Positions 1 through 64,000 of a stretch of 64,000 nt of DNA are shown piece after piece. The translations under genes were made by a program, and so were the position numbers. The stretch lies in the IMG/VR virus record IMGVR_UViG_3300031420_000399; one strand, 5' to 3'. Below the pieces are notes generated by a model. That model was not told the origin of the DNA. It did no database searches and was given only the letters and a program-made list of their open reading frames with translations. Position 1 is the stretch's first letter. The number at the start of each line of letters is the position of its first letter. The stretch comes from a virus (taxonomy: Duplodnaviria > Heunggongvirae > Uroviricota > Caudoviricetes).

Positions 1-240
1 GGCGTGCCCCTGGGAATTCTCACGGTGCTCGCTATCCTAGAAATTCTCTTCACACACTAAGAAAAGCCGATCACATCCTAAGATTCGTGATATAGTGGCT
101 TCGTACCAATTCCGTAGACAGAAGGACAACCGATTCCCATGACCTAAACCTCCTAATCGCCATCAGTTGAATACCCCGCGTAGTCGGCATCCCGCTGCTG
201 CGTGCTCACTGGGTATTCCTGTATGGAAAAGGAGACTGTC

Positions 241-390
241 ATGGTCGTAATCTACGGACAGAACCGCACCGTTCGCGAGTTCGGAAAGAACTCGGACGGT
301 GCCTGGGAGCTCGCCAGGGAGCTCATGGCCAAGGGCCACGAGGTCTGGGTGCTCGACAAGAGGAGGGCCCACCTCCTCGAGCTGGCCTAA
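241..390 (+). CDS. small hypothetical protein
   Basis: AAGGAG SD 6 nt before ATG 241; in frame with track ORF 202..390. Confidence 0.7.
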   Translation: MVVIYGQNRTVREFGKNSDGAWELARELMAKGHEVWVLDKRRAHLLELA

Positions 391-507
391 GGGCCGGCTC
401 CATGGCCCGGAGCTGGCATGATGCCCCAGCTCCGGGTCACCCCTCTTTCGAAGCGGCCGACAGCAGCCTACCATCGCTGTCGGCCGCTTCCCCTTTGAGC
501 TAGAGGT

Positions 508-1032
508 TCATCGAAAGCGCAGAGAGTGGACCCGAATCAGCCACTCAGGCTCGATGGTCCAGATGCAGGCCTGGACAAACTCCTTGTGCTCAACTGAGAG
601 AACCTTCTTCCAGCTTTCCCGGGTCTCTACCTCGGAGAACTCCCGGTCCCAGTTGGAGATCCATTCCTCCTCGCCCATGATCGGTACGCCGTTGAGGATC
701 GCGTGCCAGTCATCGAAATCTGAGAGTAGGACGAGCTCATCGGGGACCTCGAGCTCGAGGATCACATCGCTTTTAGCGTAGTGGCTGAAGAGCATCCGAC
801 GGCGGTCTGGCTTCTGAATCTCGCCGTGGTTGCGAGCCCATGCCCAAACTGGAAGCCTCACGCCGGCAGGCCGGGTAATCCTCTCGTCCATCTCCACCAT
901 GAGCCAGTCGTAGGCCCTTTGGAATTCCTCACAGAGTCCGTAGTGGGCAGAGAGCTCAGGGTCACAGATAAAGCGCAGGCCTGAGCAAAGCTCGTCAGCT
1001 ACTTCTTTCGGCTGGAAGGACCAGAGTTTCAT
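508..1032 (-). CDS. DUF3841 family protein
   Basis: Motifs LWSFQP, AYDWL..EM, PVWAW, KPDRR, LELEVPDELVLLSDFDDWHAILN. Confidence 0.8.
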   Translation of the reverse strand: MKLWSFQPKEVADELCSGLRFICDPELSAHYGLCEEFQRAYDWLMVEMDERITRPAGVRLPVWAWARNHGEIQKPDRRRMLFSHYAKSDVILELEVPDELVLLSDFDDWHAILNGVPIMGEEEWISNWDREFSEVETRESWKKVLSVEHKEFVQACIWTIEPEWLIRVHSLRFR

Positions 1033-1142
1033 GAGTTACACTTTCTGTTCGCTCCCTATCCTACCACAGGTGTTGCGATCTTCTGCGCCAGATCCGCCAC
1101 TGTCTGCGATAGGATCATCGAGTAGACCCCAAGGAGCAACAA

Positions 1143-1643
1143 ATGAGCCATCTCGAAGCATTCCTCGGTCAGAGTAGAGCAGAACCCGAGCCTCGAGGAA
1201 CCATCGTGAGCTATGTGGCCTCTGTGACCGCCATTCTTCTCGGACTGGGCCTTCTCCTCGGCGGCTTCTTCCTCAAGTCCTACTCGGAGCGGGACGCAAA
1301 GATCTACAGCGCAAGTGCCACGGCGACGGTGCTACCGGACGCTCGGACCGAGGGCGCAGAGGGTGCCGTCGTCTGCACCCTTGAGTACAGCTTCAAGAGC
1401 AGTTCGGGAGAGAGCGTCAAGAGCGAAGCTGCTGAGCTCGGAAGTTGCACGAAGATCCAGGATGCTGGCGCTGAGCGTACTGTCTACTATGACCCGCAGC
1501 ACCCTCAGGTCTCTACGCTCACTGATCCGATGGAGTCACAGGATGGGAACTGGATCTACCTCAGCGGCACGGGACTCGTAGTAGGTGTCGGTGGACTGAT
1601 CGCTTTCCTCTGGCTTCGGCTCCGAAGGACCTCCAAGAGCTGA
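1143..1643 (+). CDS. DUF3592-like membrane protein
   Basis: N- and C-terminal TM helices flanking a beta region with VYYDPQHP; SD AAGGAG. Confidence 0.6.
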   Translation: MSHLEAFLGQSRAEPEPRGTIVSYVASVTAILLGLGLLLGGFFLKSYSERDAKIYSASATATVLPDARTEGAEGAVVCTLEYSFKSSSGESVKSEAAELGSCTKIQDAGAERTVYYDPQHPQVSTLTDPMESQDGNWIYLSGTGLVVGVGGLIAFLWLRLRRTSKS

Positions 1644-1697
1644 CTCAAGATCATCAGTTTGCAACTGTCTCCAGAACCGTGTACAGTTAGGAACATC

Positions 1698-2159
1698 ATG
1701 AAGCACACCGAATCAGGCTCCGAAAAGAGCAGGCAGCGACCGCGTCCGCAGCGTCGAGCCTACCTCGATGACCTCGGTCCGGACTACGAGCCCAGTACTC
1801 AGTGGACCAACGCTCCGGACGGCAAGGACGATGAGCGCCAGCGCCGCTGGGATGCGCAGCAGAAGCGCTACGGCTTCGACAGCCGACAAACCTGGTCGCT
1901 GCACAGCTCCATGGCCGAACTCCTCTACGAACGACTCCAGGCCTACCTCCCCCTCGCGGACAGCTACATCAACCTCGAGCTCCACAAAATCAGCTTCGAG
2001 GGTGAGGAACTCACGCAGAAGGAAGCCATCGAGAAACTCATCGGCTACTGCCGGGATGCCCTCGCGCCGGACTTCGATGGCGAAGACTACCAGGGAGAGA
2101 AGGCAGCTGAGAAGCTCTGGAATCTCTGGGCAGTACTCCACCCCTACATGTGGTGGTGA
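1698..2159 (+). CDS. phage-type hypothetical protein
   Basis: Promoter TTGCAA-N17-TACAGT upstream; GFDSRQTWSL..LYERLQAY motif resembles common phage hypotheticals. Confidence 0.75.
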   Translation: MKHTESGSEKSRQRPRPQRRAYLDDLGPDYEPSTQWTNAPDGKDDERQRRWDAQQKRYGFDSRQTWSLHSSMAELLYERLQAYLPLADSYINLELHKISFEGEELTQKEAIEKLIGYCRDALAPDFDGEDYQGEKAAEKLWNLWAVLHPYMWW

Positions 2160-2259
2160 GCGAGCAAAGGTGCTCCTAACGGCAGAGAGCGCCGATCCCC
2201 GGGTTGTGGTGGCCCAGGTGGATCGGCGCTCTTTCGCTGTGTGCTCTAGGAGTCGGGGT

Positions 2260-2799
2260 TTAGAGCTCTGAGGCGGACTCTGGAGTCACAATGGAGACAG
2301 ACTCTGTGAAGAACTTCTCCTCGGCCTCCTGGTCGGGTGTCCAGTCACAACCCGGAATGATCCAGTTGCCGTCCTTGAGTCGAAGACCCAGAGGCTCTCC
2401 GTCCTGGATCTCAACGATGGATCCCACGGGGAGCTCTCGGATCGACTCCTCTGCGGAGTTTGACCACTCTCTGTAAGCATTGGTCTCAAGATCCACATCA
2501 TCGTCGTACTCAGGCTTCTCCTCAAACTTCTCGATGAGCGGTGTCTTGCGACCCTTGAGCCCGATGGTAGTTCCAGGTTCGATGAGCTGCTCTGTGGCGA
2601 TCTTGAAGAGATACTCGTCGTCCTCTTCGTCGCCGCCGAAGACCCAACCCCAGTTGCCCCGGTTGGGTCCCGAGTTCTGGAAGAGATGACGATAGCCGAT
2701 GTTGGTGGCATTGCCTTCCTCGTCCTGGAGAAGAATCACGGCATCCTCGGGCAGCGCCTGTGCCTCCTCGACAGTGAGCTTCTTGAGTCGCTTGACCAT
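2260..2799 (-). CDS. acidic hypothetical protein
   Basis: Typical codon bias; AGAAGGAG-type SD on the minus strand. Confidence 0.75.
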   Translation of the reverse strand: MVKRLKKLTVEEAQALPEDAVILLQDEEGNATNIGYRHLFQNSGPNRGNWGWVFGGDEEDDEYLFKIATEQLIEPGTTIGLKGRKTPLIEKFEEKPEYDDDVDLETNAYREWSNSAEESIRELPVGSIVEIQDGEPLGLRLKDGNWIIPGCDWTPDQEAEEKFFTESVSIVTPESASEL

Positions 2800-2910
2800 G
2801 TTGATCTCCTTCTGTGGGCAGCTGTCTGTGAGCCTAGATTACCGACGGTTGCGAGGCTACTCGGAATCATGTAGGATCAAACGAATCCATGTCGAAACTG
2901 AGGATTAGCT

Positions 2911-3228
2911 ATGAGTCAGACCAGCCAGATCGTTCCCGTTGAGCACAGCACTCGAAGCATCACCGAGGAAGTGCGATTCCGGCTCCCCAAGGAGGGAACG
3001 CCTGAGATCGGCTTCCGCTTCGGCTCCCATGCTCCTCGCTACGGGAAGATCAGACGGACCACCGACAGCCACGGAGCGCACACTGCTCTCTCCCTGGAGA
3101 CGGCCGACGGTCAGTACTCCCAGATCGCCGATTTCTTCGACGAGGAGATCGCTGAACTCCTCCCTCCGGAGCTCAGCGCAGCAGTGCTGGGGCTCCTCAA
3201 GAACACGGCCATCACCGATGAGAACTGA
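2911..3228 (+). CDS. hypothetical protein, paralogue family A copy 1
   Basis: EEVRF..PEIGF..LPPELSAAVLGLL shared with the next two ORFs. Confidence 0.8.
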   Translation: MSQTSQIVPVEHSTRSITEEVRFRLPKEGTPEIGFRFGSHAPRYGKIRRTTDSHGAHTALSLETADGQYSQIADFFDEEIAELLPPELSAAVLGLLKNTAITDEN

Positions 3229-3235
3229 GAGTACC

Positions 3236-3565
3236 ATGCAGATCAATAAGCTCCACCGCAACATGGGCCGAGATCGAGTCGACGGCTCGACTTCTGAGGA
3301 GATCTGGTTCGAGATCCTCGGCGGTGATGCTCCGGAGATCGACTTCAAGAGCCTGATCTCCGAACAGATCCAACGGCCCACCAGCGGGCTCGTGATCCGA
3401 GAGGTCGATGGTGCCGGCGAGGAGCTCATCACCATCTCTCTAAGCGTGGCCGATCATCGTAGCGGCTACTTCGGATCCGTGCGCTTCCAGGGCGATGAGA
3501 AGATTCTCTCGGAGCTTCCCAAGGAGCTCCGAGAGCCCATCATCGCACTTCTCTCTCCGCGCTGA
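3236..3565 (+). CDS. hypothetical protein, paralogue family A copy 2
   Basis: ATG 3236; EEIWF..PEIDF..RPTSG..LPKELREPIIALL. Confidence 0.8.
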   Translation: MQINKLHRNMGRDRVDGSTSEEIWFEILGGDAPEIDFKSLISEQIQRPTSGLVIREVDGAGEELITISLSVADHRSGYFGSVRFQGDEKILSELPKELREPIIALLSPR

Positions 3566-3620
3566 ACCATCCTCAGCCCACCATTCGTCCATCCCACAGA
3601 CTGCAGAAACTGAGAACACC

Positions 3621-4313
3621 ATGAGCGCCCCCTTCCCGATTTCACCCTTGATCAGTGGCTCCAGGGAGCACATCGAGGAGAAGACCTTCTTCACTCTGGC
3701 GGCAGATGTTCCAGAGATCACCTTCGGAGCTTGGAAGCGCAGGCCCACGAGTGGTACGGTCAGAAGACTTCAGACACCCGATCTCACCTATACTTCGATC
3801 CAGTTCACCACGGAGGTCCCCTCGAAGCTCGGAGGCAGCGAGGCGCTGATCATGGTCTACACTGATGGGGACATCGATGGGCTGCCAGCAGAGCTCAGAA
3901 GCGCCATCCTCGGATTGCTCAGGAGTGAGCGAGAGAAGCCGGCTCCAGTAGCCTCCGTGGGTGTTCCCCTCCTGAAGGCGTTCAAGAACGGCCAGGACTC
4001 CTACGGCGATGTGTCTGCGACCCTGGGCAAGCCCGGCACAGCAGATCAGGATCGGATCATCTTCTGGAGCGGTGACGGTGAATCCATGGGCGCACTCCTG
4101 AGCTGGGTCGAGGGGCTCGGCGACGAGTACCTCGTGGTCATCGATGAGGCGAAGTTCCCGGACCTGGCAGCAGACCTAGAGGCAGCTGCTCTCCTCGAGG
4201 ATGCGGAGATCGGCTTCAAGTGGAGGGGGAAGACCGTCTATCGGGCCCTCGGCCAGCTCCTTGAGCTCACGGGCTCTGGCTTCGAAGAGAGCGATGAGGA
4301 CGCTGGCTACTAG
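3621..4313 (+). CDS. hypothetical protein, family A copy 3 plus C-terminal extension
   Basis: ATG 3621; EEKTF..PEITF..RPTSG..LPAELRSAILGLL. Confidence 0.8.
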   Translation: MSAPFPISPLISGSREHIEEKTFFTLAADVPEITFGAWKRRPTSGTVRRLQTPDLTYTSIQFTTEVPSKLGGSEALIMVYTDGDIDGLPAELRSAILGLLRSEREKPAPVASVGVPLLKAFKNGQDSYGDVSATLGKPGTADQDRIIFWSGDGESMGALLSWVEGLGDEYLVVIDEAKFPDLAADLEAAALLEDAEIGFKWRGKTVYRALGQLLELTGSGFEESDEDAGY

Positions 4314-4376
4314 TTTAGGCTCTAGCGATAGTTTCGCTCTGTAGCACGGTGCTATCCAGAACGAAAGAAGAGACCC

Positions 4377-4829
4377 ATGAGCCTTCGCAGTACCCTCGCA
4401 CTTCATCTCGGAGATCTCAAGGAGAACTCGAAAGACCGAGAATACCGGCTAGAGGCTGAGTTTGGATCTCCCGAAGAGCTCCCCAAGGGCACGCTCAAGA
4501 AAGATGCGACCGGACAGGTCTGGCGCACCGCTCGGGGGAGGCGTAGGAGCTACTGGGAACGCACGCTCACGCTGACTCCAGCAAAGCGCGAGCGCATGTT
4601 TCAGCTCATCGGCTATGGTCGCTGGGTAGCTCTAGCCTATCTCCTCCTGTGGGCTGCCCTCTACGCGCTCAGGCTCGACACGCTCTCCGTGAACGGCATG
4701 GTGCCGACCTATGTGCTAGGTGAGGCAATCAACAGCATCGCTCCAGTCTTCATCCTGATCTTCTTCCTGCGCTTCCTCCCTAAGACAGCGGCGGTCCTCG
4801 AGGAAGATGGCACGATTTCACCGGTCTGA
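4377..4829 (+). CDS. membrane protein
   Basis: Two C-terminal hydrophobic segments. Confidence 0.75.
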   Translation: MSLRSTLALHLGDLKENSKDREYRLEAEFGSPEELPKGTLKKDATGQVWRTARGRRRSYWERTLTLTPAKRERMFQLIGYGRWVALAYLLLWAALYALRLDTLSVNGMVPTYVLGEAINSIAPVFILIFFLRFLPKTAAVLEEDGTISPV

Positions 4830-4895
4830 TCGGGGTGCTGAACTGACCTGCTGAAGGTGTTGTGGTCAGCGTAGATCGGGTGTATTGTTCTCCCC

Positions 4896-5171
4896 ATGGA
4901 CACCCTCGCTTCTTCGACCACCGTCTACTCCACCTCCACGGGTGAGGTCAACCCCTTCATCGCGCTTCCCGAGGCGCTCCAGGGTGAGCTCCAGTTCATC
5001 CAGCTCGCTAACGGCGAGTCCGTCTGGGCCGAAAGCCAGTCGGACTACATGGACGAGTATTGCTTCGTCTGCTCCCGGGCCACCGACCACCGCGGTGAGC
5101 ACGACGACCTGGTGGAGCAGGGGCTCGCCACCTACAGCCGCACCACGGCTGAGGTCTACCGGAACTACTGA
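4896..5171 (+). CDS. hypothetical protein with CxxC..H..H motif
   Basis: Leaderless promoter TTGTGG..TATTGT; YCFVCSRATDHRGEH. Confidence 0.8.
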   Translation: MDTLASSTTVYSTSTGEVNPFIALPEALQGELQFIQLANGESVWAESQSDYMDEYCFVCSRATDHRGEHDDLVEQGLATYSRTTAEVYRNY

Positions 5172-5187
5172 GCTCTAGTCTCTACTC

Positions 5188-5228
5188 AGGAGGGATGGCC
5201 GAATCTTAGGATTCCGGTCGTCCCTCCT
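5188..5228 (+). terminator. hairpin terminator
   Basis: AGGAGGGATGGCCG...CCGGTCGTCCCTCCT directly after the 5171 stop. Confidence 0.75.
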
Positions 5229-5291
5229 CTCATTTTCGCTCCTACGGTACAATGCTCACTGACCACAAGCTTTGAGCATCGAGGAGAGTCC

Positions 5292-5765
5292 ATGGTTCAG
5301 CACATCACTGTGTTCTGCCCTCACGGCAAACAGATCAGTACCTGCGAATGCCCGTCCCCTCTTAAGGCCGTGGTAGTTCGGCCGGTCTGTTCTCTCGACT
5401 GTATTGATCCGCGGTCCGGTGGCTCAGAAGCCTCAGAAAGCCCATCCACCCAACAGGCTACAGCTATTGGGTCAGCCGAACCTAGGACCGATCGTCCAAG
5501 GAGCCGGATCGCAGCCCTGCAAGCGCTGAAATCAGACTGGATCCTCCTCAACGAATACCTTGCGACGAGCGAAGACACTGAAATCTTCGAGCCACTTGAG
5601 CTCGTGCTCAACAGCCTTTGCGAGCTAGCAGCAATCAGGCTTGATAGCGTCGATCCTCGAACTCGAATCACAGCCGAGGGAAGAGTCGAAGATGCCCTGA
5701 GAGGTAGCTACGCCGACCAGATTCATGCGATCAGAGAAGATGGCGAAGGTACCCCGTTGCAGTAG
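5292..5765 (+). CDS. hypothetical protein with Cys-rich N-terminus
   Basis: SD GAGGAG; CPHG..CECP..C..C. Confidence 0.7.
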   Translation: MVQHITVFCPHGKQISTCECPSPLKAVVVRPVCSLDCIDPRSGGSEASESPSTQQATAIGSAEPRTDRPRSRIAALQALKSDWILLNEYLATSEDTEIFEPLELVLNSLCELAAIRLDSVDPRTRITAEGRVEDALRGSYADQIHAIREDGEGTPLQ

Positions 5766-5791
5766 CTTCTCGGATGTGATAGATTCGATCC

Positions 5792-6121
5792 ATGCAGACC
5801 ATCACAGCGAACACGAGCTCCCTGAAGAGCTTCGCCAAGAGCCTCGAACCCAAGCTCATCTACCGGGATCAGGACGGCGACTACATCTATCTCGACGGCG
5901 AGGGAAAGGTGCGGCTCGCGGTGACTTTCGCCGAAAAGGATCCCAGCTTCCACAGTGCGAAGGCCATCGTCAAGCACACTGACAGCTACGATCTCATGCC
6001 TGTCGTCCTGGCTCAGGATCCGATCACCGATGAGCTCATCGTCAACTACTCTCGGCTCGAGCGCACGGTTGAGCCCGACTACCCGGTGGTCTTCGAGCCA
6101 GAAGACCGGGAAGGGGAGTAG
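5792..6121 (+). CDS. hypothetical protein
   Basis: Typical codon bias, co-oriented with neighbours. Confidence 0.8.
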   Translation: MQTITANTSSLKSFAKSLEPKLIYRDQDGDYIYLDGEGKVRLAVTFAEKDPSFHSAKAIVKHTDSYDLMPVVLAQDPITDELIVNYSRLERTVEPDYPVVFEPEDREGE

Positions 6122-6123
6122 CC

Positions 6124-6309
6124 ATGGGTCAGCGCAATCAGGACTGGAAGCGAACTGAGAGCGAGCGCCCCGAGGATGGCGTGGAGGTTCTCACCATGGA
6201 CTCAGGTGGCCACGAGCAGACCCTGAAGCTCAGCGGAAACCTCTGGTGGTTCCCGGACGGCTCCATGTATGTCTACTACACCCCGAAGATGTGGCGCTAC
6301 ATCGGCTGA
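6124..6309 (+). CDS. DUF551-like small phage protein
   Basis: WKRTESERPEDGVEVL..W..YYTPKMWRY. Confidence 0.55.
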   Translation: MGQRNQDWKRTESERPEDGVEVLTMDSGGHEQTLKLSGNLWWFPDGSMYVYYTPKMWRYIG

Positions 6310-6359
6310 TCCGAGAGGCTCAGGTCGATAGTGAGCTCATCTCCAACCGAAGGATCCCC

Positions 6360-6605
6360 ATGCGTTCAGCTGTCTTCAAGGTGCTCGTCGTAGCTGCCTC
6401 CCTCCTCGCTGCTGGTTTCAGCGCCGTGGCCATCGGAAGCTGGGCCATCATCAACTGGGATGGAACTGGCGGGGCTAACATCGGTGCCGGCGCACTGATG
6501 CTCTTCGGCACCGTAGTCGGCTCTGCGGGGCTACTCCTGGCGGCTACAGCTCTAGCGCTAGGGATCGTACACCGGAGCCGTTCTAGGTCCAGAGGAAGGC
6601 GCTGA
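6360..6605 (+). CDS. small membrane protein
   Basis: ATG 6360 with AAGGA SD; two TM helices. Confidence 0.7.
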   Translation: MRSAVFKVLVVAASLLAAGFSAVAIGSWAIINWDGTGGANIGAGALMLFGTVVGSAGLLLAATALALGIVHRSRSRSRGRR

Positions 6606-6608
6606 CCG

Positions 6609-6899
6609 ATGGATGAGAGAAAGCCCAATGACCCAAGAGACTGGAGCGTGATGGGCACTCTGACTCGAGTGCTCTTCGTGGTGTCCATGGTGCTCATCGG
6701 CTTTGGAGCGGTGGGACTCCTAGCGAGCTTCATCTACACACGCACCGGTTGGATCGACAGCTTCTACTCAGCCTCACTCTACGGCAACACTGTAGGCATC
6801 ATCCTCCTTCTTGTGACAACCTTTCGGCTCAGAAATGATCTGGAGCGAGCACGATCCGCAGCCGGAGCTGAAGAGAAGGAAATAGACAGCCATGAGTGA
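6609..6899 (+). CDS. small membrane protein
   Basis: Two TM helices. Confidence 0.7.
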   Translation: MDERKPNDPRDWSVMGTLTRVLFVVSMVLIGFGAVGLLASFIYTRTGWIDSFYSASLYGNTVGIILLLVTTFRLRNDLERARSAAGAEEKEIDSHE

Positions 6900-7051
6900 A
6901 TCAAGAGGCAACGAGCCTAGAGATAACGAGCGCCCAGAGCCTGTTCACGACCACGAAAGCCGCTGCTGCCGAGAGCACGGTGTCCATGTGAACCCCCATC
7001 GAGTCTGCATCCTTCGCTAGGGAGTAGTAAGTCTGGCTTAGGCAGATCCTG

Positions 7052-7080
7052 TTGACAGGCTCGACTTCGAGGCGTAGGTT
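7052..7080 (+). promoter_or_regulatory. sigma70-type promoter, leaderless
   Basis: TTGACA(7052)-N17-TAGGTT(7075); ATG 6 nt downstream. Confidence 0.8.
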
Positions 7081-7086
7081 GAAATC

Positions 7087-7323
7087 ATGAGCGCTCAATA
7101 CTCCCACCCGATCCGCCAGGACATCCCGCTCCTCATCACCTACCCGATCAGCGGCCCGGCAGCGGATTACGCGCTCCTCCACGCCGAAGGTTGCAGCCAC
7201 ACGCTGCGCAAAGGTGTCCGAGAGCCCATGGAGTTCGGAGGAGACGAGAACTACTACTCGGACGACTTCTTCATGGTGGCTCCCTGCGCCAAGCTCAAGG
7301 GTCGCAAGGGGACAGCAAAGTAG
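7087..7323 (+). CDS. hypothetical protein
   Basis: Own leaderless promoter; C3-biased codons. Confidence 0.8.
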   Translation: MSAQYSHPIRQDIPLLITYPISGPAADYALLHAEGCSHTLRKGVREPMEFGGDENYYSDDFFMVAPCAKLKGRKGTAK

Positions 7324-7372
7324 CTTCGACAGGACTGTTGCCGGGCTCAGCCCCTTGGTGTAAGGTAATCCC

Positions 7373-7633
7373 ATGGACACCACTTCGAAGCTCTCCCTCT
7401 GGGACACCGCTAGCTTCAACTCGCTCTCCCGCCGCTGGATCCTCGGCTACGATCCCGAAGGCCTCGACAAGGCGGCCGAGCTCCTCGCTCTCTGCATCAC
7501 CGAAGAGGAGCGCCACTCAGCGCTCTGGTGGTGGAACGAGGGCTGCCGGGACTACGCCGACGGTGAGAAGCACCGGGAAGAGCTCGTCCAGGCCCTGGTG
7601 AACCGGGAGCAGGAGCTCTACCCGCGGAGCTGA
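7373..7633 (+). CDS. hypothetical protein
   Basis: TGTAAGGT -10 element 6 nt before ATG; MDTTS start. Confidence 0.8.
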   Translation: MDTTSKLSLWDTASFNSLSRRWILGYDPEGLDKAAELLALCITEEERHSALWWWNEGCRDYADGEKHREELVQALVNREQELYPRS

Positions 7634-7702
7634 CCGCTGAGGCTCCGATAGCCTCTTCCACTGACAGCTTTCCACAGAACTTCTTTCAGAAGGAGAATTC
7701 CC

Positions 7703-8020
7703 ATGAGCGCAACCCCAGAGCTTCAGGCTACCATGGACGAGCTCGACCGTCGATCAGCTCACCTCATCGACACTGACGCTGAGCTTCTCAAGTCGCTCAA
7801 GGCGTCACGGATCCGCTCGGAGCTCTCGGTCGAGACGGTAGCTGAGCGCATGAGCGTTTCCCCGGAGACGGTGGAGGAGTTCGAGAAGTACTACGCCAAC
7901 CCGACAATGAGCCTGATCCGGCGCTACGCTATGGCTGTCAACCTCGAGCTCACCCACACCGCGGTCGAGCTTCCGATCATCACCGACGAAGATGTCAGAG
8001 GTTCCTTCGAGAACCGTTGA
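7703..8020 (+). CDS. XRE-family helix-turn-helix regulator
   Basis: LKASRIRSELSVETVAERMSVSPETVEEFEKYYANPTMSLIRRYA; SD AGAAGGAG. Confidence 0.8.
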   Translation: MSATPELQATMDELDRRSAHLIDTDAELLKSLKASRIRSELSVETVAERMSVSPETVEEFEKYYANPTMSLIRRYAMAVNLELTHTAVELPIITDEDVRGSFENR

Positions 8021-8073
8021 GCCCAGCACGATACAACAGCTCTGACCGAGATTACCTATCCGAAGGAGCAGCT

Positions 8074-8448
8074 ATGGCCGAGCAGTCCGAAACCCTCGTG
8101 GGAAGAGCATCTCGAGCGCTTGTCTCCATGAGCAGCTGGATCGACGAGGCCAACGCACACCGGGACGCCGAGGCTGCGATGCTCCACCGGCTCATCAAGA
8201 TCACTGAAGAAAATGGCGAGGTTATCCTTGCGCTCATCGGTGCCCTCGGAGCCAACCCCCGCAAGGGAGTCACCAACGGCTGGGACAAGGTTCTAGACGA
8301 GCTCCTCGATGTGGCAGTCACCGCCCTGGGAGCCTATGAGCATCTCGACGGCCATCGAGGTCGAGCCATCCCAGCCCTCCTGGAGAAGATCGAGGCAGTG
8401 GCAGCTCGTGCGGGCGTATTCCAGGGGGATTCTTCTTCAGAAGGTTGA
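8074..8448 (+). CDS. MazG-like (all-alpha NTP pyrophosphatase) protein
   Basis: KITEENGEV..GANPRKGVT..DELLDVAVTA, actinobacterial MazG-like signature; SD AAGGAG. Confidence 0.8.
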   Translation: MAEQSETLVGRASRALVSMSSWIDEANAHRDAEAAMLHRLIKITEENGEVILALIGALGANPRKGVTNGWDKVLDELLDVAVTALGAYEHLDGHRGRAIPALLEKIEAVAARAGVFQGDSSSEG

Positions 8449-8473
8449 CAGCTGCTAGCTTCGGGCGTAGGTT
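8445..8473 (+). promoter_or_regulatory. sigma70-type promoter
   Basis: TTGACA-N17-TAGGTT; -35 overlaps the TGA stop of the MazG-like gene. Confidence 0.75.
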
Positions 8474-8517
8474 GAGCTCTAACCACTCCATCTACTCAGC
8501 CTGAGGAGACCCACCCC

Positions 8518-8802
8518 ATGAGCAACTCCGCCTCCGTCGCCGAGATCCTCGGTCCCGACGCAAAGTTCGATCCCACCACACCCTTCGGCCAGTGGGACGA
8601 TGTGGCGAAGCAGTACGAGAACACCACCGATGTGCTGATCTTCAACTACGACAACATGTCTGTCTCCTACGCCGAGGGCTGGGGCGCCGGTAGCCCGACT
8701 CCGATCTCCGGTGACACCCTGGCCCGCTTCAAGGACATGGTGAGCGAGAAGCCGAGGCTCAAGGACCACAAGTACCCGGGCAAGGCGAAGCCCGTTTCCT
8801 GA
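8518..8802 (+). CDS. hypothetical protein
   Basis: SD GAGGAG; strong C3 bias. Confidence 0.85.
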   Translation: MSNSASVAEILGPDAKFDPTTPFGQWDDVAKQYENTTDVLIFNYDNMSVSYAEGWGAGSPTPISGDTLARFKDMVSEKPRLKDHKYPGKAKPVS

Positions 8803-8857
8803 GCCCCGGATCGGTGCTTTCGAACGCCTCTCAGAATCGCTCCTTGGCAGCCTGAAC

Positions 8858-8900
8858 GCGCAGGCTAGAGATCAACAGTAGTTGTCCCTCTAGCCTGCGC
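8858..8900 (+). terminator. hairpin/terminator
   Basis: GCGCAGGCTAGAG...CTCTAGCCTGCGC followed by TTT. Confidence 0.7.
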
Positions 8901-8998
8901 TTTCGCTGTTCCTGAGGGCACTTCTGTCAGAACCATGCAGATCGCATCACGATACGAGAGGGTTGACTTCCACGCAGAACATGGTGTAAGTTGAACCC

Positions 8999-9445
8999 AT
9001 GAGTCAGAAGCAGATCGACACCGTCAAGGCGTTCCTCGAGGCCCAGGGTCTCATCGAGGGAGAGCACTACGAGATCGGTGCTGGCGAGTCCGGCACCGAC
9101 AACCTGAGCATCACCATCGAGCTCGCTCAGGATCCCCGGCCGCTGCCCGAAGAGCTCCTGGCCCACAGCCACATGGACGATGTGGAGCTCGACCGGGCGA
9201 TCTACAAGGGCTGCAGCTACCGTTCCCTGAGCGGGGCCCGGTTCTACTACGCCCTGGGCAACTACGAGAACAGCGAGTTCCGGAAGCTGCCCGCAGTTGT
9301 AGAGCTCGAGGGCACCCTGAAGGACATCCAAACCGCCGAGGCCATGGACGCTTACGATGAGGGGCTCAAGGGCCTCTGGGCGGAATTCCAGAAGACGCCC
9401 CGGATCGCAGAGCTCAACCGGGAGCTCGAGGAGAACTACTTCTGA
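8999..9445 (+). CDS. hypothetical protein, paralogue family B copy 1
   Basis: Leaderless promoter TTGACT-N18-TAAGTT; FLEAQGLIEG..LPEELL. Confidence 0.85.
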   Translation: MSQKQIDTVKAFLEAQGLIEGEHYEIGAGESGTDNLSITIELAQDPRPLPEELLAHSHMDDVELDRAIYKGCSYRSLSGARFYYALGNYENSEFRKLPAVVELEGTLKDIQTAEAMDAYDEGLKGLWAEFQKTPRIAELNRELEENYF

Positions 9446-9876
9446 TGGCTGACTCCAGGATCACGCTCGGCGGCCTTCGTTCAGTTCTCGGCGAAGAGGG
9501 TCTCGTCGAAGGTCGGGACTTCACTGTGGACGCAGACAGCGAGGGTAATCTGCGGGTCACTGTCTCCGTGGCTCCGGATTCCTTCTATCTTCCCGAGGAG
9601 CTCCTTGGCCACGATCCCTCCAGGACCGAGGTCGACCGCGCACTGAGCTCAGGAAGCCGATCCAAGAAGACTAGGGACGGAGTTCGCTTTGAGCTCGCCA
9701 TCGCTTCCTTTAGGAAGGCTCTCTACGCGGATGAGAAGCTCACCGCATTCCTCGCTGATCCCCGCGCTGATCGTGGCGACGAGTTCAAGGATCGCGGAGA
9801 GGACATCTGGAAGCGCATCGAGGGTGAGGTCGCGCTCGAGGGCTTCGAGGAGCGCCTTCGGACCGACTTCTACTGA
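9445..9876 (+). CDS. hypothetical protein, family B copy 2
   Basis: TGATG overlap with copy 1; GLVEGRDF..LPEELL..IWKRI. Confidence 0.85.
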   Translation: MADSRITLGGLRSVLGEEGLVEGRDFTVDADSEGNLRVTVSVAPDSFYLPEELLGHDPSRTEVDRALSSGSRSKKTRDGVRFELAIASFRKALYADEKLTAFLADPRADRGDEFKDRGEDIWKRIEGEVALEGFEERLRTDFY

Positions 9877-9958
9877 GCCGCTCAGCTCAGAGCGACAGGA
9901 AGAGCACAGCTGACGAAAAGTGGTTGTGCTCTTCCTGTCTCTGGTGTAGGTTGGAACC

Positions 9959-10414
9959 ATGAGTCAGCAGCAGATCAACGACCTAAAGTCCTTCCTCGAG
10001 GCCCAGGGCTTCATCGAGGGTAAGCACTTCGAGACCCACATCGAGCAGGACACCAACGCCATGGACATCTCGGTGAAGATCCAGCTCGATGTGCCGAAGC
10101 CCATGCCCGAGGAACTTCTCCCCTTCCAGATGGATGGAGACGAGCTCGAGCGCTACCTTTGGAAGGGCAACTACGACGGCGACTTCAGAACCTCGGCTGG
10201 CATCGAGTACGAGATCGCCCTGAGCCGCTACGCAGGCGCCATCATGGACAAGGATCCCGAATGGCTCGAACTCAGCCGGCGAATCCTTGCTGGGGGCGAT
10301 GAGCTGCCCACCCTAGATGAGTACCAGCTCAAAAGGGGCGCCATCTGGAAGCGCATCTGCTTGGATCCTCAGATCGCAGCCTGGGAGCAGGACCTCAACG
10401 AGAACTACCGCTGA
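9959..10414 (+). CDS. hypothetical protein, family B copy 3
   Basis: Leaderless promoter TTGTGC-N17-TAGGTT; FLEAQGFIEG..MPEELL..IWKRI. Confidence 0.85.
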   Translation: MSQQQINDLKSFLEAQGFIEGKHFETHIEQDTNAMDISVKIQLDVPKPMPEELLPFQMDGDELERYLWKGNYDGDFRTSAGIEYEIALSRYAGAIMDKDPEWLELSRRILAGGDELPTLDEYQLKRGAIWKRICLDPQIAAWEQDLNENYR

Positions 10415-10439
10415 TCGAGGGATCGGAAGGACAGAGACT

Positions 10440-10661
10440 ATGGGCGCACGCTACGCTTTCGACCGGGACTACACCTACAACACCTTCGGCGCCAACGAGC
10501 ACATCGAGGTGACTCTCTACAAGCTCAACGGCAAGGGCACGAAGTGGAAGCCCATCCAGAGCTGGAGCTTCAGCACCTTCTTCAAGGAGCGAATCGCCGA
10601 GGCGCAGGCCGAACGGCGCATCCGTAAGCTTCGGGCTACCTACAACGCAGAAGCGATCTGA
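10440..10661 (+). CDS. small basic hypothetical protein
   Basis: ATG 10440 with GAAGGA SD. Confidence 0.8.
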   Translation: MGARYAFDRDYTYNTFGANEHIEVTLYKLNGKGTKWKPIQSWSFSTFFKERIAEAQAERRIRKLRATYNAEAI

Positions 10662-10670
10662 GCGGTTCCC

Positions 10671-11072
10671 ATGGAGATGAGCAAGCGAGAGATCCTGGAG
10701 CTCCAGGAAGTCGCCTGGAACGAGGGCGTGGAGGATCTGAAGCACGATCTTCTGCCCCCGCTCCACTACCACCCTCAGAGCACGGGTACCGACAATCCCT
10801 ACACCCGTAGGCTCCGAGAGCTCGACGAGAACCCGCAGCCTCGCAGTGTCCGTGGCGATGATCGAGTCCGAGAGGCGCTCGAACTTCTCCGGACACTTCG
10901 ATCCCGGGGAGAGTTCACTGATCTTCGGGAGCTCGGTCGCTCTGATTCCATGCTCGACAGTCTTGAGTCAGTTCTGAAGATGGGGCTGGAAGAGGACCGG
11001 GGAGACTACGACACGACTCCGGCAACGCTCCTAGCGGCTGCGGTCAATGAGTACGGGAAGCGACTGAGCTGA
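10671..11072 (+). CDS. hypothetical protein
   Basis: Co-oriented, typical codon bias. Confidence 0.75.
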   Translation: MEMSKREILELQEVAWNEGVEDLKHDLLPPLHYHPQSTGTDNPYTRRLRELDENPQPRSVRGDDRVREALELLRTLRSRGEFTDLRELGRSDSMLDSLESVLKMGLEEDRGDYDTTPATLLAAAVNEYGKRLS

Positions 11073-11110
11073 GGGTTGTGGAATCATGCGGTCGAGCATA
11101 TGATGGAACT

Positions 11111-11476
11111 ATGAACGACAACACCACGAAGACCGACAGTCGCGTCCACATCGATGTCGATTGGAGCGACTGGAATGGCACCCTTCCCGTGACCTCCGAT
11201 GCCGACGAGCTCGCAAAGGCCATCGATGGCGAGATCGCTGACCTCATCAAGGAGGGCATCTACCCGGAGGGTCTGCGCTTCGAGAAGCACATCGCAGGCG
11301 GGCTCCTCGAGGGTCGCCACCCGGCGCTGATCGAGGTCTCTGCTCCTGACTCGGCCACTATCTTCAAGTTCTACACGGCTTACTGCGGCGGAGACGAGAG
11401 GCAGGCGGCCGACGAGCTCAGCGAGGCCCAGTACGAGGGTTTCGACACATCCGTTCTCCCTTCTGAGTACCGCTGA
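11111..11476 (+). CDS. acidic hypothetical protein
   Basis: Leaderless promoter TTGTGG..TATGAT. Confidence 0.85.
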   Translation: MNDNTTKTDSRVHIDVDWSDWNGTLPVTSDADELAKAIDGEIADLIKEGIYPEGLRFEKHIAGGLLEGRHPALIEVSAPDSATIFKFYTAYCGGDERQAADELSEAQYEGFDTSVLPSEYR

Positions 11477-11597
11477 TCCTCTAAACCTCAGCAAAGCCGT
11501 AGCCTCATTCCCCTCGTGGGTCTGGGGCTACAGCTCTTTCGGGGCGCTTCAGGAATCGCGGTTGTACTCTTCAGACAGGCCGTGTACAGTTTCATCC

Positions 11598-12188
11598 ATG
11601 ACCACCACGCGCCAGACCTTCGGCCCCCTCGTCCATCGATCGCTCCAGGCCTCTGCTCGCTCCGCCCGAGAGATGGCGCGGATCTTCAGCTCCGAAGATG
11701 GCGACATCAGCCCCGAGTACCAGCGTGACTCGGTCTGGACCGAGGACCAGCGCATCGCCCTGGTTCGCTCCTGGCTCATGGGTGTACCGATCCCGGCAGT
11801 GGTGGTCAACGACCGGATCTTCGGCTCCTGGCCCAGGGATCGGACCGGACCTCTCGGCGGCTTCGCCTACGCAGTCATCGACGGCAAGCAGCGCATCGAG
11901 ACGGCCATTGCCTGGTTCGCTGGGGAGTTCGGTGTCCCCGCGTCTTGGCTCCCGGCAGATGTGGTTGAGACCACGGAGGACACCGAGGACGGCCCCTATG
12001 TTCACTACACTGGCCTCGAGGCCAGTGAGCAGCGCCACCAGGCTATGATGTTCCAGCTCCCCACGGTGGAAGCTCAGGTCGCCACGATCCAGGAAGAGGC
12101 CGAACTCTTCTTGCTCCTCAACGGTGCTGGCACCCCGCAGACCGAGGCCAATCTCTCCCAGGCTCAGGCCGTGGCCGAGGGCAACTGA
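11598..12188 (+). CDS. DUF262 (ParB-like; GmrSD/SspE N-terminal type) domain protein
   Basis: PEYQRDSVW..LVRSWLMGVPIP..VIDGKQRIET; leaderless promoter TTGTAC..TACAGT. Confidence 0.85.
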   Translation: MTTTRQTFGPLVHRSLQASARSAREMARIFSSEDGDISPEYQRDSVWTEDQRIALVRSWLMGVPIPAVVVNDRIFGSWPRDRTGPLGGFAYAVIDGKQRIETAIAWFAGEFGVPASWLPADVVETTEDTEDGPYVHYTGLEASEQRHQAMMFQLPTVEAQVATIQEEAELFLLLNGAGTPQTEANLSQAQAVAEGN

Positions 12189-12257
12189 GCTTCTCGGGCG
12201 ATAGCCCTTCGGCCACTCACTGACAGCACTCAAACAGACTTAGAGAAGGAGACTCCC

Positions 12258-12449
12258 ATGGAACCTCGCAAGATCGGTGATCGAGCAGCAGAGGGCTTCG
12301 GCAACGCCTGGGGCACCATCATCGGCGTCTTCCCCTTCACGGGTGCCTTCGGAGGCACCTACTACGAGTACGAGATCGAGTGGGATGACGGCGAGTACCC
12401 GGGTGAGCGCTACACCGAGGATGAGCTCCTCCCTATCCCCGTAGACTGA
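12258..12449 (+). CDS. small hypothetical protein
   Basis: SD AGAAGGAG. Confidence 0.8.
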   Translation: MEPRKIGDRAAEGFGNAWGTIIGVFPFTGAFGGTYYEYEIEWDDGEYPGERYTEDELLPIPVD

Positions 12450-12542
12450 GCGAATCTCAGTTCAGCTGGCCTGTAGGAATTCCCTAGGGGATGTTCCTAC
12501 AGGCCTGTTGTGCTGTCCTGGGCTCTGGTGTACGATTTTCCC

Positions 12543-12863
12543 ATGACCACCACATCGAAGAAGCTCACCAACATCCTCAAGTTCGGCGAGATCGTCCAGC
12601 ACGACGGCTACACCATGCAGGAAGCTGGCACCATCCAGCTCGGCAAGTCGAGCTTCGATGTGAAGCTCCAGGCCTTCCCCAACGGTGAAGTGACCACCTG
12701 GCTCCACGGCGCTCGAGGCGCCGAGTACATCCTCCAGCCGCTCTCCTCCATCGAGAACTCTGGCAAGTACCGGATCATGTCCTTCGGCTCGGGTGCCTTC
12801 CTCCGCCGGGCTGGCAACGAGGTCCGGATCTTCATGTTCGGCAACCTCATCGAGGAGATCTAA
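12543..12863 (+). CDS. hypothetical protein
   Basis: Leaderless promoter TTGTGC..TACGAT. Confidence 0.85.
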   Translation: MTTTSKKLTNILKFGEIVQHDGYTMQEAGTIQLGKSSFDVKLQAFPNGEVTTWLHGARGAEYILQPLSSIENSGKYRIMSFGSGAFLRRAGNEVRIFMFGNLIEEI

Positions 12864-12867
12864 GCAG

Positions 12868-13866
12868 ATGGTAGGAGCTTCAGCCTACAGCGAAGCCCGG
12901 CTTCAGCGAGCCTCCGAGGCCCTGGAAAAGCTCGGACTCTCCTCGGAGTACCTGGAGCTCCTCGCGGCCAACCCCTCCAGGGACTTTCCCTACCACGGCA
13001 ATGAGCACCAGCTTGCGGTGGCCAACCTCGCCTACCGCATGGGCTACACGCTTCAGCTCGGAGACAACGAGCGCAGAGCTCTCTTCCTCGCTGGTCTCTT
13101 TCACGACCAGGGCTACGATCTCAACGAGGAGGATTCAGCCAACATCGGCCAGGCCATCGCTCTGTCGAGCCCCAAGATCTACGAGCTCAACCCCGAGCTC
13201 CTCGAGCGAGTTGTTCAGCTCATCGCTGAAACGGAGGTTCCTCGCTCCCGGCCCAAGAGCCTGGCGGCGTCCATCCTTCAGGATGCGGACTTGCTCATGG
13301 TGACGCAGCCAGATGCCGACGAGTTCCTTCAGGGCCTCGCGCTTGAGCGTCCAGGCACCGTGATCGATCCGAGATTTCCAGGAGAGGCAGCCCTCAACAA
13401 CGAGATCGCTCGCCGGCTCTATAGGACAGCCATGGAGCTGCGAGAGTCCGGCCGAAAGGTCGAGGACCCCCTCCTGGCGGTGTCAGTGGGTAACACTCAC
13501 CACCAGCAGACGCTCTCTTCCCGAGGCTTCCTCGTCGATACGGATCTCTTGGAAGTTCTCGAGCTCCTCTGGGCCCAGGGCTACGAGACCGTCTACTCCT
13601 GCAGTGGTGATCCCGCCGGCGAGATCGCTCTGGGCTTCGATGAGCCCATCCGAAGCTACATCGCTTTCGTGAACACCACGGAGGCCCAGGAAGAGATGCT
13701 CATGAGCCTGGCCTTCGCCATGGGCAGCGGCCTGGAGTACTTCGATGGCTCCGAGGGCTCACTCAAGGCTACGGTGCTGCGCTTCTACAACTGGCGGATC
13801 GCTGATCTACTCACGATCACTCGCTACAGGCTCGAAGGCGTCGAGCCTGAGGAGCTCCAGGACTAG
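12868..13866 (+). CDS. HD-domain phosphohydrolase fused to a second domain
   Basis: PYHGNEH..AGLFHDQGY..LQDADL; C-terminal VDTDLLEVLELLWAQGYETVYSCSGD. Confidence 0.75.
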   Translation: MVGASAYSEARLQRASEALEKLGLSSEYLELLAANPSRDFPYHGNEHQLAVANLAYRMGYTLQLGDNERRALFLAGLFHDQGYDLNEEDSANIGQAIALSSPKIYELNPELLERVVQLIAETEVPRSRPKSLAASILQDADLLMVTQPDADEFLQGLALERPGTVIDPRFPGEAALNNEIARRLYRTAMELRESGRKVEDPLLAVSVGNTHHQQTLSSRGFLVDTDLLEVLELLWAQGYETVYSCSGDPAGEIALGFDEPIRSYIAFVNTTEAQEEMLMSLAFAMGSGLEYFDGSEGSLKATVLRFYNWRIADLLTITRYRLEGVEPEELQD

Positions 13867-13944
13867 AGTACTGTGAGTCGACGGGCTGAGAAAAAGTTTG
13901 GACAGACTGTTGCGGTCGACAAGATCGCGGTTTACAATGGACCT

Positions 13945-14337
13945 ATGAACGCCACCGCGAACACCACCGCAACCGCTGAGACCATCACCTCCACCGACGG
14001 CATGATCGTCGCTCGCCCGCAGATCGGCCAGGGCGCCACCCTCCACTACCCGCAGGACACCTACGGCTTCGTCGTCACCAAGGTCTCCGACTCCGGCAAG
14101 ACCGTGACCCTGGCAGAGCTCATCAGCCCGAGCCTCGCCACCGGCCACACGGTGGATCGCCACGACGGCCCCTTCCCGATCTGGGACCACACCTACACCG
14201 AAGACGAGCTCAAGTCCATGATCGACCCCCAGGGGAAGGTCACCACGATCCGCCTCAACAAGAAGGGCCGCTGGGCCAGCAAGGGCACGCCCTTCACCGT
14301 CGGCAAGGCGCGCTACTACCGCAACTACTCCTACTGA
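13945..14337 (+). CDS. phage-type hypothetical protein
   Basis: Leaderless TACAAT promoter; IGQGAT..DTYGFVVTKVSDSGKTV. Confidence 0.85.
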   Translation: MNATANTTATAETITSTDGMIVARPQIGQGATLHYPQDTYGFVVTKVSDSGKTVTLAELISPSLATGHTVDRHDGPFPIWDHTYTEDELKSMIDPQGKVTTIRLNKKGRWASKGTPFTVGKARYYRNYSY

Positions 14338-14347
14338 TCCACCATCC

Positions 14348-14377
14348 GGGGAGGGTCGCCTTCGGGTGGCCCTCCCC
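14348..14377 (+). terminator. hairpin terminator
   Basis: GGGGAGGGTCGCC-TTCG-GGTGGCCCTCCCC. Confidence 0.8.
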
Positions 14378-14426
14378 TCCCTCTCTTTCCCCAGCTTTAG
14401 CGCATTCACGAATCTCAGGAGACTCC

Positions 14427-14714
14427 ATGACTCTCAATCGCTCAGAAAACGACGGCGGTCTCTACGGCACCGCTCCGGTGATCCTCGCCCGGGAGAAGAA
14501 CGGTCAGGTCGACTTCCTCATCGGCTACGGCTCGCCCTGGGGTCCCATCACCATGAGCGAGTTCGAGGGGAGCCGCTTCGTAGAGAAGTCCAAGGGCCAG
14601 TGGGAAGAGCTCGGCTTCACCGTCACCGAGACCCCAGCCATCGAAGAAGCCCGTAGGCTCAGCCGGGAGCGCCTCGCTGCCCAAATGAACCCCAAGCCCT
14701 TCCCCAAGGGCTAG
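14427..14714 (+). CDS. hypothetical protein
   Basis: SD AGGAG. Confidence 0.8.
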   Translation: MTLNRSENDGGLYGTAPVILAREKNGQVDFLIGYGSPWGPITMSEFEGSRFVEKSKGQWEELGFTVTETPAIEEARRLSRERLAAQMNPKPFPKG

Positions 14715-14729
14715 AACAGGAGAACCGCA

Positions 14730-14975
14730 ATGGCACAGGGAATTCCCAGCAGAGCAGAGGCCATCGCCTTTGCCCGAAGGGCTGGCGAGGAGATCGGCAA
14801 GATCCTCGAGGATGGCAAGGTCCACAAGATCAACGATGTGCTCAAGGAGGCTAGCGAGCGCTGCCACACTATCGCCGACGATCTGGCCTCGCCATTGAGC
14901 ACCATGATCGCCAAGGGCAAGGTCGCTGCCGACATGGTTCGAGGCACTATCCGCAAGCCTGGCTCGAAGGACTGA
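14730..14975 (+). CDS. small hypothetical protein
   Basis: SD AGGAG. Confidence 0.8.
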   Translation: MAQGIPSRAEAIAFARRAGEEIGKILEDGKVHKINDVLKEASERCHTIADDLASPLSTMIAKGKVAADMVRGTIRKPGSKD

Positions 14976-14981
14976 TCGCAG

Positions 14982-15383
14982 ATGGCCAGAATCTTCCGTC
15001 GATCCATCGCGGCAGCTGTCCTCAGCCTCGGCGCTGCCGTAGCGCTCACGGGCTGCATGGCTCAGGTTCCCGCGGACCAGCTCCCCAGCTACACGATCTA
15101 CCAGAAGAAGGTAGGTGCCTTCGAGCAGCGCGCCTTTGGCTACATCGCCCCCTCGGGAAAGCACGAGGATCTCAAGTGCGAAAGGCCGGGCATGTTCGCT
15201 CGCTGGCACTGTGAGTCCAAGGACGGCGTGCTGAAGTTCGACTACACCACCCACAAGTCGAGCACCTATCTCAAGGATGTGACCGTGGATGGAGCCGAGC
15301 GAAAGATGACACAGGTGGACTCGCCTCAGGATGGCGTGCGAAAGACCTGGATCCCCGAGGACAGCCTCAAGGGTGACCAGTAG
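14982..15383 (+). CDS. lipoprotein, family C
   Basis: Signal peptide with LTGC lipobox; similar to 59424..59843. Confidence 0.8.
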   Translation: MARIFRRSIAAAVLSLGAAVALTGCMAQVPADQLPSYTIYQKKVGAFEQRAFGYIAPSGKHEDLKCERPGMFARWHCESKDGVLKFDYTTHKSSTYLKDVTVDGAERKMTQVDSPQDGVRKTWIPEDSLKGDQ

Positions 15384-15417
15384 GCTCTGGGCTGCCCTCT
15401 AAGGCACTTTCCCACAG

Positions 15418-15449
15418 CAACTATAGTTGTCGTCCGCACACTATAGTTG
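15418..15449. promoter_or_regulatory. putative tandem palindromic operator
   Basis: Perfect palindrome CAACTATAGTTG (15418-15429) and a second ACTATAGTTG 20 bp later. Confidence 0.45.
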
Positions 15450-15529
15450 CAGGCGCAGACTGTCGCAGGACGCAGTTTGAATTGGGCTACCTCGCGATAG
15501 TACCCCACACCTAGCGGATGGAGAGCTAA

Positions 15530-15820
15530 ATGGCCCCGAGAGATTCAGACAGCTTCAAGCCCGAAGATGAGAACATCCTCATCCCATTTTGGCTTGTCCA
15601 AGAGGCCCTGGAGGAAGCCAACTTCGGCTCTGACTTCGGCGAGACTACGACGGCAGACGAGCGCCTTCAGGAGGCACTAGGGTTGATCGAGGCAAGGGCC
15701 GATCACTACATGGAGATCAGCCGGGAGAGCAGAGTTGATCGCACGAGGCGGCTCGCCGATGAGCTTCGCTGGCAGGCACAGCGCAACATCGAGAGGCTCC
15801 GGAGAGGCAAGCGGGGCTGA
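15530..15820 (+). CDS. hypothetical protein
   Basis: GGAG SD; co-oriented. Confidence 0.75.
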   Translation: MAPRDSDSFKPEDENILIPFWLVQEALEEANFGSDFGETTTADERLQEALGLIEARADHYMEISRESRVDRTRRLADELRWQAQRNIERLRRGKRG

Positions 15821-15881
15821 CTTCAGATTGATTTCAAACTGAGGGTTGTGCACTCCGTAGGGCGCGGATTACAATGGACCT

Positions 15882-16247
15882 ATGAACGCCACCACAAACA
15901 CCACCGCCGCCCAGATCCACCGCCTCGAAGTTGGCACTCGCCTCGGAGTTCGCATGAAGAGCTACAGAGGAGGCCTCACCCTCCCCCACCACTTCACCCT
16001 CGGATCGGTCGCCGAGTACGCCGCTCGCTACAACGAGGACCAGGAAGCAGCTGTGGAGCGTGCCCGCAAGAACGGCCATGACCTCTACTACGCCATCAGC
16101 GAAGGCGTGATGATCAGCGCTCACCCCCAGGAAGTCGTCGAGCGTGTCGAGGTCGCCCTGGGTGACATCATCGAGATGGACGGTCAGCAGTTCACCGTCA
16201 TCCAGACCCCTAACCAGAACCTCGGGCTGGTGCCGGCAGGCGCCTGA
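15882..16247 (+). CDS. phage-type hypothetical protein
   Basis: Leaderless TTGTGC..TACAAT promoter; strong C3 bias. Confidence 0.85.
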   Translation: MNATTNTTAAQIHRLEVGTRLGVRMKSYRGGLTLPHHFTLGSVAEYAARYNEDQEAAVERARKNGHDLYYAISEGVMISAHPQEVVERVEVALGDIIEMDGQQFTVIQTPNQNLGLVPAGA

Positions 16248-16259
16248 CAGGAACCTCCA

Positions 16260-16300
16260 GTCGCCCGCTTGTCTCCGAAAGGGGCTGGCGGGCGGCTTTC
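16260..16300 (+). terminator. hairpin terminator with GAAA loop
   Basis: GTCGCCCGC..CC-GAAA-GG..GCGGGCGGC then TTT. Confidence 0.7.
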
Positions 16301-16337
16301 TGTTATCTTAAGCTTCCTACAAGCTGATAGCTCTTCC

Positions 16338-16799
16338 ATGACGAAATCGAATCTCAATCCCAGTGTTCTCAAGATCAGCCTCATCGTGGCTGGCATCTCA
16401 CTGGGAGTTCTTCTACTCGCGCCGCTAGCAGTGGTTGTTGGAGCGGCCTTCTCATCGGACGGTATGGCAGGCTCAGGATCCTACGCGCTTACCACTCTCC
16501 TCTACTCGCTGGTTGCCGACCTGGGCTTCCTACTCCTCTGTGGCGTACCCCCGCTTCTCCGCCGCTGGGTCGCCGGTGAAAGCTACGAGGATGAAGAGAT
16601 TCACAGATTCGTAGGAGCTTCATTGATCTACGGATTCTTCCGAGTGGTGATTCTCTTCCAGCTGTTCAGTGGCAAGATCGGCAGCTTTGACCATAGTGCC
16701 TTCATGGAGAAGGGCTTGGTGTTCTTACTTGTTCTAGCAGGTTTAGGTGTCTTCATGCGCTACTGCATCTCCATCGGAGATTGGTTCAGGACTGCATGA
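16338..16799 (+). CDS. multi-pass membrane protein
   Basis: About four hydrophobic segments. Confidence 0.7.
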   Translation: MTKSNLNPSVLKISLIVAGISLGVLLLAPLAVVVGAAFSSDGMAGSGSYALTTLLYSLVADLGFLLLCGVPPLLRRWVAGESYEDEEIHRFVGASLIYGFFRVVILFQLFSGKIGSFDHSAFMEKGLVFLLVLAGLGVFMRYCISIGDWFRTA

Positions 16800-16889
16800 C
16801 AAAACATCGCGGTATCGTCTCCCCGATGATAGGATCGATCTGAGTCCAGCTTCAAGCAGGATTCCCTAACCGGCAGGTCAGCCGGCCGA

Positions 16890-17858
16890 TTGAAGGAGCC
16901 ACCCGTGGCAGAAGACAGCATCGAACTCGAGCGCGTCCGCGTCCGCTACGACCGCCGGGATGGAGCCTTCAGGCTCACTTCCTCTGACTCCAGGCTCAAG
17001 GGTAGGTCATTCCGGCTCACTCTCTCCAAGGGTAGTGACGCAGTAGACAGCCTCATGGATGTCTTCGAGGAAGAAGGCATCCTCAGCGCCGAGGATCGCA
17101 TTCCTACCGTGGTCCAGCTCCGAGAGCTCGCCGGGCTCAGCCAGGAAGTTGACGAGTACAGTCTCACGGGTCAGGAGCGACCCTTCCAGGACAGTCGACT
17201 TGTCTTTTCGGTGGGCCAGCACATGGGTGGAGCTGCCATGAGCGTGGACCTCAGCTACTCACCTCACACGCTCATCACCGGCAAGCCTGGTACCGGAAAA
17301 ACTCAGACGCTCCGCATCTTTCTCAAGCGAGCCCGGGAACTTGCGCTGGCCAACAAGGCGAGCCTTCTCATCTTGAACTCATCCCAGAGCGATGGGAGCA
17401 AGTATGCCACGCTCGCAAAGCTCACCGGCATCCTGAAGGCTCGCATTGAGATACTGCAGCAGACAGGTGCCCGGGACTCGAGGGACTATGAGGCTCGAGT
17501 GGGGACCATGGCGCCTCTCTTCGTCTTTGTGGATGGACTGGATCGGGTGAAGCGCAGCGACTGGCTGCCCGAGCTTCTGAGCTTCGGCGAGACGGTGGGC
17601 ATCTACCTCTTCGCCACTGTGAACTCAGTCATGGACATTCCCCGCTTCGCCGACGACTATACGCTCCTCAACATCGGCAGACGCATCGAGATGGGACTTC
17701 CATCTGTTGGATCTCCTGGTAGCACTCTCAGCAAGCGCCTCTTCGACAGCCTCGGCCGGGGCACCATCGGCACCAATGGCTTCCCCGCAGAGCTTGTTCA
17801 ATTCGCCGATCTGAGCGGGGATAAGGATGGCAGAGCCCTCGAAAGGATGCTCCCATGA
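16890..17858 (+). CDS. FtsK/HerA-like P-loop ATPase domain protein
   Basis: PHTLITGKPGTGKT Walker A; LFVFVDG degenerate Walker B; start may be GTG 16905-16907. Confidence 0.65.
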   Translation: MKEPPVAEDSIELERVRVRYDRRDGAFRLTSSDSRLKGRSFRLTLSKGSDAVDSLMDVFEEEGILSAEDRIPTVVQLRELAGLSQEVDEYSLTGQERPFQDSRLVFSVGQHMGGAAMSVDLSYSPHTLITGKPGTGKTQTLRIFLKRARELALANKASLLILNSSQSDGSKYATLAKLTGILKARIEILQQTGARDSRDYEARVGTMAPLFVFVDGLDRVKRSDWLPELLSFGETVGIYLFATVNSVMDIPRFADDYTLLNIGRRIEMGLPSVGSPGSTLSKRLFDSLGRGTIGTNGFPAELVQFADLSGDKDGRALERMLP

Positions 17859-18538
17859 GTGCGACTCATAGCCTGCCTCGCTCCAAGGATGATGAGCCCT
17901 TCGACTGGTCTGTCTTTCTCTGGAGCAAGCACAACAGGGCAGGTACTCGAGGCGTGGTCTTCGCACCCCATCCTCAGCTCGTGCTCCTCGACCGAGAGGG
18001 TATCAGCTTCGTAGCTAGTTCAGGACTCCTCATCGTCTTGACGCTGATGGCGATGTCCATTGCCTTTCTCTCACCCTTCCGTGATCTACTGGTGGACGGT
18101 GGGCTGATCTCCTACTCAGAGTCTCCTCTCGACGGAGGGTCTGGTTGGCTCCTAGGCTGGAGCTTTGGGCTGGCTGTGCTGCTATCGGGACTCATCCACG
18201 AGAGTGGTCACTGGATAGCCTACAAGCTCACAGGTCGCAGGCTCGTGGTGTTCACCCTTGCTGCTCGCATGTCGGTCACAGCGGATCGTGGGCCATCCAA
18301 CAGCTACCAGAGGCTCCTGATTTCAGCTGCTGGCGGGACTCTAGAAGCCCTCGTCGGAGGCTGTCTTCTCCTAACTCAGGGAGGCTTCGGCTGGAACGGG
18401 TTACAGCTCATCGCTGCGGCTTTGATCTTCAACGGGCTAGCCAATGTGTTCCTTCCGACTCGAAGCGAATCAGATGGCTGGCGAGTCTGGAGCTCGCTCT
18501 TCGCCATCCTCATCGGTCGAGGCGGCAGAAGCCTGTAG
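17855..18538 (+). CDS. M50/site-2-protease-like membrane metallopeptidase
   Basis: LIHESGH, ISAAGG, N..P....SDG within TM segments; ATGA overlap with the ATPase gene. Confidence 0.75.
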   Translation: MSATHSLPRSKDDEPFDWSVFLWSKHNRAGTRGVVFAPHPQLVLLDREGISFVASSGLLIVLTLMAMSIAFLSPFRDLLVDGGLISYSESPLDGGSGWLLGWSFGLAVLLSGLIHESGHWIAYKLTGRRLVVFTLAARMSVTADRGPSNSYQRLLISAAGGTLEALVGGCLLLTQGGFGWNGLQLIAAALIFNGLANVFLPTRSESDGWRVWSSLFAILIGRGGRSL

Positions 18539-18730
18539 CGCCAGGCGCCTTCCTAAGCCCTCGGGGATCATTGACCGCACACACGCCGACCTTCGGTGAC
18601 TTCCTCACTCCTAGGGACGGTTGCTCGCCACTGAGATTTACTCGGGACGAGCTTCCGAAAAGGTTTCTCAGGCTCTGGGCACGATAGGATCACAGACAGA
18701 GCAGACGCTCGCAGACTGGAGGAAAGGGCC

Positions 18731-19039
18731 ATGGCTCAAAAGCCGGAAGTGGATAGTGAGCTCGACGGCTACCGTAGGATGGCCGGAGAGGTCTATAGGA
18801 TCCTTCAGCGCAATCGACCGGAACAGAAGCCCCATCGGTACAGCGATGAGTCCAGGCGGCTTGCTCAACAGCTCGCTGAGAAGATTCAGCTCAGGCTCGA
18901 ACGAGACGGTCGCACGCTGACTCGAGACCCCGAGAGCGGGCGCTACACCATCGTAGATCTTCCTCCAGCTGCACCACAGGTAGTCAAGGCGCAGCCGACC
19001 GAGCGGCGCTCTCTCTGGAATAAACTTCTTGGTCGATAA
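18731..19039 (+). CDS. hypothetical protein
   Basis: GGAGGA SD. Confidence 0.7.
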   Translation: MAQKPEVDSELDGYRRMAGEVYRILQRNRPEQKPHRYSDESRRLAQQLAEKIQLRLERDGRTLTRDPESGRYTIVDLPPAAPQVVKAQPTERRSLWNKLLGR

Positions 19040-19067
19040 GGACTACTGATCCTAGAGGAGGACAGCC

Positions 19068-19664
19068 ATGAGCGAAGGCACTCGGAAGATCTTCGAAGCG
19101 ATGGAAGAGGGAGGCGCACTCACTACGCCCGGCCACTCGATTGCAACGGCGGCCGTGGGCTGGGGTGAACCGCAGACTCTCTTCGCAGATTGCTCTTGCG
19201 GAGAGGAAGCGATCCCGGTAGAGGAGGACTTCGGCGCCGAAGGACCTGCTCTCATCCCCACCCTCATTCCCTTCGTGGAGAAGTACGGCAGAGACGCCCT
19301 AAACCACGGAAGTCGAGTCTTCGGTGACTGGGAAACTCTGGCTCGACAGTGTGTAGCTCACATGGAGGCTACGGGCGGTAGTCTCGAGGCTAGAATCACC
19401 GATGCCCGAGAAAGACTCGACAGTGCTCAGGAACTGCTTCAGGCTCAGCTCGCCGGCGACTTTGGCACAGGTGCCCAGGGTCATCCGGTGCTTTCTGCAG
19501 CAGCCCTGACTGCAGCTGCTAGGGACATCGAAGCGCTAACCCTCGCCATCGATCTCACTGAACGAGTGGAGCTCCCCGAGATAGTGCCCGTGACCCCAGA
19601 AAGTGAAGCGGCCTATCAGGCAGCTCTGAAGGCTCAGTACCCTGAGATGAAGGGCCCTTACTGA
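19068..19664 (+). CDS. hypothetical protein
   Basis: GAGGAGG SD. Confidence 0.8.
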   Translation: MSEGTRKIFEAMEEGGALTTPGHSIATAAVGWGEPQTLFADCSCGEEAIPVEEDFGAEGPALIPTLIPFVEKYGRDALNHGSRVFGDWETLARQCVAHMEATGGSLEARITDARERLDSAQELLQAQLAGDFGTGAQGHPVLSAAALTAAARDIEALTLAIDLTERVELPEIVPVTPESEAAYQAALKAQYPEMKGPY

Positions 19665-19672
19665 GCTCGCTG

Positions 19673-19702
19673 TTGACAGCTGCGCTCAGAGTGACATAGG
19701 AT
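19673..19702 (+). promoter_or_regulatory. sigma70-type promoter, leaderless
   Basis: TTGACA-N18-TAGGAT; ATG 6 nt downstream. Confidence 0.8.
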
Positions 19703-19708
19703 GACCCT

Positions 19709-20458
19709 ATGCTGAACACCACCGTAGAGCTCAACGACTTCACCGCTGCCCGGGTCATCGAGGACTCCACCGCAGAGGATCCCCGCATCACCAACCTCGA
19801 GGGTGACGCCGCGGAGGGCATCTTCATCCTCGACATCGGTGGTGACCTCGCCAACGCCAAGGTCATCGAGCCCGGCTGGTTCAAGACCTTCCAGGAGATC
19901 AGCCACCGGCACAGCGCTCGCAAGGCCGTCCGGGCCATGAACATCCTCCGAGGGCTCGGCGCCGACATCCCTGCTTCCATCGATCTTCGGCTCTACCAGG
20001 GCCACGCCCAGAGCGACTGGGCAGATCTCGTGATCTCAGGGCCCACCGCTGAGGTCGCACAGGGTGCCTACGAGACCTTCGCTGCCTGGGCCCGAGGCGA
20101 TGTCTACGGCATCCTCATCGAGCGCAAGTGCCCGGTCACCGGGGACTGGTTCAGCTCCGAGGATGACCTCCCACTCTTTGGTATCTACTGCACCAAGGAC
20201 CTGGAGTTCTACGAGGAGGTTCGCGCTGTGGCTGCTGAGCACTTCGATCTCGAGGCCCGGCCGATCTCCGAGGCTGGTAGGCTCGACCAGGAGCGAGACA
20301 CGGCCAAGGACTCCATCCGCGAGCTCCTGGGCTACTTCAAGACCCTGGAGGACCAGGACGGCGGCAGCAGCGAACTCAGCAACGCCGCCCGGGAGATCAT
20401 CATCGCTCAGGCCAAGCTCATCAGCTCCCTGGAGGATGAGCTCGCAGAGCTCCGCTGA
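19709..20458 (+). CDS. phage-type hypothetical protein with C-terminal coiled coil
   Basis: AWARGDVYGILIE motif; strong C3 bias. Confidence 0.85.
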   Translation: MLNTTVELNDFTAARVIEDSTAEDPRITNLEGDAAEGIFILDIGGDLANAKVIEPGWFKTFQEISHRHSARKAVRAMNILRGLGADIPASIDLRLYQGHAQSDWADLVISGPTAEVAQGAYETFAAWARGDVYGILIERKCPVTGDWFSSEDDLPLFGIYCTKDLEFYEEVRAVAAEHFDLEARPISEAGRLDQERDTAKDSIRELLGYFKTLEDQDGGSSELSNAAREIIIAQAKLISSLEDELAELR

Positions 20459-20512
20459 GCTGACCTTTGGCCTCCGCCACAATCTTCCTACAGCTTCGAG
20501 AAGGAGTACCCC

Positions 20513-21199
20513 TTGGACTACACAGAAATTGCTATCCCCGCGGGCTGGGATGGGCTCACTGAGCTCCCTGCTGAGCCGAAGCTCCGAGAGCTTCGTTTCA
20601 CGGATCACAATCCAAAGGAGTGGCGCTTCAGCCGCCCGATGGGCTCAGAGATCTTCTTCACGGTGAACATCAAGAAGGAGGGGATCGACGGAGGCAACGG
20701 TCGTCTGCTGCACGCCTACAAGGAGCTCATCATCGATGAGGACTTCGGCCAGCCAACGCCTCTGGGTGGAATGAACCCCGAGTTCCGGGCTAGCGTCCTC
20801 GCTAGAGTCTCCGGAGCACTCAAGGAGCTGCGCCAGGCGGGAATCTCCGTCACGGTCAACCCCGGCCAGTACTACTGGGAAGACTGGGATGGAGGGCTCC
20901 TCGCCGGAGCCGAGGGTGAGCTCGATCTCGTCGATCTCCAGGGCATCCGGAAGCACTCGGAAGAGTTCGAAGATGAGGAACCAGCAGAGCAGGAGAGCGG
21001 AGTTCTTCAGCTGAGCAACAGCGAGGCCGTAGCGCCCATCGGCATCACGGCTCAGGAGCTCAAGCAGATCGCCGATCTCATCGACTCGGAGATCGAGAAC
21101 CTGAGCTGGGACTCCCTTGCCCACAGCATGACGGCAGGTGAGTATGTGGCTCCCACGGTGATCCGAGCCTACCTGAAGCTCATCGGTGAGAAGAAGTAG
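20513..21199 (+). CDS. acidic hypothetical protein
   Basis: AGAAGGAG SD before a TTG start. Confidence 0.8.
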   Translation: MDYTEIAIPAGWDGLTELPAEPKLRELRFTDHNPKEWRFSRPMGSEIFFTVNIKKEGIDGGNGRLLHAYKELIIDEDFGQPTPLGGMNPEFRASVLARVSGALKELRQAGISVTVNPGQYYWEDWDGGLLAGAEGELDLVDLQGIRKHSEEFEDEEPAEQESGVLQLSNSEAVAPIGITAQELKQIADLIDSEIENLSWDSLAHSMTAGEYVAPTVIRAYLKLIGEKK

Positions 21200-21254
21200 C
21201 CGTCGATAGGTTAGGTACCGGATCACGGACCTACGCCTAGAGAAGGAACTCACC

Positions 21255-21599
21255 ATGCCAGATCTGCAGCACTACGGCCTCATCCTCACCGATCCCCTCG
21301 GCGAGGATATCTACGCCTACAGCTTCACCGACGAGGAGCTCTGGCTCTGGGTAGATGAGCATGTGAGCTTCGAGGATGGAGAGCCCAGTAGGCGCATCGC
21401 TATTCCCGGACTTGATCGAACCATCTCAGTGACGGCTGGCTCCTGGTACAACGACAAGCTCCTAGCGCTGACTTCAGCCGATCGTGGCCATCCTCACCCC
21501 AATCTCAACGAGGTCGAGGGTTACGACTACGACACAGTCTTCAGTAAGCTCCTCAACCTCGCAGGCCGCGATTACATCCTCGAGGGCCTGATCTACTAG
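21255..21599 (+). CDS. hypothetical protein
   Basis: AGAAGGA SD. Confidence 0.8.
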   Translation: MPDLQHYGLILTDPLGEDIYAYSFTDEELWLWVDEHVSFEDGEPSRRIAIPGLDRTISVTAGSWYNDKLLALTSADRGHPHPNLNEVEGYDYDTVFSKLLNLAGRDYILEGLIY

Positions 21600-21656
21600 A
21601 CCTACTCAGGCGCTTAATGCGTCCAACCGACCGAACCCGAACGCAGGAGAAATCCC

Positions 21657-21968
21657 ATGAAGCTCTCAGAGGCACAGGCCGACTACCGGCCCAAGAGCTC
21701 CGCTTCCAAGCCCAATGACAACCGGCGGCTCAAGAGCTACCTCAAGGGACAGCTCCGCAACGAGGCGGAGCGCACCCTCGGCGAACCCTGGCAGGAGATC
21801 GTCGAGAACTACCGGGATGAGTTCCTCTTCGAGGGTGCTCCGGTGGATGGCACGGCTACTCTTGTGCTCCGAGTTCGCACGGGCTGCACTGGCTTCGGTG
21901 GCAACCGGCGACCCCGCTCCGACCTCTGGCTGAAGCATGCCCAGAGCGAGCTCTTCGAGAAGAACTGA
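21657..21968 (+). CDS. hypothetical protein
   Basis: AGGAG SD. Confidence 0.8.
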   Translation: MKLSEAQADYRPKSSASKPNDNRRLKSYLKGQLRNEAERTLGEPWQEIVENYRDEFLFEGAPVDGTATLVLRVRTGCTGFGGNRRPRSDLWLKHAQSELFEKN

Positions 21969-22011
21969 CCTCGGCTACGAATCCACAGCAAGAGCAGAAA
22001 GACTACCCGCT

Positions 22012-22953
22012 ATGGTGTCCTACATCTTCCCAGCGAACCCTCTAGGAGGCCACTCCTGGACCGTGGACGACCACTTCTCCCTGGAGTGTGCAACCGTCGC
22101 GGGCTTCAATCCTGTCGCTCTCCTGGACAGCTACAGCCTCGGCGATCGGATACCCCGGCTCAAGCTCCCCGACGACTTCGACAACTCGGTGGTCTACCGG
22201 GGCTGGATGCTCACAGAGGCTGAGTACAGGAGACTTCAGGCTGTTGTGGAGTCCCGGGGCTTCGCCATGGCGACGAGCGCAGAGCACTACATGCGAGCCC
22301 ATAGCATCCGAGGCTGGATCGACAGCTTCGAGGGACTCACGGCTCCCACTGTGCTCATCCCCGCGAGCGCTGGCCGGGCTGACATCCTGGCTGCGGCTGC
22401 TTCGATCCCCTCTGACCATGGCTTCTTCCTCAAGGGTGAATCCAAGTCAGAGCAGGGTCTCAGCTACGCCGCAGATGGGGAAGCGCTCTTCGACCTGATC
22501 CGAGAGTTCCTCGACTACTCAGCTACATCCGAGGACGGGACGCTGGCACTTCGAAGCTTCCTTCCTCTGGATAGGCGAGTCGCCGAGATTCGGAGCTGGT
22601 GGATCGGCGGAGAGGTCGTGGTTCATCCCCTCCATCCCAACTTCGAGGGCGGAGAGCTCATCAATCCGCTGAGGCTGAGCTCCGAGCTGCGACCCGGCCT
22701 TGAGGCATTCCTTAAGAAGCTCCAGCCTGGCATCAGAAGCCTGGAGAATCGTTTCCTCACGGCTGACATCGCGCTCACCGATGCTGGAGATTGGACGCTC
22801 ATCGAGATCGGTGACGGTCAGGTGTCTGGGCTCAGCAGGAGCTATGAGGCTGAGGATTACCGCTACCTTTACAGGATCTTCAGCGAGGAGATCGAGGACA
22901 GCTTCCGGCCCGAGGATGAACGACTGGTCAACCTGATGAGAAGATCCAGCTGA
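22012..22953 (+). CDS. ATP-grasp domain protein (R2K/DUF4343-like)
   Basis: VVYRGWMLT..Y, FFLKGESKS, EIRSWW, FLTADIA..GDWTLIEIGDGQVSGL. Confidence 0.8.
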   Translation: MVSYIFPANPLGGHSWTVDDHFSLECATVAGFNPVALLDSYSLGDRIPRLKLPDDFDNSVVYRGWMLTEAEYRRLQAVVESRGFAMATSAEHYMRAHSIRGWIDSFEGLTAPTVLIPASAGRADILAAAASIPSDHGFFLKGESKSEQGLSYAADGEALFDLIREFLDYSATSEDGTLALRSFLPLDRRVAEIRSWWIGGEVVVHPLHPNFEGGELINPLRLSSELRPGLEAFLKKLQPGIRSLENRFLTADIALTDAGDWTLIEIGDGQVSGLSRSYEAEDYRYLYRIFSEEIEDSFRPEDERLVNLMRRSS

Positions 22954-22995
22954 TCGGCAGTTGACAGGTCGTGGGTAGGCGATTAGCATTGAACC

Positions 22996-23259
22996 ATGCC
23001 GAACAACATCACTGATTCTGCTCCCATCGTCGCGGACATCGAGTTCGCTCTCACCGCTGTCAACGACCGGCTCGAGGACTTCTCACGGGAGATGCACAAC
23101 CAGGGCTTCCCGGTGATCAGCGCCAACCTCGAACTTGGCGTTGTCCGCGTGGATGCCGGTTCTGACCCCGATGACTACAGTGTCCTCATGGCCGCTTCGG
23201 AGGCTGCGCAGTCCGTGGGTATCTCCGAGCAGGACCTTCTCTACGCCGAGATCGTCTGA
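22996..23259 (+). CDS. small acidic hypothetical protein
   Basis: Leaderless TTGACA(22961)-N17-TAGCAT promoter. Confidence 0.85.
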   Translation: MPNNITDSAPIVADIEFALTAVNDRLEDFSREMHNQGFPVISANLELGVVRVDAGSDPDDYSVLMAASEAAQSVGISEQDLLYAEIV

Positions 23260-23277
23260 TCCCACCCAACAACAGCC

Positions 23278-23320
23278 GAGGGGCTGCCGAACTGTATTTT
23301 CAGCAGTTCGGCAGCCCCTC
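23278..23320. terminator. bidirectional terminator between convergent genes
   Basis: Perfect 17-bp stem GAGGGGCTGCCGAACTG / CAGTTCGGCAGCCCCTC. Confidence 0.85.
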
Positions 23321-23338
23321 ACTCTGTGAGCTACAGGA

Positions 23339-23833
23339 TCATCGCCATCTCTTGTCGCGCTCTTCCATCTCGAGCTCAGTGCGGTAGAGGTTGGCTATCA
23401 GCTTCATGCCATCAAGGCTACCTGAGTTCGTGGTTCTGACAACTTCGGGGAATACTCCCCTAAATGCGTTGGGTCGAAGCTCCATGAGATCTTCGAGTCC
23501 AGCGCGGGGCTCTCCCTCGGCGAGTTCCCGGGTTCGCTCCGAAAGAACAAACCGGACAGCCTCCCCGAGTACGGGGTCGCTAGTGTGAGGAGCCGTGAGC
23601 ATTAGGGCGCGCTCAATGGTGTGCCCCATGCTGGAGAAAAGCGTGATGCGTTCGCAGAACACGATGAGCGCTCCATAGTCGGCAACGCCCTCCACAGCAC
23701 TGGGAGGATACACTCGAACGGCCGACGGCTTTGGAGCCTCGCCGGCAAGGGCCCGGGCCGCGACGGAGTAGGGCTCACCGGTCTCTTCCATGCGGGCCCT
23801 GGTGGCGCTCTTGGAAAAGCTGTTCTTGGTCAT
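23339..23833 (-). CDS. hypothetical protein with actinobacterial RARM..TGE.Y N-terminal motif
   Basis: TRARMEETGEPYSVAARAL; convergent with 22996..23259 across a terminator. Confidence 0.7.
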   Translation of the reverse strand: MTKNSFSKSATRARMEETGEPYSVAARALAGEAPKPSAVRVYPPSAVEGVADYGALIVFCERITLFSSMGHTIERALMLTAPHTSDPVLGEAVRFVLSERTRELAEGEPRAGLEDLMELRPNAFRGVFPEVVRTTNSGSLDGMKLIANLYRTELEMEERDKRWR

Positions 23834-24079
23834 GGTCTTCTGCTCTCTGGGTATCAGCCTACACCTGATCCCGGAACTCGAAGGAATGAACTACTGGGAA
23901 CAGTCGGTCGACAGGATCCGCGGGACCTTGCTCTTCAGATGAGCTCTGCCGTGTAGGAGCGCTGCTCTGAGACGGGCCACTGCCTGGCCCACAGCTCCAT
24001 AGTAACGAAGACCCCTTTGCCTTCATGGAGTTGAACTGAGCTATTGCACCGAGAGGCTTGACGGTGTACCGTTGGCCCC

Positions 24080-24367
24080 ATGGACACCACAACCGTAGAA
24101 ACTGCACGCCGCAAGCTTCAGGCAGCCCAGGGAGAGCTTGATCGAGCCATCCTCGAGGAGCAGAAGCTTTCCACCTTCGAGCGCACGGGAACCACTCACC
24201 TTCTCATGGCGGTTCACATGACCTTCGGTCAGTTTGTCGACTACAGCGAAGAGGGTGAAGCTGTCGCTGCCTTTTCGACTCGAGAAGAGGCAGAGCGCTA
24301 CATGGAGACCTTCGATCACCCTTCGGGGCTTGCCTTCGTTGTCCGAGAAATCCCGCTCTACAGCTGA
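24080..24367 (+). CDS. hypothetical protein
   Basis: Leaderless TTGCAC-N17-TACCGT promoter; MDTTT start. Confidence 0.8.
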   Translation: MDTTTVETARRKLQAAQGELDRAILEEQKLSTFERTGTTHLLMAVHMTFGQFVDYSEEGEAVAAFSTREEAERYMETFDHPSGLAFVVREIPLYS

Positions 24368-24528
24368 GAGCTCACCTTTGCCCTTCATGCTCACAGCCTA
24401 AGGTAGGCTCGAGGCTCCCCTAGATGGCTTCAGCCACGCAGGGGCTGTCGCCTAAGACACTTTCAGTGCACTTCCGCACAACCTCACCGATCGAGCCTAC
24501 TGAGGGCTCAGAAGCCAGGAGAGTCATC

Positions 24529-24849
24529 ATGGCCAAGGACTTCACAGTCGAAGGTCTCACGGAGCTTGCAGCCAAGCACCGGCAGCGCTCCCGCCACACG
24601 GCGCTGACGACAGCTGACCGCAAGGTCTACATCGACACGGCCAATGCCCTGGAGCAGGCGGTCGCTACCCTGAAGGCAATGGAGAAGGTTCTCACCGACC
24701 CCGAGCCGGATGGTATCCCCAGTGAGCCCCGAGCTCACTACTATGACCACGGGCTCGAGTGTGACTCCATCGCCTGGGGCTACGACGGCATCGAAGGTGA
24801 CAGTGGCATGCCCTGCGACTGCTGGATCAGCGTGCTCCAGGCCAAGTAG
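24529..24849 (+). CDS. hypothetical protein
   Basis: AGGAG SD before ATG 24529. Confidence 0.8.
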   Translation: MAKDFTVEGLTELAAKHRQRSRHTALTTADRKVYIDTANALEQAVATLKAMEKVLTDPEPDGIPSEPRAHYYDHGLECDSIAWGYDGIEGDSGMPCDCWISVLQAK

Positions 24850-24914
24850 ATCGTATTCACCGCGATAGGTTTCACCTAGAACTTCCCCGCCATCCACCGA
24901 TTCGAGGAGTCCCC

Positions 24915-25049
24915 ATGAGCAAAACCCTGGGCAAGCATGCCTTCATCGAAACCAAGGGCTGGCGCCACCGGGCTAGCCTGAAGATCAAGCAGCGGCGCAT
25001 CAACCGTCGCCGGGAGGATAAGAGCTGGAAGCAGGCCTCGGAGGGCTGA
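24915..25049 (+). CDS. 44-aa very basic protein (not in the ORF track)
   Basis: GAGGAG SD; MSKTLGKHAFIETKGWRHRASLKIKQRRINRRREDKSWKQASEG. Confidence 0.65.
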   Translation: MSKTLGKHAFIETKGWRHRASLKIKQRRINRRREDKSWKQASEG

Positions 25050-25137
25050 GCTCTCAGTTCCTTTGCACCATTGGCTTTGGCCGTCTCGATAGAATGATGT
25101 CGAGACGGCCAAAGACCTTTGAGATGGAGCAAGACAG

Positions 25138-25689
25138 ATGCGAGTAGCCACAGACGGATCCTGCCTAAAGAATCCGGGCGGTAAGACCGGCTGGGCCTGG
25201 GTGGCCGAGGATGGTCGCTGGCAGTCTGGCAGCCTCCCCGAGGGCTCCAACAACATCGGAGAGCTCATGGCTGCCATCGCAGCACTCCATGCCCACCGGA
25301 GTGTGGAAACGCTCCATCTGGAGATCGACTCTCAGTATGTGCTCAACATCGCTCAGAAGTGGGGCGTAGCCTGGCGGCGCAAGGGCTGGAAGAAGGCCAA
25401 CGGTGAGCCCGTCGCAAACATCAAGCTCGTCTCCCGGCTCCTTGACCTCGTGGACCGTCCGGGGCTGACTATGCAATGGGTCAAAGGTCACAGTGGCCAC
25501 TGGCTCAACGAGCTCACCGACGAGCGTGCAGGTTCAGCAGCTCGCCAACAGACTCCAACAACCAAGGGACGCTTCACTCCAGATGAGATCGCAGATGCGG
25601 TGCTCGCTGACGGTGATGCCAAGGCTGCAGCGGCCAAGAAGCGCGCAGCAAAGAAGGACGCAGCGAAGCCCAAGCCAAAGGACTCCTAG
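25138..25689 (+). CDS. rnhA: ribonuclease HI
   Basis: TDGSC..NPGG..GW, NNIGELMA, IDSQY, WVKGHSGH..NE..D: all catalytic motifs present. Confidence 0.95.
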   Translation: MRVATDGSCLKNPGGKTGWAWVAEDGRWQSGSLPEGSNNIGELMAAIAALHAHRSVETLHLEIDSQYVLNIAQKWGVAWRRKGWKKANGEPVANIKLVSRLLDLVDRPGLTMQWVKGHSGHWLNELTDERAGSAARQQTPTTKGRFTPDEIADAVLADGDAKAAAAKKRAAKKDAAKPKPKDS

Positions 25690-25738
25690 GATCTTCGGCT
25701 CGTTAGATAGCTCTCCGTAGCCAATCGAGGGAGCAGCC

Positions 25739-27193
25739 ATGGCCAAGGGACAAATCCATCTCACACCCGATGGACCAGCTCCCTGCTCTGCCGACCCCGC
25801 AAAGCCCGGAGCTCGCGGTTGCCCCTACGGAGCCGGAGGTCACTTTGCCACTGAGTCTGAGGCAGAACAGGCCTACCAGAAACTCATGGAAGCACAAGGG
25901 CTCGATTCGCTGGGTTCTAGCTCATCGTCCCTGAGTGATCTACGCCGAAAGCTTCAGGCGCTGAACGGAGCTGGATCACCGAGGCTCGAAGAGCTTCAGG
26001 ATCTCGGCAGTCGCATCGAACATGAGATCCTAGCCCGGGCGGGCATCGAGGTGGATCGGGACGACTTGAGCCCGGAGGAGCTAGCCGTGCTAGCCAAGAG
26101 TGCCTCGAGCGTGCTCCGAGAAATCCAGGGTGAGCCCGTGGTCCTCCGCAGCAAGTTCCACGGCCCCTTCGCCAAGCAGCTCAAGGAGGCTCTAGCTCCC
26201 GTGCCCAGTGGAGCCGCTTACCTGGTCTACGGGGATGTCCACACGGAGACGGTGAACGCTCGCAACGGATCCAGAGATGGGTTCCACATCCAGCAGGCTG
26301 CTATCATGGCTCCCGCATCGGTCGAATCCAAGAGCCCCCTGAAGGTCAGCGCACTGGCAGTCCGTGGGGACTTTGTGGTGGACTCCTCCATCGCTGTACG
26401 CCATGAGATCGAGAGCGGAGGGCTCCAGGGCTTCGCCGTGGATCGCATCGAACGAGGTGTGGGAGAGCGACTCCAGGAAGGCGACAGCGTGCTCCACGCT
26501 ATCCGCCAGAACCGGGCAGATGATCGCTTCATCGAGCTTCTCCAGGAGAAGGTTCTTGACTCGGATGGAGTGATCCTCCCCGGTCAGACCGAGCGTTTCC
26601 GGGAGCTCGCTCCGGAGCTCCTGGAGTCGGCAGAGGGTTCAGCAGTTGTCTCCAGCTTCTATGCTGGTAGAAAGCCCACGGGTGCCATCGCTCGAGGAAA
26701 GCGCTACCGGAAGGTGGCCAAGGACTTCGAGCTCAAGGACGACCGGGGTGAGAGCTACGGTGTCGGGCTCGATCTCTATGAGGTCCAGGAGAAGCGGCTG
26801 AGCTTCCGGGACCACACCATCGGCACTAAGCGCTACGGCGGCGACAACAACGCCCAGAACTCAGTGCTCCTCCATGAGTTCGGCCACGCCATCCAGTCAG
26901 CCCGATCCGGTGGCATTCCCGGTGAGAGGGAGCTCTTCCAGAAGATCTATCCCCAGGGTGAGCGCATCAAGGATGATGGCTACGAGCGCTTCAGTGGCTT
27001 CCCCGACGACTACATGGGAGATGTGGGCGGCCGGGAGGTCTTCACCCGGGCCACCGAGGGTCTCTTCTATCCGCAGTACTCGGGCAATGAGTACCTCTAC
27101 GACGGCTCCGAACGCAGCCAGGAGGTTCGTCGCTGGGCTCTAGGGACCTGGGCATTCCTCAGCGCAGAGGGGCTCAAGACGAGCAAGGGCTAA
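25739..27193 (+). CDS. protein with N-terminal H-C-C-H tag and C-terminal HExxH zinc metallopeptidase-like domain
   Basis: First ~55 aa shared with 52845..53681; VLLHEFGHAIQ..REVFTRATEGLF. Confidence 0.75.
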   Translation: MAKGQIHLTPDGPAPCSADPAKPGARGCPYGAGGHFATESEAEQAYQKLMEAQGLDSLGSSSSSLSDLRRKLQALNGAGSPRLEELQDLGSRIEHEILARAGIEVDRDDLSPEELAVLAKSASSVLREIQGEPVVLRSKFHGPFAKQLKEALAPVPSGAAYLVYGDVHTETVNARNGSRDGFHIQQAAIMAPASVESKSPLKVSALAVRGDFVVDSSIAVRHEIESGGLQGFAVDRIERGVGERLQEGDSVLHAIRQNRADDRFIELLQEKVLDSDGVILPGQTERFRELAPELLESAEGSAVVSSFYAGRKPTGAIARGKRYRKVAKDFELKDDRGESYGVGLDLYEVQEKRLSFRDHTIGTKRYGGDNNAQNSVLLHEFGHAIQSARSGGIPGERELFQKIYPQGERIKDDGYERFSGFPDDYMGDVGGREVFTRATEGLFYPQYSGNEYLYDGSERSQEVRRWALGTWAFLSAEGLKTSKG

Positions 27194-27324
27194 GGCTAAG
27201 CCCCAGATGCCCGAGATGAGCCCCTAGATTCTCCTTCTCGAAATCTGTGGTTGCTAGAGCATGGAGCTCATGATAGGGTCGGGCTGAAGCCACTGCACAG
27301 ATAAATCTGAAACGAGACACCTCT

Positions 27325-27663
27325 ATGGTTGACATCGCACCTGAAGATCACCACGCCTCCAACTGGAAGAGCTGGCTCGAGGACAAGGATGGAAACTTCG
27401 ATGAGGAGGAGCTCCCCTGGTACGGCCACGGGGAGGATAGCCCGCAATACGGACCCGGTGTCCCTCCGGCTGCACAGACAGAGGCAGCCCGGCGCTTCGT
27501 GAGTAGCTGGCTCAACGAAGATGGTCACGGCTTTGTCATCCCCGGGAGCGAGTGGGGCCTTTCGCTGAAGCACTGGCTCCACATCCTCGTAGCCCGGCCC
27601 GCAGAGGATGGCCGAGCACCAGATCCTACGACAGCACCCGTCTCCCAGGAAGAGGGCAGCTGA
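27325..27663 (+). CDS. acidic hypothetical protein
   Basis: Co-oriented, typical codon bias. Confidence 0.75.
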   Translation: MVDIAPEDHHASNWKSWLEDKDGNFDEEELPWYGHGEDSPQYGPGVPPAAQTEAARRFVSSWLNEDGHGFVIPGSEWGLSLKHWLHILVARPAEDGRAPDPTTAPVSQEEGS

Positions 27664-28031
27664 TGGAGAGCGGTCACCAGTTCAGCCCAGAGTCCAGGGA
27701 GCGCTTCGAGGCGGTCAAGCCCGAGAACTACAAGCGAGAGCTCCGCCGGCTCGGGAGGAAGACCTTCGAGGCTCAGTTCCTCTTCGGGTTCGTGCTCTTC
27801 CTCGGCGCCATCAGTCCGCTCTTCGCGCTGGCCATCGCTTCGATGAGCGGAGGCTTCGCCCTCTTCTGGGTGATCCTCATGGGAGTCTGCCTGGTGAAGG
27901 CATTCCGAAGGATCGAGAACCCTATAGTGCTCATGGAGGTTCGCCAGCTCATCCTTGAGGCCAAGTACAAGGCAGAGGTCGCTGACCCCATCGCAGATGC
28001 TCTGAGGGAGACCCGGGAAGAGAACAAGTGA
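27663..28031 (+). CDS. membrane protein
   Basis: TGATG coupling; two TM helices. Confidence 0.8.
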   Translation: MESGHQFSPESRERFEAVKPENYKRELRRLGRKTFEAQFLFGFVLFLGAISPLFALAIASMSGGFALFWVILMGVCLVKAFRRIENPIVLMEVRQLILEAKYKAEVADPIADALRETREENK

Positions 28032-28273
28032 TCGAGCAGCAGGCTCCACAGAGAGCCGACCACAGTCTCCTCAAGGGCGGTGCGATCACCCTCCTGCTAG
28101 GGTTCTTCGCCACAGCAGGAGGCTCCATCTGGACCATTCTCAGCCCCGTCGGCGGAGGCGTAAACTTCGGAGCAGGTTTACTCTACGAGGGCGGCATGCT
28201 TGCAGGTCTCGTAGGCGCAGTGCTCACGATTGCGGGACTCAGTGAGCTCCACAGGGCTGATCGGAAGGGCTAG
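28028..28273 (+). CDS. small membrane protein
   Basis: GTGA overlap; two TM helices. Confidence 0.75.
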   Translation: MIEQQAPQRADHSLLKGGAITLLLGFFATAGGSIWTILSPVGGGVNFGAGLLYEGGMLAGLVGAVLTIAGLSELHRADRKG

Positions 28274-28322
28274 ATCATCCGTTGATCTTGGTACTCTAGC
28301 CCCGAAAGAAGGAGAACACCCC

Positions 28323-28616
28323 GTGGACGCATCGAAGCCCCTCGAGGACAGCCGACCACTCATCGAACAGGTCCGTGCTCGCACCGCAACGCCCTACCGC
28401 TGGATGGACATCCTCGTCTGGGAACAGAACTGGCTCAAGCTCAAGGGCCACAGCCAGGAAGAGATCGACGAGGCGCTCGAGAAAGCTCGCGAGCTCAACC
28501 GGGAAGACATGCGCGCAGACGCGGAGGCCTACAGTAGGCGGCAGGAGCGCATCCGATCGATTCAGACAGCCGAGAGAATCGCCCTGGAAGTTGACCGGAG
28601 CGCCCTGAGGGCGTAG
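28323..28616 (+). CDS. hypothetical protein
   Basis: AGAAGGAG SD before GTG 28323. Confidence 0.75.
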   Translation: MDASKPLEDSRPLIEQVRARTATPYRWMDILVWEQNWLKLKGHSQEEIDEALEKARELNREDMRADAEAYSRRQERIRSIQTAERIALEVDRSALRA

Positions 28617-28683
28617 GATGATTCCATAGGCAGGTTGCTTTCAGCCGGCCTTCAGACCTTCCCCTCCCTGATAGGAGCAAACC

Positions 28684-29049
28684 ATGGCCGAGAGCACCGC
28701 ACCCCAGGGTCTCGTGATCCTCTTCGATGATGAGCGTGAGTTCGTTCCTGGTTTCCGGGATGATGCGGTGATCGTCCGCTCAGTGGACGAGGCCAAGGAG
28801 CTCTTCGATGAGCTCAAGATCAATCCTCAGCCGGTTGCCGAACTCTGGCTCGACTATGTGCTCAAGGGCTGGGAGTCGACCGACCAGGCCCTGAGCGATC
28901 TCCCCGGCGGCCTCGTGGAGCGTGTGATCTACTGCTCCAGCTCCAGCTCCGCCTTCGGGCTCCTCGAGACCATCCTCAAGGAGGACACCGGCTTCTCGGG
29001 CGAGCTCGAACACGGCTGGATGGTCTTCCCGAAGGCCTTCAAGAAGTAA
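28684..29049 (+). CDS. cyclic-phosphate-processing receiver-like domain protein
   Basis: ILFDDERE..VRSVDEAKEL..ELWLDYVL, resembling LDD.R..LSLDHDLG. Confidence 0.6.
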   Translation: MAESTAPQGLVILFDDEREFVPGFRDDAVIVRSVDEAKELFDELKINPQPVAELWLDYVLKGWESTDQALSDLPGGLVERVIYCSSSSSAFGLLETILKEDTGFSGELEHGWMVFPKAFKK

Positions 29050-29123
29050 TCAGCAGGACCTGTCGACGGTTCGCAGCTGAACCTCGGCCCACTACACAAC
29101 AGCACAGAAGGAAAGAGTAGCTC

Positions 29124-29459
29124 ATGGCCACAGTCAAGGTAGAGATCTACGGAGCAAGCGACGATCTCGTCGAAGTCGAGGGAAAGATCAAGGGAGCCGA
29201 CGAGTACTCCTATGCCGATGGCACCTGGAAGGGAGTCCTCGAGGCTCCCAACGGCGAGAGCGCCCTGGTCTTCGTGGACTACAGGGACAACGGCTTCTGG
29301 ACAGTGAGCGTCACTCCCTACGAGGAGGGCTACAAGGTCTGGCCGGTGGAGTACGCCGTCATCGACGCCAACTGCCGCTACTCGCTCACCGCCACAGTCG
29401 AGGTCCCCGAGGGTACTGTCTTCAAGTCCCTCTCCAACGAGGATGAGGACGAGGACTGA
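29124..29459 (+). CDS. phage-type hypothetical protein
   Basis: IYGASDDLVEVEG motif. Confidence 0.85.
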   Translation: MATVKVEIYGASDDLVEVEGKIKGADEYSYADGTWKGVLEAPNGESALVFVDYRDNGFWTVSVTPYEEGYKVWPVEYAVIDANCRYSLTATVEVPEGTVFKSLSNEDEDED

Positions 29460-29462
29460 TCC

Positions 29463-29645
29463 GTGCTAGCTCGAGATCGCAACTATCCGGGCAAGGAGGA
29501 TGGGCTCGAGCCTCCGAAGCTCGCCGTGATCTACTACAACGGCGTTCGGAAGACCTTCTGGTACCGCGACAGAGAGGAAGTCTTCATGCCACCCGAGGAC
29601 GAAGATCTCAACCTTGACGATGATGGGGATGATCTCGAGAATTGA
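29463..29645 (+). CDS. small acidic hypothetical protein
   Basis: Follows 3 nt after the upstream stop. Confidence 0.6.
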   Translation: MLARDRNYPGKEDGLEPPKLAVIYYNGVRKTFWYRDREEVFMPPEDEDLNLDDDGDDLEN

Positions 29646-29693
29646 CCGTGGAGGTAGTTGCAGATCGGAGATCGATAATGTACAGTGGCACCC

Positions 29694-29972
29694 ATGACCA
29701 CCGCAACCGACTCCATCCAGGACTCCGTCAACCACATGCGCGATGTGGCAGCCAATGACCTCGTCTTCGCTGCCAACCGCGTCGAGATGAAGCGGACCAT
29801 CGACGGGCTCAAGGACGCCGAGCTCGGTTCTCAGTTCATCCCCGGTTCCTTCGAGATGGCTCACGACGGCCTGAGCTTCACTGCCCAGGTCGCTGAGGGA
29901 TTCGGCTACCGCTACCGGAGCTTCCGCCGGGGCGACTTCGTCACCTTCAACCAGCAGGGTGAGATCATCTGA
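29694..29972 (+). CDS. hypothetical protein
   Basis: Leaderless TTGCAG..TACAGT promoter. Confidence 0.85.
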   Translation: MTTATDSIQDSVNHMRDVAANDLVFAANRVEMKRTIDGLKDAELGSQFIPGSFEMAHDGLSFTAQVAEGFGYRYRSFRRGDFVTFNQQGEII

Positions 29973-29987
29973 GCTCAGCTCCAGCTG

Positions 29988-30030
29988 AACCGCCCACTAC
30001 CCTTCGAGGTGGTGGGCGGTTCTGCTTTTT
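29988..30030 (+). terminator. intrinsic terminator
   Basis: AACCGCCCACTACC-CTTCGA-GGTGGTGGGCGGTT plus a T-tract. Confidence 0.85.
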
Positions 30031-30126
30031 ATGTGCAAAAACAACATTCCGTATGGAGTATTAGAGAACAAAGTTGCTGGATCTAAGGAATCCAAGTACT
30101 TCGATTTGGGTGGAGACTTTCAATGA
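30031..30126 (+). pseudogene. 31-aa mini-ORF, possible toxin C-terminal remnant coupled to the Imm26-like gene
   Basis: MCKNNIPYGVLENKVAGSKESKYFDLGGDFQ; its TGA overlaps ATG 30123; AT-rich like the downstream gene. Confidence 0.35.
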
Positions 30127-30737
30127 GAAAGATTAGGCTAAAGCTAGGTGATGTGTTTCTCGCACCCTTTGATTACCTTGAAGATGACTACAAGAAAAAA
30201 CGCCCGCTTGGAATAGGCGAGAGAGTCTTCGCCATGCAGATTGTGGGAATGAGTCATCATGGTATGCCCACAGTAGCACTCTTTGACGGCGTGTACTCCT
30301 ATAGCGAAGATCTAGATCCTTCTCAGATCGTACAATCACCAGTTCTCGCAATCATTGAGCTCGTTCCGCTCTCCTTGAGTAGGGGAGAGTTCAAGCGTAT
30401 CTCAAACCAGCCGATCGATCCCACAATGCCATATATGGCCTACGAAGTCTACTCTCTGGGAAAGCGATACATCTCTCCCGCGAGCAACGGTAATCTGATG
30501 GTTCCTTCAGAAGAGGTAAATGTTAACCTTCCACGAGTCGGATTTTCAGCTACTGGCGGAATCATGTATGAACTAGCTCATGTGTTCATCTTGGATGAGG
30601 TAAAGGATGAATGGAAAGATGATCTTGAACGACATGCCAACTATGTGAGAGTGAGAGCTGAAGCGCTCGCTCGCAACTTCTTCAATGATGCAAAGGATCC
30701 TGAATGGGTGCGTGCTCAGATCGCAAGTACTAGATGA
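30123..30737 (+). CDS. Imm26-like immunity protein (foreign composition)
   Basis: MRKIRLKLGDVF..QIVG..VALFD..PVL..GEFKRISNQPI; visibly AT-richer codons than flanks. Confidence 0.6.
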   Translation: MRKIRLKLGDVFLAPFDYLEDDYKKKRPLGIGERVFAMQIVGMSHHGMPTVALFDGVYSYSEDLDPSQIVQSPVLAIIELVPLSLSRGEFKRISNQPIDPTMPYMAYEVYSLGKRYISPASNGNLMVPSEEVNVNLPRVGFSATGGIMYELAHVFILDEVKDEWKDDLERHANYVRVRAEALARNFFNDAKDPEWVRAQIASTR

Positions 30738-30785
30738 GTTCACTATCTGTTGCGGAAGGTGACAGATCCGTGTAGGATGGCGTCC

Positions 30786-31586
30786 ATGAATGGACATGAG
30801 AACATCATCACTGAGGTTTCACACGGCGTCGAGGTCATCTCCGGCGATGTTGCTGTAAGCGACTTCCTCAAGGAGGCCGTGGCCAAGACCGGCGGTAACC
30901 GGAAGTACTCCGGGAGCTTCGAGGACCTCGAGGACCTCACCATGGCCCACATGGAGAATTGGAAGCCCGGCACCGGCTCCGTGGACGGGGATGTCCGCAT
31001 CGTCACCGTGCCCACCGAGGGCTTCTTCACTGAGGTCGTCCGGATCACCGAGGAGAACCAGCGCTCCCTGGAGGTCGTCTACAACGCCCGTCGTGCCGGC
31101 GAGGAGGCAGTGCCCACGCTCATCTTGCGAGGCATCGACCCCTCTCCCGCAGCATCTGTGGGCATCGTGATCTACCGGGCCGATGTGCTCCAGAAGGACA
31201 ACGACCGCTCCTCCCTGGCCGAGTGGGAAATCGTGGCCATCCTCACGGACCCCGAGCTTCCGAACGGTGACACCGTTCCCATGAACCCGGCCACCATGGC
31301 CCGCAACGCAGCTGACCTCAAGGGTGGTACCCACCGGGAGTACAGTGCTGAGCAGTGGCTGGAGGCTACTCTCTTCTGGCAGCGCCACGCTCGAGTCGCT
31401 CCGGCTCTTCAGGTCGCCGAGCCCACCACGGAGGCCATCGAGGCACTGGCGAACGAGCTCCCCCTGGGCTACACGGCCAGGGATCAGGACTCCAACACCT
31501 TTGAGGCCGCCGAGCGCATCATCCGGGCCGGCTGGGAGCACCCCGACTTCCCGCTTCCCCGCAAGTCCTCGGTGGAGATGCTCTAG
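30786..31586 (+). CDS. hypothetical protein
   Basis: Leaderless TTGCGG..TAGGAT promoter; strong C3 bias. Confidence 0.85.
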   Translation: MNGHENIITEVSHGVEVISGDVAVSDFLKEAVAKTGGNRKYSGSFEDLEDLTMAHMENWKPGTGSVDGDVRIVTVPTEGFFTEVVRITEENQRSLEVVYNARRAGEEAVPTLILRGIDPSPAASVGIVIYRADVLQKDNDRSSLAEWEIVAILTDPELPNGDTVPMNPATMARNAADLKGGTHREYSAEQWLEATLFWQRHARVAPALQVAEPTTEAIEALANELPLGYTARDQDSNTFEAAERIIRAGWEHPDFPLPRKSSVEML

Positions 31587-31627
31587 CAGCCTGCAGTCAG
31601 CTATCTCTTCAAGGAAAGAGAGAAACC

Positions 31628-32338
31628 TTGGCCATCGTCTACCGAGTGGAAACCCCCGAGGGATTCGGTCCCTACTCGAAGATCGCTCCCGAGCTCACCT
31701 CCCACGAGAATCACCGCAGTCCCAGGGCTGAGGGTATCGAGTTCCCCTACTACTGGTACTTCGGATTCCGGGATCTCAGCCTGCTCACGCTCTGGTTCTC
31801 AGCTGTCGAGCTCGAGGAGCTCAAGGAGTACGGCCAGAGCTGGCTCCTGAGCAAGTACGAGGTCCCAGATGACCAGCTCCTGAGCACAGCATACCAGACA
31901 GTCTTCGACCGCCGCAGCTCTCAGTCGAAGCTCCTCGGCTGTCTACCCTTGGACATGCTTGCTGGATCGCCTCGCGGGAGGCTCTCGAAGGAGCGAATCG
32001 CTGAGCTCGAGGAGAGCTTTCAGCCCCATGAGTACTGCGAGCCACGACCTCGCTTCGGCCTGTTCGAGAAGACCAAAACGCTCGGGCTCGACGAGGGGAA
32101 GTATACGCTTCAGGAGATCATCGAGAGCCTGGAGGAAGGGCGCTACTACAGCGCCGTACTGAAGTCGGAGGCCCGAGAGGATCCTGAGGGCTATCCCATC
32201 AGGTTCTTCCTCTTCAGGGGTGGATCGCTCTACCCACTGAGAGGAGCCAAGTTCCAGCCTTACTCAGCTGAGTTTCAGCCCCTCTCGGTGGAGATAGCTC
32301 TAGCCGACAAGCTCGACCTGAGCACCTTCGGAGCTTAG
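31628..32338 (+). CDS. phage-type hypothetical protein
   Basis: VYRVE..GFGPY..FGF..L..WF motif seen in phage proteins; TTG start with SD. Confidence 0.75.
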   Translation: MAIVYRVETPEGFGPYSKIAPELTSHENHRSPRAEGIEFPYYWYFGFRDLSLLTLWFSAVELEELKEYGQSWLLSKYEVPDDQLLSTAYQTVFDRRSSQSKLLGCLPLDMLAGSPRGRLSKERIAELEESFQPHEYCEPRPRFGLFEKTKTLGLDEGKYTLQEIIESLEEGRYYSAVLKSEAREDPEGYPIRFFLFRGGSLYPLRGAKFQPYSAEFQPLSVEIALADKLDLSTFGA

Positions 32339-33084
32339 CCCTCGTCAGCCTCGGCGCTATCTGCAGCGCTGTCGTCAGCTACAGCAGGTGTCTGTGGCTC
32401 GAAGCGCAGCTTGAGCGCATCGTAGATCATCCTCAGGTCCGCCTCGTCCTCATAGTAGGAACTAGGGTCAAGGACGAACTTGATAGGATTCGGCACTGTC
32501 GGGAGGCCATTGTCATCGAAGATATAGCGGTCCCGATAGGAGCGGTTGATTTCATAGGGCTGCATCACCAGATTGTCGTCGGTGAGGGGCTTTCTTGGGT
32601 CCTTGTGGCCGCGCTCGAACTTACCCTTACTCATGGACTCGAAGAGTCTTCGCGAGCGGCTCACACTCGCATCTCTTCCAGCATCTGTGGTCAGATCCTG
32701 TGCGGAGTGAAGGTACTTGTCGCTGAAGGTGAGCGCTGCAAAGCCGTAAGCAGGGCTCTTCTCGGGGGTCTTGTCGAGCTTGATGCCCACTCGCTCAATC
32801 TTGTTGGCCCACTGGATGGAATCGCCACTAGTACGGCCGAGCTTCTCTCCGATTGCCGTCAGGTGAGAGCGGTCGAAGGCTAGACCGACATTGGCAGCGA
32901 AGAGCGCGATGATCTGATGGCTGATGTTCCGATCGCTTGGCTTCGAGGGGAGCTTCACGGTCGGATTCTTAGCGATGAACTTCTGCAGACCCTGTGGCCA
33001 AGATGTGGCCTTGGTGAAACCTGCGAGAACAGCGGCGAACTGCGCGTCTGTTACCTTCTGAAGAATGCGATTGTTTTGTACCAT
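32335..33084 (-). CDS. orphan HNH/His-Me-finger-like endonuclease (restriction-enzyme-like)
   Basis: ERGHKDP..DDNLVMQP..NRSYRDRYIFD; AGAAGGA SD before ATG 33084; opposite strand, AT-rich upstream; no MTase in the window. Confidence 0.6.
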   Translation of the reverse strand: MVQNNRILQKVTDAQFAAVLAGFTKATSWPQGLQKFIAKNPTVKLPSKPSDRNISHQIIALFAANVGLAFDRSHLTAIGEKLGRTSGDSIQWANKIERVGIKLDKTPEKSPAYGFAALTFSDKYLHSAQDLTTDAGRDASVSRSRRLFESMSKGKFERGHKDPRKPLTDDNLVMQPYEINRSYRDRYIFDDNGLPTVPNPIKFVLDPSSYYEDEADLRMIYDALKLRFEPQTPAVADDSAADSAEADEG

Positions 33085-33420
33085 GATGTTATTTCCTTCT
33101 GCCATTCAAGGCGTTCGTTAAGGATGATTTCCTTACATTGAATATCGGCATAAGTACGGTCAAAACTGCATTTCCAGACAAATAGTTTGTGAGTTACATG
33201 TGAAACTGCGCTTTGCGGCTATTTCATCCTAGAGCAGCGTAGCTGTCGTACCGAAGGCATCCGGTGAAGCGCTATGGGGCCATCCCAAAGACAGCAGGAG
33301 CCTGCCTGAGGCGGCTACCCCATCAGCACATGCGACGAATCGCGCTCAGTGTTCTCGGGGCTTAGAATGGAGACCTAAGAGACCGTTGCGCAGGCAGAGC
33401 GCAGGGTATAGGATCGAACC

Positions 33421-33906
33421 ATGAACGCCACCACAATCACCAAGGCCTACGGGCTCACCATCGCCGGAGACGCAGTCGAAGGCTACCGGATCTACGACGA
33501 GCAGGGCAAGCGCCTTGTCTTCGGAGGCGAGGTCGTCGGTAAGTTCATCGACGAGCAGGACGCCAACCACTACGCCTACGACTACCAGCGGAAGATGAAG
33601 GACCCGAAGCCCTACATCGATCCCCGCACCATGGAGCGCTCCGCCACGAACAACGGCTACTACAACCCCCGGATCGTCTGGCCGGAGCACGATGGTCGGA
33701 TGGTTCGCCGGGACCACCTCCGGCCGGGAGACATCGCGGTCTCGAGCCACTACGGCCCGAGCAAGGTCCTGAAGATCAGCCAGGGTGGCTACGACGGTCA
33801 GACCACGAGCATCACCTGGGAGGGTGGCTCGGAGCGCTTCCCCAAGACCGAGATCTACCCCAGCGACGGCACCATCGAGATGCTCTCCGAGGGCTGGACT
33901 CGCTGA
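33421..33906 (+). CDS. hypothetical protein
   Basis: Leaderless TTGCGC-N17-TAGGAT promoter. Confidence 0.85.
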   Translation: MNATTITKAYGLTIAGDAVEGYRIYDEQGKRLVFGGEVVGKFIDEQDANHYAYDYQRKMKDPKPYIDPRTMERSATNNGYYNPRIVWPEHDGRMVRRDHLRPGDIAVSSHYGPSKVLKISQGGYDGQTTSITWEGGSERFPKTEIYPSDGTIEMLSEGWTR

Positions 33907-33920
33907 CTCTGCTCCTCTGA

Positions 33921-33955
33921 AACCGCCCTTGATCTTTTGCTGGTCAGGGGCGGCT
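33921..33955 (+). terminator. hairpin terminator
   Basis: AACCGCCCTTGATC...GGTCAGGGGCGGCT. Confidence 0.6.
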
Positions 33956-34008
33956 TCTCTTGGTTTGAGGCCGTTGACGGAAGCCTGTGGACAGTGTAAG
34001 ATGGCTCC

Positions 34009-34380
34009 ATGGACACCACAGAAACCAAGCGACCGAAGCGACTGGTCCACATCTTCTGCGAGATCAGCAAGCACGAGTACTGCGACAAGGGAGACCAGGA
34101 TCAGTGCAAATGCCCCTGCCACTACGACACCGAGGTGCTCTACGGTAAGCACATCGCTGAGTTTGGCTACTCACTCTACCAGCTCAGCCGTAGCCTCCGG
34201 GGCGTCGGCCTCAGCGAAGAGTCCCGGCAGTCCCACTACCTAAAGCTCATTCAGGCAGCCGATGGTACCGTTGATCTCGGGGAGCGCACTCCCGAAGATG
34301 TCCTGGCTGCACTGCAGCCAACCCTCAGCAGGGACTACTGGTCCCGGGGTGAAACCATGGCCGATCTCGGCTTGAAGTAA
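34009..34380 (+). CDS. hypothetical protein with Cys/His cluster
   Basis: Leaderless TTGACG..TAAGAT promoter; C..HEYC..QCKCPCH. Confidence 0.8.
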   Translation: MDTTETKRPKRLVHIFCEISKHEYCDKGDQDQCKCPCHYDTEVLYGKHIAEFGYSLYQLSRSLRGVGLSEESRQSHYLKLIQAADGTVDLGERTPEDVLAALQPTLSRDYWSRGETMADLGLK

Positions 34381-34392
34381 GGAGTAAGATCC

Positions 34393-34974
34393 ATGGCCGA
34401 TCGGGCAACAGTAGAAGAGGTCCCCCTGGATCGCATCGAGGCCGTCGGTCAGATGCTCTACCTCTCGGGCGAAGAAACCAGCGACGAGGATCGAGCTGAG
34501 TACGAGGACTTCGTCGAGACCGTGAGCAAGGCCGTCAACGAAAGCGAAGAGGTTCGCAAGATGATGGCCGTCTATCTCGGAATCATCGACAGGGTTGAAG
34601 CTGACAAGCTGGCAGCCGAGGCCTACGCCAATCCGGTGGAGGTTGTTCCAAAGCCCGATCCCGCTCGGGATGAACTCATCGAAGAGCTTCGCCAGCTCAA
34701 CAGCGAGGCCACGAACTTCGATGTCCATCCCACAGTGGCGACCAAGATCTTCGGCGATGATGGAACCATTCTCGAGGAAGCAGCCGACTGGGGTACCAGT
34801 GACACGGTGATTCGAGAGGAGTCTTACAGCGTACTCTCTCAGGCGCTCATCGGTCGAGAGTGGCCCATGAACGGCGATAAGCTCACCGACGAGGAGTTCG
34901 ACACATTCCTTGCCGACCTCAAGACAGCCCACGACGAGCTCCTCGCAGAGCTTCAGGTAGAGCAGAAGGACTGA
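34393..34974 (+). CDS. hypothetical protein, paralogue family D copy 1
   Basis: AAGGAG SD; C-terminal half aligns with the next ORF. Confidence 0.85.
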   Translation: MADRATVEEVPLDRIEAVGQMLYLSGEETSDEDRAEYEDFVETVSKAVNESEEVRKMMAVYLGIIDRVEADKLAAEAYANPVEVVPKPDPARDELIEELRQLNSEATNFDVHPTVATKIFGDDGTILEEAADWGTSDTVIREESYSVLSQALIGREWPMNGDKLTDEEFDTFLADLKTAHDELLAELQVEQKD

Positions 34975-34979
34975 TTTCA

Positions 34980-35480
34980 GTGGTAGCAGATTTCTCCAGG
35001 GCACTCGTCGAGGACATCGCCGGGCGAGTCTATGGAGCGGAGAAGAGCACCGACTCCGAGTCAAAGGCAGCAGTTCGCAGGACTCTCGTAGCCCTGGCTG
35101 AGAGCCCCATTGCTCAGCGAGAGCTGGGGCTGCGCTTCGGCCCTCAGGCGGTGGCTACTCAGAAGGCAGAGGTGATCTCTGAGAGCCTCGAGTCGATCCG
35201 GGAACTCATTGCTCAGGAGGGTGGCTTCGAGGTCTCCCCGAAGGTCATCGCTACTCTCTTCAACGGCGAGGACTATCTCCTCAGCGATGTCGAAGACTTC
35301 GGCCTGAGCGACCGGGACACCCGAGAGAATGTGCTCAACTGCTTCGCCATCAACATCGGCTACGGTATCTGGCCCTACAACTCTGGGCTGGCCTTCGAGC
35401 GAGCTCAGTATGATGCAGGACTCGCAGGGCTCAAGGAGAAGCACGATGGTCTCTCGGACGCTCTCAAGCGCCGGCGCTGA
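34980..35480 (+). CDS. hypothetical protein, family D copy 2
   Basis: F.V.P.V..F..DFG.SD..RE..WP.N..LA.LK..HD.L shared with copy 1. Confidence 0.8.
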   Translation: MVADFSRALVEDIAGRVYGAEKSTDSESKAAVRRTLVALAESPIAQRELGLRFGPQAVATQKAEVISESLESIRELIAQEGGFEVSPKVIATLFNGEDYLLSDVEDFGLSDRDTRENVLNCFAINIGYGIWPYNSGLAFERAQYDAGLAGLKEKHDGLSDALKRRR

Positions 35481-35509
35481 GATAGTGTAGTAGGCAACAC
35501 ACCTCCGAT

Positions 35510-35548
35510 AGGCCGGAGGGCTCCAGTAACGGGGCCCTCCGGCCTTTT
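35510..35548 (+). terminator. intrinsic terminator
   Basis: AGGCCGGAGGGCTCC...GGGGCCCTCCGGCCT plus TTT. Confidence 0.85.
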
Positions 35549-35737
35549 CGCGCAATTAGCATAGAGGCTCCTGAGATCCACACGGAAAGCTGGATCATGA
35601 TATGCTACAGCTGAAGGACAAGGATGGTCCCTAGAACCCGAACAGACTAGGGCTCCCCATGGAGTCTGTTTCCCTGCGTCTTGCCGGTTCTAAACTCAGC
35701 CGAAGGATCGGCTAAGTTTTGGAAAAGTGGTTCACAG

Positions 35738-36496
35738 ATGAACAACCCGAAGAAGTCATCTCTAGATTCACGCCCCGGATCCCAGGAAGCTGGGTTTTCA
35801 CTCATCGATGTGGTGGTCACTGTGGCCATCGTCGTCGCCCTCGCTGTAGGGGGCCTGATAGCCTACAGCAACATCACTCAAAATGCCAGGAACAGCGTGC
35901 TGGAATCTACAGCTACGACTGTTTACTGGAGCGTGCTCACAGCCGATAGCCTGGGAACAGATCCGGGGGTGGTGATCGACTCCTATAACTCTCAGGCAGG
36001 GCCGAACGACCCAAGGGTAGATATGTGCCTGTCAACTAAGCCCTACGGAGTTGTCGCTTTCTACGGAGATGACAGCTCTAAGGGCGTGGTTCGAGGGAGC
36101 TGTGACGCCAAACAGAAGGTCCTGATCAGCTCAGACGATCAGAAGGTCACAGAGCCGAAGATCCTCTCGGCTACCCCCGATCGGGGTAGCTCAACAGATC
36201 GAGTCGAGTACATGGTCTCTGGGCTCACCCGGGGCCAGGGCTACATGCTTACGCTGCGACTCGCTCCGGGGGACAGCCCCAACGGTTCCGTCCGAGCGAT
36301 CCTTCCAAGCGGCGCTGAGAATAGGGCGATCTACTCTCAGGAGCCCATGGAGTTCGAGGTGATGTGGGTGGCTGATTCAGATCTTGATCAGCCCATTCGC
36401 TTCGACTCGGACTCCCACGATGTGCTCAATCGCTCCGGGGAAAGCTGGATGAGATCAGCCGACCTGAAGATCGTAGAGTCAACTCCAGATCAGTAG
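35738..36496 (+). CDS. type IV prepilin-like N-terminal protein with extended C-terminal domain
   Basis: QEAG|FSLIDVVVTVAIVVALAVGG class III signal (E5 replaced by D). Confidence 0.75.
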   Translation: MNNPKKSSLDSRPGSQEAGFSLIDVVVTVAIVVALAVGGLIAYSNITQNARNSVLESTATTVYWSVLTADSLGTDPGVVIDSYNSQAGPNDPRVDMCLSTKPYGVVAFYGDDSSKGVVRGSCDAKQKVLISSDDQKVTEPKILSATPDRGSSTDRVEYMVSGLTRGQGYMLTLRLAPGDSPNGSVRAILPSGAENRAIYSQEPMEFEVMWVADSDLDQPIRFDSDSHDVLNRSGESWMRSADLKIVESTPDQ

Positions 36497-36504
36497 GCTA
36501 CCGT

Positions 36505-36549
36505 CTAGGCTGCTACAGCGAATGCGCCTGAATCGCTGTAGCAGCCTAG
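36505..36549. terminator. perfect 17-bp inverted repeat
   Basis: CTAGGCTGCTACAGCGA / TCGCTGTAGCAGCCTAG. Confidence 0.75.
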
Positions 36550-36672
36550 CGCTCGCTTCGATGGGTACTCTAGGCCCGGCGAGGCCCATCGATAGATCCC
36601 GATGCCCATTGTGGATGGACTCGTTCACAGTGTATAGTAGGTAATCACCACCCTACGATCCAGGAGGATCCA

Positions 36673-36948
36673 GTGACTCGAGCAGAATCGAAGACCATCT
36701 CCGAAGGGTTCAGCGCTCCGGTAGAGCTCGCGGCCCTCATGGAGTCAGTCAACGCAGCCTCCGACTTCGAGGAGTACTACGAGGCGAGCTCCCAGGCGCG
36801 GACTTACGGGCTCTACCTGCGACCCGGCTTCTACGGCCAGGGCCGGAAGATTCCCTCGACTCAGATCGAGGATGTGCGCAGCGCCAGTGATCAGGCTGCG
36901 CTCACTGGAATCCTCCTTGAGATCAACTACGGCGAGCAGGCCTTCTAA
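36673..36948 (+). CDS. hypothetical protein
   Basis: AGGAGG SD before GTG. Confidence 0.8.
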   Translation: MTRAESKTISEGFSAPVELAALMESVNAASDFEEYYEASSQARTYGLYLRPGFYGQGRKIPSTQIEDVRSASDQAALTGILLEINYGEQAF

Positions 36949-37035
36949 AAGGTTGTGGTCAGACTGCCGGTTGCGGCGAGGAAGATAGCCGTGTAGGGCG
37001 TTTCTACCACATCCACCACAGTCCAGGAGGACACA

Positions 37036-37383
37036 ATGAACAATTACGACGAGGACGCTCCAGTCCACGAGGAGTTCAACGCTCGCGCAGATGCCATCGT
37101 CTATCCGAGCGCTGACGCTTACCGGGGCCGCCAGGAAGCCCGCAATCAGGCCATGGGGATCTACCGGGCTGCCAACGCTGAGGTCACCCGAGACTTCGGC
37201 GCGGCGCTGGCACAGCGCTACATCGCGCCCACGGTTGATTCCGCCCACCTGGAAGCAGTTGCTACCCCTGTCTTCCGGGCCGCCTGGGACCAGGGTCACT
37301 CTGCTGGCTACAGTGAGGTCGAGAACTACTACATCGACTACGCTGAGATCGCGACCAACGCCTACACGGTCGCTCGGAGCTGA
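37036..37383 (+). CDS. hypothetical protein, paralogue family E copy 1
   Basis: AGGAGG SD; AWDQGHSAGYSEVENYYID. Confidence 0.85.
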   Translation: MNNYDEDAPVHEEFNARADAIVYPSADAYRGRQEARNQAMGIYRAANAEVTRDFGAALAQRYIAPTVDSAHLEAVATPVFRAAWDQGHSAGYSEVENYYIDYAEIATNAYTVARS

Positions 37384-37405
37384 GCTGCTCAGCTCTAGCA
37401 AGCTC

Positions 37406-37445
37406 AAGGAGGGTCCCGAAACACTGTGGCTTCGGGACCCTCCTT
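37406..37445 (+). terminator. hairpin terminator
   Basis: Perfect 15-bp stem AAGGAGGGTCCCGAA / TTCGGGACCCTCCTT. Confidence 0.85.
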
Positions 37446-37562
37446 CTGTTGGCAAACTCATCCAGACTTCTTTCTCAGGAGAGTTGCACTGCTCCGGGCC
37501 GCCGTGTAATGTTCCTACTACACCGCACAAACACCACGCAGAACTTGAAGGAGAATCACATC

Positions 37563-37862
37563 ATGGACGCAGTCTACACCGCATTCCAGGCCCGCATCGA
37601 CGCACTGGTCTCCCCGGGCCGCAGCGCTTCGGAGTACCCGGCCTACGCAGCTGCTGTCGCCGAGATCGACGCCGAGTTCCAGGAGGCCCTGGCCGCCGAA
37701 TACCTCGGTGACATCGCCGAGTCCCGGATCGAGGCCATCGCCAACGGCGTCTACGCCCTGGCCTACGAGAACGGCCACGCTTCGGGCCGCTCCGAGGTTG
37801 AGAACCAGTACATCGATCTCGCCGACCTCGCGAACCTGGTCTACCGCACCGCCACGAGCTAA
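37563..37862 (+). CDS. hypothetical protein, family E copy 2
   Basis: AAGGAG SD; AYENGHASGRSEVENQYID. Confidence 0.85.
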   Translation: MDAVYTAFQARIDALVSPGRSASEYPAYAAAVAEIDAEFQEALAAEYLGDIAESRIEAIANGVYALAYENGHASGRSEVENQYIDLADLANLVYRTATS

Positions 37863-37877
37863 CAGCCTTCAGCTCGA

Positions 37878-37919
37878 AGCCAGAGCCCACGGTCTTTTCC
37901 CGGACCGTGGGCTCTGGCT
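37878..37919 (+). terminator. hairpin terminator
   Basis: AGCCAGAGCCCACGGTC / GACCGTGGGCTCTGGCT. Confidence 0.8.
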
Positions 37920-38022
37920 CATTTCCCGGCCGATTGTGGAGGAGGCCGATCGGGTGTACAGTGAAACCACCGGGGACGAGCATGGTGTTCTCCACGGCCG
38001 ATCTCTCAGAAGGAGTAAACAG

Positions 38023-38181
38023 ATGGCAACAGCGATCAGTGCCGATGTCCCCGTCGAGGACCGGCCAACGCCCCTCGCAGATCTCGTAGCCCAGTGCTCG
38101 CTCTGCCTCGATGAGTTCTCCAGCCCCTACGAGGCCTTCATGCACGAGCAACTCGACCACGAGGGTGACGCGCCCGAGTAG
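38023..38181 (+). CDS. 52-aa C2H2 zinc-finger protein
   Basis: AGAAGGAG SD; CSLC-x3-F-x8-H-x4-H. Confidence 0.65.
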   Translation: MATAISADVPVEDRPTPLADLVAQCSLCLDEFSSPYEAFMHEQLDHEGDAPE

Positions 38182-38253
38182 GATCAGTGCGCTCTTCGGG
38201 TGTGTCGATAGGTTAGCTCTGACAGTGGAAAGAGCAACCAAAGGAGATCCGCC

Positions 38254-38613
38254 ATGGCCACAGCAACTGCTCCCAAGATTGAGGTCTGGGAAGGCGTAGA
38301 CGGAGGAGTGCTCTCCGCCAGCCACGCTCGAAGCGTCCACGAGTTCGCCGAGGCAGTTGTCTTCGGTGGCGACGATGGTAGGCTCGACATCTTCTTCGAT
38401 GAGGACAGGGACTACGATCAGACCACTCCGGACGAGCTCATCGCTGAGATCGAGGCCTGGATCGATGCCCGTGACCCCCAGGGCTACCAGATTCCTCCCG
38501 AGCTCCTCGATCAGGAGCGCTGGAGTGACGAGGATGAGGCTCGCATCATCGACGCAGAGCTCGACGCCGACTCCCTCCCCGGCTATGTGAAGATCATCTC
38601 GGTGAGCTACTGA
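38254..38613 (+). CDS. acidic hypothetical protein
   Basis: AAGGAG SD. Confidence 0.85.
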   Translation: MATATAPKIEVWEGVDGGVLSASHARSVHEFAEAVVFGGDDGRLDIFFDEDRDYDQTTPDELIAEIEAWIDARDPQGYQIPPELLDQERWSDEDEARIIDAELDADSLPGYVKIISVSY

Positions 38614-38615
38614 TC

Positions 38616-38891
38616 ATGGAGTCCACCGCCATGCTCAAGGGGCTCGCAGCAGCTGAGGTACGAGAGCGTCGGCTCGCTGAGGAAGAGCGCATCGAAGTAG
38701 AACGCATCACCGAGAGCGCGCGGAAGGAGCTACCCACCGACGGTGCTCCCATTTCCCTGGAGAAGTATCTCTTCGCCGTGAGCAGGTCAGCCCGCGTGGA
38801 CCTCCTCGATGCAAAGCGTGCCCTGAGTCGGCTTCGGAGCTTCGGTGAGGCTGATTACAAGTTCGGGGTGGGAGTTTTCCGCAAGGGTTGA
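38616..38891 (+). CDS. hypothetical protein
   Basis: Tightly follows the upstream gene. Confidence 0.75.
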   Translation: MESTAMLKGLAAAEVRERRLAEEERIEVERITESARKELPTDGAPISLEKYLFAVSRSARVDLLDAKRALSRLRSFGEADYKFGVGVFRKG

Positions 38892-38907
38892 TTACCAGCA
38901 CCCTCTA

Positions 38908-38945
38908 GGAGGCCCCGGGCATGACTCTAAGCGCCCGGGGCCTCC
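38908..38945 (+). terminator. hairpin terminator
   Basis: GGAGGCCCCGGGC / GCCCGGGGCCTCC. Confidence 0.75.
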
Positions 38946-39100
38946 GCTATGCACATGCTTACGATGCTCCTCAGTCGGGACCTTAGAAACACAGCTACAG
39001 ACTTTTGGCAGCCCGTTGACATTCTGAGATTGCCCGCGTAGGATCAGATCTGAACCACCACACCATCGTTCAGATTTTCCCGACGGGAGTACACCGCGCA

Positions 39101-39601
39101 ATGACCACCACCGAGAAGCGTGAGAAGATCTACCTCAACCAGCTTCGCAGCCACGCCATCCGCAGCCCGGAGCTCATCGTCCCCGGCACTCGCGTGATCT
39201 TCGCCCACATCCCCGCGCACCTCGACGGCGACGCCTTCGAGGGCAAGGACTTCATCGACGGTGAGCTCGTGACGATCACTGCCGTGGCTGAGATGTCATT
39301 CATGGAGCTCCACCCCAGCGCTCCTGGTGGCTTCACCGGCGCAGACGAGAAGAACCTCGTCGTGCTCTTCGAGGACAGCAAGGGCCACCGGGGCTACCGC
39401 CACGCGGCCGACTGCGGCCTGATCCCCTACGGCATTCACTTCAACTCAACCAACATCGTGGTGAGCGTGGACTGCCTCGAGTCCCGGGGCTGGGAACCCG
39501 TCCTCGAGCCCTCCGCTGGCTACCGCAAGGATCTCGAGCGCTACAATCGGCGCTTCAACAGCTGGGATGGCACCGCTCCCGGCTACGACCGGAACAACTG
39601 A
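39101..39601 (+). CDS. hypothetical protein, one copy of repeated domain F
   Basis: IYLNQL..PGTRVIFAHIP..RHAADCGLIPY..FNSTN. Confidence 0.85.
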   Translation: MTTTEKREKIYLNQLRSHAIRSPELIVPGTRVIFAHIPAHLDGDAFEGKDFIDGELVTITAVAEMSFMELHPSAPGGFTGADEKNLVVLFEDSKGHRGYRHAADCGLIPYGIHFNSTNIVVSVDCLESRGWEPVLEPSAGYRKDLERYNRRFNSWDGTAPGYDRNN

Positions 39602-39611
39602 GGAGCACACC

Positions 39612-40640
39612 ATGAAGACCCTGCACATCGATGAGCTCCAGGAGTTCGCCCTCCGGGACATGAACCGGCTCAAGCCCGGCGCTGAGGCGCTTCAGGTCCA
39701 CATCCCGGATCTCACACAGGATCCCGGATTCTACCGCTTCATTCGAGTTCCTTCCGCGGTTCGAGTGACCGTCGACCGGGTTGGCATGATGGCCTACCAC
39801 GAGCTCGAGCCCGAGGCGCCTCGGAGCCCCGGGGACGAGAATCGAGTCCTCTCGGTCTACACCTACACGGCAGAGGATGGGCACTCGAGCTACCGCTTCA
39901 CTTCGGACGCTGGCATCACGGCCTACGAATCGGGGATCTACAACACATCCAACACCCTGGTGCTCCTGGAGGACCTGAAGGAGGCAGACATCGAGGTCTC
40001 CCTGGTTCCCTCCCCTCAGTACCAGGCAGCGCTCGATGCCGAGGAGGCAGAGCTCCGAGCCAAGAAGGAGGCCGAGGAGGCCTACGACAGCCCCGAAGCG
40101 GTCGCAGCCCGGGCTGCCGCCACCATGGAGAAGGCTGCCATCAGTGGTCAGATCCACCTCAACGAGCTCAAGGACCTCGCGGTGCGGAATCCCGAGGAGC
40201 TCACCCCGGGCACCGAAGTGATCTTCGTCCACCTCCCTGACCTCCGCCACCCAGAGGATCGGGATGCCAGGGACTCGGCCTACGCTCACGCAGGAATCGT
40301 CACCGAAGTCAAGGTCATGTACCCCAGTGACCTCTCCCCGAACCTCGATCGACTCAAGGGCGAGAAGGAGGACACGATGATCCTCTACAGCGAGGGCGAT
40401 GACAAGCAGCGCCACCGCTACGCAGCTGATTCGGGCGTGATTCCCTACAGCCACTCCGGAACCGGGAAGCCCTGGTACAACCCCACCAACTTCACGGTGC
40501 TCCTCGCTCCCCTCAACGAGGCTGGAATCGCTCCGGTCTTCGATGTGACCGAGGACTTCGCCGACCGGCTCGAGGACTACAACTCGAAGATCAAGGTCCG
40601 GGACTACGACGACTACTACCCCTGGGGTGACGAGTACTAA
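39612..40640 (+). CDS. hypothetical protein, two tandem copies of domain F
   Basis: GAGGAG SD; LHIDEL..PGAEAL.VHIP..SDAGITAY..YNTSN and IHLNEL..PGTEVIFVHLP..AADSGVIPY..YNPTN. Confidence 0.85.
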   Translation: MKTLHIDELQEFALRDMNRLKPGAEALQVHIPDLTQDPGFYRFIRVPSAVRVTVDRVGMMAYHELEPEAPRSPGDENRVLSVYTYTAEDGHSSYRFTSDAGITAYESGIYNTSNTLVLLEDLKEADIEVSLVPSPQYQAALDAEEAELRAKKEAEEAYDSPEAVAARAAATMEKAAISGQIHLNELKDLAVRNPEELTPGTEVIFVHLPDLRHPEDRDARDSAYAHAGIVTEVKVMYPSDLSPNLDRLKGEKEDTMILYSEGDDKQRHRYAADSGVIPYSHSGTGKPWYNPTNFTVLLAPLNEAGIAPVFDVTEDFADRLEDYNSKIKVRDYDDYYPWGDEY

Positions 40641-40695
40641 GCCCCAGAGGCACCAGGCCGGCAATCCGCAGAACTGACTTTCAGAAAGTAGACAG

Positions 40696-40998
40696 ATGTT
40701 CGACAAGCAACGCATCCTCCACCACCTCCCCAGCGGTCAGCGTTGGATCATCCACCCGGACGACCTCGACGAGATCCTCGAGGATCAGAGCTGGAAGAAG
40801 GAAGACACCGAGCTCCTCACCGTGGATCAGGCAAAGCCCGATGAGGTTGCCGAGATGGTGGGCAACTGGTTCGAGGATGAGAACTACCACTCCCTGGCAG
40901 CGGCTCCCCACAGCTTCCTTCGGGAGATGAGGAAGGACGGCAGTTTCACTGAGGAGCAGCAGATCAAGGTCCTGAAGATGATCGCAGGCATGGGATGA
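40696..40998 (+). CDS. hypothetical protein
   Basis: Typical codon bias. Confidence 0.8.
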   Translation: MFDKQRILHHLPSGQRWIIHPDDLDEILEDQSWKKEDTELLTVDQAKPDEVAEMVGNWFEDENYHSLAAAPHSFLREMRKDGSFTEEQQIKVLKMIAGMG

Positions 40999-41243
40999 TC
41001 GGCCAGAAGACGCTCAAGCTTCCGGTGATTCGGGCTTCCCTGGTGAAGCTCGGCGCGGAGATGGGTCGACGCCAGAGATCGGGTGAGCTGGTGGTATTCC
41101 GGGCAGTGAAGCTCACCACCTACTGGACCGGTGTGCCATCGAAGCTCGATGGCTACGCATCGGACTGGCACAGCTCCGAGAGGCGCTGGATCCCGGTCTC
41201 GGAGCTTGAGGCCGATCAGATAGAGCTCGAGCGCGTGGTCTGA
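40995..41243 (+). CDS. hypothetical protein
   Basis: ATGA overlap with the upstream gene. Confidence 0.75.
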   Translation: MIGQKTLKLPVIRASLVKLGAEMGRRQRSGELVVFRAVKLTTYWTGVPSKLDGYASDWHSSERRWIPVSELEADQIELERVV

Positions 41244-41318
41244 ACTCTTAGGCTGATTCCAATATGGAACACTGAATTTTTGTTTCATATTCTGCATATG
41301 AATTAGGGCTCCAAGAAA

Positions 41319-41372
41319 AACTGAGGGCAACTTCCGAAAGGGGTTGCCCTCAGTTCGTTGGCTGTGTAGGTT
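41319..41372 (+). promoter_or_regulatory. stem-loop overlapping a promoter -35 element
   Basis: AACTGAGGGCAACTTCC-GAAA-GGGGTTGCCCTCAGTT; TTGCCC(41344)-N17-TAGGTT(41367). Confidence 0.65.
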
Positions 41373-41421
41373 AGAAAAGACCACCACAAACCAGCGCAAA
41401 CCTGTCCTAAGGAGCACACCC

Positions 41422-41628
41422 GTGGAAACCATTTCGACTAAGACCGACATGATCCCCGTGCAGCTTGTCCACATCAACGAGGAGAGCGAGATCGCGGTGA
41501 TCCTCGAGGAGGGTGACGGGCTCAAAAGAGGCGTCAATCTCTGGCAGGTCGAAGGCCACGAGCGCAAGTCCGATGGCCTTCGTTCCTGGCGCTACCGGGC
41601 AACGAAGGTAGCTGCAGCAGGCATCTGA
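41422..41628 (+). CDS. small hypothetical protein
   Basis: TAAGGAG SD before GTG 41422. Confidence 0.75.
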   Translation: METISTKTDMIPVQLVHINEESEIAVILEEGDGLKRGVNLWQVEGHERKSDGLRSWRYRATKVAAAGI

Positions 41629-41756
41629 CCCCGTGCTTCGATAGTCTACCACTTCTTCGAGAAAACTCTCTTCGAGCTGACGGTTGCTTTCTCCGGGGAA
41701 TCCAAATAGGTTTAGCTTCACACCACATCACAACCGTTCTTCGAAGGAGAACTCCC

Positions 41757-42047
41757 ATGGCAACCGCCGCCGTCATCGACACCACGAAGCCCTTCCTCTA
41801 CATCTCGCCCTCGCTGATCGGTGATTCGGAGCTCCTCCGTAAGACCCTCTTCGATCTCAAGTCCATCGACAAGGCGCTGGATGCGGTGGAGGCCCGCGAC
41901 GGCCGATCGGACGCCCTCGATGAGCCCCTGGAGTCCGCCCGTACGGCGCTGGCAGCAACCAAGGACGCGCTCATCGAGGCCTACGCCATCGCAGCCACCG
42001 AAGAGGCCTACGGCGAGGACTTCGACGCCGCCTTGCTCGCCGCCTGA
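41757..42047 (+). CDS. hypothetical protein
   Basis: GAAGGAG SD. Confidence 0.85.
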   Translation: MATAAVIDTTKPFLYISPSLIGDSELLRKTLFDLKSIDKALDAVEARDGRSDALDEPLESARTALAATKDALIEAYAIAATEEAYGEDFDAALLAA

Positions 42048-42069
42048 GTCGCTCAGGGAACAGCCTAAG

Positions 42070-42102
42070 AAAGCCCGCCAGTTGTGCTACTGGCGGGCTT
42101 TT
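42070..42102 (+). terminator. intrinsic terminator
   Basis: AAAGCCCGCCAG / CTGGCGGGCTTTT. Confidence 0.85.
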
Positions 42103-42170
42103 CCCCTACCCGGTCGCTGCCTGTGAAGCTCGTGGTTGTGTAGACCGCTCCGAGGGCATATGATGAATCC

Positions 42171-42524
42171 ATGACCACCGAAGCTACGCCCACCGCTGCC
42201 CGCTGGGGTATCTCAGAGCCTGTCGCTCCCGTGATCCCCCACGAGCGAGTCCTGGACTTCCTTCAGAACGCGCCTGGCGGATCGCTCGTTGAGATCTTCG
42301 ATGACATCTACCAGAAGAGCTTCTACAAGAACAAGTGGCTCCACCTCAACGATGTGCTGGACTACGAGTACAACCACTCCACTCCCGAGCAGCTCGCTCC
42401 GGACTCTGCACTGACCCAGGTCTTCGCTCTCCGGATCGGCGAGGGCGGCTACAGCTCCGAAAACCGAGAGTCGCAGCAAGCCCGCATCGATGCTGCCATC
42501 GACGCCCGGAATAGCGCTTCCTAG
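42171..42524 (+). CDS. hypothetical protein
   Basis: Leaderless TTGTGT..TATGAT promoter. Confidence 0.85.
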   Translation: MTTEATPTAARWGISEPVAPVIPHERVLDFLQNAPGGSLVEIFDDIYQKSFYKNKWLHLNDVLDYEYNHSTPEQLAPDSALTQVFALRIGEGGYSSENRESQQARIDAAIDARNSAS

Positions 42525-42576
42525 TACGCTCACCACGAACCGTAGAACTCATCAGCTACAGAGAATCGAGAGACAG

Positions 42577-42969
42577 ATGTCCGGCATGTTGCTAGCTCAG
42601 CGCAAGATCACCATCGGCCCCAAGGGTGCACCGACCTACATCGGTGAGTTCCACAACCGCTACGGGGACGAGGAGCAGCTTTTCCATAGCTACTGTGGGG
42701 AACACGCCGACTTCGGTACCTGCGGTACGCAGGAGGAAGCACAGCGTGCGGCCGAGGCCCACCTGCGAAAGTTCCACTCGGAGCTCCTCCCCGTGGGCAC
42801 AATCCTCTTCACCGAGGCGCAGCTCGCGGACGAGCTTCGCTACCGGCTGCGCACTGTAGCTGCCCTGGCCCTGAGCCGCGGCAAGCACAAGGAGAAGCTC
42901 CCGGACAACTTCATCGAGGAGCAGGTTCTCCTCGCCACCGAATCACTCAAGCTCAAGAGCGAGAAGTAG
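42577..42969 (+). CDS. hypothetical protein with HxxC..C..H motif
   Basis: ATG 42577; HSYCGEH..CGT..H. Confidence 0.75.
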   Translation: MSGMLLAQRKITIGPKGAPTYIGEFHNRYGDEEQLFHSYCGEHADFGTCGTQEEAQRAAEAHLRKFHSELLPVGTILFTEAQLADELRYRLRTVAALALSRGKHKEKLPDNFIEEQVLLATESLKLKSEK

Positions 42970-42979
42970 GAGATCATCC

Positions 42980-43852
42980 ATGTCCCGTCAAGTCCGTCGA
43001 ATGCCCCTCGACTTCGATTGGCCCCTGAGCCTTGTCTGGGATGGCTATCTCCGACCCGAGAAGTTCCAGGAGGAGAGCTGCCCCGACTGCGAACACGGCT
43101 ACTCTCCCGAAGCCCTGGTCTTCTACCAGGAGTGGTATGGCTACATCCCCTTCGATCCTACCTCCACGGGATCCACACCCTTCCTCCCCGGTGGTCCTGA
43201 GGCTCAGCACTGGGCAAAACGACAGATCGAGCAGAGTCCGAATTTCTACGGCACCGGCGTGCTGGCCATTGCCCGGGAAGCAAAGCGGATCACTGATCTG
43301 TGGAACGGAAGCTGGTCCCATCACCTGAGCCAGGCAGATGTGGACGCGCTCCTCGAAGCCGATAGGCTCATCGAGTACACCCACGACTTCATCTCAGGTA
43401 CTGGCTGGGTTGAGAAAGAGAACCCCGTCCATCCCACAGCTGAGCAGGTCAACAGCGGCTACCTCTTGGGCTTCGGCCACGACGCGATCAACGCATCGGT
43501 CTGCATGAGCGCCCGGGCAGATCGCGAGGGTGTTCCCTATACCTGTGCGACCTGCGAGGGCCACGCGTCTGTCGAGGCCTACCCCGGACAGCGGGCCGAA
43601 TCCGAAGCCTGGGAGCCTGAGAAGCTCCCTCAGGGTGATGGTTGGCAGCTCTGGGAGACAGTCTCAGAGGGATCGCCGGTGACCCCAGTCTTCGCAACCG
43701 CTGAAGAGCTTGCTTCCTACCTCTTCGACCGTAGCGATCTCTTCGGCCCGGGCTGGAAGGCTGAGAATGAGGCATCCGTACTCAGCTGGGTGCAGGGCGA
43801 TGGATGGATCCCCAGCGGCATCTTCCCCGAAGAGAAAGCAGTGATCGGCTGA
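42980..43852 (+). CDS. phage-type hypothetical protein with split CxxC pairs
   Basis: RRMPLDFDWP..CPDC..CATCEG..GWQLWETVSEGSPVTPVF. Confidence 0.85.
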   Translation: MSRQVRRMPLDFDWPLSLVWDGYLRPEKFQEESCPDCEHGYSPEALVFYQEWYGYIPFDPTSTGSTPFLPGGPEAQHWAKRQIEQSPNFYGTGVLAIAREAKRITDLWNGSWSHHLSQADVDALLEADRLIEYTHDFISGTGWVEKENPVHPTAEQVNSGYLLGFGHDAINASVCMSARADREGVPYTCATCEGHASVEAYPGQRAESEAWEPEKLPQGDGWQLWETVSEGSPVTPVFATAEELASYLFDRSDLFGPGWKAENEASVLSWVQGDGWIPSGIFPEEKAVIG

Positions 43853-43891
43853 TCGTTGCTATGGTATCAGCGATGGTGTAGGGTAGATTTC

Positions 43892-44194
43892 ATGGATAAC
43901 AACATCTCTGTGGATGGCTTTGCTGGGCTTGCTGAACTCTTCGAGAGGAACGCTCGGGAACAGCCGCTGACGACGATTACAGTCGTCAACTTCGACAGGC
44001 TTCCCATCGCTTTGGCCGTTGAACCGCGAATGGAAGAGGCAGTAGCCATGGTTCGCAGGAACGGAGGCACTGTCGTCTACTCTCGAACTGCCTACGGATC
44101 GCAGGTCGTTTGGAGTCGTATCTGCATCCAAACCACCAACTCGCTGACTGCCTGGTTCTTCCGAGAGATCGTCGAGATCAACCAAGGCCGTTAG
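43892..44194 (+). CDS. hypothetical protein, possible paralogue of the next ORF
   Basis: Leaderless TTGCTA..TAGGGT promoter. Confidence 0.75.
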   Translation: MDNNISVDGFAGLAELFERNAREQPLTTITVVNFDRLPIALAVEPRMEEAVAMVRRNGGTVVYSRTAYGSQVVWSRICIQTTNSLTAWFFREIVEINQGR

Positions 44195-44287
44195 GCTGAC
44201 TATTTCAGCCCTGTAAACACTGACAGCACTTTCCGTGAACGGAGTAGCCGTCAGTTAGAGATCATTCCCAAAGCCAGGGAGTGGACC

Positions 44288-44563
44288 ATGAACAGCATAG
44301 CCATCGAGGACATCCTACGGGAGCTCAGCTTCGTATCACCGGAGCTGAGCTCCTTTGTTCATACTGAGGACTTCATCCTTCCCCTAGCAGCTGAGGACAG
44401 AGCCCACGAGCTCCTCCGGGTGGCTCGGCAGTCGGGAGCTTCGGTCCACTACAGCTCAGAGAGTGGAGAGTCGGGGCTGGTCTGGAGAGACGCTTACTTC
44501 TCGGGACCCACAGAGCTCCTCATCCGGCTCCTCGAGGGGCTCCGAGAGTGCCGGAGCTCGTGA
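44288..44563 (+). CDS. hypothetical protein
   Basis: GGGAG SD; weak similarity to 43892..44194. Confidence 0.75.
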   Translation: MNSIAIEDILRELSFVSPELSSFVHTEDFILPLAAEDRAHELLRVARQSGASVHYSSESGESGLVWRDAYFSGPTELLIRLLEGLRECRSS

Positions 44564-44815
44564 GCCTGAATCTACGAGCACTGGGGCTGGGCTCGTTGGT
44601 TTCAAGGCGAGTCCCGGCGTTGCCTCTGGCAGCCTGAGCGCGCAGGCTACAGCATCGACAAGGCCGATACTCTAGGCTGTGTCCGAGCCCATTCTGAGTG
44701 ACCTTTGGCTCAGAACACAGATCCAACATCACGATGCGTGAGTTTTGCTATCCGCCCGAAAGCCAACCGGTAGGCTGTTAGATAGTTCTGTGAAAGCTCG
44801 ATCGAAGGAGACCCC

Positions 44816-44950
44816 ATGAGCGACAGTCTACTCTCAGTATCTTCGGCCTTCGGCGGAGCCTACCAGGATCTCTTCGAGTGCGACGGCGGTGTTCCGGGAT
44901 TCACCGATGTGCAGCTTCAGGCAGGTCAGGGAGTCGGCTACCAGCGCTGA
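44816..44950 (+). CDS. 44-aa peptide (not in the ORF track)
   Basis: GAAGGAG SD; MSDSLLSVSSAFGGAYQDLFECDGGVPGFTDVQLQAGQGVGYQR. Confidence 0.55.
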   Translation: MSDSLLSVSSAFGGAYQDLFECDGGVPGFTDVQLQAGQGVGYQR

Positions 44951-44996
44951 TCCTGAGGCCATTGTGCTCAGATCAACTCCCGTGTAAGATAGCCCC

Positions 44997-45236
44997 ATGG
45001 CATTTCAGCGCTTTTCTCTTCGAGGCTTCTCCGACAGCTTCACTGTCCGTCGCACAGTGAACCTCATCGGCGAGCGCTACAGCTGTTCTGCAGAGCTCTA
45101 CGAAGGCCGCCACCTCCGCCGTAGGATCGACAGCATCCGATCCTTCGTCCCCGCCTTCAGCGGTGAAGTAGCGGGCGATGAGATGACAGCTGAGTTCCAG
45201 AGGCAGCTCCTCGAACGCCACGGGCTCCGGGGCTGA
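44997..45236 (+). CDS. small hypothetical protein
   Basis: Leaderless TTGTGC..TAAGAT promoter. Confidence 0.75.
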   Translation: MAFQRFSLRGFSDSFTVRRTVNLIGERYSCSAELYEGRHLRRRIDSIRSFVPAFSGEVAGDEMTAEFQRQLLERHGLRG

Positions 45237-45292
45237 ACTTCGGTAGGATAGCTAAAAGGTCAACCAGTAGCTAAGCACCAGGGAGTACCGCC

Positions 45293-45643
45293 ATGGCAAC
45301 AATCGAAGCCACCGACAAGTTCATCCAGGAGCTCAAGGAGATCCTCACCGAGGACTACTTTGCGCGCACCGAAGAAGGTGATCGAGTTGAGTCTGAGCTC
45401 GACCCCGAGAAGAGCTTTGAAACCGTCAGCGTCGAAGCCCAGGGAAAGCGCCGTTGGACCGAACGCTATTCAGTCGTAACGAAGATCCCGGACGGGCGAT
45501 TCTTCCGCTGGGAGCACGAGGTCGCCAACACTGAAATGCAGGAGAACGAGGGGCCCGCAGAGTACGGAGAGCCGTCGCTGACTGAGGTCTTCGAGCACAA
45601 GAAGGTCACGGTAGTCTACGAGTACACCACCGAGGACAACTGA
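45293..45643 (+). CDS. acidic phage-type hypothetical protein
   Basis: GGGAG SD; RRWTERYSVV..DGRFFRWEHE..TEMQE. Confidence 0.85.
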   Translation: MATIEATDKFIQELKEILTEDYFARTEEGDRVESELDPEKSFETVSVEAQGKRRWTERYSVVTKIPDGRFFRWEHEVANTEMQENEGPAEYGEPSLTEVFEHKKVTVVYEYTTEDN

Positions 45644-45668
45644 CTTCTGCAGAATCCTCCAATTCGAC

Positions 45669-45697
45669 GCTAAAGGGCCTTCAATGGCCCTTTAGTG
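45669..45697 (+). terminator. hairpin terminator
   Basis: CTAAAGGGCC / GGCCCTTTAG. Confidence 0.65.
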
Positions 45698-45815
45698 CAT
45701 TTTACAAGGAAATAGACAAAATAATTGCAACGAATTCGGCGTTGCGTTTGACTTTCGCCAGATAGTGCGATAATACTGGTGCTAACCCAATACACATCTA
45801 CCAGGGAAAGTCAAC

Positions 45816-47159
45816 ATGGAAACCGCAAAGAAGAGGTTCAGGCCGGCGGCCCTGAGCGCAGCAGCAGCCGTCGCTTTGGTGGCTGGCTTCCTCACCATCG
45901 TTCCCGCCAATGCTGCTACTGCAGCAGGCGACCCAAATCAGTCCTGTGCAAAGCCCATCGAACTCTCGGGCGATGAGCAGCGCGCTCTCTACGAGCGAAC
46001 CTCGGGGCTTTCCAGCGATGACCTGGCAGCTGAGCTCCTTTGCTTCAGCACTGTCGGTAGCAACCCCAAGCCGGGCGGCACGCTGAACCTGCAGGTTTCG
46101 CCGGTCTACGCCAATACTACCCTCTCCTCCTCCAGTGTCAACTGGTTGGATGAGGATGGGACCATCATCGGATCATCCCTCACGAGCGACGGAGCTGACG
46201 GCTGGACCTCGAGCCTTTCGCTGGCCGATGGTCACAGCGGGAAGACGATCCACCCGGAACTCTCCGACATCCAGATCGACCTTCCGCTCGAATACGAGGT
46301 CTCTGTTCCCGACCTCTGGGATCAGGTTTGCCTCGACGAGCTCACTCCCGCACCGGTTGAGACCCCGCCCGCGGATCCGACCACTGAGCCCACCGACGGA
46401 GAGACTCCTCCTACTCCAGTAGAGGGCGATCCGACGGCCACGCCTGCACCGACCCCCGTCATCACTGAAGCTGACAGGGAGATGTGCCTCGTAGAGCCCG
46501 GTTACACTCAGCTTGCCGATCAGCTGCTGCGTGTTCAGGGAGCCTCCTTCGTCGGAGCCGGCCAGGCCGTGAGCTACGCTCCCGCAACCCTGGGCACTGT
46601 CTCCATCAGTGGCGAGGCGCTGGTCACCACCACGCTGAAGTCGAAGATCACCGGCGCCACCAAGGCGAAGACCGTGTCCTTCCAGTGGCTCCGCAGTGGC
46701 GCTGCCATCAAGGGTGCTACCGGCTCGACCTACAAGGTCGTGGACGCTGACAGATCCAAGGATCTGACGCTGAGAGTGACAGCATCCAGCCCTGGACAGC
46801 CTGTCGTGGTCAGACCCAGCAACAAGATCTCGAAGGTGCTCGGCAAGCTCAGCACGCCGAACCCTAAGGTCAGCCTCGTCAACGGTGGCATCAGCTGCCC
46901 CCAGTGGAACTGCAACGCGAAGATGCAGGTGAAGGCAACCGTGGACAAGGGCGCCACCGCAAAGTACCAGTGGTACCGGAATGGCAAGGCAATCAAGGGC
47001 GCTACCAAGAGCACCTACGCCGTGAAGTTCAAGTACTCCAAGGGCCTCAAGTACACCGTGAAGTACACCGCCACTGTCGAGGTTTCCAAGTCCGGCTTCA
47101 AGACCGAGAAGCAGTCTAGCGAGAGCACTGCTTCCGCGTGGGTGAAGCTCCCGAAGTAG
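45816..47159 (+). CDS. secreted/cell-surface protein with Pro-Thr linker and two Ig-like repeats
   Basis: Signal peptide (..PANA); PT-rich linker; FQWLRSGAAIKGATGSTY and YQWYRNGKAIKGATKSTY. Confidence 0.85.
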   Translation: METAKKRFRPAALSAAAAVALVAGFLTIVPANAATAAGDPNQSCAKPIELSGDEQRALYERTSGLSSDDLAAELLCFSTVGSNPKPGGTLNLQVSPVYANTTLSSSSVNWLDEDGTIIGSSLTSDGADGWTSSLSLADGHSGKTIHPELSDIQIDLPLEYEVSVPDLWDQVCLDELTPAPVETPPADPTTEPTDGETPPTPVEGDPTATPAPTPVITEADREMCLVEPGYTQLADQLLRVQGASFVGAGQAVSYAPATLGTVSISGEALVTTTLKSKITGATKAKTVSFQWLRSGAAIKGATGSTYKVVDADRSKDLTLRVTASSPGQPVVVRPSNKISKVLGKLSTPNPKVSLVNGGISCPQWNCNAKMQVKATVDKGATAKYQWYRNGKAIKGATKSTYAVKFKYSKGLKYTVKYTATVEVSKSGFKTEKQSSESTASAWVKLPK

Positions 47160-47211
47160 GCTCGAAGCGCTAGTAGTTGCACGGCGGGGAACTCTGGTAT
47201 AGGATCCAATC

Positions 47212-47517
47212 ATGGACACCGACCAGAGCCCCCGCCGTTCTGCTACGCCCGCAAAGGCCGAGAGCAGCTCGCTTCCCACCGTGATCTTCTACGGAGCCGT
47301 CTGCCTGGCGATCTTCGCCATCGGACAGGGGCACTGGGGCTTCCTCCTCGTCGCTGCGCTGATCATGCTCCCCTTCGGCTTCCTCCTCATCGTCCCCGCG
47401 CTCACCAGCTACCTGGGCCTGCGCAACATGTACCGCCACCCGGAGCTCTACTCGACAAAGATCATCGAGGACGAGCAGGGCAAGTTCGTCTCAATCAGCT
47501 GGAACCGAATTCGCTGA
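47212..47517 (+). CDS. membrane protein
   Basis: Leaderless TTGCAC..TAGGAT promoter; two TM helices. Confidence 0.8.
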   Translation: MDTDQSPRRSATPAKAESSSLPTVIFYGAVCLAIFAIGQGHWGFLLVAALIMLPFGFLLIVPALTSYLGLRNMYRHPELYSTKIIEDEQGKFVSISWNRIR

Positions 47518-47556
47518 CCATCGATAGCATCAAATTCTAGGGAAGAGAGATTCACC

Positions 47557-47850
47557 ATGGCCAAGGCCAAAGTCAGCCGCATCAAGAGCTTCTCCAACAT
47601 CGACGAGGTCTTCGCTCGGATGTATGAGCAGGGCTACTTCATCAACGAGAACCACCGGGATGAGGAGCTCGCCCGGATCAAGGGGCCGACGCCTACCGGT
47701 AGCGCCAACGAATACTGGTACTCCAACGGTGCTCAGCAGCTCAAGATCTTCAAGCAGATGTTCGGATCATTCGAGCTCTGCAACTTCATGGGGATCATCA
47801 GCCCGAAGCTCGAGGAGCTCTTCGAGCTCGCAGAGATTCCCCGGCGATAG
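47557..47850 (+). CDS. hypothetical protein
   Basis: Typical codon bias. Confidence 0.8.
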   Translation: MAKAKVSRIKSFSNIDEVFARMYEQGYFINENHRDEELARIKGPTPTGSANEYWYSNGAQQLKIFKQMFGSFELCNFMGIISPKLEELFELAEIPRR

Positions 47851-47880
47851 GTCCCCGAGTCCGCCCCACTAAGATTCTGT

Positions 47881-47919
47881 ATGTCAGTATTTGACATCTC
47901 AGACATTGGCATGTAGGAT
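47881..47919 (+). promoter_or_regulatory. promoter with a palindrome over the -35 element
   Basis: ATGTCA-N5-TGACAT overlaps TTGACA(47891)-N17-TAGGAT(47914); ATG 6 nt later. Confidence 0.7.
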
Positions 47920-47925
47920 GTAAAT

Positions 47926-48228
47926 ATGAACACTCCACTTCGCTCCGAAATCCTCCACGACCAGATCGACCGGGCCCGGACCTACCTCCATCTCGCCGCG
48001 GAGACCCGGGACCTCAACCTGGCCAAGTTCGCCCTGGGGGTGCTCACGGGTGCAGTCACTGCTGGAGCCCCTGTCGAGGACCACTACCGGCTCTACGAGG
48101 CTGGCTACGAGGGACAGGCCATGGCCGACATTGAGCGCGTGCTCGATGTGGCTGACCTCCTGACCCGCCGCGGCTACAGCTATGTGGATCGGCTTCAGTA
48201 CATCGAACGGGAGGGCAACCGTGGCTAA
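47926..48228 (+). CDS. hypothetical protein
   Basis: Leaderless start. Confidence 0.85.
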   Translation: MNTPLRSEILHDQIDRARTYLHLAAETRDLNLAKFALGVLTGAVTAGAPVEDHYRLYEAGYEGQAMADIERVLDVADLLTRRGYSYVDRLQYIEREGNRG

Positions 48229-48436
48229 GCGCTTCACCATCTCAGAGACAGAAGGCCAGCAGCGGTCCTTCTCCTACCTCGTCGGGGATGACTTTCCCGT
48301 CGGATCCTGGGCTGCCGACGAACAGCCTGCAGATCTGGTCGTCGGCGAGATCGAGTCCCTGAGCTCGGGCGACAACTGTCCCTTCTTCGCCTACGATCCG
48401 GCCGGCGAGATCATCGTCGCAGTGAGCGAGCTCTAG
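48221..48436 (+). CDS. small acidic hypothetical protein
   Basis: GGAGG SD before GTG 48221. Confidence 0.75.
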   Translation: MAKRFTISETEGQQRSFSYLVGDDFPVGSWAADEQPADLVVGEIESLSSGDNCPFFAYDPAGEIIVAVSEL

Positions 48437-48481
48437 GCCATTGACTGGGCTGACCACAGACCCGAGGGTGGCTTCCGTGAG

Positions 48482-49096
48482 ATGCTCCTCCTCGACATCA
48501 TCCGGGACTACAAGCCAGTCTATCCCGATGGTGGAACCTGGGATGATGCAGCGGCCCTGCTCTACGCCGAGCAGCCTGAGCACATGGCTGAGCTCAAGGC
48601 TTCCCTGGATCGGAAGGGCTGGCGAGATCCGATCCGGCTGTCGAGCCAGGAGGACATGGACTCGGATGACGGAGAGGCCTATGTGCTCGACGGTACCCAC
48701 CGGGTAAGCCTGGCCATGCGAGAAGGCGTGATCTCTCTGCCCGTGGTGACAAGCGACGAGCTCCCCGAGTGGGACACTGAGCCCGAACCCTTCACCGAGT
48801 TCACCATCGAGTTCCTCTCGGGCCCCGAGATCACGGACGATCAGGACTACGAGCTCATGGAGCTCTTCATCTCCCTGGAGCTCAACGAGGACATCTGGCT
48901 CAACTCTGACATCAGCTCTAGCCACCGGAGCGAGCGCTGGAGCTACTACTACGATGCGCTCCAGGACGAGACCCATCACAATCAGCTCAAGCGAGTTGCC
49001 CGGGCCCGGCTCAAGCGCCACTTCCCCGAGCACAAGTTCAAGCTCACTACCTCGATCGAGAGCTTCGAGGAAGAGGAAACTCAAGAGGATGGCTAG
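48482..49096 (+). CDS. ParB/sulfiredoxin-like domain protein
   Basis: ELKASLDRKGWRDPI..YVLDGTHRVSLA..G..SLPV. Confidence 0.75.
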   Translation: MLLLDIIRDYKPVYPDGGTWDDAAALLYAEQPEHMAELKASLDRKGWRDPIRLSSQEDMDSDDGEAYVLDGTHRVSLAMREGVISLPVVTSDELPEWDTEPEPFTEFTIEFLSGPEITDDQDYELMELFISLELNEDIWLNSDISSSHRSERWSYYYDALQDETHHNQLKRVARARLKRHFPEHKFKLTTSIESFEEEETQEDG

Positions 49097-49151
49097 CTTC
49101 CCGGTCTAGCTGCCTTCAAAGACCTACCGATGGAGGCGCGATAGTGGGCAC

Positions 49152-49706
49152 ATGGTCACTCCCAGAGAAAAGCGCTATCTTGAGCTCATGCGAGGCTTCA
49201 GCTCCGAAGAGCTTGAGCGTCTCCCCCTAGAATACAGCCTCTACACGAACGACCTCCCGAAGACCATCGGGAGCTTCCTGGAGACTGGACCTAGGCTCCA
49301 CATCCCTGAGCTCGAAGTCCTGGACAGGCTGTCCGGTGAGCTCCAATCCAGCATCAACCGTCAGCTCTTCCTGACTACTCCCTGGAAGCCACCGATCGTT
49401 CTCCTCCCCCGGGACCGGAGCCGCATCAGGGCAGAGCGGGCCGCCGCGCTGAGGCTGGCAACTGAGGCGAGCGCTGACATCCACCGAAAGCTCCTCCAGG
49501 AATACTTTTTCCTCACTAACTTCTTGGAGCTCACTCTCCTAGTCCAGCGTGAGGTAGCCAGTGCTCTCGGCGCTGAGCTCAACGAGACCCATGTGGCTAC
49601 CTACAAGCGCGCCACGGCGAAGCTCATCGAGATCTTCCAGAAGACCGACGATGGCTATGAGCAGACTCAGCGCCACATCATCGAGAAAAGTCCAGCATCG
49701 GCCTGA
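49152..49706 (+). CDS. hypothetical protein, paralogue family G copy 1
   Basis: LM..ELERLPLEY.LY..DLP..EYFF...LEL..VQR. Confidence 0.8.
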   Translation: MVTPREKRYLELMRGFSSEELERLPLEYSLYTNDLPKTIGSFLETGPRLHIPELEVLDRLSGELQSSINRQLFLTTPWKPPIVLLPRDRSRIRAERAAALRLATEASADIHRKLLQEYFFLTNFLELTLLVQREVASALGAELNETHVATYKRATAKLIEIFQKTDDGYEQTQRHIIEKSPASA

Positions 49707-49820
49707 AGATAGCCCTTCTCCCGAAGAACCATTGACAGACAGCGTCGGTCATGTAGTGTTAGGGCTATGAGGGCCGATCGAGCTGCTCAGAACATCGAGA
49801 TCGATTAGGAAGTACCAGCC

Positions 49821-50024
49821 ATGGCAGCAACCCGTCAGCAGAAGATCGAGGCACTGAGCGAGTTCCTCGAGACCCGGGCTCAGGCCCGACCCCGTGGTCA
49901 CAGCTCCCTGGATGGCATCGGCTGTCCGGACCACGACGGGGCCTTCCAGGGCCTCGCCGCCGAGCTCCTCGAACTCATCGAAGAGGACGGCTACGGCTAC
50001 GCCGGGCAGGAGCCCGCAGTCTGA
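49821..50024 (+). CDS. small hypothetical protein
   Basis: TTGACA promoter at about 49733; AGGAAG SD. Confidence 0.75.
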   Translation: MAATRQQKIEALSEFLETRAQARPRGHSSLDGIGCPDHDGAFQGLAAELLELIEEDGYGYAGQEPAV

Positions 50025-50043
50025 TCTTCAGGCTCCACAGACC

Positions 50044-50084
50044 CAGAGGGACCGAAGCGACTACTCCGCGTTTCGGTCCCTCTG
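50044..50084 (+). terminator. hairpin terminator
   Basis: CAGAGGGACCGAA / TTCGGTCCCTCTG. Confidence 0.8.
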
Positions 50085-50120
50085 CTGTACTCAGGGGCAG
50101 TCGGTTCTGATAGTAGATCC

Positions 50121-50579
50121 ATGAACCCAGCAGCGGAGCAGAGTTTTCAGAAGCTCATGGGGCAGCTCTCAGAGTCTGACCTCGAAGAACTTCCCCTGGC
50201 CTACAGGGTCTACCGGGATGACCTACCGGCCCTCGTCGAGCTACTCCACGAGCAGAACCTCGCCATGCCTTTGGAGAGGCTCGACATCCTCAAGGTACTC
50301 CTCTTCGAGGCCAAGAAAAATCAGAGCGATCGGCTCGATGCTGCCTTCGATGGTGACGATGAGAAGCTCGCAGAGCTAGAGCTCTACAATCGGGCCATCG
50401 GCGAGATGGCGCTGAAGGAGTACTTCTTCTCCCTGACCTACCTGGAGCTCGGTCACTTCCTTCAGCGAATGCACTTTGAGCTCCGGGGCGGAGAAGTCCC
50501 CGATGAGATCCTGGAGCTCCAGGGATCTGTGCGAGACTCCCTGGTGAGCGCCTTCCGGCTCATCGAGGAGCTGCAGTAG
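50121..50579 (+). CDS. hypothetical protein, family G copy 2
   Basis: LM..DLEELPLAY.VY..DLP..EYFF...LEL..LQR. Confidence 0.8.
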   Translation: MNPAAEQSFQKLMGQLSESDLEELPLAYRVYRDDLPALVELLHEQNLAMPLERLDILKVLLFEAKKNQSDRLDAAFDGDDEKLAELELYNRAIGEMALKEYFFSLTYLELGHFLQRMHFELRGGEVPDEILELQGSVRDSLVSAFRLIEELQ

Positions 50580-50652
50580 GCTTTCACGGTCCTTTCTACG
50601 CATCCTCAGAGCGCAGGTTGCGGAAGCTGTTTCCATGGTGTAAGTTGACCCC

Positions 50653-51015
50653 ATGGCCAATGAGACCAATTCGACCACCGCTCCCGAATCGAGCTCGCAG
50701 AAGCTCTGGGAGATCCTGGTGCCCACCGTCCGTAACCCCAACGAAGATGGGGAGATCAGCCCCTACCGCACGCGCTATCACCGGGTGTGGGATCAGAAGG
50801 TCAAGGCCATCGCTGGCGGGCTCACGGTGCTCACGCCGGTCCGAGGGACCTGGGTCTCCGATGAGGATGAGACCTTCCACGAGCGCATGATTCCGGTTCG
50901 GATCATGTGCACCGAAGAGGAGATCCTCGAGATTGCCCACATGACCAAGAGCTACTACGATCAGCTCGCAGTGATGGTCTACATGATCTCTGCGGATGTC
51001 CGGATCATCGACTGA
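50653..51015 (+). CDS. DUF3574/P-II-like fold protein (tentative)
   Basis: GGLTVLTPVRGTWV..E..IPVRI..IA..TKSYYDQLAV; leaderless promoter. Confidence 0.5.
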   Translation: MANETNSTTAPESSSQKLWEILVPTVRNPNEDGEISPYRTRYHRVWDQKVKAIAGGLTVLTPVRGTWVSDEDETFHERMIPVRIMCTEEEILEIAHMTKSYYDQLAVMVYMISADVRIID

Positions 51016-51074
51016 TCATAGCACTACCTAGCAGGTCATAGGTTACCCCCTAACCACCGAAGGATAGCTTTCCC

Positions 51075-51659
51075 ATGAGTACAACCATCGAAAGCAGCAA
51101 GAGGCTCGCTGAGCCTCTCACCGAAGGCTCCATCCCCAAGGTTCGGGGCCACTCCAAGGAGTTCTGGTGGCAGCTGCGAGCATCAGGCATCGTGCTGGCC
51201 TCTGTTATCCTGATCTCCTACCTCTGGGATCTCTTCGGTCTTCCCGAATTCGGCCCCGAGGGCAACAGACATCAGTGGATCTTCCCCGTCGTAGTTGTCG
51301 GAATCCTTTTCTCGGTACAGAACTTCTTCAACGCCTTCCGAGATGAGTCGCCGAGACGGCGGAAGCTTCGACTGGATGCCGAGCTCGCTGCTTTCGAGCG
51401 AGAGGTCTTCCCGTTCCTGGAAGCTGAACTCAAGAAGGTCGATCGGAAGGGTGACTACTATGGCCCTCTGACAATGCCACCCCTCGACTGGACAGCTGAA
51501 CGGATGCTCAGGGACGAGAAGGAAGGTGCCTCGTGGGCTGCCCGCTATCGGGATGGCCAGGGCACCAGCCATTTCAAGTTCACACTGGAGAACGGTGGCC
51601 GCGAAGTTCACTTCCGGGCTGAGATTCCGGGTGAAATAGAAACCAAGAACGGTGTATGA
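51075..51659 (+). CDS. membrane protein
   Basis: Two N-terminal TM helices; AAGGA SD. Confidence 0.8.
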   Translation: MSTTIESSKRLAEPLTEGSIPKVRGHSKEFWWQLRASGIVLASVILISYLWDLFGLPEFGPEGNRHQWIFPVVVVGILFSVQNFFNAFRDESPRRRKLRLDAELAAFEREVFPFLEAELKKVDRKGDYYGPLTMPPLDWTAERMLRDEKEGASWAARYRDGQGTSHFKFTLENGGREVHFRAEIPGEIETKNGV

Positions 51660-51668
51660 TCAGTTTCC

Positions 51669-52007
51669 ATGAGCAACTCACAGCAGGCTGAACAGCAGCC
51701 CGAGATCGATCTCCTCGACGATGACCATGTTCAGAAGGCACTCACAGAGGCAGAGGAACACCTCTGGACGCTCATCGAGGCCCGCAACATGGATGACTCG
51801 CCGCGGATCTGGATCGCCTTCACCACGCTCCGGGCCGTGCGGATGCTCTCCAAGAGCTCGAACGGGATTCCGGGGCTCCGAGGCCTGGGGCTCAAGGAAG
51901 CACTGGAGCTCGCCGAGTCCATCAACGAACACAAGCCCCAGAGCGACCGGGAGCTCTCCATCCACAGCTACAAGTCCATCGCTGCAGGCATCGCTGTCGG
52001 CCGCTGA
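51669..52007 (+). CDS. hypothetical protein
   Basis: Typical codon bias. Confidence 0.8.
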   Translation: MSNSQQAEQQPEIDLLDDDHVQKALTEAEEHLWTLIEARNMDDSPRIWIAFTTLRAVRMLSKSSNGIPGLRGLGLKEALELAESINEHKPQSDRELSIHSYKSIAAGIAVGR

Positions 52008-52027
52008 CCACAGAAAAGAGAAGACCC

Positions 52028-52429
52028 ATGGGAATCACGGATCCGATTCACTTCGAAGTCAAAGCTCTGCACATCGAGCTCCTCAAGCGCATCAACTTTC
52101 AGGAAGGCGAGGGTGTCCCTGAGGTAAGCGCCAAGCGACCCTATGGCAACAGCGATGTGCTCGGAGATCTCCAGGAGATCTATAGCGCAACTGCTGGCCA
52201 CGAGGTTCTGAGGCTTGAGGATGGTGGCACCATCGTTCTTCAGGGTGACCGGGTGATCTCCCGCGGTGACGGCACGGGCCATGCCGAAGATGACACTGAG
52301 GCCATGCTCTGGGGGTTCCACCGTCAGATGACCACCGTGCTGGAAATCCTTGTGGACAACCTCGGCATCCAGGAAGGTACTTACAGCTGTGTGCCCTTCG
52401 GTGGAAAGTGGATCCTCCGAGAGGACTGA
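52028..52429 (+). CDS. phage-type hypothetical protein, family H copy 1
   Basis: FEVKALHIELL..KRPYGNSDV..FHRQMTTVLEI. Confidence 0.85.
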   Translation: MGITDPIHFEVKALHIELLKRINFQEGEGVPEVSAKRPYGNSDVLGDLQEIYSATAGHEVLRLEDGGTIVLQGDRVISRGDGTGHAEDDTEAMLWGFHRQMTTVLEILVDNLGIQEGTYSCVPFGGKWILRED

Positions 52430-52512
52430 GCACACTGCGCTGAGCGAGGGGTTGCGCGGTGATCCTTTCGGATGTATGGTGGTCTCACACCACACCACAG
52501 CCGGAGGAAATC

Positions 52513-52722
52513 ATGGCCATCACCACCACTTCGCTCTTCACCATCCGCACGCTCACCGAGGACGGCGAGTTCGGCTCCCAGACCGAGCCCATGGACGAGT
52601 CCGAGGCCCTGGCGACCTTCGATGACACCGTGGAGAACTCCGGTGAGTCCATCTTCGTTCAGATGATCGGCGAGGACGGCACCGTCGCCAACGAGTCCCG
52701 CGGAGAGGTCGCTGAGTACTGA
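52513..52722 (+). CDS. small acidic protein
   Basis: GGAGG SD; weak similarity to 55649..55846. Confidence 0.8.
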   Translation: MAITTTSLFTIRTLTEDGEFGSQTEPMDESEALATFDDTVENSGESIFVQMIGEDGTVANESRGEVAEY

Positions 52723-52738
52723 GCCTCATCGAACTTCC

Positions 52739-52781
52739 AGCAGAGGGGAAGCTGTCCACTAAGGATGGCCTCCCCTCTGCT
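52739..52781 (+). terminator. hairpin terminator
   Basis: AGCAGAGGGGA...TCCCCTCTGCT. Confidence 0.75.
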
Positions 52782-52844
52782 ATTCTTCGTTAGAACTGAA
52801 TTTCAGACAACCGGCTAAATCCTTCGGCATCTGGAGATTCGATC

Positions 52845-53681
52845 ATGGCAGAGCGCTTCCACTTCAACCCTGAGACAGGTCGCACAGGCAAGTGCGGTTC
52901 GGATCCCTCCAATCCTCGGGCTCGCGGGTGCCGCTTCGGTCAGTCCGATGCGCAGCACGGCGCAACTCGAGAAGAGGCCAAGGCCAACTACGAGACCAAG
53001 ATGGCTCCGGAGCTCTTCGCCAACACTCAGGCTCGAACACAGCCTGTCGAGCGTGCTCGCTACATCGACATCGGCTCCAACGAGTATGTCAGCCAGCTGC
53101 GCTACGACGGCAAGGTCTACAAGACCAAGGGCGCCGACGGCAAGGATCGCTACATCCGAGCCATCAAGAACCCCCTTGGAACACCGATCGTGTCAAGCAT
53201 CACCTGGGACAAGGAAGTCACCGGAAGCGCTGATGCCTACATCGCAGTAGAGGTCAAGGACCCCCTGGACCCCTCGCTCACAGGACAGCGCTCGATCATC
53301 GAGGGATCGGAGATGGAGGCAAGATACAGCAGCATCTCCCGGGAGGATGTGGCCGCCGCACTGAAGAAGGTCCAGGCCGACAGGGAGGCTGCGACCCCTC
53401 GGAACGAGGTTCCCGAGGGCGGCTACAAGCGCTTCAGCCACCGGGAGCTCGACGGAGAGGACTGGGAGCTCCAGGATGAAACTCGCTACAGCGCCGCAGA
53501 CCTCATTCGGCTTCGTCAGATCGACAGTGCTGCCATCGACCTTGCCGAGAAGGAAGACGGAGGCTGGGTCACCGTGAAGGTTCCCAGCGCCTCCGAAGTC
53601 AGCATCTCTGTGGAGCTCGCTCGCCGGGAGCTCGAAAAGGTCGAGGACGAGAACCGGAACAGGCTCAGGCGTTTCTTCTGA
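52845..53681 (+). CDS. protein with N-terminal H-C-C-H tag and unknown C-terminal domain
   Basis: FHFNPETGRTGKCGSDPSNPRARGCRFG..HGATREEAKANYE matches the N-terminus of 25739..27193. Confidence 0.85.
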   Translation: MAERFHFNPETGRTGKCGSDPSNPRARGCRFGQSDAQHGATREEAKANYETKMAPELFANTQARTQPVERARYIDIGSNEYVSQLRYDGKVYKTKGADGKDRYIRAIKNPLGTPIVSSITWDKEVTGSADAYIAVEVKDPLDPSLTGQRSIIEGSEMEARYSSISREDVAAALKKVQADREAATPRNEVPEGGYKRFSHRELDGEDWELQDETRYSAADLIRLRQIDSAAIDLAEKEDGGWVTVKVPSASEVSISVELARRELEKVEDENRNRLRRFF

Positions 53682-53745
53682 CCGAAGCCTTCGAATGCCG
53701 GCCGGAGAGTTGACAGGAGCTCTCTGGCCGGTATAGGATCGATCC

Positions 53746-54060
53746 ATGACCAGCATGAGAACCATCGCCCGCACCATCGAAGAGGGAACCATCGTCGTCG
53801 AGTACGGCCCCGTCCGGCCGACCCACGAGAATCGTCTCCTCACCGCCCTGACCGAGTTCAACGAGGCCGGCCTCGTGGTTGAGAGCTCCTTCGAGACCGG
53901 TAAGTTCACCGTTTGCATCGAGCTCATCCCCGGGCTCAATGACGCGATCATCGAAGAGGGCATCAAGAACACCCTCAAGGAGGTCTACGGTGAGGTCGCG
54001 GTGGCCAAAGCCCACATCGCGGTGAGCTTCGACTACTACGATGAGGAGCTCGAGGACTAG
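53746..54060 (+). CDS. hypothetical protein
   Basis: Leaderless TTGACA(53710)-N18-TAGGAT promoter. Confidence 0.85.
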   Translation: MTSMRTIARTIEEGTIVVEYGPVRPTHENRLLTALTEFNEAGLVVESSFETGKFTVCIELIPGLNDAIIEEGIKNTLKEVYGEVAVAKAHIAVSFDYYDEELED

Positions 54061-54123
54061 AACCTCCGGCCCAGCTCCACTTCGCTTCACCTACCACTCA
54101 AATCGCAAAGAACGGCAATCACC

Positions 54124-54561
54124 ATGGTGGATCTCTTCCGGGACCTCGGCTTCGACCCAGAATCGGATGAGGTCCACCAGGCCCGTTTGGCAGCAGCTGC
54201 TGAAACTGCCTACCGGATCATCCAGCTCCAGGATGAGGCAACTCGACGCTATCGGCTCGCGGGTACCTGGGGAACCAAGGAGCGGATCATCGCGGAGATC
54301 GCAGACTTCTCCCGATCCTACCCGCCGCCCTACTCCCTGGCTCCCAATCTTCAGCTCGCGTCGGCCGCTCTGGCTGACTTCGATGCCCTCTGGGAGGAGA
54401 AGAGCGATGCCCTCTCGGATGTGGGATTGCCACCGACGGCGACACTCCAGGAGCTCATCGACCACCACCGGGCAAATGCCAAGCTCGCTGGAGCAATGGA
54501 AGCGATGGCCGCCGGATACCGGTCAGGAAACACCCCAGAGGATCCCCAGGCTGGCTCCTGA
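54124..54561 (+). CDS. hypothetical protein
   Basis: Typical codon bias. Confidence 0.75.
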   Translation: MVDLFRDLGFDPESDEVHQARLAAAAETAYRIIQLQDEATRRYRLAGTWGTKERIIAEIADFSRSYPPPYSLAPNLQLASAALADFDALWEEKSDALSDVGLPPTATLQELIDHHRANAKLAGAMEAMAAGYRSGNTPEDPQAGS

Positions 54562-54683
54562 GCACCGCGGATCACCGGGACCGATCGATGTGTGCTCCCT
54601 GATTCCCGAGGGCTGAGAACAGCTCTCAGCATCTCTTTCGAAGGAATGTTGCTCCGCCGAGCCTTTCGATGTACGATCTTCCC

Positions 54684-55064
54684 ATGGCAACCAACGACCT
54701 CCTCCAGAAGATCTCCGCTGCAGTCGCTGACTACCGTCGGATGAACCCGGGGTCGACCGAGCTCCCCGCCGAGCTCGCCCTGGCCGTGGAAGCTGGTTTC
54801 GAGCTCAACGACCTCCTCGAGAGCTTCGATGGCGAGATCGTGGACGCCGAAATCCTTACCGACGAGGAGTCCGCAGCCTTTGATGCTCGGATCTCTGCTC
54901 CCCGGGCGAGCTTCTCCACAGGTCGCCGCCAGACCGGATTCTACGACCGGAGCTACTTCACGCTTCCCACCACTCCCGCCAAGGAGGGTCCCTACCTCAG
55001 CCGTGCCATCATCGAGGGTCAGATGGCTCAGCGCAACGGCATCCTCATCAACGCCATGGCGTAG
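54684..55064 (+). CDS. hypothetical protein
   Basis: Leaderless TTGCTC..TACGAT promoter. Confidence 0.85.
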   Translation: MATNDLLQKISAAVADYRRMNPGSTELPAELALAVEAGFELNDLLESFDGEIVDAEILTDEESAAFDARISAPRASFSTGRRQTGFYDRSYFTLPTTPAKEGPYLSRAIIEGQMAQRNGILINAMA

Positions 55065-55128
55065 TCCAGATGCAAGAGCCACGCTCCAGCTAGAATTTTC
55101 GCTCGAGATCGAATCCGAAGGAACAGCC

Positions 55129-55584
55129 ATGAGAGTCTTCCAGTACATCATCGAGGGCAGCCACCATGCCCGGGAAGGCTGGGCCGTTGAGATCAGCCCC
55201 GGAGACTACCGGGATACCTACTGGAGTTCAGATCGACCGAAGCTCAATGCCCAGGAGATCGAGAGCCTGAAGTTCCAGTTCGACACGGACGACTTCGAAC
55301 AGATCTCCGGCAACTACGGGAGCGGCGTCCCTCCGATCTGGCGGGAATACGCCAGCGAAGATCGTGGTCGGATTCCCTCTCAGAACGGACTGAGGACGAG
55401 CTGGTGGCTTCGCAGGGGAGCTGGCCCCGACCTCGACACTCAGATCAGGGCTCAGAGAGAAACGCTCGAGGGCGCACGCCAGGATCTGAGAGCAGTTCAG
55501 GCCCGCTTCGATGGAGCACAGGAGAAGCTCACTGAGCTCCTCGTCCAGCGCGATGAGCGAGGAGCAGCTGACGAGCCGAAGTAG
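55129..55584 (+). CDS. hypothetical protein with C-terminal coiled coil
   Basis: GAAGGA SD before ATG 55129. Confidence 0.8.
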   Translation: MRVFQYIIEGSHHAREGWAVEISPGDYRDTYWSSDRPKLNAQEIESLKFQFDTDDFEQISGNYGSGVPPIWREYASEDRGRIPSQNGLRTSWWLRRGAGPDLDTQIRAQRETLEGARQDLRAVQARFDGAQEKLTELLVQRDERGAADEPK

Positions 55585-55648
55585 GCCGTAGATAGCAAAC
55601 TGGCCCGGGGTGTTGCTCCGGGCCAGTTTGCGGTGTATAGTGGCACTC

Positions 55649-55846
55649 ATGGACACCACCACCGATCGCTACATGATTCGCTTCTCCAAGAACGGCGAGT
55701 TCCTCGACGAGGACCGGGACTTCGCGGATAGCGCTTGCTTCGACTGGTTCGACCAGTCCGTGCAGACCGCCGAGGTCGGTGAGACCATCGAGCTCGTGGA
55801 CCTCGAGTCCGGCGTGGTCCTCGAGACCGTGACCAAGACCGGCTGA
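55649..55846 (+). CDS. small acidic protein
   Basis: Leaderless TTGCTC..TATAGT promoter. Confidence 0.8.
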   Translation: MDTTTDRYMIRFSKNGEFLDEDRDFADSACFDWFDQSVQTAEVGETIELVDLESGVVLETVTKTG

Positions 55847-55923
55847 GCAGTGCTGCTCACGCTTCGATAGTTGGCAGAATCCAAAGACAGACTTTCCACA
55901 AACTTCAGCTAAGGAAAACCACC

Positions 55924-56577
55924 ATGGCAGCGTCACAGCACCGGAAGCTCGGCGAGCTCCTCCCCGTCCCCTCGGGGAACTTCATCGTCCTCGACTTCGA
56001 GGCTACCTGCTCCAACCCGGGCAACTCCATCCAGGTTCCCCGAGGCGAGATGGAGATCATCGAGATCGGCGCCCTGGCCGTCTCACCGGAGCTCGAGGTC
56101 CTCGGCGAGTTCCCGCGCTTCGTCCGCCCCGTGCGGAACCCCGTTCTTTCGGAGTTCGCCACCGAGCTCACCACCATCACCCAGGCCGAGGTCGACGGCG
56201 CAGAGGACTTCCCCACCGTGGCAGCAGAGCTCGCACTCTGGGCAGCTGAGCACGAGATCTCCTGGTGGGGATCCTGGGGTAAGTACGACCGCAACCAGCT
56301 CACCCAGGATGTGCGCTTCCACCGGGTTCCGGACCCGCTTCCCCAGGAGCACTTCAACATCAAGGAAGCCTTCAGCGCCCGGCAGAACATCAAGCGCCGG
56401 CTCGGGCTCGGAGGAGCGGTGAAGATGGCCGGACTCGACTTCGCTGGCACCGCCCACCGGGCCATCGATGACACCCGGAACATCGCTCGAATCCTGCCCT
56501 TCGTCCTCGGAGAGGCTGCCGTGAAGAACCCCGCGGGCTTCTCGAAGGACTCCATCGAAGAGGGCCGTGTAGCCTGA
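55924..56577 (+). CDS. DEDDh 3'-5' exonuclease, ERI-1/KapD-like
   Basis: VLDFEATC, EIIEIGA, FVRPV.NP.LSEF..ELT.ITQ, WGKYD, HRAIDD. Confidence 0.9.
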   Translation: MAASQHRKLGELLPVPSGNFIVLDFEATCSNPGNSIQVPRGEMEIIEIGALAVSPELEVLGEFPRFVRPVRNPVLSEFATELTTITQAEVDGAEDFPTVAAELALWAAEHEISWWGSWGKYDRNQLTQDVRFHRVPDPLPQEHFNIKEAFSARQNIKRRLGLGGAVKMAGLDFAGTAHRAIDDTRNIARILPFVLGEAAVKNPAGFSKDSIEEGRVA

Positions 56578-56652
56578 GCCTAGAGCCCAACTAGCCCTGC
56601 CCGAGTCTTCCACAGCCTACATCTTCTAGCACCTCCGAAAGGAAATCGCCTC

Positions 56653-57036
56653 ATGGCCTCATCGACCTTCGAACTCAAGGAGTTCCACCTGGAACTCCTC
56701 AGGGAGCTGCGCTTCCAGTGGAACGAACAGGAGCTCGCTCCGCAGGTCAAGGAGGGCGATCCCTACGGCCCGGCCCACAACGACTCTCTGGCCTCAGTCT
56801 ACGAGATCTACGCCCGGTTCGAGGGCTACGAACTCCTCACCAACGAGCTGGGCGAGTCGAGCTTCGTGGCAAAGGATGGCCAGGTCATCGACGCTGAGGA
56901 CATCGCTGATGAGCTCTGGCGCTACCACAGGGATCTCCCCACGGTGCTCGAGATCGTCACCAGTGACCCTCTCCGCGGCGTGACCTTCGGAAACTACCAG
57001 CGCGGCAACGGCGGCCGGTGGGAGCCGATCCGATGA
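56653..57036 (+). CDS. hypothetical protein, family H copy 2
   Basis: FELKEFHLELL..PYG..YHRDLPTVLEI. Confidence 0.85.
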   Translation: MASSTFELKEFHLELLRELRFQWNEQELAPQVKEGDPYGPAHNDSLASVYEIYARFEGYELLTNELGESSFVAKDGQVIDAEDIADELWRYHRDLPTVLEIVTSDPLRGVTFGNYQRGNGGRWEPIR

Positions 57037-57545
57037 TTCAGGTTGGAACAGCAGACCAGAGCTCCGGTAGCTCCCTGGAAACCATAGTTGAGCTCCACGA
57101 GCAGTTGAGCTTCCACATCGGAGCCATCATCTCCCTGGAGATCGACCTCCAGAGGGAACGCAGGTTGAAGGAAAAGATCAGCGACATCCAGGGCCAGATC
57201 TACGGAGCCAACGGAGGGCTCATCGCCAAGCGCACGGTGACCACCGGCCGGCTTGAGCGAGTTAAGCTCACAGAGGGAAAGCCCGGTAGCCTTAGCTTTG
57301 GCTACTGCTTCGAGGGAGACTCTGCGATCCGGGAGGATCTCTACCTCGACAGTGCTCGAGTCAAGGTTCTCCTCGACGGTTCCTGGAAGCTCATCCACGA
57401 ACCGGAGTCCTGGCGGGCGGCCGAGGAAGAGGATGCCACAGCGGCTGAGCTCAAGAGGCTTGCGATCACGCCTCTGAGCCAGTGGACCGAGGACGAGCGC
57501 CAGCGCTACGGAAAGCCCTCAGCCCTGGGTGTTCCCTTCGGCTGA
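57033..57545 (+). CDS. hypothetical protein
   Basis: ATGA overlap with the upstream gene. Confidence 0.75.
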   Translation: MIQVGTADQSSGSSLETIVELHEQLSFHIGAIISLEIDLQRERRLKEKISDIQGQIYGANGGLIAKRTVTTGRLERVKLTEGKPGSLSFGYCFEGDSAIREDLYLDSARVKVLLDGSWKLIHEPESWRAAEEEDATAAELKRLAITPLSQWTEDERQRYGKPSALGVPFG

Positions 57546-57626
57546 GACCGACGGTACTCGGTATTTAGCGTTTAAAATTCAAATCTTAGATTTCAAATTC
57601 AAAATTCTGATGTGAGGAATACTAAC

Positions 57627-57935
57627 ATGCAGGACATCACTTCTGCCCGACCTCGGCTCTTCGGCGAAGAGAGCGAGGAGCTCTTCCTGAACATCCTGGC
57701 AAGCCACGAGGGCAACCTCTACTCCACTCAGATCAGGGAAGCAGCCAGTGGCTCAGAGAGCGACGGCGGAGGCCAGACGCTCGGAGGAGCCGTGAACAGC
57801 GCGCTGGAATGGGCAGGAGTTGCAGACTTCAGAGTCTCCGTCCACGGCTCCGCAGAGTCCATCCGCAGCGAACTTCGGGCAGCCAACGACAGCGTAGACT
57901 TCGACTTCGTGGTCAGGCTCTTCACAGACTTCTAA
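57627..57935 (+). CDS. hypothetical protein
   Basis: GAGGA SD after an AT-rich stretch. Confidence 0.7.
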   Translation: MQDITSARPRLFGEESEELFLNILASHEGNLYSTQIREAASGSESDGGGQTLGGAVNSALEWAGVADFRVSVHGSAESIRSELRAANDSVDFDFVVRLFTDF

Positions 57936-57959
57936 TCAGCAACCACCAAGGAGAACACC

Positions 57960-58346
57960 ATGGGGCTCAGATCGAGCATCCTCACATTCGAGTCCGAATC
58001 GCTCAGGCTGGTTCCGGGCGTAACTGAGACGGCGCTCTTCAGCGCAATCGATCAGATCGGACCGGATTTCAGCGAGGAGCTGCGCTACTTCTTTGACCTT
58101 GAGATCGAAGACGACGAGCTTTCGATGACGACCACCGGAGAGAGTGGCAAGGGCTACGATCTCGTCGAAGCCCTCGAGGGACTCGTCGCCTTACTCCGAA
58201 CGCTGTCCGCAGATGAGGATCGGGGATTCCGATTCCGCTTCGAGATCCTCGGCGAAACCGGCGACTGGAGGCTCATCCAAAGCGACGGTAGAAGGCTCTG
58301 GGTCATCCCCGGTGTGGTGAGCTACCCCGGTGCTCCTAGCTGGTGA
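57960..58346 (+). CDS. hypothetical protein
   Basis: AAGGAG SD. Confidence 0.8.
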   Translation: MGLRSSILTFESESLRLVPGVTETALFSAIDQIGPDFSEELRYFFDLEIEDDELSMTTTGESGKGYDLVEALEGLVALLRTLSADEDRGFRFRFEILGETGDWRLIQSDGRRLWVIPGVVSYPGAPSW

Positions 58347-58416
58347 TCTCCGGGAGGCTGCAACAGTGCAGTTGATAGTAGGTCTGCTCGCATAGCACCT
58401 ACATAGGAGAATCATC

Positions 58417-59382
58417 TTGGTTCCAAAGCGCAGGCAGTTTCGCAGGATCGCGGCAGTAGCTCTAGCCCTAGGCGCTGTGGGCTGTGCGATAGCTCCAGCA
58501 GCCTCAGCAGTAGACTACCAGCCCAACTTCGGTGTCAAGTCCGTCTACACGGATACTCCTTCTATAGTCGGATTCAGAGGATACTTCCACTCGTCGGGCA
58601 GCACCCCTGGAGGCAGTGGATCCCCCAGTGATCCTACGCCGGGGACTGGATCCGGAGGCGACGGCACCGATCCAGGGACGGGAACTCCAGGGACCGATCC
58701 GGGCACGGGAAATCCAGGGACCGATCCCAGCGGTGAACCCTACACCCCTGGAAGCTGTACTCTCACGAGCACGATCAGCAGCGACTTCACCCAGACCGGA
58801 ACCATGGACGGCACCAACTACCTGAGCCCCCGGGAGTTCGGATCGACCTCGAGCGACAATCCCTACGGCTACTCCAAGTGGATCGATCATGCGATGGCTT
58901 CAGATGCTGTCATCACTGTCGGACAACCGAAGGTCTTCCTCCCCGATGTGCAGGTAGACACCTATGATCCAGCCACCAACAGCTACGCTGAAACCCAGAG
59001 CTACCAGAATGTGAGCTTCGATGAGTTCGATCCCTACATCGGTAGCGCTAAGGCCGTTCCAGCAGGCACGATCAATCCCGCTAAGTTCCCCTCCTTCTAT
59101 AAGGGAGAGAAGAGAGCTGCGGCCAACTTCGGCTCCATTCAGATCTCGGGGATGGATACGAGTAAGGTTCCTGATCTAGTCAACAGCCCCTCCTTCTGGG
59201 CCAAGGTCAATGCTCCATTCCCCTCGGATAGCCCAGCTCCCGGGGACAAGCAGTACTCGGTGAACAGCAACCTCATGGTGGTCGACTACCCAGTCAGCGT
59301 CCAGTGGCCAGCTGGCTCTGAGTACGCAGGCTGCTCAACCACAACCGACGCGGCCTACACCTTCGCCTTTGGAGCAGCCTGA
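58417..59382 (+). CDS. secreted protein with Gly-Thr-Asp-Pro repeats
   Basis: AGGAG SD, TTG start; signal peptide ..APAASA; GTDPGTG(T/N)P repeats. Confidence 0.8.
   Translation: MVPKRRQFRRIAAVALALGAVGCAIAPAASAVDYQPNFGVKSVYTDTPSIVGFRGYFHSSGSTPGGSGSPSDPTPGTGSGGDGTDPGTGTPGTDPGTGNPGTDPSGEPYTPGSCTLTSTISSDFTQTGTMDGTNYLSPREFGSTSSDNPYGYSKWIDHAMASDAVITVGQPKVFLPDVQVDTYDPATNSYAETQSYQNVSFDEFDPYIGSAKAVPAGTINPAKFPSFYKGEKRAAANFGSIQISGMDTSKVPDLVNSPSFWAKVNAPFPSDSPAPGDKQYSVNSNLMVVDYPVSVQWPAGSEYAGCSTTTDAAYTFAFGAA
58664..58730 (+). repeat. about three copies of an in-frame 24-nt repeat (PGTDPGTG)
   Basis: ACCGATCC recurs every 24 nt. Confidence 0.7.
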
Positions 59383-59423
59383 TCCAGTTGTGCTGAGGCC
59401 CGGCGGCGTGTAATGTTCGATCC

Positions 59424-59843
59424 ATGAACACGACTCGAAACCGCCGGGCCTCAGTCATTGGAGCCATCGTCCTCGCCGCTGTGGTCGGCACAACCCTGGC
59501 AGGCTGCTCAGCAGAGCTCAGCCGCGAAGATGCGGAGGCATCGACCCACAAGGTCATCGAGACCGACCGCAAGTTCTGGAGCGGAGAGAGCTGGGCCTAT
59601 GTGGACGGCTCAGGCAAGAAGATCCCCCTTTCGAAGGACTGCCAGGAGGGCTTCTTCTCTGAGCTCTGCCGGAGCTCCAAGAACGGGCTGATCAAGTTCC
59701 AGTACTCCAGCGGCAAGTACGGGATCAGCTCTGAGTCCATCACCGTCGACGGTGTCAAATGGGAGGCAGACTGCACCCAGAAGCCCGGATTTTCTGGAGG
59801 CGACTATGTCTGCGCGCCCCTGGCAGATCGCCGGGACAAGTAG
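59424..59843 (+). CDS. lipoprotein, family C
   Basis: LAGC lipobox; leaderless TTGTGC..TAATGT promoter; YVDGSGK..C..C.SSKNGLIKFQY..ITVDG. Confidence 0.85.
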   Translation: MNTTRNRRASVIGAIVLAAVVGTTLAGCSAELSREDAEASTHKVIETDRKFWSGESWAYVDGSGKKIPLSKDCQEGFFSELCRSSKNGLIKFQYSSGKYGISSESITVDGVKWEADCTQKPGFSGGDYVCAPLADRRDK

Positions 59844-59930
59844 AGAGCGTTAGAGCATCTGAGACCAGGTCCCCGCCGGTGAATGACAACCCGGCGAGGG
59901 ACCTGTTCCAATTGGAGAACCTTCTCGGCT

Positions 59931-60221
59931 TCAGTCTGCCTCTCGCTCGCTCGAGAGATAGCTCAGCGTCGACTCATCGGCAGCCTTGCCGGCAGCCTGT
60001 GCATCGCTGCTCTTGATCCCCCAGCCGCTCGCCCGGCTCTTGGGTGCCCTTCTGATCTCCTGAGTGTAGACTTCCCACCAGCCGTTGTAGGCTCGGACCA
60101 GAGTCTCTTCTCCGAGATCTTCAGCGGCAAGGGCCTCCCTGAGCTTCTCCGAAGCGTTGTTCTGCTTCGCCAGGACCTGCGCTCGCCAGAGCTTAGCCTC
60201 TGCGATGATGTCACGGGTCAT
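59931..60221 (-). CDS. small hypothetical protein
   Basis: AGGAAGG SD on the minus strand. Confidence 0.6.
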   Translation of the reverse strand: MTRDIIAEAKLWRAQVLAKQNNASEKLREALAAEDLGEETLVRAYNGWWEVYTQEIRRAPKSRASGWGIKSSDAQAAGKAADESTLSYLSSEREAD

Positions 60222-60364
60222 CTTGGACTTCCTTCCTGAGCCTTAGAAAAGACCACTCGAAGTCCATGGTACATGGATCGAACCCCGTGATCGCCCTGGA
60301 GCATTTCCTGTAGAGACCTCCGAGGGCAGTTGACAGGATCGTTCGGTGGTGTAGTGTTGGACCT

Positions 60365-60634
60365 ATGAACACCAACTCGACTGTCCACCACACCGCAGCC
60401 TCCCCGATCTACAAGAACACCCAGAAGGTCGGCAACTTCGCCGCCTACGCCTTCTGGTTCTGCATCCCGAACCTCCTCGTGGGCTTCGTCGGCATCGTCC
60501 TGACCATGGACGCGCCTGCAGTCCTCCACAACTTCGTCGGCCAGTTCTTCGCCAGCGTGGTCGTGGCCATGATCCTCTCGGTGGCCACCATGAAGGTCTC
60601 CTACGATCTCCTCAAGAAGATGCGCAGGATCTGA
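60365..60634 (+). CDS. small membrane protein
   Basis: Leaderless TTGACA(60330)-N16-TAGTGT promoter; two TM helices. Confidence 0.85.
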   Translation: MNTNSTVHHTAASPIYKNTQKVGNFAAYAFWFCIPNLLVGFVGIVLTMDAPAVLHNFVGQFFASVVVAMILSVATMKVSYDLLKKMRRI

Positions 60635-60646
60635 CCATCCCGCTTA

Positions 60647-60681
60647 GAGGGCCCTCCCTGGACATCCGGGCGAGGGCCTTC
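60647..60681 (+). terminator. imperfect hairpin terminator
   Basis: GAGGGCCCTC..GAGGGCCTTC after the 60634 stop. Confidence 0.5.
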
Positions 60682-61215
60682 TTCCATTGGGCTGCAAGTG
60701 TGACCGGGGAGCAGACAGCACGGCCAATCAGCAGACAGCAGGATCAGATCTGAGCGCCGACTACCCCATTCGTGCAGAACGACTCATCCACACCTTCAGG
60801 CTCCCTCAGGCTGTCTCCTAGAGCCTTCGAACGGAGTCGATGCGTAGGCTCAGCTCACTTCCTCAGTGGCCGTTCAGGCTACCTCCAGCTATCTCAGTCC
60901 GATGCTACTACTTCGACGCTCACTACATCTGTAGATAGGTAGCTAGAGTCATACACTCTAGAGATTTGCTCCCCTGCTTTGCTGAACAAGTGCTATGATC
61001 TATGCCGTGTGTGTTTTTCGAGCTCGTCGCCACTTCTCCGACTCCGGGCTAACTCAACGATCGACCGCTGATACCCGAAATTTCGGTCTCATTTGGTCGC
61101 TACTTCTGAGGTACCCAGTCGCTACTCGGCCGCCGCTTTCTGCTCTAGTGCGCCAGGCGTGCGGCCATAGCGCGATAGTAGGCTAAGAACGAGCCGGCTA
61201 CAGAGGGGATACACC

Positions 61216-61641
61216 GTGCGTCTCACTAAGATCGTGGCCATCCTTGTGGGGATCATCGTTCTCCTGGGGCTGGGCTTCTCCCTGGCGATGAACGCCCAGG
61301 CTAAACCCACGATCTGGGGTCTCATCGGCGCTCCGAAGATCGCCAGCACTGAGAATCTAGTCGAGAAGTCCAGCGATGTGAGCTATCCCTGGAAGGCCTA
61401 CTCTGGAGACACGGCCATCGGCCTTCTACCCTGCGGTGATCTCACTCCAGATCAGCCCGAAGATGAGCGCTACGGCGAGTGGTGCTCGGACGACGGCAAG
61501 GTGAAGCTCACTCGGACCAAGGAGTCTACGGTGCTCAACTACGATGGCACCAACTTTGCCTACGGCTGTAGCGCCGGAAGCTCCCTCCCCGGTGCTCTCC
61601 CCGAATGCTCCATCGATCCCTGGGGTAGCTTCTTCCGCTGA
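61216..61641 (+). CDS. membrane-anchored extracytoplasmic protein, possibly family C related
   Basis: N-terminal TM; WCSDDGKVKL..LNYDG..C..C. Confidence 0.7.
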   Translation: MRLTKIVAILVGIIVLLGLGFSLAMNAQAKPTIWGLIGAPKIASTENLVEKSSDVSYPWKAYSGDTAIGLLPCGDLTPDQPEDERYGEWCSDDGKVKLTRTKESTVLNYDGTNFAYGCSAGSSLPGALPECSIDPWGSFFR

Positions 61642-61694
61642 TCCTCCAGTGCTTAAACCATTGCGCTCAGCTGAAAACCATGTAGGTTGAACCC

Positions 61695-62198
61695 ATGAAC
61701 GATTCCGTAGCATGGCCGCCGGCTCACCTTCCAGCTGAGCTCAACGCCATCGCCACAGCAGCTGACCTCATCCGCCAGGAAACCGATCTCCAGTGGAATG
61801 GCGGCGCGGGCGTCTGCCTCGGTGTGAGTGCCTATCTGAGCTACCTCCTCGAGGATCTGGACATCGATCACAGGCTCGCCAACGGTATCTACACGGACGA
61901 GCACGGGGAGCACCCCCACTGGTGGATCGAGACCAGCTCCGGCTGGATCCTCGATGCCTCCCGGGGTCAGTTCGGCCACGGGGATGAGTACCGTTCTGGC
62001 GTGGTCGGCCGCTTCGACCGGGCTTACAGCCTGCGCGCATCCTGGGAACCCGGCCACGGCACCATCGAACTCGTCGAGGCAGAGCTCCAGCGCTCCTTCA
62101 GCGACCAGGGCGAGGCCTTCGACTACCTCGACCTCTGCGAGAACATCTGGGCTGAGGTCGGAGACATGGTGACCCGAGGCATCGTTTCCGTCGGCTAA
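61695..62198 (+). CDS. transglutaminase/papain-like Cys-His-Asp protein
   Basis: GVCLGVSAYL..HWWIE..ILDASRGQF; leaderless TTGCGC..TAGGTT promoter. Confidence 0.6.
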   Translation: MNDSVAWPPAHLPAELNAIATAADLIRQETDLQWNGGAGVCLGVSAYLSYLLEDLDIDHRLANGIYTDEHGEHPHWWIETSSGWILDASRGQFGHGDEYRSGVVGRFDRAYSLRASWEPGHGTIELVEAELQRSFSDQGEAFDYLDLCENIWAEVGDMVTRGIVSVG

Positions 62199-62262
62199 GG
62201 AAGATCAGGACTCCAAGCCCGAAGCTGTTGACAGCCTCGGGTGTCCATGTAGGATGGGAACC

Positions 62263-62655
62263 ATGAACGCCATCGCTACCGCCTCTGCCCTGGACTTCTC
62301 CGAGCTCCAGCTCGAAGCGAAGCTCGTCGCCCGGGACTTCACCGGGCTCAAGGGTTTCAACATCCACGACTTTCATCACGAGACCAATCTCCGCACGGTG
62401 ACCGGCTGGGAGCTCACGCTCCAGGACGAGAGCATCGAAGGAGATGGCTCGTACATGTTCCTGCGCTTCGCCCTGACCGTGGAGTTCAGCCGGGGCCGGG
62501 CTGGCATCTGGGATACCACCGCGGTGCTCTGGATCAGCGAGAACGAGGGCTTCGTGGAGCTCGGCGAGATCCCCGGCGACGAGGGCATGGCCTACCGGAT
62601 GGACCCCAAGGACTTCGAATCGCTCTTCCGGAAGCTCAACATCAAGCAGCACTGA
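62263..62655 (+). CDS. hypothetical protein
   Basis: Leaderless TTGACA(62228)-N16-TAGGAT promoter places the start at ATG 62263. Confidence 0.85.
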   Translation: MNAIATASALDFSELQLEAKLVARDFTGLKGFNIHDFHHETNLRTVTGWELTLQDESIEGDGSYMFLRFALTVEFSRGRAGIWDTTAVLWISENEGFVELGEIPGDEGMAYRMDPKDFESLFRKLNIKQH

Positions 62656-62669
62656 AAGGTACTAGAATC

Positions 62670-63032
62670 ATGGCAACTGACCTACATCTCGCCCGGGCTC
62701 GAGCTCGAGTCGCCCTGGCGAAGCTCAGTGGAAAGACCGATCTTCCGGATCGCACCCTGAAGCTCGCTGAAAGGGACTACACCCCCTCGCCGACCGCACT
62801 TCAGACTGTGGATCAGGTCCTCGGTGAGCCCGAGAACTCCCTCCACGGCTACATCGCCGACGCCTTCACGGTGCTCGCTGAGGAGCTCGCAGAGGCCAGG
62901 AGGGCTCAGACTCGTATCATGGAGCTCGTCTCCGATGCGGGCAACTGGGACAACCCCACTGACACCCTGGAGCACATCGGTGACACCATCAACTCGGAAC
63001 AGTACCCGGTCTGGGAGCGCTACGAGGGCTGA
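62670..63032 (+). CDS. hypothetical protein
   Basis: Typical codon bias. Confidence 0.8.
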   Translation: MATDLHLARARARVALAKLSGKTDLPDRTLKLAERDYTPSPTALQTVDQVLGEPENSLHGYIADAFTVLAEELAEARRAQTRIMELVSDAGNWDNPTDTLEHIGDTINSEQYPVWERYEG

Positions 63033-63076
63033 GAGCAGTTCGCTTTCAGTTCCCCACCAAAGCTAAGGAGAATCAC

Positions 63077-63415
63077 ATGAAGGACTTCGACATCTCGAAG
63101 CTCGACCCTTCGAAGTTCGATCCCTCAAAGATCGATCTCGATCCGACCAAGCCTCTAACCTGGGTCCTGGCAGCAGCTGTTCTCATCGTACTCCTCGTCC
63201 TCACGACCATCGTCGTGATCGCAGTGCAGATCACGCGCTCGATCCTTGAGCGCCGCGGCCAGCGAAAGGCCATGGAGAGAGCAGAGGCTCGGAACCTCGA
63301 GCGTCAGAGCGAGCCCCTTGCTGCGCCACTCGAGGGTTCCCTGGCCGCAAGCAAGCTCAATCTTCCCGACTCTTCCAAGCCGACGGTCTGGCCCCTGGAG
63401 CCGATCGGATCCTGA
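63077..63415 (+). CDS. single-pass membrane protein
   Basis: TAAGGAG SD; short (S)K(L/F/I)D repeats then a TM helix. Confidence 0.8.
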   Translation: MKDFDISKLDPSKFDPSKIDLDPTKPLTWVLAAAVLIVLLVLTTIVVIAVQITRSILERRGQRKAMERAEARNLERQSEPLAAPLEGSLAASKLNLPDSSKPTVWPLEPIGS

Positions 63416-63571
63416 GTAGGCACTGGGCTGTGGTACTCTGGTCCATGTACGGGGACCTACAGCCCGTAGCCGCCTGCCTAGTCCGAGAGGGTTCGGCAGG
63501 TAGTAGACTCACCTATCCGACACGCCGGCAAAGAGAGTGACCGCAGCAGTAGTGCGGTCAAATCGATAGAG

Positions 63572-63823
63572 TTGCCGACGACAACCAGTTCTAAGGAGAA
63601 CACCTTGCCACTCTCATCCCTCATCATCGTCATCGTCTGCGGTCTCGTCGCAGTCGGTGGAATCATCGTGCTCGTGATTCGCAACAGGAAGCCCAAGGGT
63701 CCCGCAACTCCGATCCGTCCTGCTGCAACTCCCCGCGCCGGTGGTCAGGCTGGTCCTGCTCGTAGGAACTACGGAGCCGCTGGTACCGACACTCAGCCCA
63801 CGAGGCGCAACCGCGAGAGCTGA
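63572..63823 (+). CDS. single-pass membrane protein
   Basis: TM helix with a basic Pro-rich tail; start may be the TTG after AAGGAG (about 63605). Confidence 0.6.
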   Translation: MPTTTSSKENTLPLSSLIIVIVCGLVAVGGIIVLVIRNRKPKGPATPIRPAATPRAGGQAGPARRNYGAAGTDTQPTRRNRES

Positions 63824-64000
63824 TTAGGCTCCGGAGGCTGTGAGCACAGTCCCCGGATCGCCTGCTCCTAGCTGCACCGCAGACTGCCAGCAGCAACGGC
63901 AGAGGGCCAGAGCACCTTGGGCCTATTCGACGCCGGTCTATACCCATCTTCCAGTCGTGTAGATGAGCATGGCCTCCGGTATACGGCAAGCGGCGACAGA

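Follow-up and report, generated by a model that had tools for sequence, protein, structure and literature searches.

Complete purges of 4-bp words occur in some phages, and the producer of the restriction enzyme PacI is known to contain neither a cognate methylase nor the site. Rusinov et al. (2018, PMC6286503) described restriction-site avoidance in virulent phages. PacI belongs to the HNH type IIP enzymes, and structurally characterised HNH restriction enzymes, e.g. KpnI and PacI, generate 3' overhangs (PMC4081073). Chloroviruses (PBCV-1 and relatives) encode restriction endonucleases that are thought to degrade host DNA minutes into infection (PMC7019647). Tsp49I from Thermus is a 3'-overhang ACGT/ cutter according to a reference in PMC10665251. 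Our literature search on ACGT avoidance in phages and on solitary phage restriction enzymes returned nothing specific.

The huge uncultured phage analysed here shares features with each of these systems. As in phage restriction-site avoidance, a short palindrome, ACGT, has been lost by silent substitutions over the genome and its relatives; unlike in the known cases, the purge is absolute in huge phages that form a deep clade (with contigs to 673 kb), and the phage carries a methylase-less restriction-enzyme homologue. With PacI, it would share a restriction enzyme of the HNH class that has no companion methyltransferase, and self-protection via site absence. However, PacI is bacterial and its 8-bp, AT-rich site is rare by composition, whereas the carrier here is a phage and the putative site a 4-mer purged hundreds of times. 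The predicted virus-encoded, frequent-cutting restriction enzyme is reminiscent of the chloroviruses, yet their R genes always adjoin a cognate methyltransferase and their DNA is methylated, whereas none was found in the phage DNA screened here and protection would come from site loss. Besides, the chlorovirus host is algal, the host here bacterial. The word probably recognised by the selecting nuclease is that of Tsp49I and TaiI (ACGT/) and of MaeII and HpyCH4IV (A/CGT).

We analysed a stretch of 64,000 nt of this phage's DNA (the window), in which the following features are relevant:

1 to 64000, no strand: DNA of a huge uncultured phage, free of ACGT (0 against 230, 93 or 54 expected), with dense small ORFs mostly on the plus strand and 59.7% GC
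8596 to 8604, plus strand: GAC-GAT-GTG (Asp-Asp-Val), an example of the synonymous switch, with GAT before Val (from the codon statistics)
9176 to 9184, plus strand: second GACGATGTG example of the synonymous switch
32335 to 33105, minus strand: P0013, a solitary restriction-endonuclease homologue of 256 aa with a predicted N-terminal winged helix and C-terminal HNH (beta-beta-alpha-Me) domain (from alignments, model and AFDB)

An earlier note on this DNA had reported that ACGT is missing window-wide, and the exact count over the 64,000 nt is indeed 0. The couple of hundred sites it had expected from composition agree with the zero-order figure of 230; a Markov-2 model predicts 93, and the observed count is far from this expectation as well (Poisson log10 P(0) = -40). 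All remaining 4-bp palindromes are present, as likewise noted before (CTAG 117, GTAC 148, CGCG 155, GATC 621, TCGA 650, etc.). In the 83 confident CDS, NAC codons never precede Val (0/49, NAT being used every time), while NAC makes up 49-88% elsewhere. This bears out the previously described shift from GAC/TAC/CAC to GAT/TAT/CAT before Val, for which the GACGATGTG examples had been placed at exactly the right positions. Threonine ACG before T (0/63; 23% elsewhere) and arginine CGT following an A-ending codon (0/54; 9% elsewhere) are absent, too, so that codon switching away from ACGT is seen in all three frames. When synonymous codons were shuffled with proteins and codon usage held constant, 54.3 +/- 5.0 ACGT (range 37-66) arose in the 40 kb of CDS, whereas the real sequence has none. 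The 11.4 kb of the window outside ORF calls contain 0 ACGT vs 43 expected, and the amino acid level is also affected, with [D/N/H/Y]-Val dipeptides being depleted.

The flanks are ACGT-free as well (L006, +9.4 kb; L008, -8.9 kb; 18 kb together). The second of these flanks carries DnaB and ParA. The genome measures at least 193 kb and relatives reach 346-673 kb; of the replicon, ACGT was counted in the window and the 18 kb of flanks, and the relatives were added. Across ∼171 kb of non-redundant clade DNA (window, flanks and at least eight related contigs), ACGT occurs 0 times vs 614 (zero-order) or 266 (Markov-2) expected, and is the only word among all 4-6-mers that falls strongly short of its Markov expectation. 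The related huge-phage contigs are up to 673 kb long, and their orthologues are only 53-86% identical to those of the window. In a distant relative, a 573-kb contig of 46% GC, ACGT is normal (59 vs 62 expected). Equal depletion in relatives, named in the earlier note as a sign of lineage-wide bias, was thus found, though only inside the phage clade, where it looks like maintained selection and not like neutral bias; ∼800 sampled Actinomycetota genomes were normal apart from one soil MAG. Within the phage clade, the purge is absolute and old.

Among cultured phages, megablast and tblastn returned no match for the window DNA, a 484-aa protein, an HD protein or P0013. RNase H and DnaB gave distant matches (Vibrio jumbo phages, ∼39%; actinophage DnaB, ∼35%), too distant to place the phage or its host. 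A search for tRNA genes was negative. The gene content of the phage further includes a GmrSD_N/DUF262-type protein and numerous ORFs of no assigned function.

The earlier note had proposed selection by an ACGT-targeting nuclease encoded by the host or by the element itself; strong selection is well supported, and for the latter option P0013 is a predicted candidate. The database gene call for P0013 starts at 33084. In 19-sequence alignments of its family, G166-H167, N178 and N187 are invariant, and the beta-beta-alpha elements are present in the predicted model. An AFDB cluster search returned entries named HNH endonuclease (E 8e-4; residues 162-235 at an rmsd of 2.9 Å), an Atlas feature search likewise indicated an HNH endonuclease, and hhalign against a Cys4-HNH ORF from one of the Thermus plasmids gave a probability of 95.8. 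These data are consistent with P0013 combining a winged-helix DNA reader and an HNH cutter of a type II restriction-endonuclease family. The motif D-x-IQ-x-x-NK in the putative recognition domain is invariant between the phage and the R-M-linked members, as are the catalytic residues, which suggests that specificity was retained. The family comprises 193 cluster representatives (E<=1e-3), and none of the listed homologues stems from the 573-kb contig with normal ACGT. No family model in Pfam, NCBIfam or PADLOC matched P0013, P0034 or P0035. PDB sequence and profile searches with P0013 gave no real match; a PDB fold search with the whole model yielded a generic winged helix only (Z 5-6) and no significant nuclease, and one with the C-terminal domain only non-significant rows, for Cas9 and the type II restriction endonuclease entry 4l0k.

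In the window and in L005 and L010 alike, the P0013 gene has DUF3228 and T4_Y00F genes as neighbours, and its syntenic position is unchanged in all ACGT-free relatives with a visible locus (window, L005, L010/L025, L011). This conserved synteny and the invariant catalytic and DNA-reading residues argue against a free-standing HNH homing endonuclease; the argument is tempered, however, by the location of the gene on the minority strand and by the small number of loci compared.

Outside the phage clade, the relatives of P0013 come with a partner. All five non-clade homologues examined (P0034, P0035, P0036, P0040, P0043) adjoin a PF01555 methyltransferase, and these partners are 54-70% identical among themselves, forming one orthologous N6/N4 type. 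Judged by sequence, non-phage homologue and methyltransferase constitute a classic type II R-M pair. Two Thermus plasmids carry a remote version of it, in which the HNH core is the same and the methyltransferase is 38-41% identical. Thermus is thus the source both of Tsp49I and of a remote R-M pair of the P0013 family, a circumstantial link. In contrast to all non-clade homologues, P0013 has no adjacent methyltransferase, and we therefore class it as a solitary homologue and not as part of a complete R-M system. None of the 118 ORFs of the window is a methyltransferase according to Pfam, NCBIfam and PADLOC, the screen of this phage genome covering ∼82 kb of at least 193 kb, and the partner methyltransferases had no tblastn match (E<=1) in ∼240 kb of clade DNA. 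When seven methylase-bearing contigs are pooled, ACGT ranks lowest among the 4-bp palindromes (0.73), and it lies below 1 in each of them, a weak pointer to the site of the family. GCGC, however, is depleted about equally in the pool (0.77), and the avoidance is hence not decisive; contigs with paired systems barely avoid ACGT (L012, 91 vs 105; L218, 12 vs 12).

With a little less than an even chance of being right, our best explanation is that ACGT is cut by a solitary restriction enzyme of the phage itself, the genome being protected by the absence of the site. Continuous, near-lethal selection against double-strand cleavage would then keep ACGT out of the clade. The nuclease would cut unmethylated ACGT during infection and, with a site every few hundred bases in normal DNA, could shred the chromosome of the host, rival phages or both. 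The phage genome, having no site, would be immune and need no methylase, its site-free architecture taking the place of modification, while any new ACGT would be cut at each infection, so that not one copy would be left in any relative. Given that only ACGT is strongly depleted among 4-6-mers, an unprotected short-site phage enzyme could only have an ACGT-containing site. Somewhat more tentatively, the clade may use this methylase-free type II enzyme for attack, its own genome, several hundred kb in size, escaping the enzyme through the deletion of all ACGT, and the rare ACGT-free bacteria, e.g. the MAG G030, could represent the converse case, i.e. hosts that purged the word and so escape such phage nucleases.

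In favour of a self-encoded nuclease, we count the clade-wide co-occurrence of the purge with the solitary gene. Against it, this co-occurrence is confounded by phylogeny, one clade being compared with one distant relative. Since complete 4-mer purges are known in phages that merely avoid host enzymes, P0013 may also be a bystander, e.g. a homing-type HNH or a rare cutter. Besides, base modification may serve as protection, and G030 speaks for ACGT pressure at the cellular level.

Classical anti-restriction, whereby a type II R-M system directed at ACGT (of MaeII/HpyCH4IV/Tsp49I specificity) is common among the hosts and the phages removed the sites, has a real though less than even chance of being correct. 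The HNH gene would then be unrelated to the purge or have been captured later from a host system, an ACGT-free genome tolerating R without M. Site avoidance is widespread among phages (PMC6286503), host avoidance accounts equally well for the synonymous, non-coding and clade-wide pattern, and bacteria do have an R-M family of the right architecture. Moreover, G030, a high-GC actinobacterial MAG from soil, is nearly ACGT-free (27 vs 639 expected in 250 kb, i.e. ∼96% purged), which points to cellular selection on the same word. This MAG was the single true match of a screen of GACGTC vs CTGCAG in 401 genomes across the phylum Actinomycetota and 401 in the order of Microbacterium; most genomes flagged by the screen were low in GC and poor in CpG, with ACGT at its Markov expectation. 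(The phylum tally includes six genomes flagged as unpublished, G124, G006, G053, G340, G322 and G092, on which no specific claim rests.) No link between G030 and this phage was established: except for one marginal match it shares no proteins with the phage, and its habitat is soil, whereas the phage runs are from the phyllosphere. Nor did this incomplete MAG yield matches to Cas1, A2, PF01555 or PF00145. The host hunt identified neither a host nor a host R-M system, and family A2 had no loci in GTDB genome_contigs (pattern scan of 185,579 species genomes) or in IMG/VR. Host systems turn over fast, and zero sites in relatives down to ∼53% protein identity would need a very persistent host enzyme; the ∼800 Actinomycetota genomes sampled show no other ACGT purge than that of G030.

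Two further readings are improbable, albeit to different degrees. ACGT might be a functional signal and not a cleavage site, namely the word bound by a non-nuclease protein of host or phage (a silencer, or a signal for packaging or replication) or a word targeted by some non-R-M defence, which we consider unlikely. Nothing direct speaks for it, though the GmrSD_N/DUF262-type protein and the many unassigned ORFs are present. A word of 4 bp is too short for specific signalling, not a single copy is left that could mark a functional site, and palindromic 4-mers lost by silent changes are a hallmark of type II restriction. Highly unlikely is a neutral mutational bias, e.g. m5C methylation of ACGT with subsequent deamination, or an artefact of sequencing or assembly. 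Words with CpG are in general somewhat scarce (CGCG reaches 0.63 of its Markov expectation), but TCGA and CCGG match or exceed expectation, ACGT is exactly zero, and amino acid dipeptides are affected, too. An origin by m5C deamination was rejected, its products ATGT (1.08) and ACAT (1.04) being unenriched. The same sequence was independently assembled by ENA, JGI and Logan, with runs from five studies; the absence of ACGT is thus no assembly artefact. Taken together, the three-frame codon switch, the clean non-coding DNA, the depleted dipeptides and the lack of ATGT/ACAT enrichment make it well supported that selection against ACGT, and not mutation or chance, caused the purge.

If the classical reading holds, this would still be a very clean case of clade-wide restriction avoidance in megaphages, down to amino acid dipeptide usage. 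If instead the phage enzyme cuts ACGT, this would, to our knowledge, be the first phage with a restriction-type self/non-self discrimination that rests on genome-wide site deletion. The deletion of sites would stand in for methylation or base modification and allow cheap destruction of host or rival DNA. A new, hitherto undescribed family of HNH restriction enzymes, with its 193 cluster representatives and a conserved methyltransferase partner, would thereby be defined and be given a specificity. More generally, site avoidance in phages would not always be the footprint of host defence, and purges of this kind could help predict the specificity of orphan nucleases bioinformatically.

A direct count returned no ACGT in the 64,000 bases of the window (59.7% GC), as the earlier note had reported. 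Its estimate of a couple of hundred sites expected from composition agrees with our base-composition expectation of 230, and the Markov-2 expectation, which already absorbs the lowered ACG and CGT trinucleotides, is still 93. All other 4-bp palindromes do occur, as had also been stated, the next lowest being CTAG at 0.51 of expectation. The synonymous signature of selection against ACGT that the note had proposed was recovered both as codon-context switches in 83 confidently coding ORFs and in a shuffle test, and its GACGATGTG examples are exact, at 8596 and 9176. In these ORFs, GAC, AAC, CAC and TAC never precede a Val codon (0/49), the T-ending synonym being used every time, and outside that position they make up 49–88% of usage. 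Likewise, Thr ACG is absent before T (0/63 vs 23% elsewhere), as is Arg CGT after an A-ending codon (0/54 vs 9% elsewhere). Synonymous-codon shuffles that held each protein and the total codon usage fixed gave 54.3 ± 5.0 ACGT (minimum 37), against none observed, and the 11.4 kb outside ORF calls contained none of 43 expected. The absence of ACGT is due to selection. Avoidance reaches the protein level, with 62 Asp/Asn/His/Tyr-Val dipeptides in the window's coding sequences vs 147 expected (Asn-Val 3 vs 28, His-Val 6 vs 21, Tyr-Val 13 vs 33, Asp-Val 40 vs 66), likely through disfavour of the rare T-ending codons. Separately, the window has 194 copies of GAGCTC where composition predicts 20. In 154 of them the word is read in frame as GAG-CTC (Glu-Leu), a codon pair ∼2.3-fold over the codon-frequency product, and the excess is a codon-pair or dipeptide effect rather than a repeated motif.

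The purge extends to the flanks, 8.9 kb ahead of the window and 9.4 kb beyond it, and to relatives with 86% and 71% identity in the 484-aa marker protein, all with zero ACGT. Ten more loci, reached through the nuclease family described below and including pieces of a 346-kb and a 673-kb contig, add 105 kb with 0 ACGT vs 369 (zero-order) or 166 (Markov-2) expected. Pooled, the non-redundant clade DNA amounts to 171 kb with 0 ACGT vs 614 and 266, respectively. The comparison of 4-mers and 6-mers with a Markov expectation, suggested in the earlier note, revealed no other 4-, 5- or 6-mer comparably depleted in this DNA; AT-rich words top the zero-order depletion list because of codon usage. A distant relative on a 573-kb contig (46% GC, marker protein 42% identical) has normal ACGT (59 vs 62).

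The window itself carries more than 110 small ORFs in a row, mostly on the plus strand, with few recognisable domains (RNase H, DEDDh exonuclease, HD, R2K ATP-grasp, FtsK-like ATPase, DUF3228, T4_Y00F and GmrSD_N), and no tRNA genes were found in it. DnaB and ParA genes lie upstream, and identical sequence occurs on 45–193 kb contigs from phyllosphere and plant metagenomes. Contigs of 178, 346 and 673 kb harbour relatives, which makes the clade one of huge phages. Distant DnaB matches are enriched in actinophages, the only independent hint on the host. One gene encodes a module otherwise known from restriction enzymes:

11598-12188, plus strand: phage-encoded protein bearing GmrSD_N (DUF262; E 7e-15), a domain that forms the N-terminal module in modification-dependent (type IV) restriction enzymes

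The candidate nuclease gene is a different one:

32335-33105, minus strand: P0013, 256 aa

Searches with P0013 gave 22 close homologues and, with exhaustive HMMER, 193 cluster representatives; none of the curated families of Pfam, NCBIfam or PADLOC matches the protein. In its AlphaFold model (pLDDT 81), a winged-helix domain at the N terminus (VIA Z 5–6 to OmpR/PhoB-type DNA-binding domains) is followed by a C-terminal beta-beta-alpha domain with an invariant E-x-G-H-x-x-P...N...Q-P-x-x-x-N. AlphaFold DB cluster searches returned entries named HNH endonuclease (E 8e-4 over most of the protein; rmsd 2.9 Å over residues 162–235), and an Atlas feature search placed HNH families at lead level (0.87); PDB searches gave no significant match. 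The proteins that match best in structure, AFDB A0A6C0BRF6 and A0A6C0CEV2 (E ∼1e-10, 21–22% identity over ∼220 residues), are unnamed; the winged-helix plus HNH architecture thus extends beyond the groups examined here. The gene is syntenic in every relative whose locus is visible. Across phage and restriction-modification (R-M)-linked members, the catalytic residues are invariant, as are D-x-IQ-x-x-NK, W36, R79 and Y120, which together form a probable recognition motif.

All five homologues examined outside the phage clade (P0034, P0035, P0036, P0040 and P0043) directly adjoin the gene of a DPPY-containing DNA methyltransferase of the N6/N4 type (PF01555), the two genes often being convergent and overlapping. 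The surroundings of these pairs are unrelated, one being a bacterial-looking contig that also encodes MurJ and PGI, and the paired methyltransferases are orthologous to one another (54–70% identity). The same enzymes share 38–41% identity with a methyltransferase that two Thermus plasmids carry downstream of an unannotated ORF with the HNH core (hhalign probability 95.8%):

L215 (pTCCB09), 3425-4243: 'hypothetical protein', followed directly by the gene of a site-specific DNA methyltransferase
L216 (pTthSNM1-7d), 3401-4249: 'hypothetical protein', followed directly by the gene of a site-specific DNA methyltransferase

Both ORFs have a Cys4 HNH motif related to the P0013 family and are probably unannotated restriction endonucleases. 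We regard gene neighbourhood as decisive for the predicted nature of the family: with members beside orthologous methyltransferases, the Thermus pair included, it appears to be a genuine type II R-M family, undescribed in that no curated family matches it. Within the phage clade, the R gene seems to stand alone: family searches assigned no methyltransferase to any of the 118 window ORFs, the flanks and the loci of relatives have none in their precomputed Pfam annotations, and tblastn of six partner methyltransferases against ∼240 kb of clade DNA yielded nothing at E ≤ 1. On the pooled methylase-bearing contigs, ACGT is the lowest 4-bp palindrome (0.73), with GCGC close (0.77).

Some contigs with paired homologues avoid further sites. 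L015 (Logan ERR13731163, 7.25 kb, 36% GC) has 0 CATG vs 22–24 expected and also few ACGT, GTAC and GGCC, several sites being avoided together. The bacterial-looking ENA contigs L012–L014 (∼120–129 kb, 45% GC) have 2 GGCC vs 21–53 expected, with CCGG also low, a strong avoidance separate from that of ACGT.

An active type II enzyme without its methylase would be tolerable only if the carrier DNA were site-free or otherwise modified, and ACGT is the single short word missing from the 171 kb of clade DNA. The parsimonious model, to which we give close to an even chance, is that P0013 recognises and cuts ACGT, that it scrubbed the genome of this site and keeps it scrubbed, and that the phage, protected by site absence, could cut host or rival DNA without needing a methyltransferase. 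Chloroviruses package restriction enzymes thought to act likewise on host or rival DNA, yet always carry a methyltransferase (PMC7019647), whereas none was found in the phage-clade DNA searched. Structurally known HNH restriction enzymes produce 3′ overhangs (PMC4081073), and Tsp49I, named in a reference within PMC10665251 as a 3′-overhang ACGT/ enzyme, comes from Thermus, the genus whose plasmids bear a remote P0013-family member. These overhangs, Tsp49I and the ratio of 0.73 are circumstantial evidence that fits an ACGT specificity of P0013.

Avoidance of an ACGT-specific restriction system of the host would account for the purge equally well and is the default reading for such patterns (PMC6286503); we consider it a substantial possibility, somewhat below an even chance. 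A hybrid is natural too, in which a phage rendered ACGT-free by host systems of the P0013 family could then have captured the R gene alone. A non-nuclease signal behind the exclusion appears improbable, and mutation bias or an artefact still more so. The one-step neighbours ATGT and ACAT stand at 1.08 and 1.04, without enrichment, which rules out methyl-cytosine deamination as the origin of the loss.

As a stand-in for the host, Actinomycetota were screened for the ACGT-containing hexamer GACGTC, with its reverse CTGCAG as control. Among 401 phylum-wide genomes (including six unpublished ones that count only toward the normal tally), low GACGTC ratios fell almost entirely in low-GC, CpG-poor genomes. 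In many small members (1.3–2.3 Mb, 28–44% GC; e.g. G160, G251, G063 and G225), GACGTC was 20–60-fold below CTGCAG. As ACGT in such low-GC genomes equals its Markov expectation, the deficit is attributable to CpG and codon effects of a general kind, not to avoidance of ACGT. None of 401 further genomes from the order containing Microbacterium was ACGT-free.

The phylum screen had one striking exception, G030, a GTDB species genome from a soil actinobacterial MAG (2.0 Mb, 64% GC; loci L150 and L186–L205), with 27 ACGT in 250 kb over 21 contigs vs 830 (zero-order) or 639 (Markov) expected. The sites that are left are concentrated on few contigs, with 7 on L204 and 4 in a 1.1-kb stretch of L199, and its 20 family mates have normal ACGT. 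G030 shows that a cellular genome in Actinomycetota can be almost ACGT-free. No significant protein match connects it to the window, it stems from soil whereas the phage-bearing runs are from phyllosphere, and the MAG, itself incomplete, gave no match for the P0013 nuclease family (A2), PF01555, PF00145 or Cas1. G030 could represent an organism of the host type that the same selective agent acts on, or be unrelated to the phage. Its 23S rRNA gene (L208, G030:C54:1-4938), only 79–86% identical to those of named actinobacteria, aligns to the bacterial LSU model as separate segments, with model positions 566–2044 spread over 2.9 kb, implying a ∼1.4-kb insertion (intron or intervening sequence).

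Restriction-site avoidance is a known phenomenon, and the present observation is a solid and quantitatively extreme instance of it. What is new is an absolute, clade-wide 4-mer purge in megaphages, paired with a conserved, methylase-less member of a hitherto undescribed HNH restriction-enzyme family. This pairing predicts that P0013 would cut ACGT and that the partner methyltransferases would methylate it.

Follow-up and report, generated by a model that had tools for sequence, protein, structure and literature searches.

An H-C-C-H mini-domain shared by unrelated proteins of very large phage-like elements and its possible role as a docking handle

The genes P0001 and P0002 of the DNA analysed here (64,000 nucleotides, hereafter the window) start with the same short segment which, as judged from its sequence relatives, is an undescribed mini-domain of about 50 residues with four invariant residues of the metal-ligand type. 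Related genes carry this H-C-C-H domain on dozens of enzymes behind a common upstream motif, which gives the impression of a common handle for a co-regulated set. That the domain would act as a shared docking handle for such an enzyme set, where we infer both the docking and the co-expression, is the best reading of the data, with a probability of about 0.5.

The coordinates of both genes and of their associated features are given in Table 1. It had been proposed from the letters of the window that two genes are alike only in their first 55 or so amino acids. Both open reading frames are real, and BLASTP pairs residues 5-50 of P0001 with residues 4-53 of P0002 (18 of 50 identical, 36%, E 7e-7), with no segment below E 0.9 beyond this region. 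The proposed consensus H..P..C..DP..P.ARGC..H..EA..Y..M was found in the two proteins, and exactly two copies of the tag were detected in the window by a six-frame pattern scan and an HMM scan. A family profile built from 15 such N-termini was searched against 1.84 billion representatives and matched 1,521 protein clusters at E<=1e-3. Since so many clusters match and the His, Cys, Cys and His are invariant, the likeness of P0001 and P0002 is judged, from these sequence comparisons, not to be due to chance. The source of both genes is a giant uncultured phage-like element.

Table 1. Location of the tagged genes and associated features in the window
Feature	Coordinates	Strand	Basis or remark
Motif TCGTTAGATA	25700..25709	+	39 nt 5' of the P0001 ATG; followed by a GGAG ribosome-binding site
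Gene P0001	25739..27193	+	484 aa: tag, helical/unknown middle, HExxH peptidase-like C-terminal domain
P0001 H-C-C-H tag (aa 1-55)	25739..25903	+	HMM E 3.6e-13
HEFGH motif of zincin-like domain (P0001 aa 379-383)	26873..26887	+	Residue conservation
Inverted repeat (hairpin) closing the upstream transcription unit	52740..52780	+	Sequence reading; directly 5' of the P0002 motif
Motif TCGTTAGAAC	52787..52796	+	58 nt 5' of the P0002 ATG
Gene P0002	52845..53681	+	278 aa: tag, linker, beta domain, C-terminal module
P0002 H-C-C-H tag (aa 1-58)	52845..53018	+	HMM E 3.2e-23

In an alignment of 144 sequences, the four ligand-type residues and one Ala are invariant, with the spacing His-x10-Cys-x5 or x11-Cys-x8-His. 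Both window tags belong to the long-loop subtype, the corresponding residues being His7, Cys16, Cys28 and His35 in P0001 and His6, Cys17, Cys29 and His38 in P0002. The AF2 model of the tag (pLDDT 84) shows strands at residues 5-8 and 13-16 and a helix at 42-58. The domain most likely folds as a beta-hairpin, a loop and an alpha-helix around one zinc ion, zinc being suggested by the four residues. The sequence-only reading did not recognise the tag as a named family, and the searches agree with this: no Pfam or NCBIfam family covers the region in 147 members, and a PDB sequence search returned no match at E<=10. The best Foldseek match had an E value of 1.2, although for a model of 60 residues such a lack of match is no proof of a new fold, and the best VIA match was Kunitz-like (Z 3.1, rmsd 4.0, 50 residues aligned). 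Between P0002 and its ortholog at locus L016, the dN/dS of the tag is 0.09 at a dS of about 1.1, and it is therefore the peptide, not the RNA alone, that is under purifying selection. The tag seems not to take part in catalysis in P0001 or P0002.

The remainders of the two proteins correspond to what had been described for them, namely an HExxH peptidase-like domain in one and an unrecognised domain in the other. In P0001, H379, E380 and H383 of the HEFGH motif are invariant among nine homologues, as are E396 and E433 further downstream. The sole Pfam match was weak (Zn_peptidase_2, E 0.29), a PDB profile search with the C-terminal domain gave no match, and Atlas feature matches to ATLF/M90-type clusters provide a lead only. 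Residues 352-477 of P0001 match the C-terminal end of another tagged gene, from the AT-rich locus L006, with 39% identity (E 1e-20). An RNase H gene adjoins P0001. In P0002, a disordered linker (aa 62-69) is followed by a small beta domain (aa ~90-152) and a conserved C-terminal helical/hairpin module (aa ~199-277); searches outside the tag yielded no assignable family and no fold match.

In all of 169 proteins the domain lies at one end, which is the N-terminus in 166 and the C-terminus in three; one tandem copy and three stand-alone forms of at most 90 aa were also found. The C-terminal parts of 163 tagged proteins can be sorted into 88 groups unrelated to one another, with many effector-type enzymes among them, which bears out the proposed architecture of a constant N-terminal module with variable C-terminal domains. 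Pfam recognises a C-terminal domain in a minority of members only, including GmrSD_C, ADPrib_exo_Tox, ART-PolyVal, RNase_T, HNH, Rv2179c-like, PolyA_pol/CCA, GNAT and DNA methylase domains, as well as 2H-SAK in one protein; Fic, HAD and Zeta_toxin/AAA_33 domains are found in tagged genes of L006. The partner classes include ADP-ribosyltransferases, HNH/GmrSD nucleases, DEDDh exonucleases, a CCA-adding enzyme, a 2H phosphoesterase and HExxH peptidase-like proteins. The HMM search and the catalogue of partners, which had been suggested as a check, returned neither these two proteins only, nor a single C-terminus, nor a housekeeping domain, the outcomes that had been named as counting against the idea.

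The tag occurs chiefly on very large phage-like contigs, and few cellular genomes have it (1 of 401 for the Actinomycetota). Each of two contigs (828 and 727 kb) bears nine tagged genes within 21 kb, the related loci L016 and L017 bear three each, and at L004 six consecutive tagged genes are arranged head to tail with gaps of 3-47 nt. In a few uncultured Actinomycetota the domain is present once on the chromosome, joined to a membrane anchor, and so is not strictly exclusive to phages. Related loci encode SAK-type RNA-repair domains and an RNA ligase near their tagged genes.

A new observation is that tagged genes have a common upstream motif, (C)GTTAGA(T/A)A. The sequence TCGTTAGA occurs only twice in the window, at 25700 and 52787, each time before a tagged gene, and CTTCGTTAGAAC is identical at the P0002 ortholog locus despite the diverged surrounding spacer. 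Of 18 tagged genes, 12 have TTAGAWA in the 90 nt upstream of them, versus 1 of 34 untagged genes (Fisher p 1e-6), and the same motif class precedes tagged genes at other loci, in elements of very different G+C content. The plus strand of the window contains 13 TTGAC-N16-19-TAnnnT promoters, and the tagged genes are without them. SPO1 late promoters, as quoted in PMC3601020, read CGTTAGA(N17-19)GATATT and are recognised by gp33/gp34. As far as this quoted consensus goes, its heptamer is identical to CGTTAGA in both window motifs (25701 and 52788) and in several tagged genes elsewhere. An SPO1-type late promoter was rejected, since no hexamer similar to GATATT lies 17-19 nt downstream of either window heptamer. 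Unlike the SPO1 element, the motif lies 20-58 nt from the start codon, sometimes just before the ribosome site, and such proximity suits a -10 element or an operator better than a -35 element.

Taken together, these features are consistent with a portable terminal domain that very large phage-like elements would put on many unrelated enzymes, presumed to act on nucleic acids, nucleotides or proteins. The upstream motif is promoter- or operator-like and, because the tagged genes have it in common, they are probably expressed as one set. The handle would then bring each enzyme to one common partner; a protein of the host or of the phage, a nucleic acid or some assembly might fill this role. Several points count against this reading. 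Beyond the presumed ligands few positions are conserved (mainly A19, A45, Y49 and E50 in P0002 numbering), and the terminal placement could merely mirror gene shuffling at the ends. Moreover, roughly one tagged gene in three is without the motif, a part of these genes probably lying inside operons, and in the window the motif also precedes a few untagged small genes. With more than 1,500 protein clusters marked by a domain missing from Pfam, NCBIfam and PDB, a large piece of huge-phage biology is unannotated. The domain may serve as a practical flag, as its carriers, even those without a recognisable domain, would probably belong to the same co-regulated accessory enzyme set, some members of which are of the kind that phages use against their hosts. 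Finding a common partner would reveal by what means very large phages organise or deliver their dozens of accessory enzymes, and the conserved motif offers a way into a transcription class common to elements of very different base composition.

The docking partner might instead be a component of the capsid interior, the scaffold or the portal, so that the tagged enzymes would be packaged and injected with the DNA. We regard this as unlikely. Packaging into a virion was the foremost of the destinations put forward by the sequence-only reading, which also named a secretion or conjugation machine and a compartment. It would resemble the T4 internal proteins IPI-III and Alt, in which unrelated proteins, including an ADP-ribosyltransferase, have a common N-terminal element and are encoded by genes scattered outside the structural modules. 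In T4, capsid targeting relies on a short unstructured peptide of some 10 residues, which the prohead protease cleaves off, whereas the tag, from its sequence and model, is predicted to be a folded domain of 50 residues containing metal ligands, and a conserved cleavage motif is not seen after it. A single temporal class of expression would fit the common non-sigma-70-type motif, and the concentration of the family on very large phage-like contigs also agrees with loading. However, tblastn searches of GenBank phages found no cultured phage with the tag, and no recognisable structural gene was seen to follow the motif; the window has one candidate for such a gene, at 45816-47159, and this lacks the motif. 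The PHROG match of P0002 to a virion structural protein is weak, and of 27 relatives just two share it, with E values no better than 0.012; the chromosomal membrane-anchored version ill suits a capsid address.

The partners do overlap with the injected polyvalent proteins of phages and conjugative elements (Iyer, Burroughs, Anand, de Souza and Aravind 2017, PMC5512222), namely in ART-PolyVal, zincin-like HExxH peptidase, DNA methylase, nuclease and GNAT domains, and the setting, large mobile elements in conflict with their hosts, is similar. Polyvalent proteins fuse 2 to 15 domains in one giant polypeptide, for which an N-terminal header domain, ArdC-N, has been proposed (PMC5512222); the tagged enzymes, in contrast, are separate genes, each with its own small H-C-C-H domain. 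At a median length of 282 aa they give the impression of one domain per protein rather than at least two effector domains per polypeptide, an impression that comes from protein length and not from a domain count. The domain was not found among the mentions of HCCH, zinc ribbon and treble clef in PMC5512222. A 'distributed polyvalent protein' system, in which a dedicated zinc mini-domain with its own promoter class would be an address label loading interchangeable enzymes (ADP-ribosyltransferases, nucleases, kinases, peptidases and RNA-end enzymes) into the virion or another phage-built structure, is likewise unlikely.

An equally tentative possibility is that the tag is a substrate-targeting zinc finger, which would bind ends, nicks or structure in RNA or DNA and give repair and modification enzymes a common substrate affinity. 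The PARP-type nick-sensor finger plays such a role on several eukaryotic repair enzymes. Many partners would suit this, as DEDDh exonucleases, the CCA-adding enzyme, 2H phosphoesterase, PNK-like/Zeta kinase, HAD, HNH/GmrSD nucleases and methylase act on nucleic-acid ends or bases, and the RNase H neighbour of P0001 and the RNA-repair and RNA ligase genes near related loci point the same way. SAK (Swiss Army Knife) RNA-repair proteins are multidomain fusions. The tagged set resembles them (2H-SAK, PF22547; HAD_SAK_2, PF18143) in its one 2H-SAK protein and in the HAD, PNK-like kinase and HAD_SAK_2 genes within or beside tagged arrays. Against a substrate-targeting finger, the tag is not consistently basic (mean net charge about 0, range -5 to +6), sequence and fold searches revealed no likeness to any nucleic-acid-binding finger, and peptidase-like, Fic, protein-type ART, GNAT and many unrecognised partners need no nucleic acid.

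It seems improbable that the tag is a cassette head without a common partner, in which promoter motif, ribosome site and tag would travel as a recombination or expression module and the folded domain would mainly aid expression, solubility or stability. Motif and tag do occur together in elements that differ widely in G+C content, the domain invariably occupies a gene end, and adjacent tagged genes suggest local duplication with 3' swapping. However, the dN/dS of 0.09 and the four invariant ligand residues in 1,500 clusters exceed the needs of a solubility tag, and the three C-terminal placements, the tandem copy and the stand-alone forms uncouple the domain from the promoter module.

A classical polymorphic toxin system, with the tag as export trafficking domain and toxins as C-termini alongside cognate immunity proteins, is very improbable: the constant N-terminus and the hypervariable C-termini (toxin-type ART, HNH, GmrSD_C, Fic, Zeta) do recall MuF, LXG and Rhs toxins, to which the sequence-only reading had likened the pair, but no LXG, MuF or Rhs/PAAR domain, signal peptide or secretion gene was found, the six-gene L004 run has no immunity ORFs in its gaps, many partners are non-toxins such as the repair or biosynthetic CCA-adding enzyme, 2H and HAD, and most of the family lies on large phage-like contigs, not in cellular genomes.

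In the window, small ORFs follow P0001 and P0002, yet nearly all genes there are small. The hairpin directly upstream of the P0002 motif was not called by the terminator scan; the ortholog locus L016 has a hairpin of another sequence at the equivalent position.

The two genes of the window designated P0001 and P0002 are similar only in an N-terminal domain of about 50 residues with an H-C-C-H pattern, referred to here as the tag. BLASTP paired the two proteins over residues 5-50 (P0001) and 4-53 (P0002), at 36% identity and E 7e-7, and returned no similarity outside the tag, as a sequence-only reading had noticed. A six-frame pattern scan and an HMM scan showed that these are the only two copies in the 64 kb. 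Neither Pfam nor PHROG contains a family for either N-terminus, and the domain is absent from the family libraries searched, so that the same reading was right not to recognise it as a named family. The window has a G+C content of about 60%, belongs to a 193-kb contig and consists of tightly packed, short + strand genes that are mostly orphans. Besides those listed in the table, identifiable genes encode an HD protein, an FtsK-like ATPase, an R2K ATP-grasp protein and a DUF3228 protein. No near-identical DNA was found when 20 kb of the window was compared with phages and plasmids by megablast.

Tagged genes, neighbouring features and promoter-like sites in the window, and tagged loci on other contigs (counts of tagged genes are from a scan of each locus with the tag HMM)
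Feature	Location	Strand	Description
P0001	25739-27193	+	484-aa ORF, tagged
P0002	52845-53681	+	278-aa ORF, tagged
RNase H gene	directly upstream of P0001		
DEDDh exonuclease gene	55924-56577		stand-alone (RNase_T), 2.2 kb downstream of P0002
CGTTAGA	25701-25707 and 52788-52794		
TTGAC-N16-19-TAnnnT sites	7052, 8445, 8963, 19673, 22961, 28591, 33974, 39016, 47891, 49732, 53710, 60330, 62228	+	promoter-like
L004	21 kb of 828-kb contig		9 tagged genes
L006	21 kb of 727-kb AT-rich contig		9 tagged genes, including Fic-, HAD- and Zeta/AAA_33-type enzymes
L008	7.6-kb contig		3 tagged genes
L016	relative of the window element		3 tagged genes
L017	relative of the window element		3 tagged genes
Chromosomal tag gene	L011 7986-8522 (also L009, L012-L014)		diverged H-C-C-H tag and C-terminal transmembrane region

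A family profile built from 15 N-termini and searched against 1.84 billion cluster representatives matched 1,521 clusters at E<=1e-3 and 83 at E<=1e-10; it thus reached far more than two proteins, on C-termini that are not constant, and matched no known housekeeping domain. Word-based searches also placed the tag on a 438-aa exonuclease fusion, on proteins of 158-180 aa and on a 328-aa protein of another type. In 144 aligned tags His6, Cys17, Cys29, His38 and Ala45 (P0002 numbering) are invariant, while Ala19 and Glu50 are nearly so, and the consensus reads M-x-x-[KR]-[FY]-H-[IF]-N-P-x-T-G-x-[PT]-G-x-C-x-A-(x3 or x9)-C-[PR]-F-G-x5-H-[YF]-x-[ST]-x-E-E-A-R-x-A-Y-E-x-x-M. The loop between the cysteines occurs in two lengths, and both P0001 and P0002 have the long form, DPSxPxxRG. 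The tag is terminal in all 169 proteins inspected: 166 have it inside their first 12 residues and three at their very C-terminal end; one protein bears a tandem pair, and three of 68-83 aa are essentially stand-alone tags.

The regions attached to the tag are highly diverse. When the sequences after residue 60 were clustered, 163 proteins fell into 88 unrelated groups, 61 of them singletons, which bears out the proposal of a constant N-terminus joined to variable C-termini. Pfam matches among 147 tagged proteins included GmrSD_C (6), ADPrib_exo_Tox (4), ART-PolyVal, RNase_T, HNH_4 and Rv2179c-like (2 each), together with YunG, PolyA_pol/CCA-adding, 2H-SAK, GNAT, N6_N4 methylase and DUF3990. 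In the partner region of P0001 an HExxH motif and downstream Glu residues are invariant; the domain has no significant family match in Pfam or in a PDB profile search, and Atlas feature matches provide a lead towards lethal-factor/M90-type zincins. An AT-rich element has the same pairing of tag and peptidase-like domain (39% identity, E 1e-20), and because of this second occurrence the combination is old. The partner of P0002 belongs to the largest C-terminal group (n=27), which has a conserved C-terminal module of about 80 residues and a variable middle. A full-length model of P0002 (pLDDT 81) found nothing above noise in PDB, BFVD, VIA-wide and Atlas searches, and the likeness of its C-terminal helices to a homeodomain or sigma region 4 (Z ~3, TM 0.21) was too faint to count as evidence. 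A DEDDh exonuclease, distantly related to that of the window, is fused to the tag in two relatives, P0019 and P0032. In L011 the gene immediately before the chromosomal tag gene also encodes an exonuclease. A link between exonuclease and tag was dropped because the three exonucleases show hardly any relationship to one another and the neighbour is missing from the other four MAG loci.

Tagged genes are also linked by a sequence placed upstream of them. The octamer TCGTTAGA occurs 39 nt before the ATG of P0001 and 58 nt before that of P0002 and has no further copy on either strand of the window, a count that alone does not exceed chance, so that its placement is what matters. Most tagged genes of the other loci, irrespective of base composition, have the same element, (C)GTTAGA(T/A)A, in front of them. 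Of the 18 tagged genes in L004 and L006, 12 have TTAGAWA in the 90 nt before them, as against 1 of 34 untagged genes (Fisher p 1e-6). At the L016 ortholog of P0002, a diverged spacer and a terminator hairpin of different sequence contrast with CTTCGTTAGAAC and a ribosome site that are identical to those of the window. By its distance to the ribosome site, the motif fits a -10 or operator role better than a -35 role. PMC3601020 gives the heptamer CGTTAGA as the -35 element of late promoters of SPO1 (gp33/gp34), and this match could point to a related phage sigma-like factor. A late promoter of the SPO1 type was rejected, since the heptamer alone matches and no GATATT -10 partner is present.

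We consider the most likely role of the tag, with a probability of about one half, to be that of a docking handle, which would bring a co-regulated set of enzymes to one partner. Polyvalent proteins (PMC5512222) are the closest functional analogy, with a similar repertoire of partners, although the tagged enzymes are encoded by separate genes, each with the same small handle. Systems in which variable effectors share a terminal handle are known; what is new here is the handle itself, the scale on which it occurs and the upstream motif linked to it. In the literature searched, which covered SAK RNA repair in part, no description of the tag domain was found.

Two specific versions of docking are each rather unlikely, and equally so: that the tag loads the enzymes into the virion, and that it targets nucleic acid. 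A PHROG match of P0002 to 'virion structural protein' (E 0.04) was set aside, as only 2 of the 27 relatives match, at E 0.012 or weaker. On average the tag carries a net charge of about 0. That the tag is a mere cassette head appears improbable. The tag codons of P0002, compared with those of the ortholog in L016, have a dN/dS of 0.09 (dS ~1.1), which indicates that the peptide itself is conserved and that the tag is not merely an RNA element. A secreted toxin system, corresponding to the polymorphic-toxin membership suggested by the sequence-only reading, is very improbable, as there is no known trafficking domain and no immunity gene between array members, many partners are repair or biosynthetic enzymes, and the family occurs mainly on large phage-like contigs, not in cellular genomes.

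Zinc binding by the tag is suggested by its four invariant ligand-type residues. The AlphaFold2 model of the tag, a confident one (144-sequence alignment, mean pLDDT 84), comprises a beta-hairpin (5-8, 13-16), a long loop with the second Cys, and a helix (42-58) that begins shortly after the second His. It had no significant match in PDB (Foldseek), in AFDB clusters or by VIA-align over 48,161 chains, and the best VIA match, a Kunitz-like resemblance at Z 3.1, was taken as chance topology; a profile search of PDB sequences gave no match even at E<=10. The predicted complex of both window tags with Zn scored 0.01, which counts neither for nor against tag-to-tag binding.

The clusters in the Atlas that resemble the tag in structure carry a 100% viral label. 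No GenBank phage was matched by tblastn with three different tags, short queries that limit sensitivity, and no match of the tag alignment to viral contigs was confirmed. In a sample of 401 Actinomycetota genomes the tag was present in the query genome only. Its chromosomal form, found in a few related uncultured Actinomycetota MAGs, is a single protein of 178-185 aa with a membrane anchor behind the tag, and this form may represent a cellular ancestor, a decoy or the remnant of a prophage. The 828-kb and 727-kb contigs are either exceptionally large phages or cellular chromosomes. Their dense arrays, L004 (JGI) and L006 (ENA), lie among Macro, ClpS, GmrSD_N, Fic, Zeta-toxin, dCMP deaminase, HAD_SAK_2 and PP2C genes, with almost all genes on the same strand. 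The window element and the 828-kb contig are linked by their GmrSD_N-type genes (11562-12188 in the window, 5498-6091 in L004), the products of which are 77% identical. P0027 (L017 7587-8573) represents a third partner type of the long-loop tag (328-334 aa); an RNA ligase gene (PF09414) and two GNAT genes lie nearby and therefore suggest an RNA-repair or modification neighbourhood.

The TTGAC-N16-19-TAnnnT sites, 13 on the + strand of the window versus one on the - strand, have the -10 hexamer TAGGAT in six of the 13, and none is located at a tagged gene. The sites make up a second promoter class, of host-like type, which is not used by the tagged genes. In the window, TTAGAWA at 41371 and 44778 precedes untagged ORFs of 68 aa (start 41422) and 44 aa (start 44816), with a ribosome site and the same spacing as at tagged genes, and these two ORFs may belong to the same expression class.

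Follow-up and report, generated by a model that had tools for sequence, protein, structure and literature searches.

On one strand of the phage DNA analysed here, a stretch of 64,000 nucleotides hereafter called the window, lies a gene for a homologue of Type II restriction endonucleases that has no DNA methyltransferase beside it, in DNA without a single copy of the tetranucleotide ACGT. On balance we lean, by no great measure, towards reading its product as an orphan Type IIP-like restriction endonuclease, captured without its methylase and self-protected by the absence of ACGT, its probable target. The gene and the region ahead of it are:

Positions 32335 to 33084, minus strand: orphan Type II restriction endonuclease homologue, 249 aa, with its ATG at 33084.
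Positions 33085 to 33230, minus strand: putative AT-rich 5' control region, recognised by GC content, conserved motifs and the Shine-Dalgarno sequence GAAGGA.

An earlier note on this DNA had placed the gene at 32335 to 33250, with a core of the form GHKDP..DNLV.QP. The minus-strand open reading frame, which includes FERGHKDPRKPLTDDNLVMQPYEINRSYRDRYIFDDNG, was confirmed at 32335 to 33105 and does encode the motif, as GHKDP...DNLVMQP..INRSYRDRYIFD, but the end given at 33250 takes in the promoter region, which is not coding. Extension to the upstream ATG at 33105 yields a protein of 256 aa (P0001); that codon is replaced by ATA or AAA in distant orthologues and is not a conserved start. The ATG at 33084 is preceded by the Shine-Dalgarno GAAGGA, is the start common to all orthologues in an upstream alignment of eight, and coincides with the beginning of the 249-aa database protein P0002, and we regard it as probably the true start. 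Close homologues of the nuclease number 22, and the family profile retrieves 193 representatives at 50% clustering.

The strand and the upstream sequence set the gene apart, much as the earlier note had remarked. Minus-strand genes are a minority in the window, 70 of 80 confident open reading frames (at least 100 aa, GC3 at least 0.70) lying on the plus strand, and the 5' region is indeed AT-rich, with 39.7% GC at 33085–33230 against 59.7% for the whole window; no 150-nt stretch of the window is richer in AT than 33056–33205. Two motifs upstream of the nuclease, GCCGATAT (33142–33149) and TGAATGGCAGA (33098–33108), are invariant or nearly so in eight orthologous upstream regions, and within the window each occurs only in 33085–33230. 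Being both conserved and unique, they argue that the nuclease gene has a private, conserved control region, and comparison of the orthologues suggests that the motif-bearing AT-rich stretch may be its dedicated promoter or operator. A sigma-70 scan upstream of the gene returned no consensus promoter. A conserved 5'-leader hairpin was considered and dropped, a hairpin or palindrome between the motifs being present in some orthologues and absent in others.

Structure prediction divides the protein into two domains (residue numbers follow the 256-aa P0001):

Positions 32725 to 33006, minus strand: predicted N-terminal winged-helix DNA-binding domain, residues ~34–127.
Positions 32392 to 32700, minus strand: C-terminal nuclease and dimerisation domain of the AF2 domain model, residues 136–238.
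Positions 32536 to 32619, minus strand: modelled beta-beta-alpha-Me core, residues 163–190, with H167, N178 and N187.

A family-wide motif, D95-x-I97-Q98-x-x-N101-K102, is located on helix 96–106 of the winged-helix domain. Folded alone by AF2 from a 51-sequence alignment, the C-terminal domain reached a pLDDT of 96.8, and in the AF2 models its beta-beta-alpha unit comprises β163–167, β179–183 and α184–190 (β28–32, β44–48 and α49–55 in the numbering of the domain model, corresponding to residues 163–190 of P0001). H167 stands at the end of strand 1, N178 before strand 2 and N187 on the helix, which is the His-Me/HNH layout of a histidine ending β1, an asparagine at β2 and an asparagine on the helix. 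G166-H167 is invariant among 51 diverse family members; N178 and N187 are invariant in 17–19 closer homologues and retained at ~84% and ~67% in the 51-member alignment, and across the phage clade and its closer relatives, seven R-M-linked sequences included, H167, N178 and N187 do not vary.

Searches by sequence returned little. Neither the protein nor its family profile had a significant match in Pfam, PHROGs or the PDB sequences, DNA and protein searches of a phage collection with the nuclease gene gave no match, and no relatives appeared in scans of IMG/VR with the family alignment and two neighbouring proteins or in two scans of the GTDB species genomes. Distant homologues reached by the family profile bear a CxxC...GHxDP...N...QCxxCN pattern; 6 of 42 match Pfam HNH (PF01844), and several match Septu PtuB models. 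The zinc-binding cysteines of these distant HNH relatives are absent here and already missing in the R-M-linked members. By fold, AFDB clusters named 'HNH endonuclease' align at an rmsd of 1.3 Å over 44 residues with 34% identity, an HNH-named AFDB match also scores TM 0.49 over 73 residues, and a protein atlas supplied HNH-cluster leads for the nuclease, all below 0.9. A fold search had been suggested as a check on the His-Me-finger-like core seen earlier, and it answered in part: the AFDB HNH clusters align, whereas the PDB matches (PacI, Cas9 HNH, I-PpoI, Gme HNH and Cap5) cover the ~30-residue core only and are individually insignificant. With the modelled beta-beta-alpha fold, the invariant H167 and the AFDB matches all bearing out that core, we conclude from the models that the protein belongs to the His-Me/HNH nucleases, in a family that Pfam does not describe.

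The protein is also predicted to pair with itself. Homodimer prediction gave an ipSAE of 0.60 against 0.00 for the best control. Among proteins of solved structure, 21 of the 30 that are pairs of one chain attained this mark and none of the 23 that are single chains did. At least 85% of contacts agree between the runs, the partner has a pLDDT of at least 57, and the predicted interface falls within residues 137–235, that is, in the nuclease domain. Such a homodimer fits a palindromic site, and the prediction describes a Type IIP-like arrangement.

The nature of the family emerges from its non-phage members. Contigs were examined for six non-phage homologues with 32–51% identity to the phage nuclease (P0021, 51%; P0022, 42%; P0024, 39%; P0025, 35%; P0023, 34%; P0028, 32%), and beside all six lies a tail-to-tail PF01555 methyltransferase (323–341 aa, N6/N4), the two genes touching or overlapping in several of the R-M loci. 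Since all six relatives are paired with a methylase, the family is one of Type II restriction endonucleases, and what had been called restriction-enzyme-like has become a real homologue of such enzymes. Judged from gene order and sequence, the conserved pairing of nuclease and methylase is what characterises a Type II R-M system that has kept a single specificity. Five of the partner methylases, when aligned, are 59–65% identical to the first sequence and far more conserved than the nucleases. They carry the motifs TDPPYF and DPFNGSGTT (DPPY type), their nearest solved relatives are adenine methyltransferases such as M1.HpyAVI/DpnA and CcrM, and the source names of methylase homologues read 'site-specific DNA-methyltransferase (adenine-specific)', with no recognition site given.

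The R-M-bearing contigs have 36–45% GC. In five of them the observed-to-expected ratio (O/E) of ACGT is 0.87 (L005), 0.27, 0.23, 0.23 and 0.55, so that the word is scarcely depleted in L005 and depleted in the other four after correction for ACG, CGT and CG content; when these contigs are pooled, GGCC alone is more depleted than ACGT. Two of the surrounding contigs have features of their own. In L019 (1–11783), the neighbours of P0025 include another PF01555 methylase, an Eco57I-like gene, NucS, a dCMP deaminase and radical-SAM genes, in what looks like a defence island. L017, a 7.2-kb contig with an R-M-linked homologue, has 0 copies of CATG against 22.2 expected and 0 of GGCC against 5.6; small, low in GC and strongly avoiding several sites, it is possibly itself a mobile element.

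The phage copies differ from these relatives in lacking the partner. In a maximum-likelihood tree, 16 phage-type nucleases form one clade (support 91/99) whose sister is the R-M-linked P0021 (100/97), and under midpoint rooting the phage clade and P0021 are nested among R-M-linked members, a topology suggesting that the phage orphans stem from a single capture. In the phage contigs the nuclease gene converges on a Phage_T4_Y00F-like gene, with a DUF3228 gene beyond it, and never on a methylase; in all relatives the nuclease holds the same syntenic position between the Y00F/DUF3228 genes and a gene of 166–181 aa. The number of tandem copies of the Y00F-like gene ranges from one to three among the relatives (7939–9936 in L001, 31628–32338 in the window).

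That the nuclease is an orphan, with no DNA methyltransferase in the 64 kb, had been asserted from the sequence at the outset, and every search agrees. Pfam DNA methyltransferase families (E ≤ 1e-3) had no member among the 150 open reading frames of at least 110 aa on both strands of the window, a [DNS]PP[YFW] motif together with an FxGxG motif was not found there, and tblastn with partner-type methylases had no match in the window or in the gene-bearing loci of 15 relatives. These searches covered 64 kb of a 193-kb genome and 2–21 kb per relative, or ~90 kb of flanks; in the DNA available, linkage to a cognate methyltransferase is absent for this gene and for every phage-clade copy. The orphan nuclease has been maintained under purifying selection, with dN/dS of 0.11–0.20 in unsaturated pairs, and its fixed position together with this selection argues against a sporadic homing element. 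Both a sporadic homing element and a terminase-associated HNH gene were rejected on fixed synteny, a single clade, purifying selection and the lack of terminase or intron context.

The contig recorded for the gene's cluster is 193 kb long, relatives lie on contigs of 178, 346 and 673 kb, and the DNA of the element is present in phyllosphere and plant metagenomes; none of the sequencing runs listed as containing it is an RNA run. Genes of the window match RNase H, Hoc-like and tail-tubular PHROGs, an FtsK-like ATPase and R2K ATP-grasp, and many are ORFans. Elsewhere in the window lie a DUF3841 protein (511–1032, minus strand, E 2e-23), a second nuclease-type gene (11562–12185, plus strand, 208 aa, GmrSD_N/DUF262, ParB-like nuclease, E 6.7e-15), a weakly Peptidase_M50B-like protein (17855–18535, plus strand) and an RNase_T/DnaQ-like exonuclease (55924–56574, plus strand, E 3e-19). 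The relatives on the longest contigs (L003 and L016, 673 kb; L023, 573 kb; L022, 542 kb; L007, 346 kb) have mostly small ORFan genes, and if the contigs of 350–670 kb are phage genomes they would be among the largest known.

The absence of ACGT extends over the whole window, as measured against an expectation from a maximal-order Markov model:

Positions 1 to 64000, no strand: ACGT-free sequence context, 0 copies observed against 92.9 expected.

Among the window's palindromes CTAG ranks second in depletion, with an O/E of 0.51. The coding sequence reveals how the gap is kept: NAC and NAT codons stand at 0:50 ahead of GTN and at 1358:420 elsewhere in the window, threonine ACG is followed by T in 0 of 181 cases, and arginine CGT follows A in 0 of 66. 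The avoidance of ACGT is thus made and kept by synonymous codon choice. Two further palindromes are underrepresented more mildly, CTAG at about half of expectation (117 against 230 in the window, 0.45–0.59 in relatives) and CGCG at ~0.6 of expectation in the window and the gene-bearing relatives.

The same word is missing wherever the gene is found. ACGT has a count of 0 in all 15 relatives' loci with the gene (3–37 expected in each), even though nuclease identity among these ACGT-free loci goes down to 53%, and in 155 kb pooled from nine gene-bearing contigs it is the only missing 4–7-mer with an expectation of at least 8; the other zero-count 6-mers there are AT-rich, with expectations of 7.5 or less. 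The overlapping words CCATAA and CATAAC (0 against 7.5 and 6.2 expected in the pooled 155 kb) are borderline given the number of words tested. Co-variation of the gene with ACGT depletion, proposed earlier as a check, was found, in that four related phage-like loci, in whose 20 kb the nuclease was not found, have ACGT at an O/E of 0.59–1.05. These loci are related through the DUF3228 neighbour (54–79% identity), and the co-occurrence is phylogenetically confounded, since they have 44–55% GC and probably other hosts, and since the gene-bearing loci share ancestry and probably hosts. In L001 and L012, relatives of the 178-kb contig, AATT is also missing (0 against 7.1 and 9.0 expected). AATT is kept by the other gene-bearing relatives, making its loss in L001 and L012 look like a second, lineage-specific avoidance, presumably host-driven; with AATT lost in one lineage only, other avoidances vary between lineages, whereas that of ACGT does not.

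DNA can carry an active Type II enzyme without protection only if it lacks that enzyme's site, and the orphan state of the nuclease therefore points to the missing word. ACGT is the leading candidate because it is the sole common missing word, because the predicted dimer is of the palindrome-reading type and because the genomes of the relatives tend to avoid it; it also contains an adenine that a DPPY methylase could modify. We put ACGT as the recognition site at about an even chance or slightly better. The link drawn in the earlier note between the nuclease and the ACGT gap is strengthened by the co-occurrence, the sole missing word, the predicted dimer and four of the five R-M contigs, but it is still one that we infer, as are the nuclease activity, the ACGT specificity and the biological target.

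We propose that the gene product would be an active homodimeric Type IIP-like enzyme, recognising DNA through its winged helix and cutting by HNH/His-Me catalysis, and that an ancestor of a clade of very large phages captured the nuclease once from an R-M system, leaving the methylase behind. The phage would need no methylase since its genome holds no copy of the enzyme's target, most probably ACGT. Since the nuclease, taken up without its methylase, would have killed a carrier that still had the site, the likeliest history is one of purge, capture and lock-in: ACGT would have been purged under host restriction, making capture of the bare nuclease survivable, and after capture the nuclease would lock the genome into a strictly ACGT-free state. 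The enzyme could then cut unmethylated ACGT-containing DNA in the infected cell, be it the host chromosome, plasmids or co-infecting phages. More tentatively, and with slightly less than even confidence, we suggest that a whole clade of giant phages with genomes of ~180–670 kb uses a methylase-less ACGT cutter and tells self from non-self by an absent 4-bp word, that the enzyme makes the word-free state irreversible (a genome-wide addiction), and that the protein represents a new wHTH-HNH family with an m6A partner in cells.

The avoidance of ACGT could instead be due only to ACGT restriction by the host, with the phage nuclease reading another site, for example a long AT-rich one. Total loss of a 4-bp site can come from host restriction alone, and host-driven site loss does operate in this group, AATT falling to 0 against 7–9 expected in one lineage only and CTAG standing at ~0.5 of expectation everywhere. 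Numerous AT-rich 6-mers, of which few copies would be expected, have counts of zero, and AT-rich sites of at least 6 bp that are missing too (expectation below 1–8) are possible targets, with PacI, an orphan HNH enzyme that reads 8 bp of AT-rich sequence (PMC3488263), as the precedent. Against this, the R-M relatives reside in DNA of 36–45% GC and four of five of their contigs are nonetheless depleted in ACGT after correction, the loss of ACGT is absolute across phages whose nucleases have diverged to 53% identity while other avoidances vary, and GC-rich hosts would offer few targets to a rare cutter of AT-rich sites. We consider host restriction alone an unlikely explanation, if far from a negligible one.

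We give little credence to the notion that the phage carries a separated R-M system or otherwise protected DNA, with a methylase or base modification encoded elsewhere on the 193-kb genome. The window is only a third of the replicon and separated R-M systems exist (PMC3488263), yet neither the 64 kb nor ~90 kb of the relatives' flanks yielded a methylase, the ancestral tight linkage of endonuclease and methyltransferase is gone in every phage copy, and protection of ACGT by modification would leave no reason for a codon-level purge. It is similarly improbable that the phage protein has lost cleavage or is no restriction enzyme at all, acting rather as a wHTH regulator, as a nuclease that nicks DNA or is specific for structures, or as a homing endonuclease. 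The protein does lack the zinc-binding cysteines that distant HNH relatives possess, and its gene, which has a control region of its own and opposes the prevailing gene direction, resembles some mobile nuclease genes; the cysteines, however, were already gone in the R-M-linked members, the three putative catalytic residues are invariant from the phage clade through those members, and the gene keeps a single syntenic position beside the DUF3228 and Y00F-like genes under purifying selection.

If an orphan ACGT-cutting enzyme is indeed what these phages carry, then a virus would wield a frequent 4-bp cutter offensively and owe its immunity to the way its genome, several hundred kilobases long, is composed. 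There would be a selective reason other than host escape for the absolute avoidance of a word, and a new mode of phage-host or phage-phage conflict. The work would also add an uncharacterised wHTH-HNH family of restriction enzymes, which may already be in REBASE, and perhaps with it a reagent of practical interest, a new ACGT cutter whose partner methylase is of the m6A type.

As a rule a restriction enzyme is tolerated only when accompanied by a methylase, and to our knowledge the single textbook exception is PacI, which has a rare 8-bp site and comes from a bacterium. PacI of Pseudomonas alcaligenes is an orphan HNH enzyme without a cognate methylase, and the safety of the genome that carries it is explained by the lack of the site (PMC3488263). 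The phage nuclease resembles PacI as a small His-Me/HNH enzyme, homodimeric by prediction, with no cognate methylase; a sequence relationship between the two is not detectable, and the PacI core (3ldy) matches only weakly (rmsd 1.2 Å over 33 residues, E 6.7). PacI is encoded on a bacterial chromosome and its 8-bp AT-rich site is rare by composition, whereas here the carrier is a phage and the candidate 4-bp word, expected ~1.5 times per kb, has been purged codon by codon. Unlike PacI, the phage enzyme has an additional winged-helix domain and no zinc-binding cysteines. Solitary restriction endonuclease genes have already been catalogued in prokaryotic genomes, and our literature search found no paper on a phage-borne orphan restriction endonuclease.

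Should the site be ACGT, the enzyme would share its candidate recognition sequence with the R-M systems of the MaeII/HpyCH4IV type. The characterised ACGT system MaeII has an m5C methylase (PMC10113651), whereas the partner here is a beta-class DPPY methylase whose nearest solved relatives are adenine-specific. Since the kind of partner methylase differs, the present family would then be an independent solution to reading ACGT, and for the same reason the assignment draws no backing from a characterised system. A classification of restriction endonuclease folds does not mention ACGT enzymes, and the supplements searched from a prokaryotic epigenome survey list no ACGT motif. Close counterparts are the R-M systems of the relatives (P0021–P0028), which share with the phage nuclease both the two-domain architecture and the invariant residues of the catalytic site and the recognition helix; where examined, their copies always lie tail-to-tail with a methylase, and the phage copies never do.

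Virus-encoded restriction and host-DNA-degrading nucleases are known from chloroviruses, whose R-M systems include CviAII, and from T4, with EndoII and EndoIV, and these viruses protect their own DNA by methylation or cytosine replacement. Like those nucleases, the enzyme described here could be turned on foreign DNA and leave the viral genome unharmed, in this case through the absence of the site.
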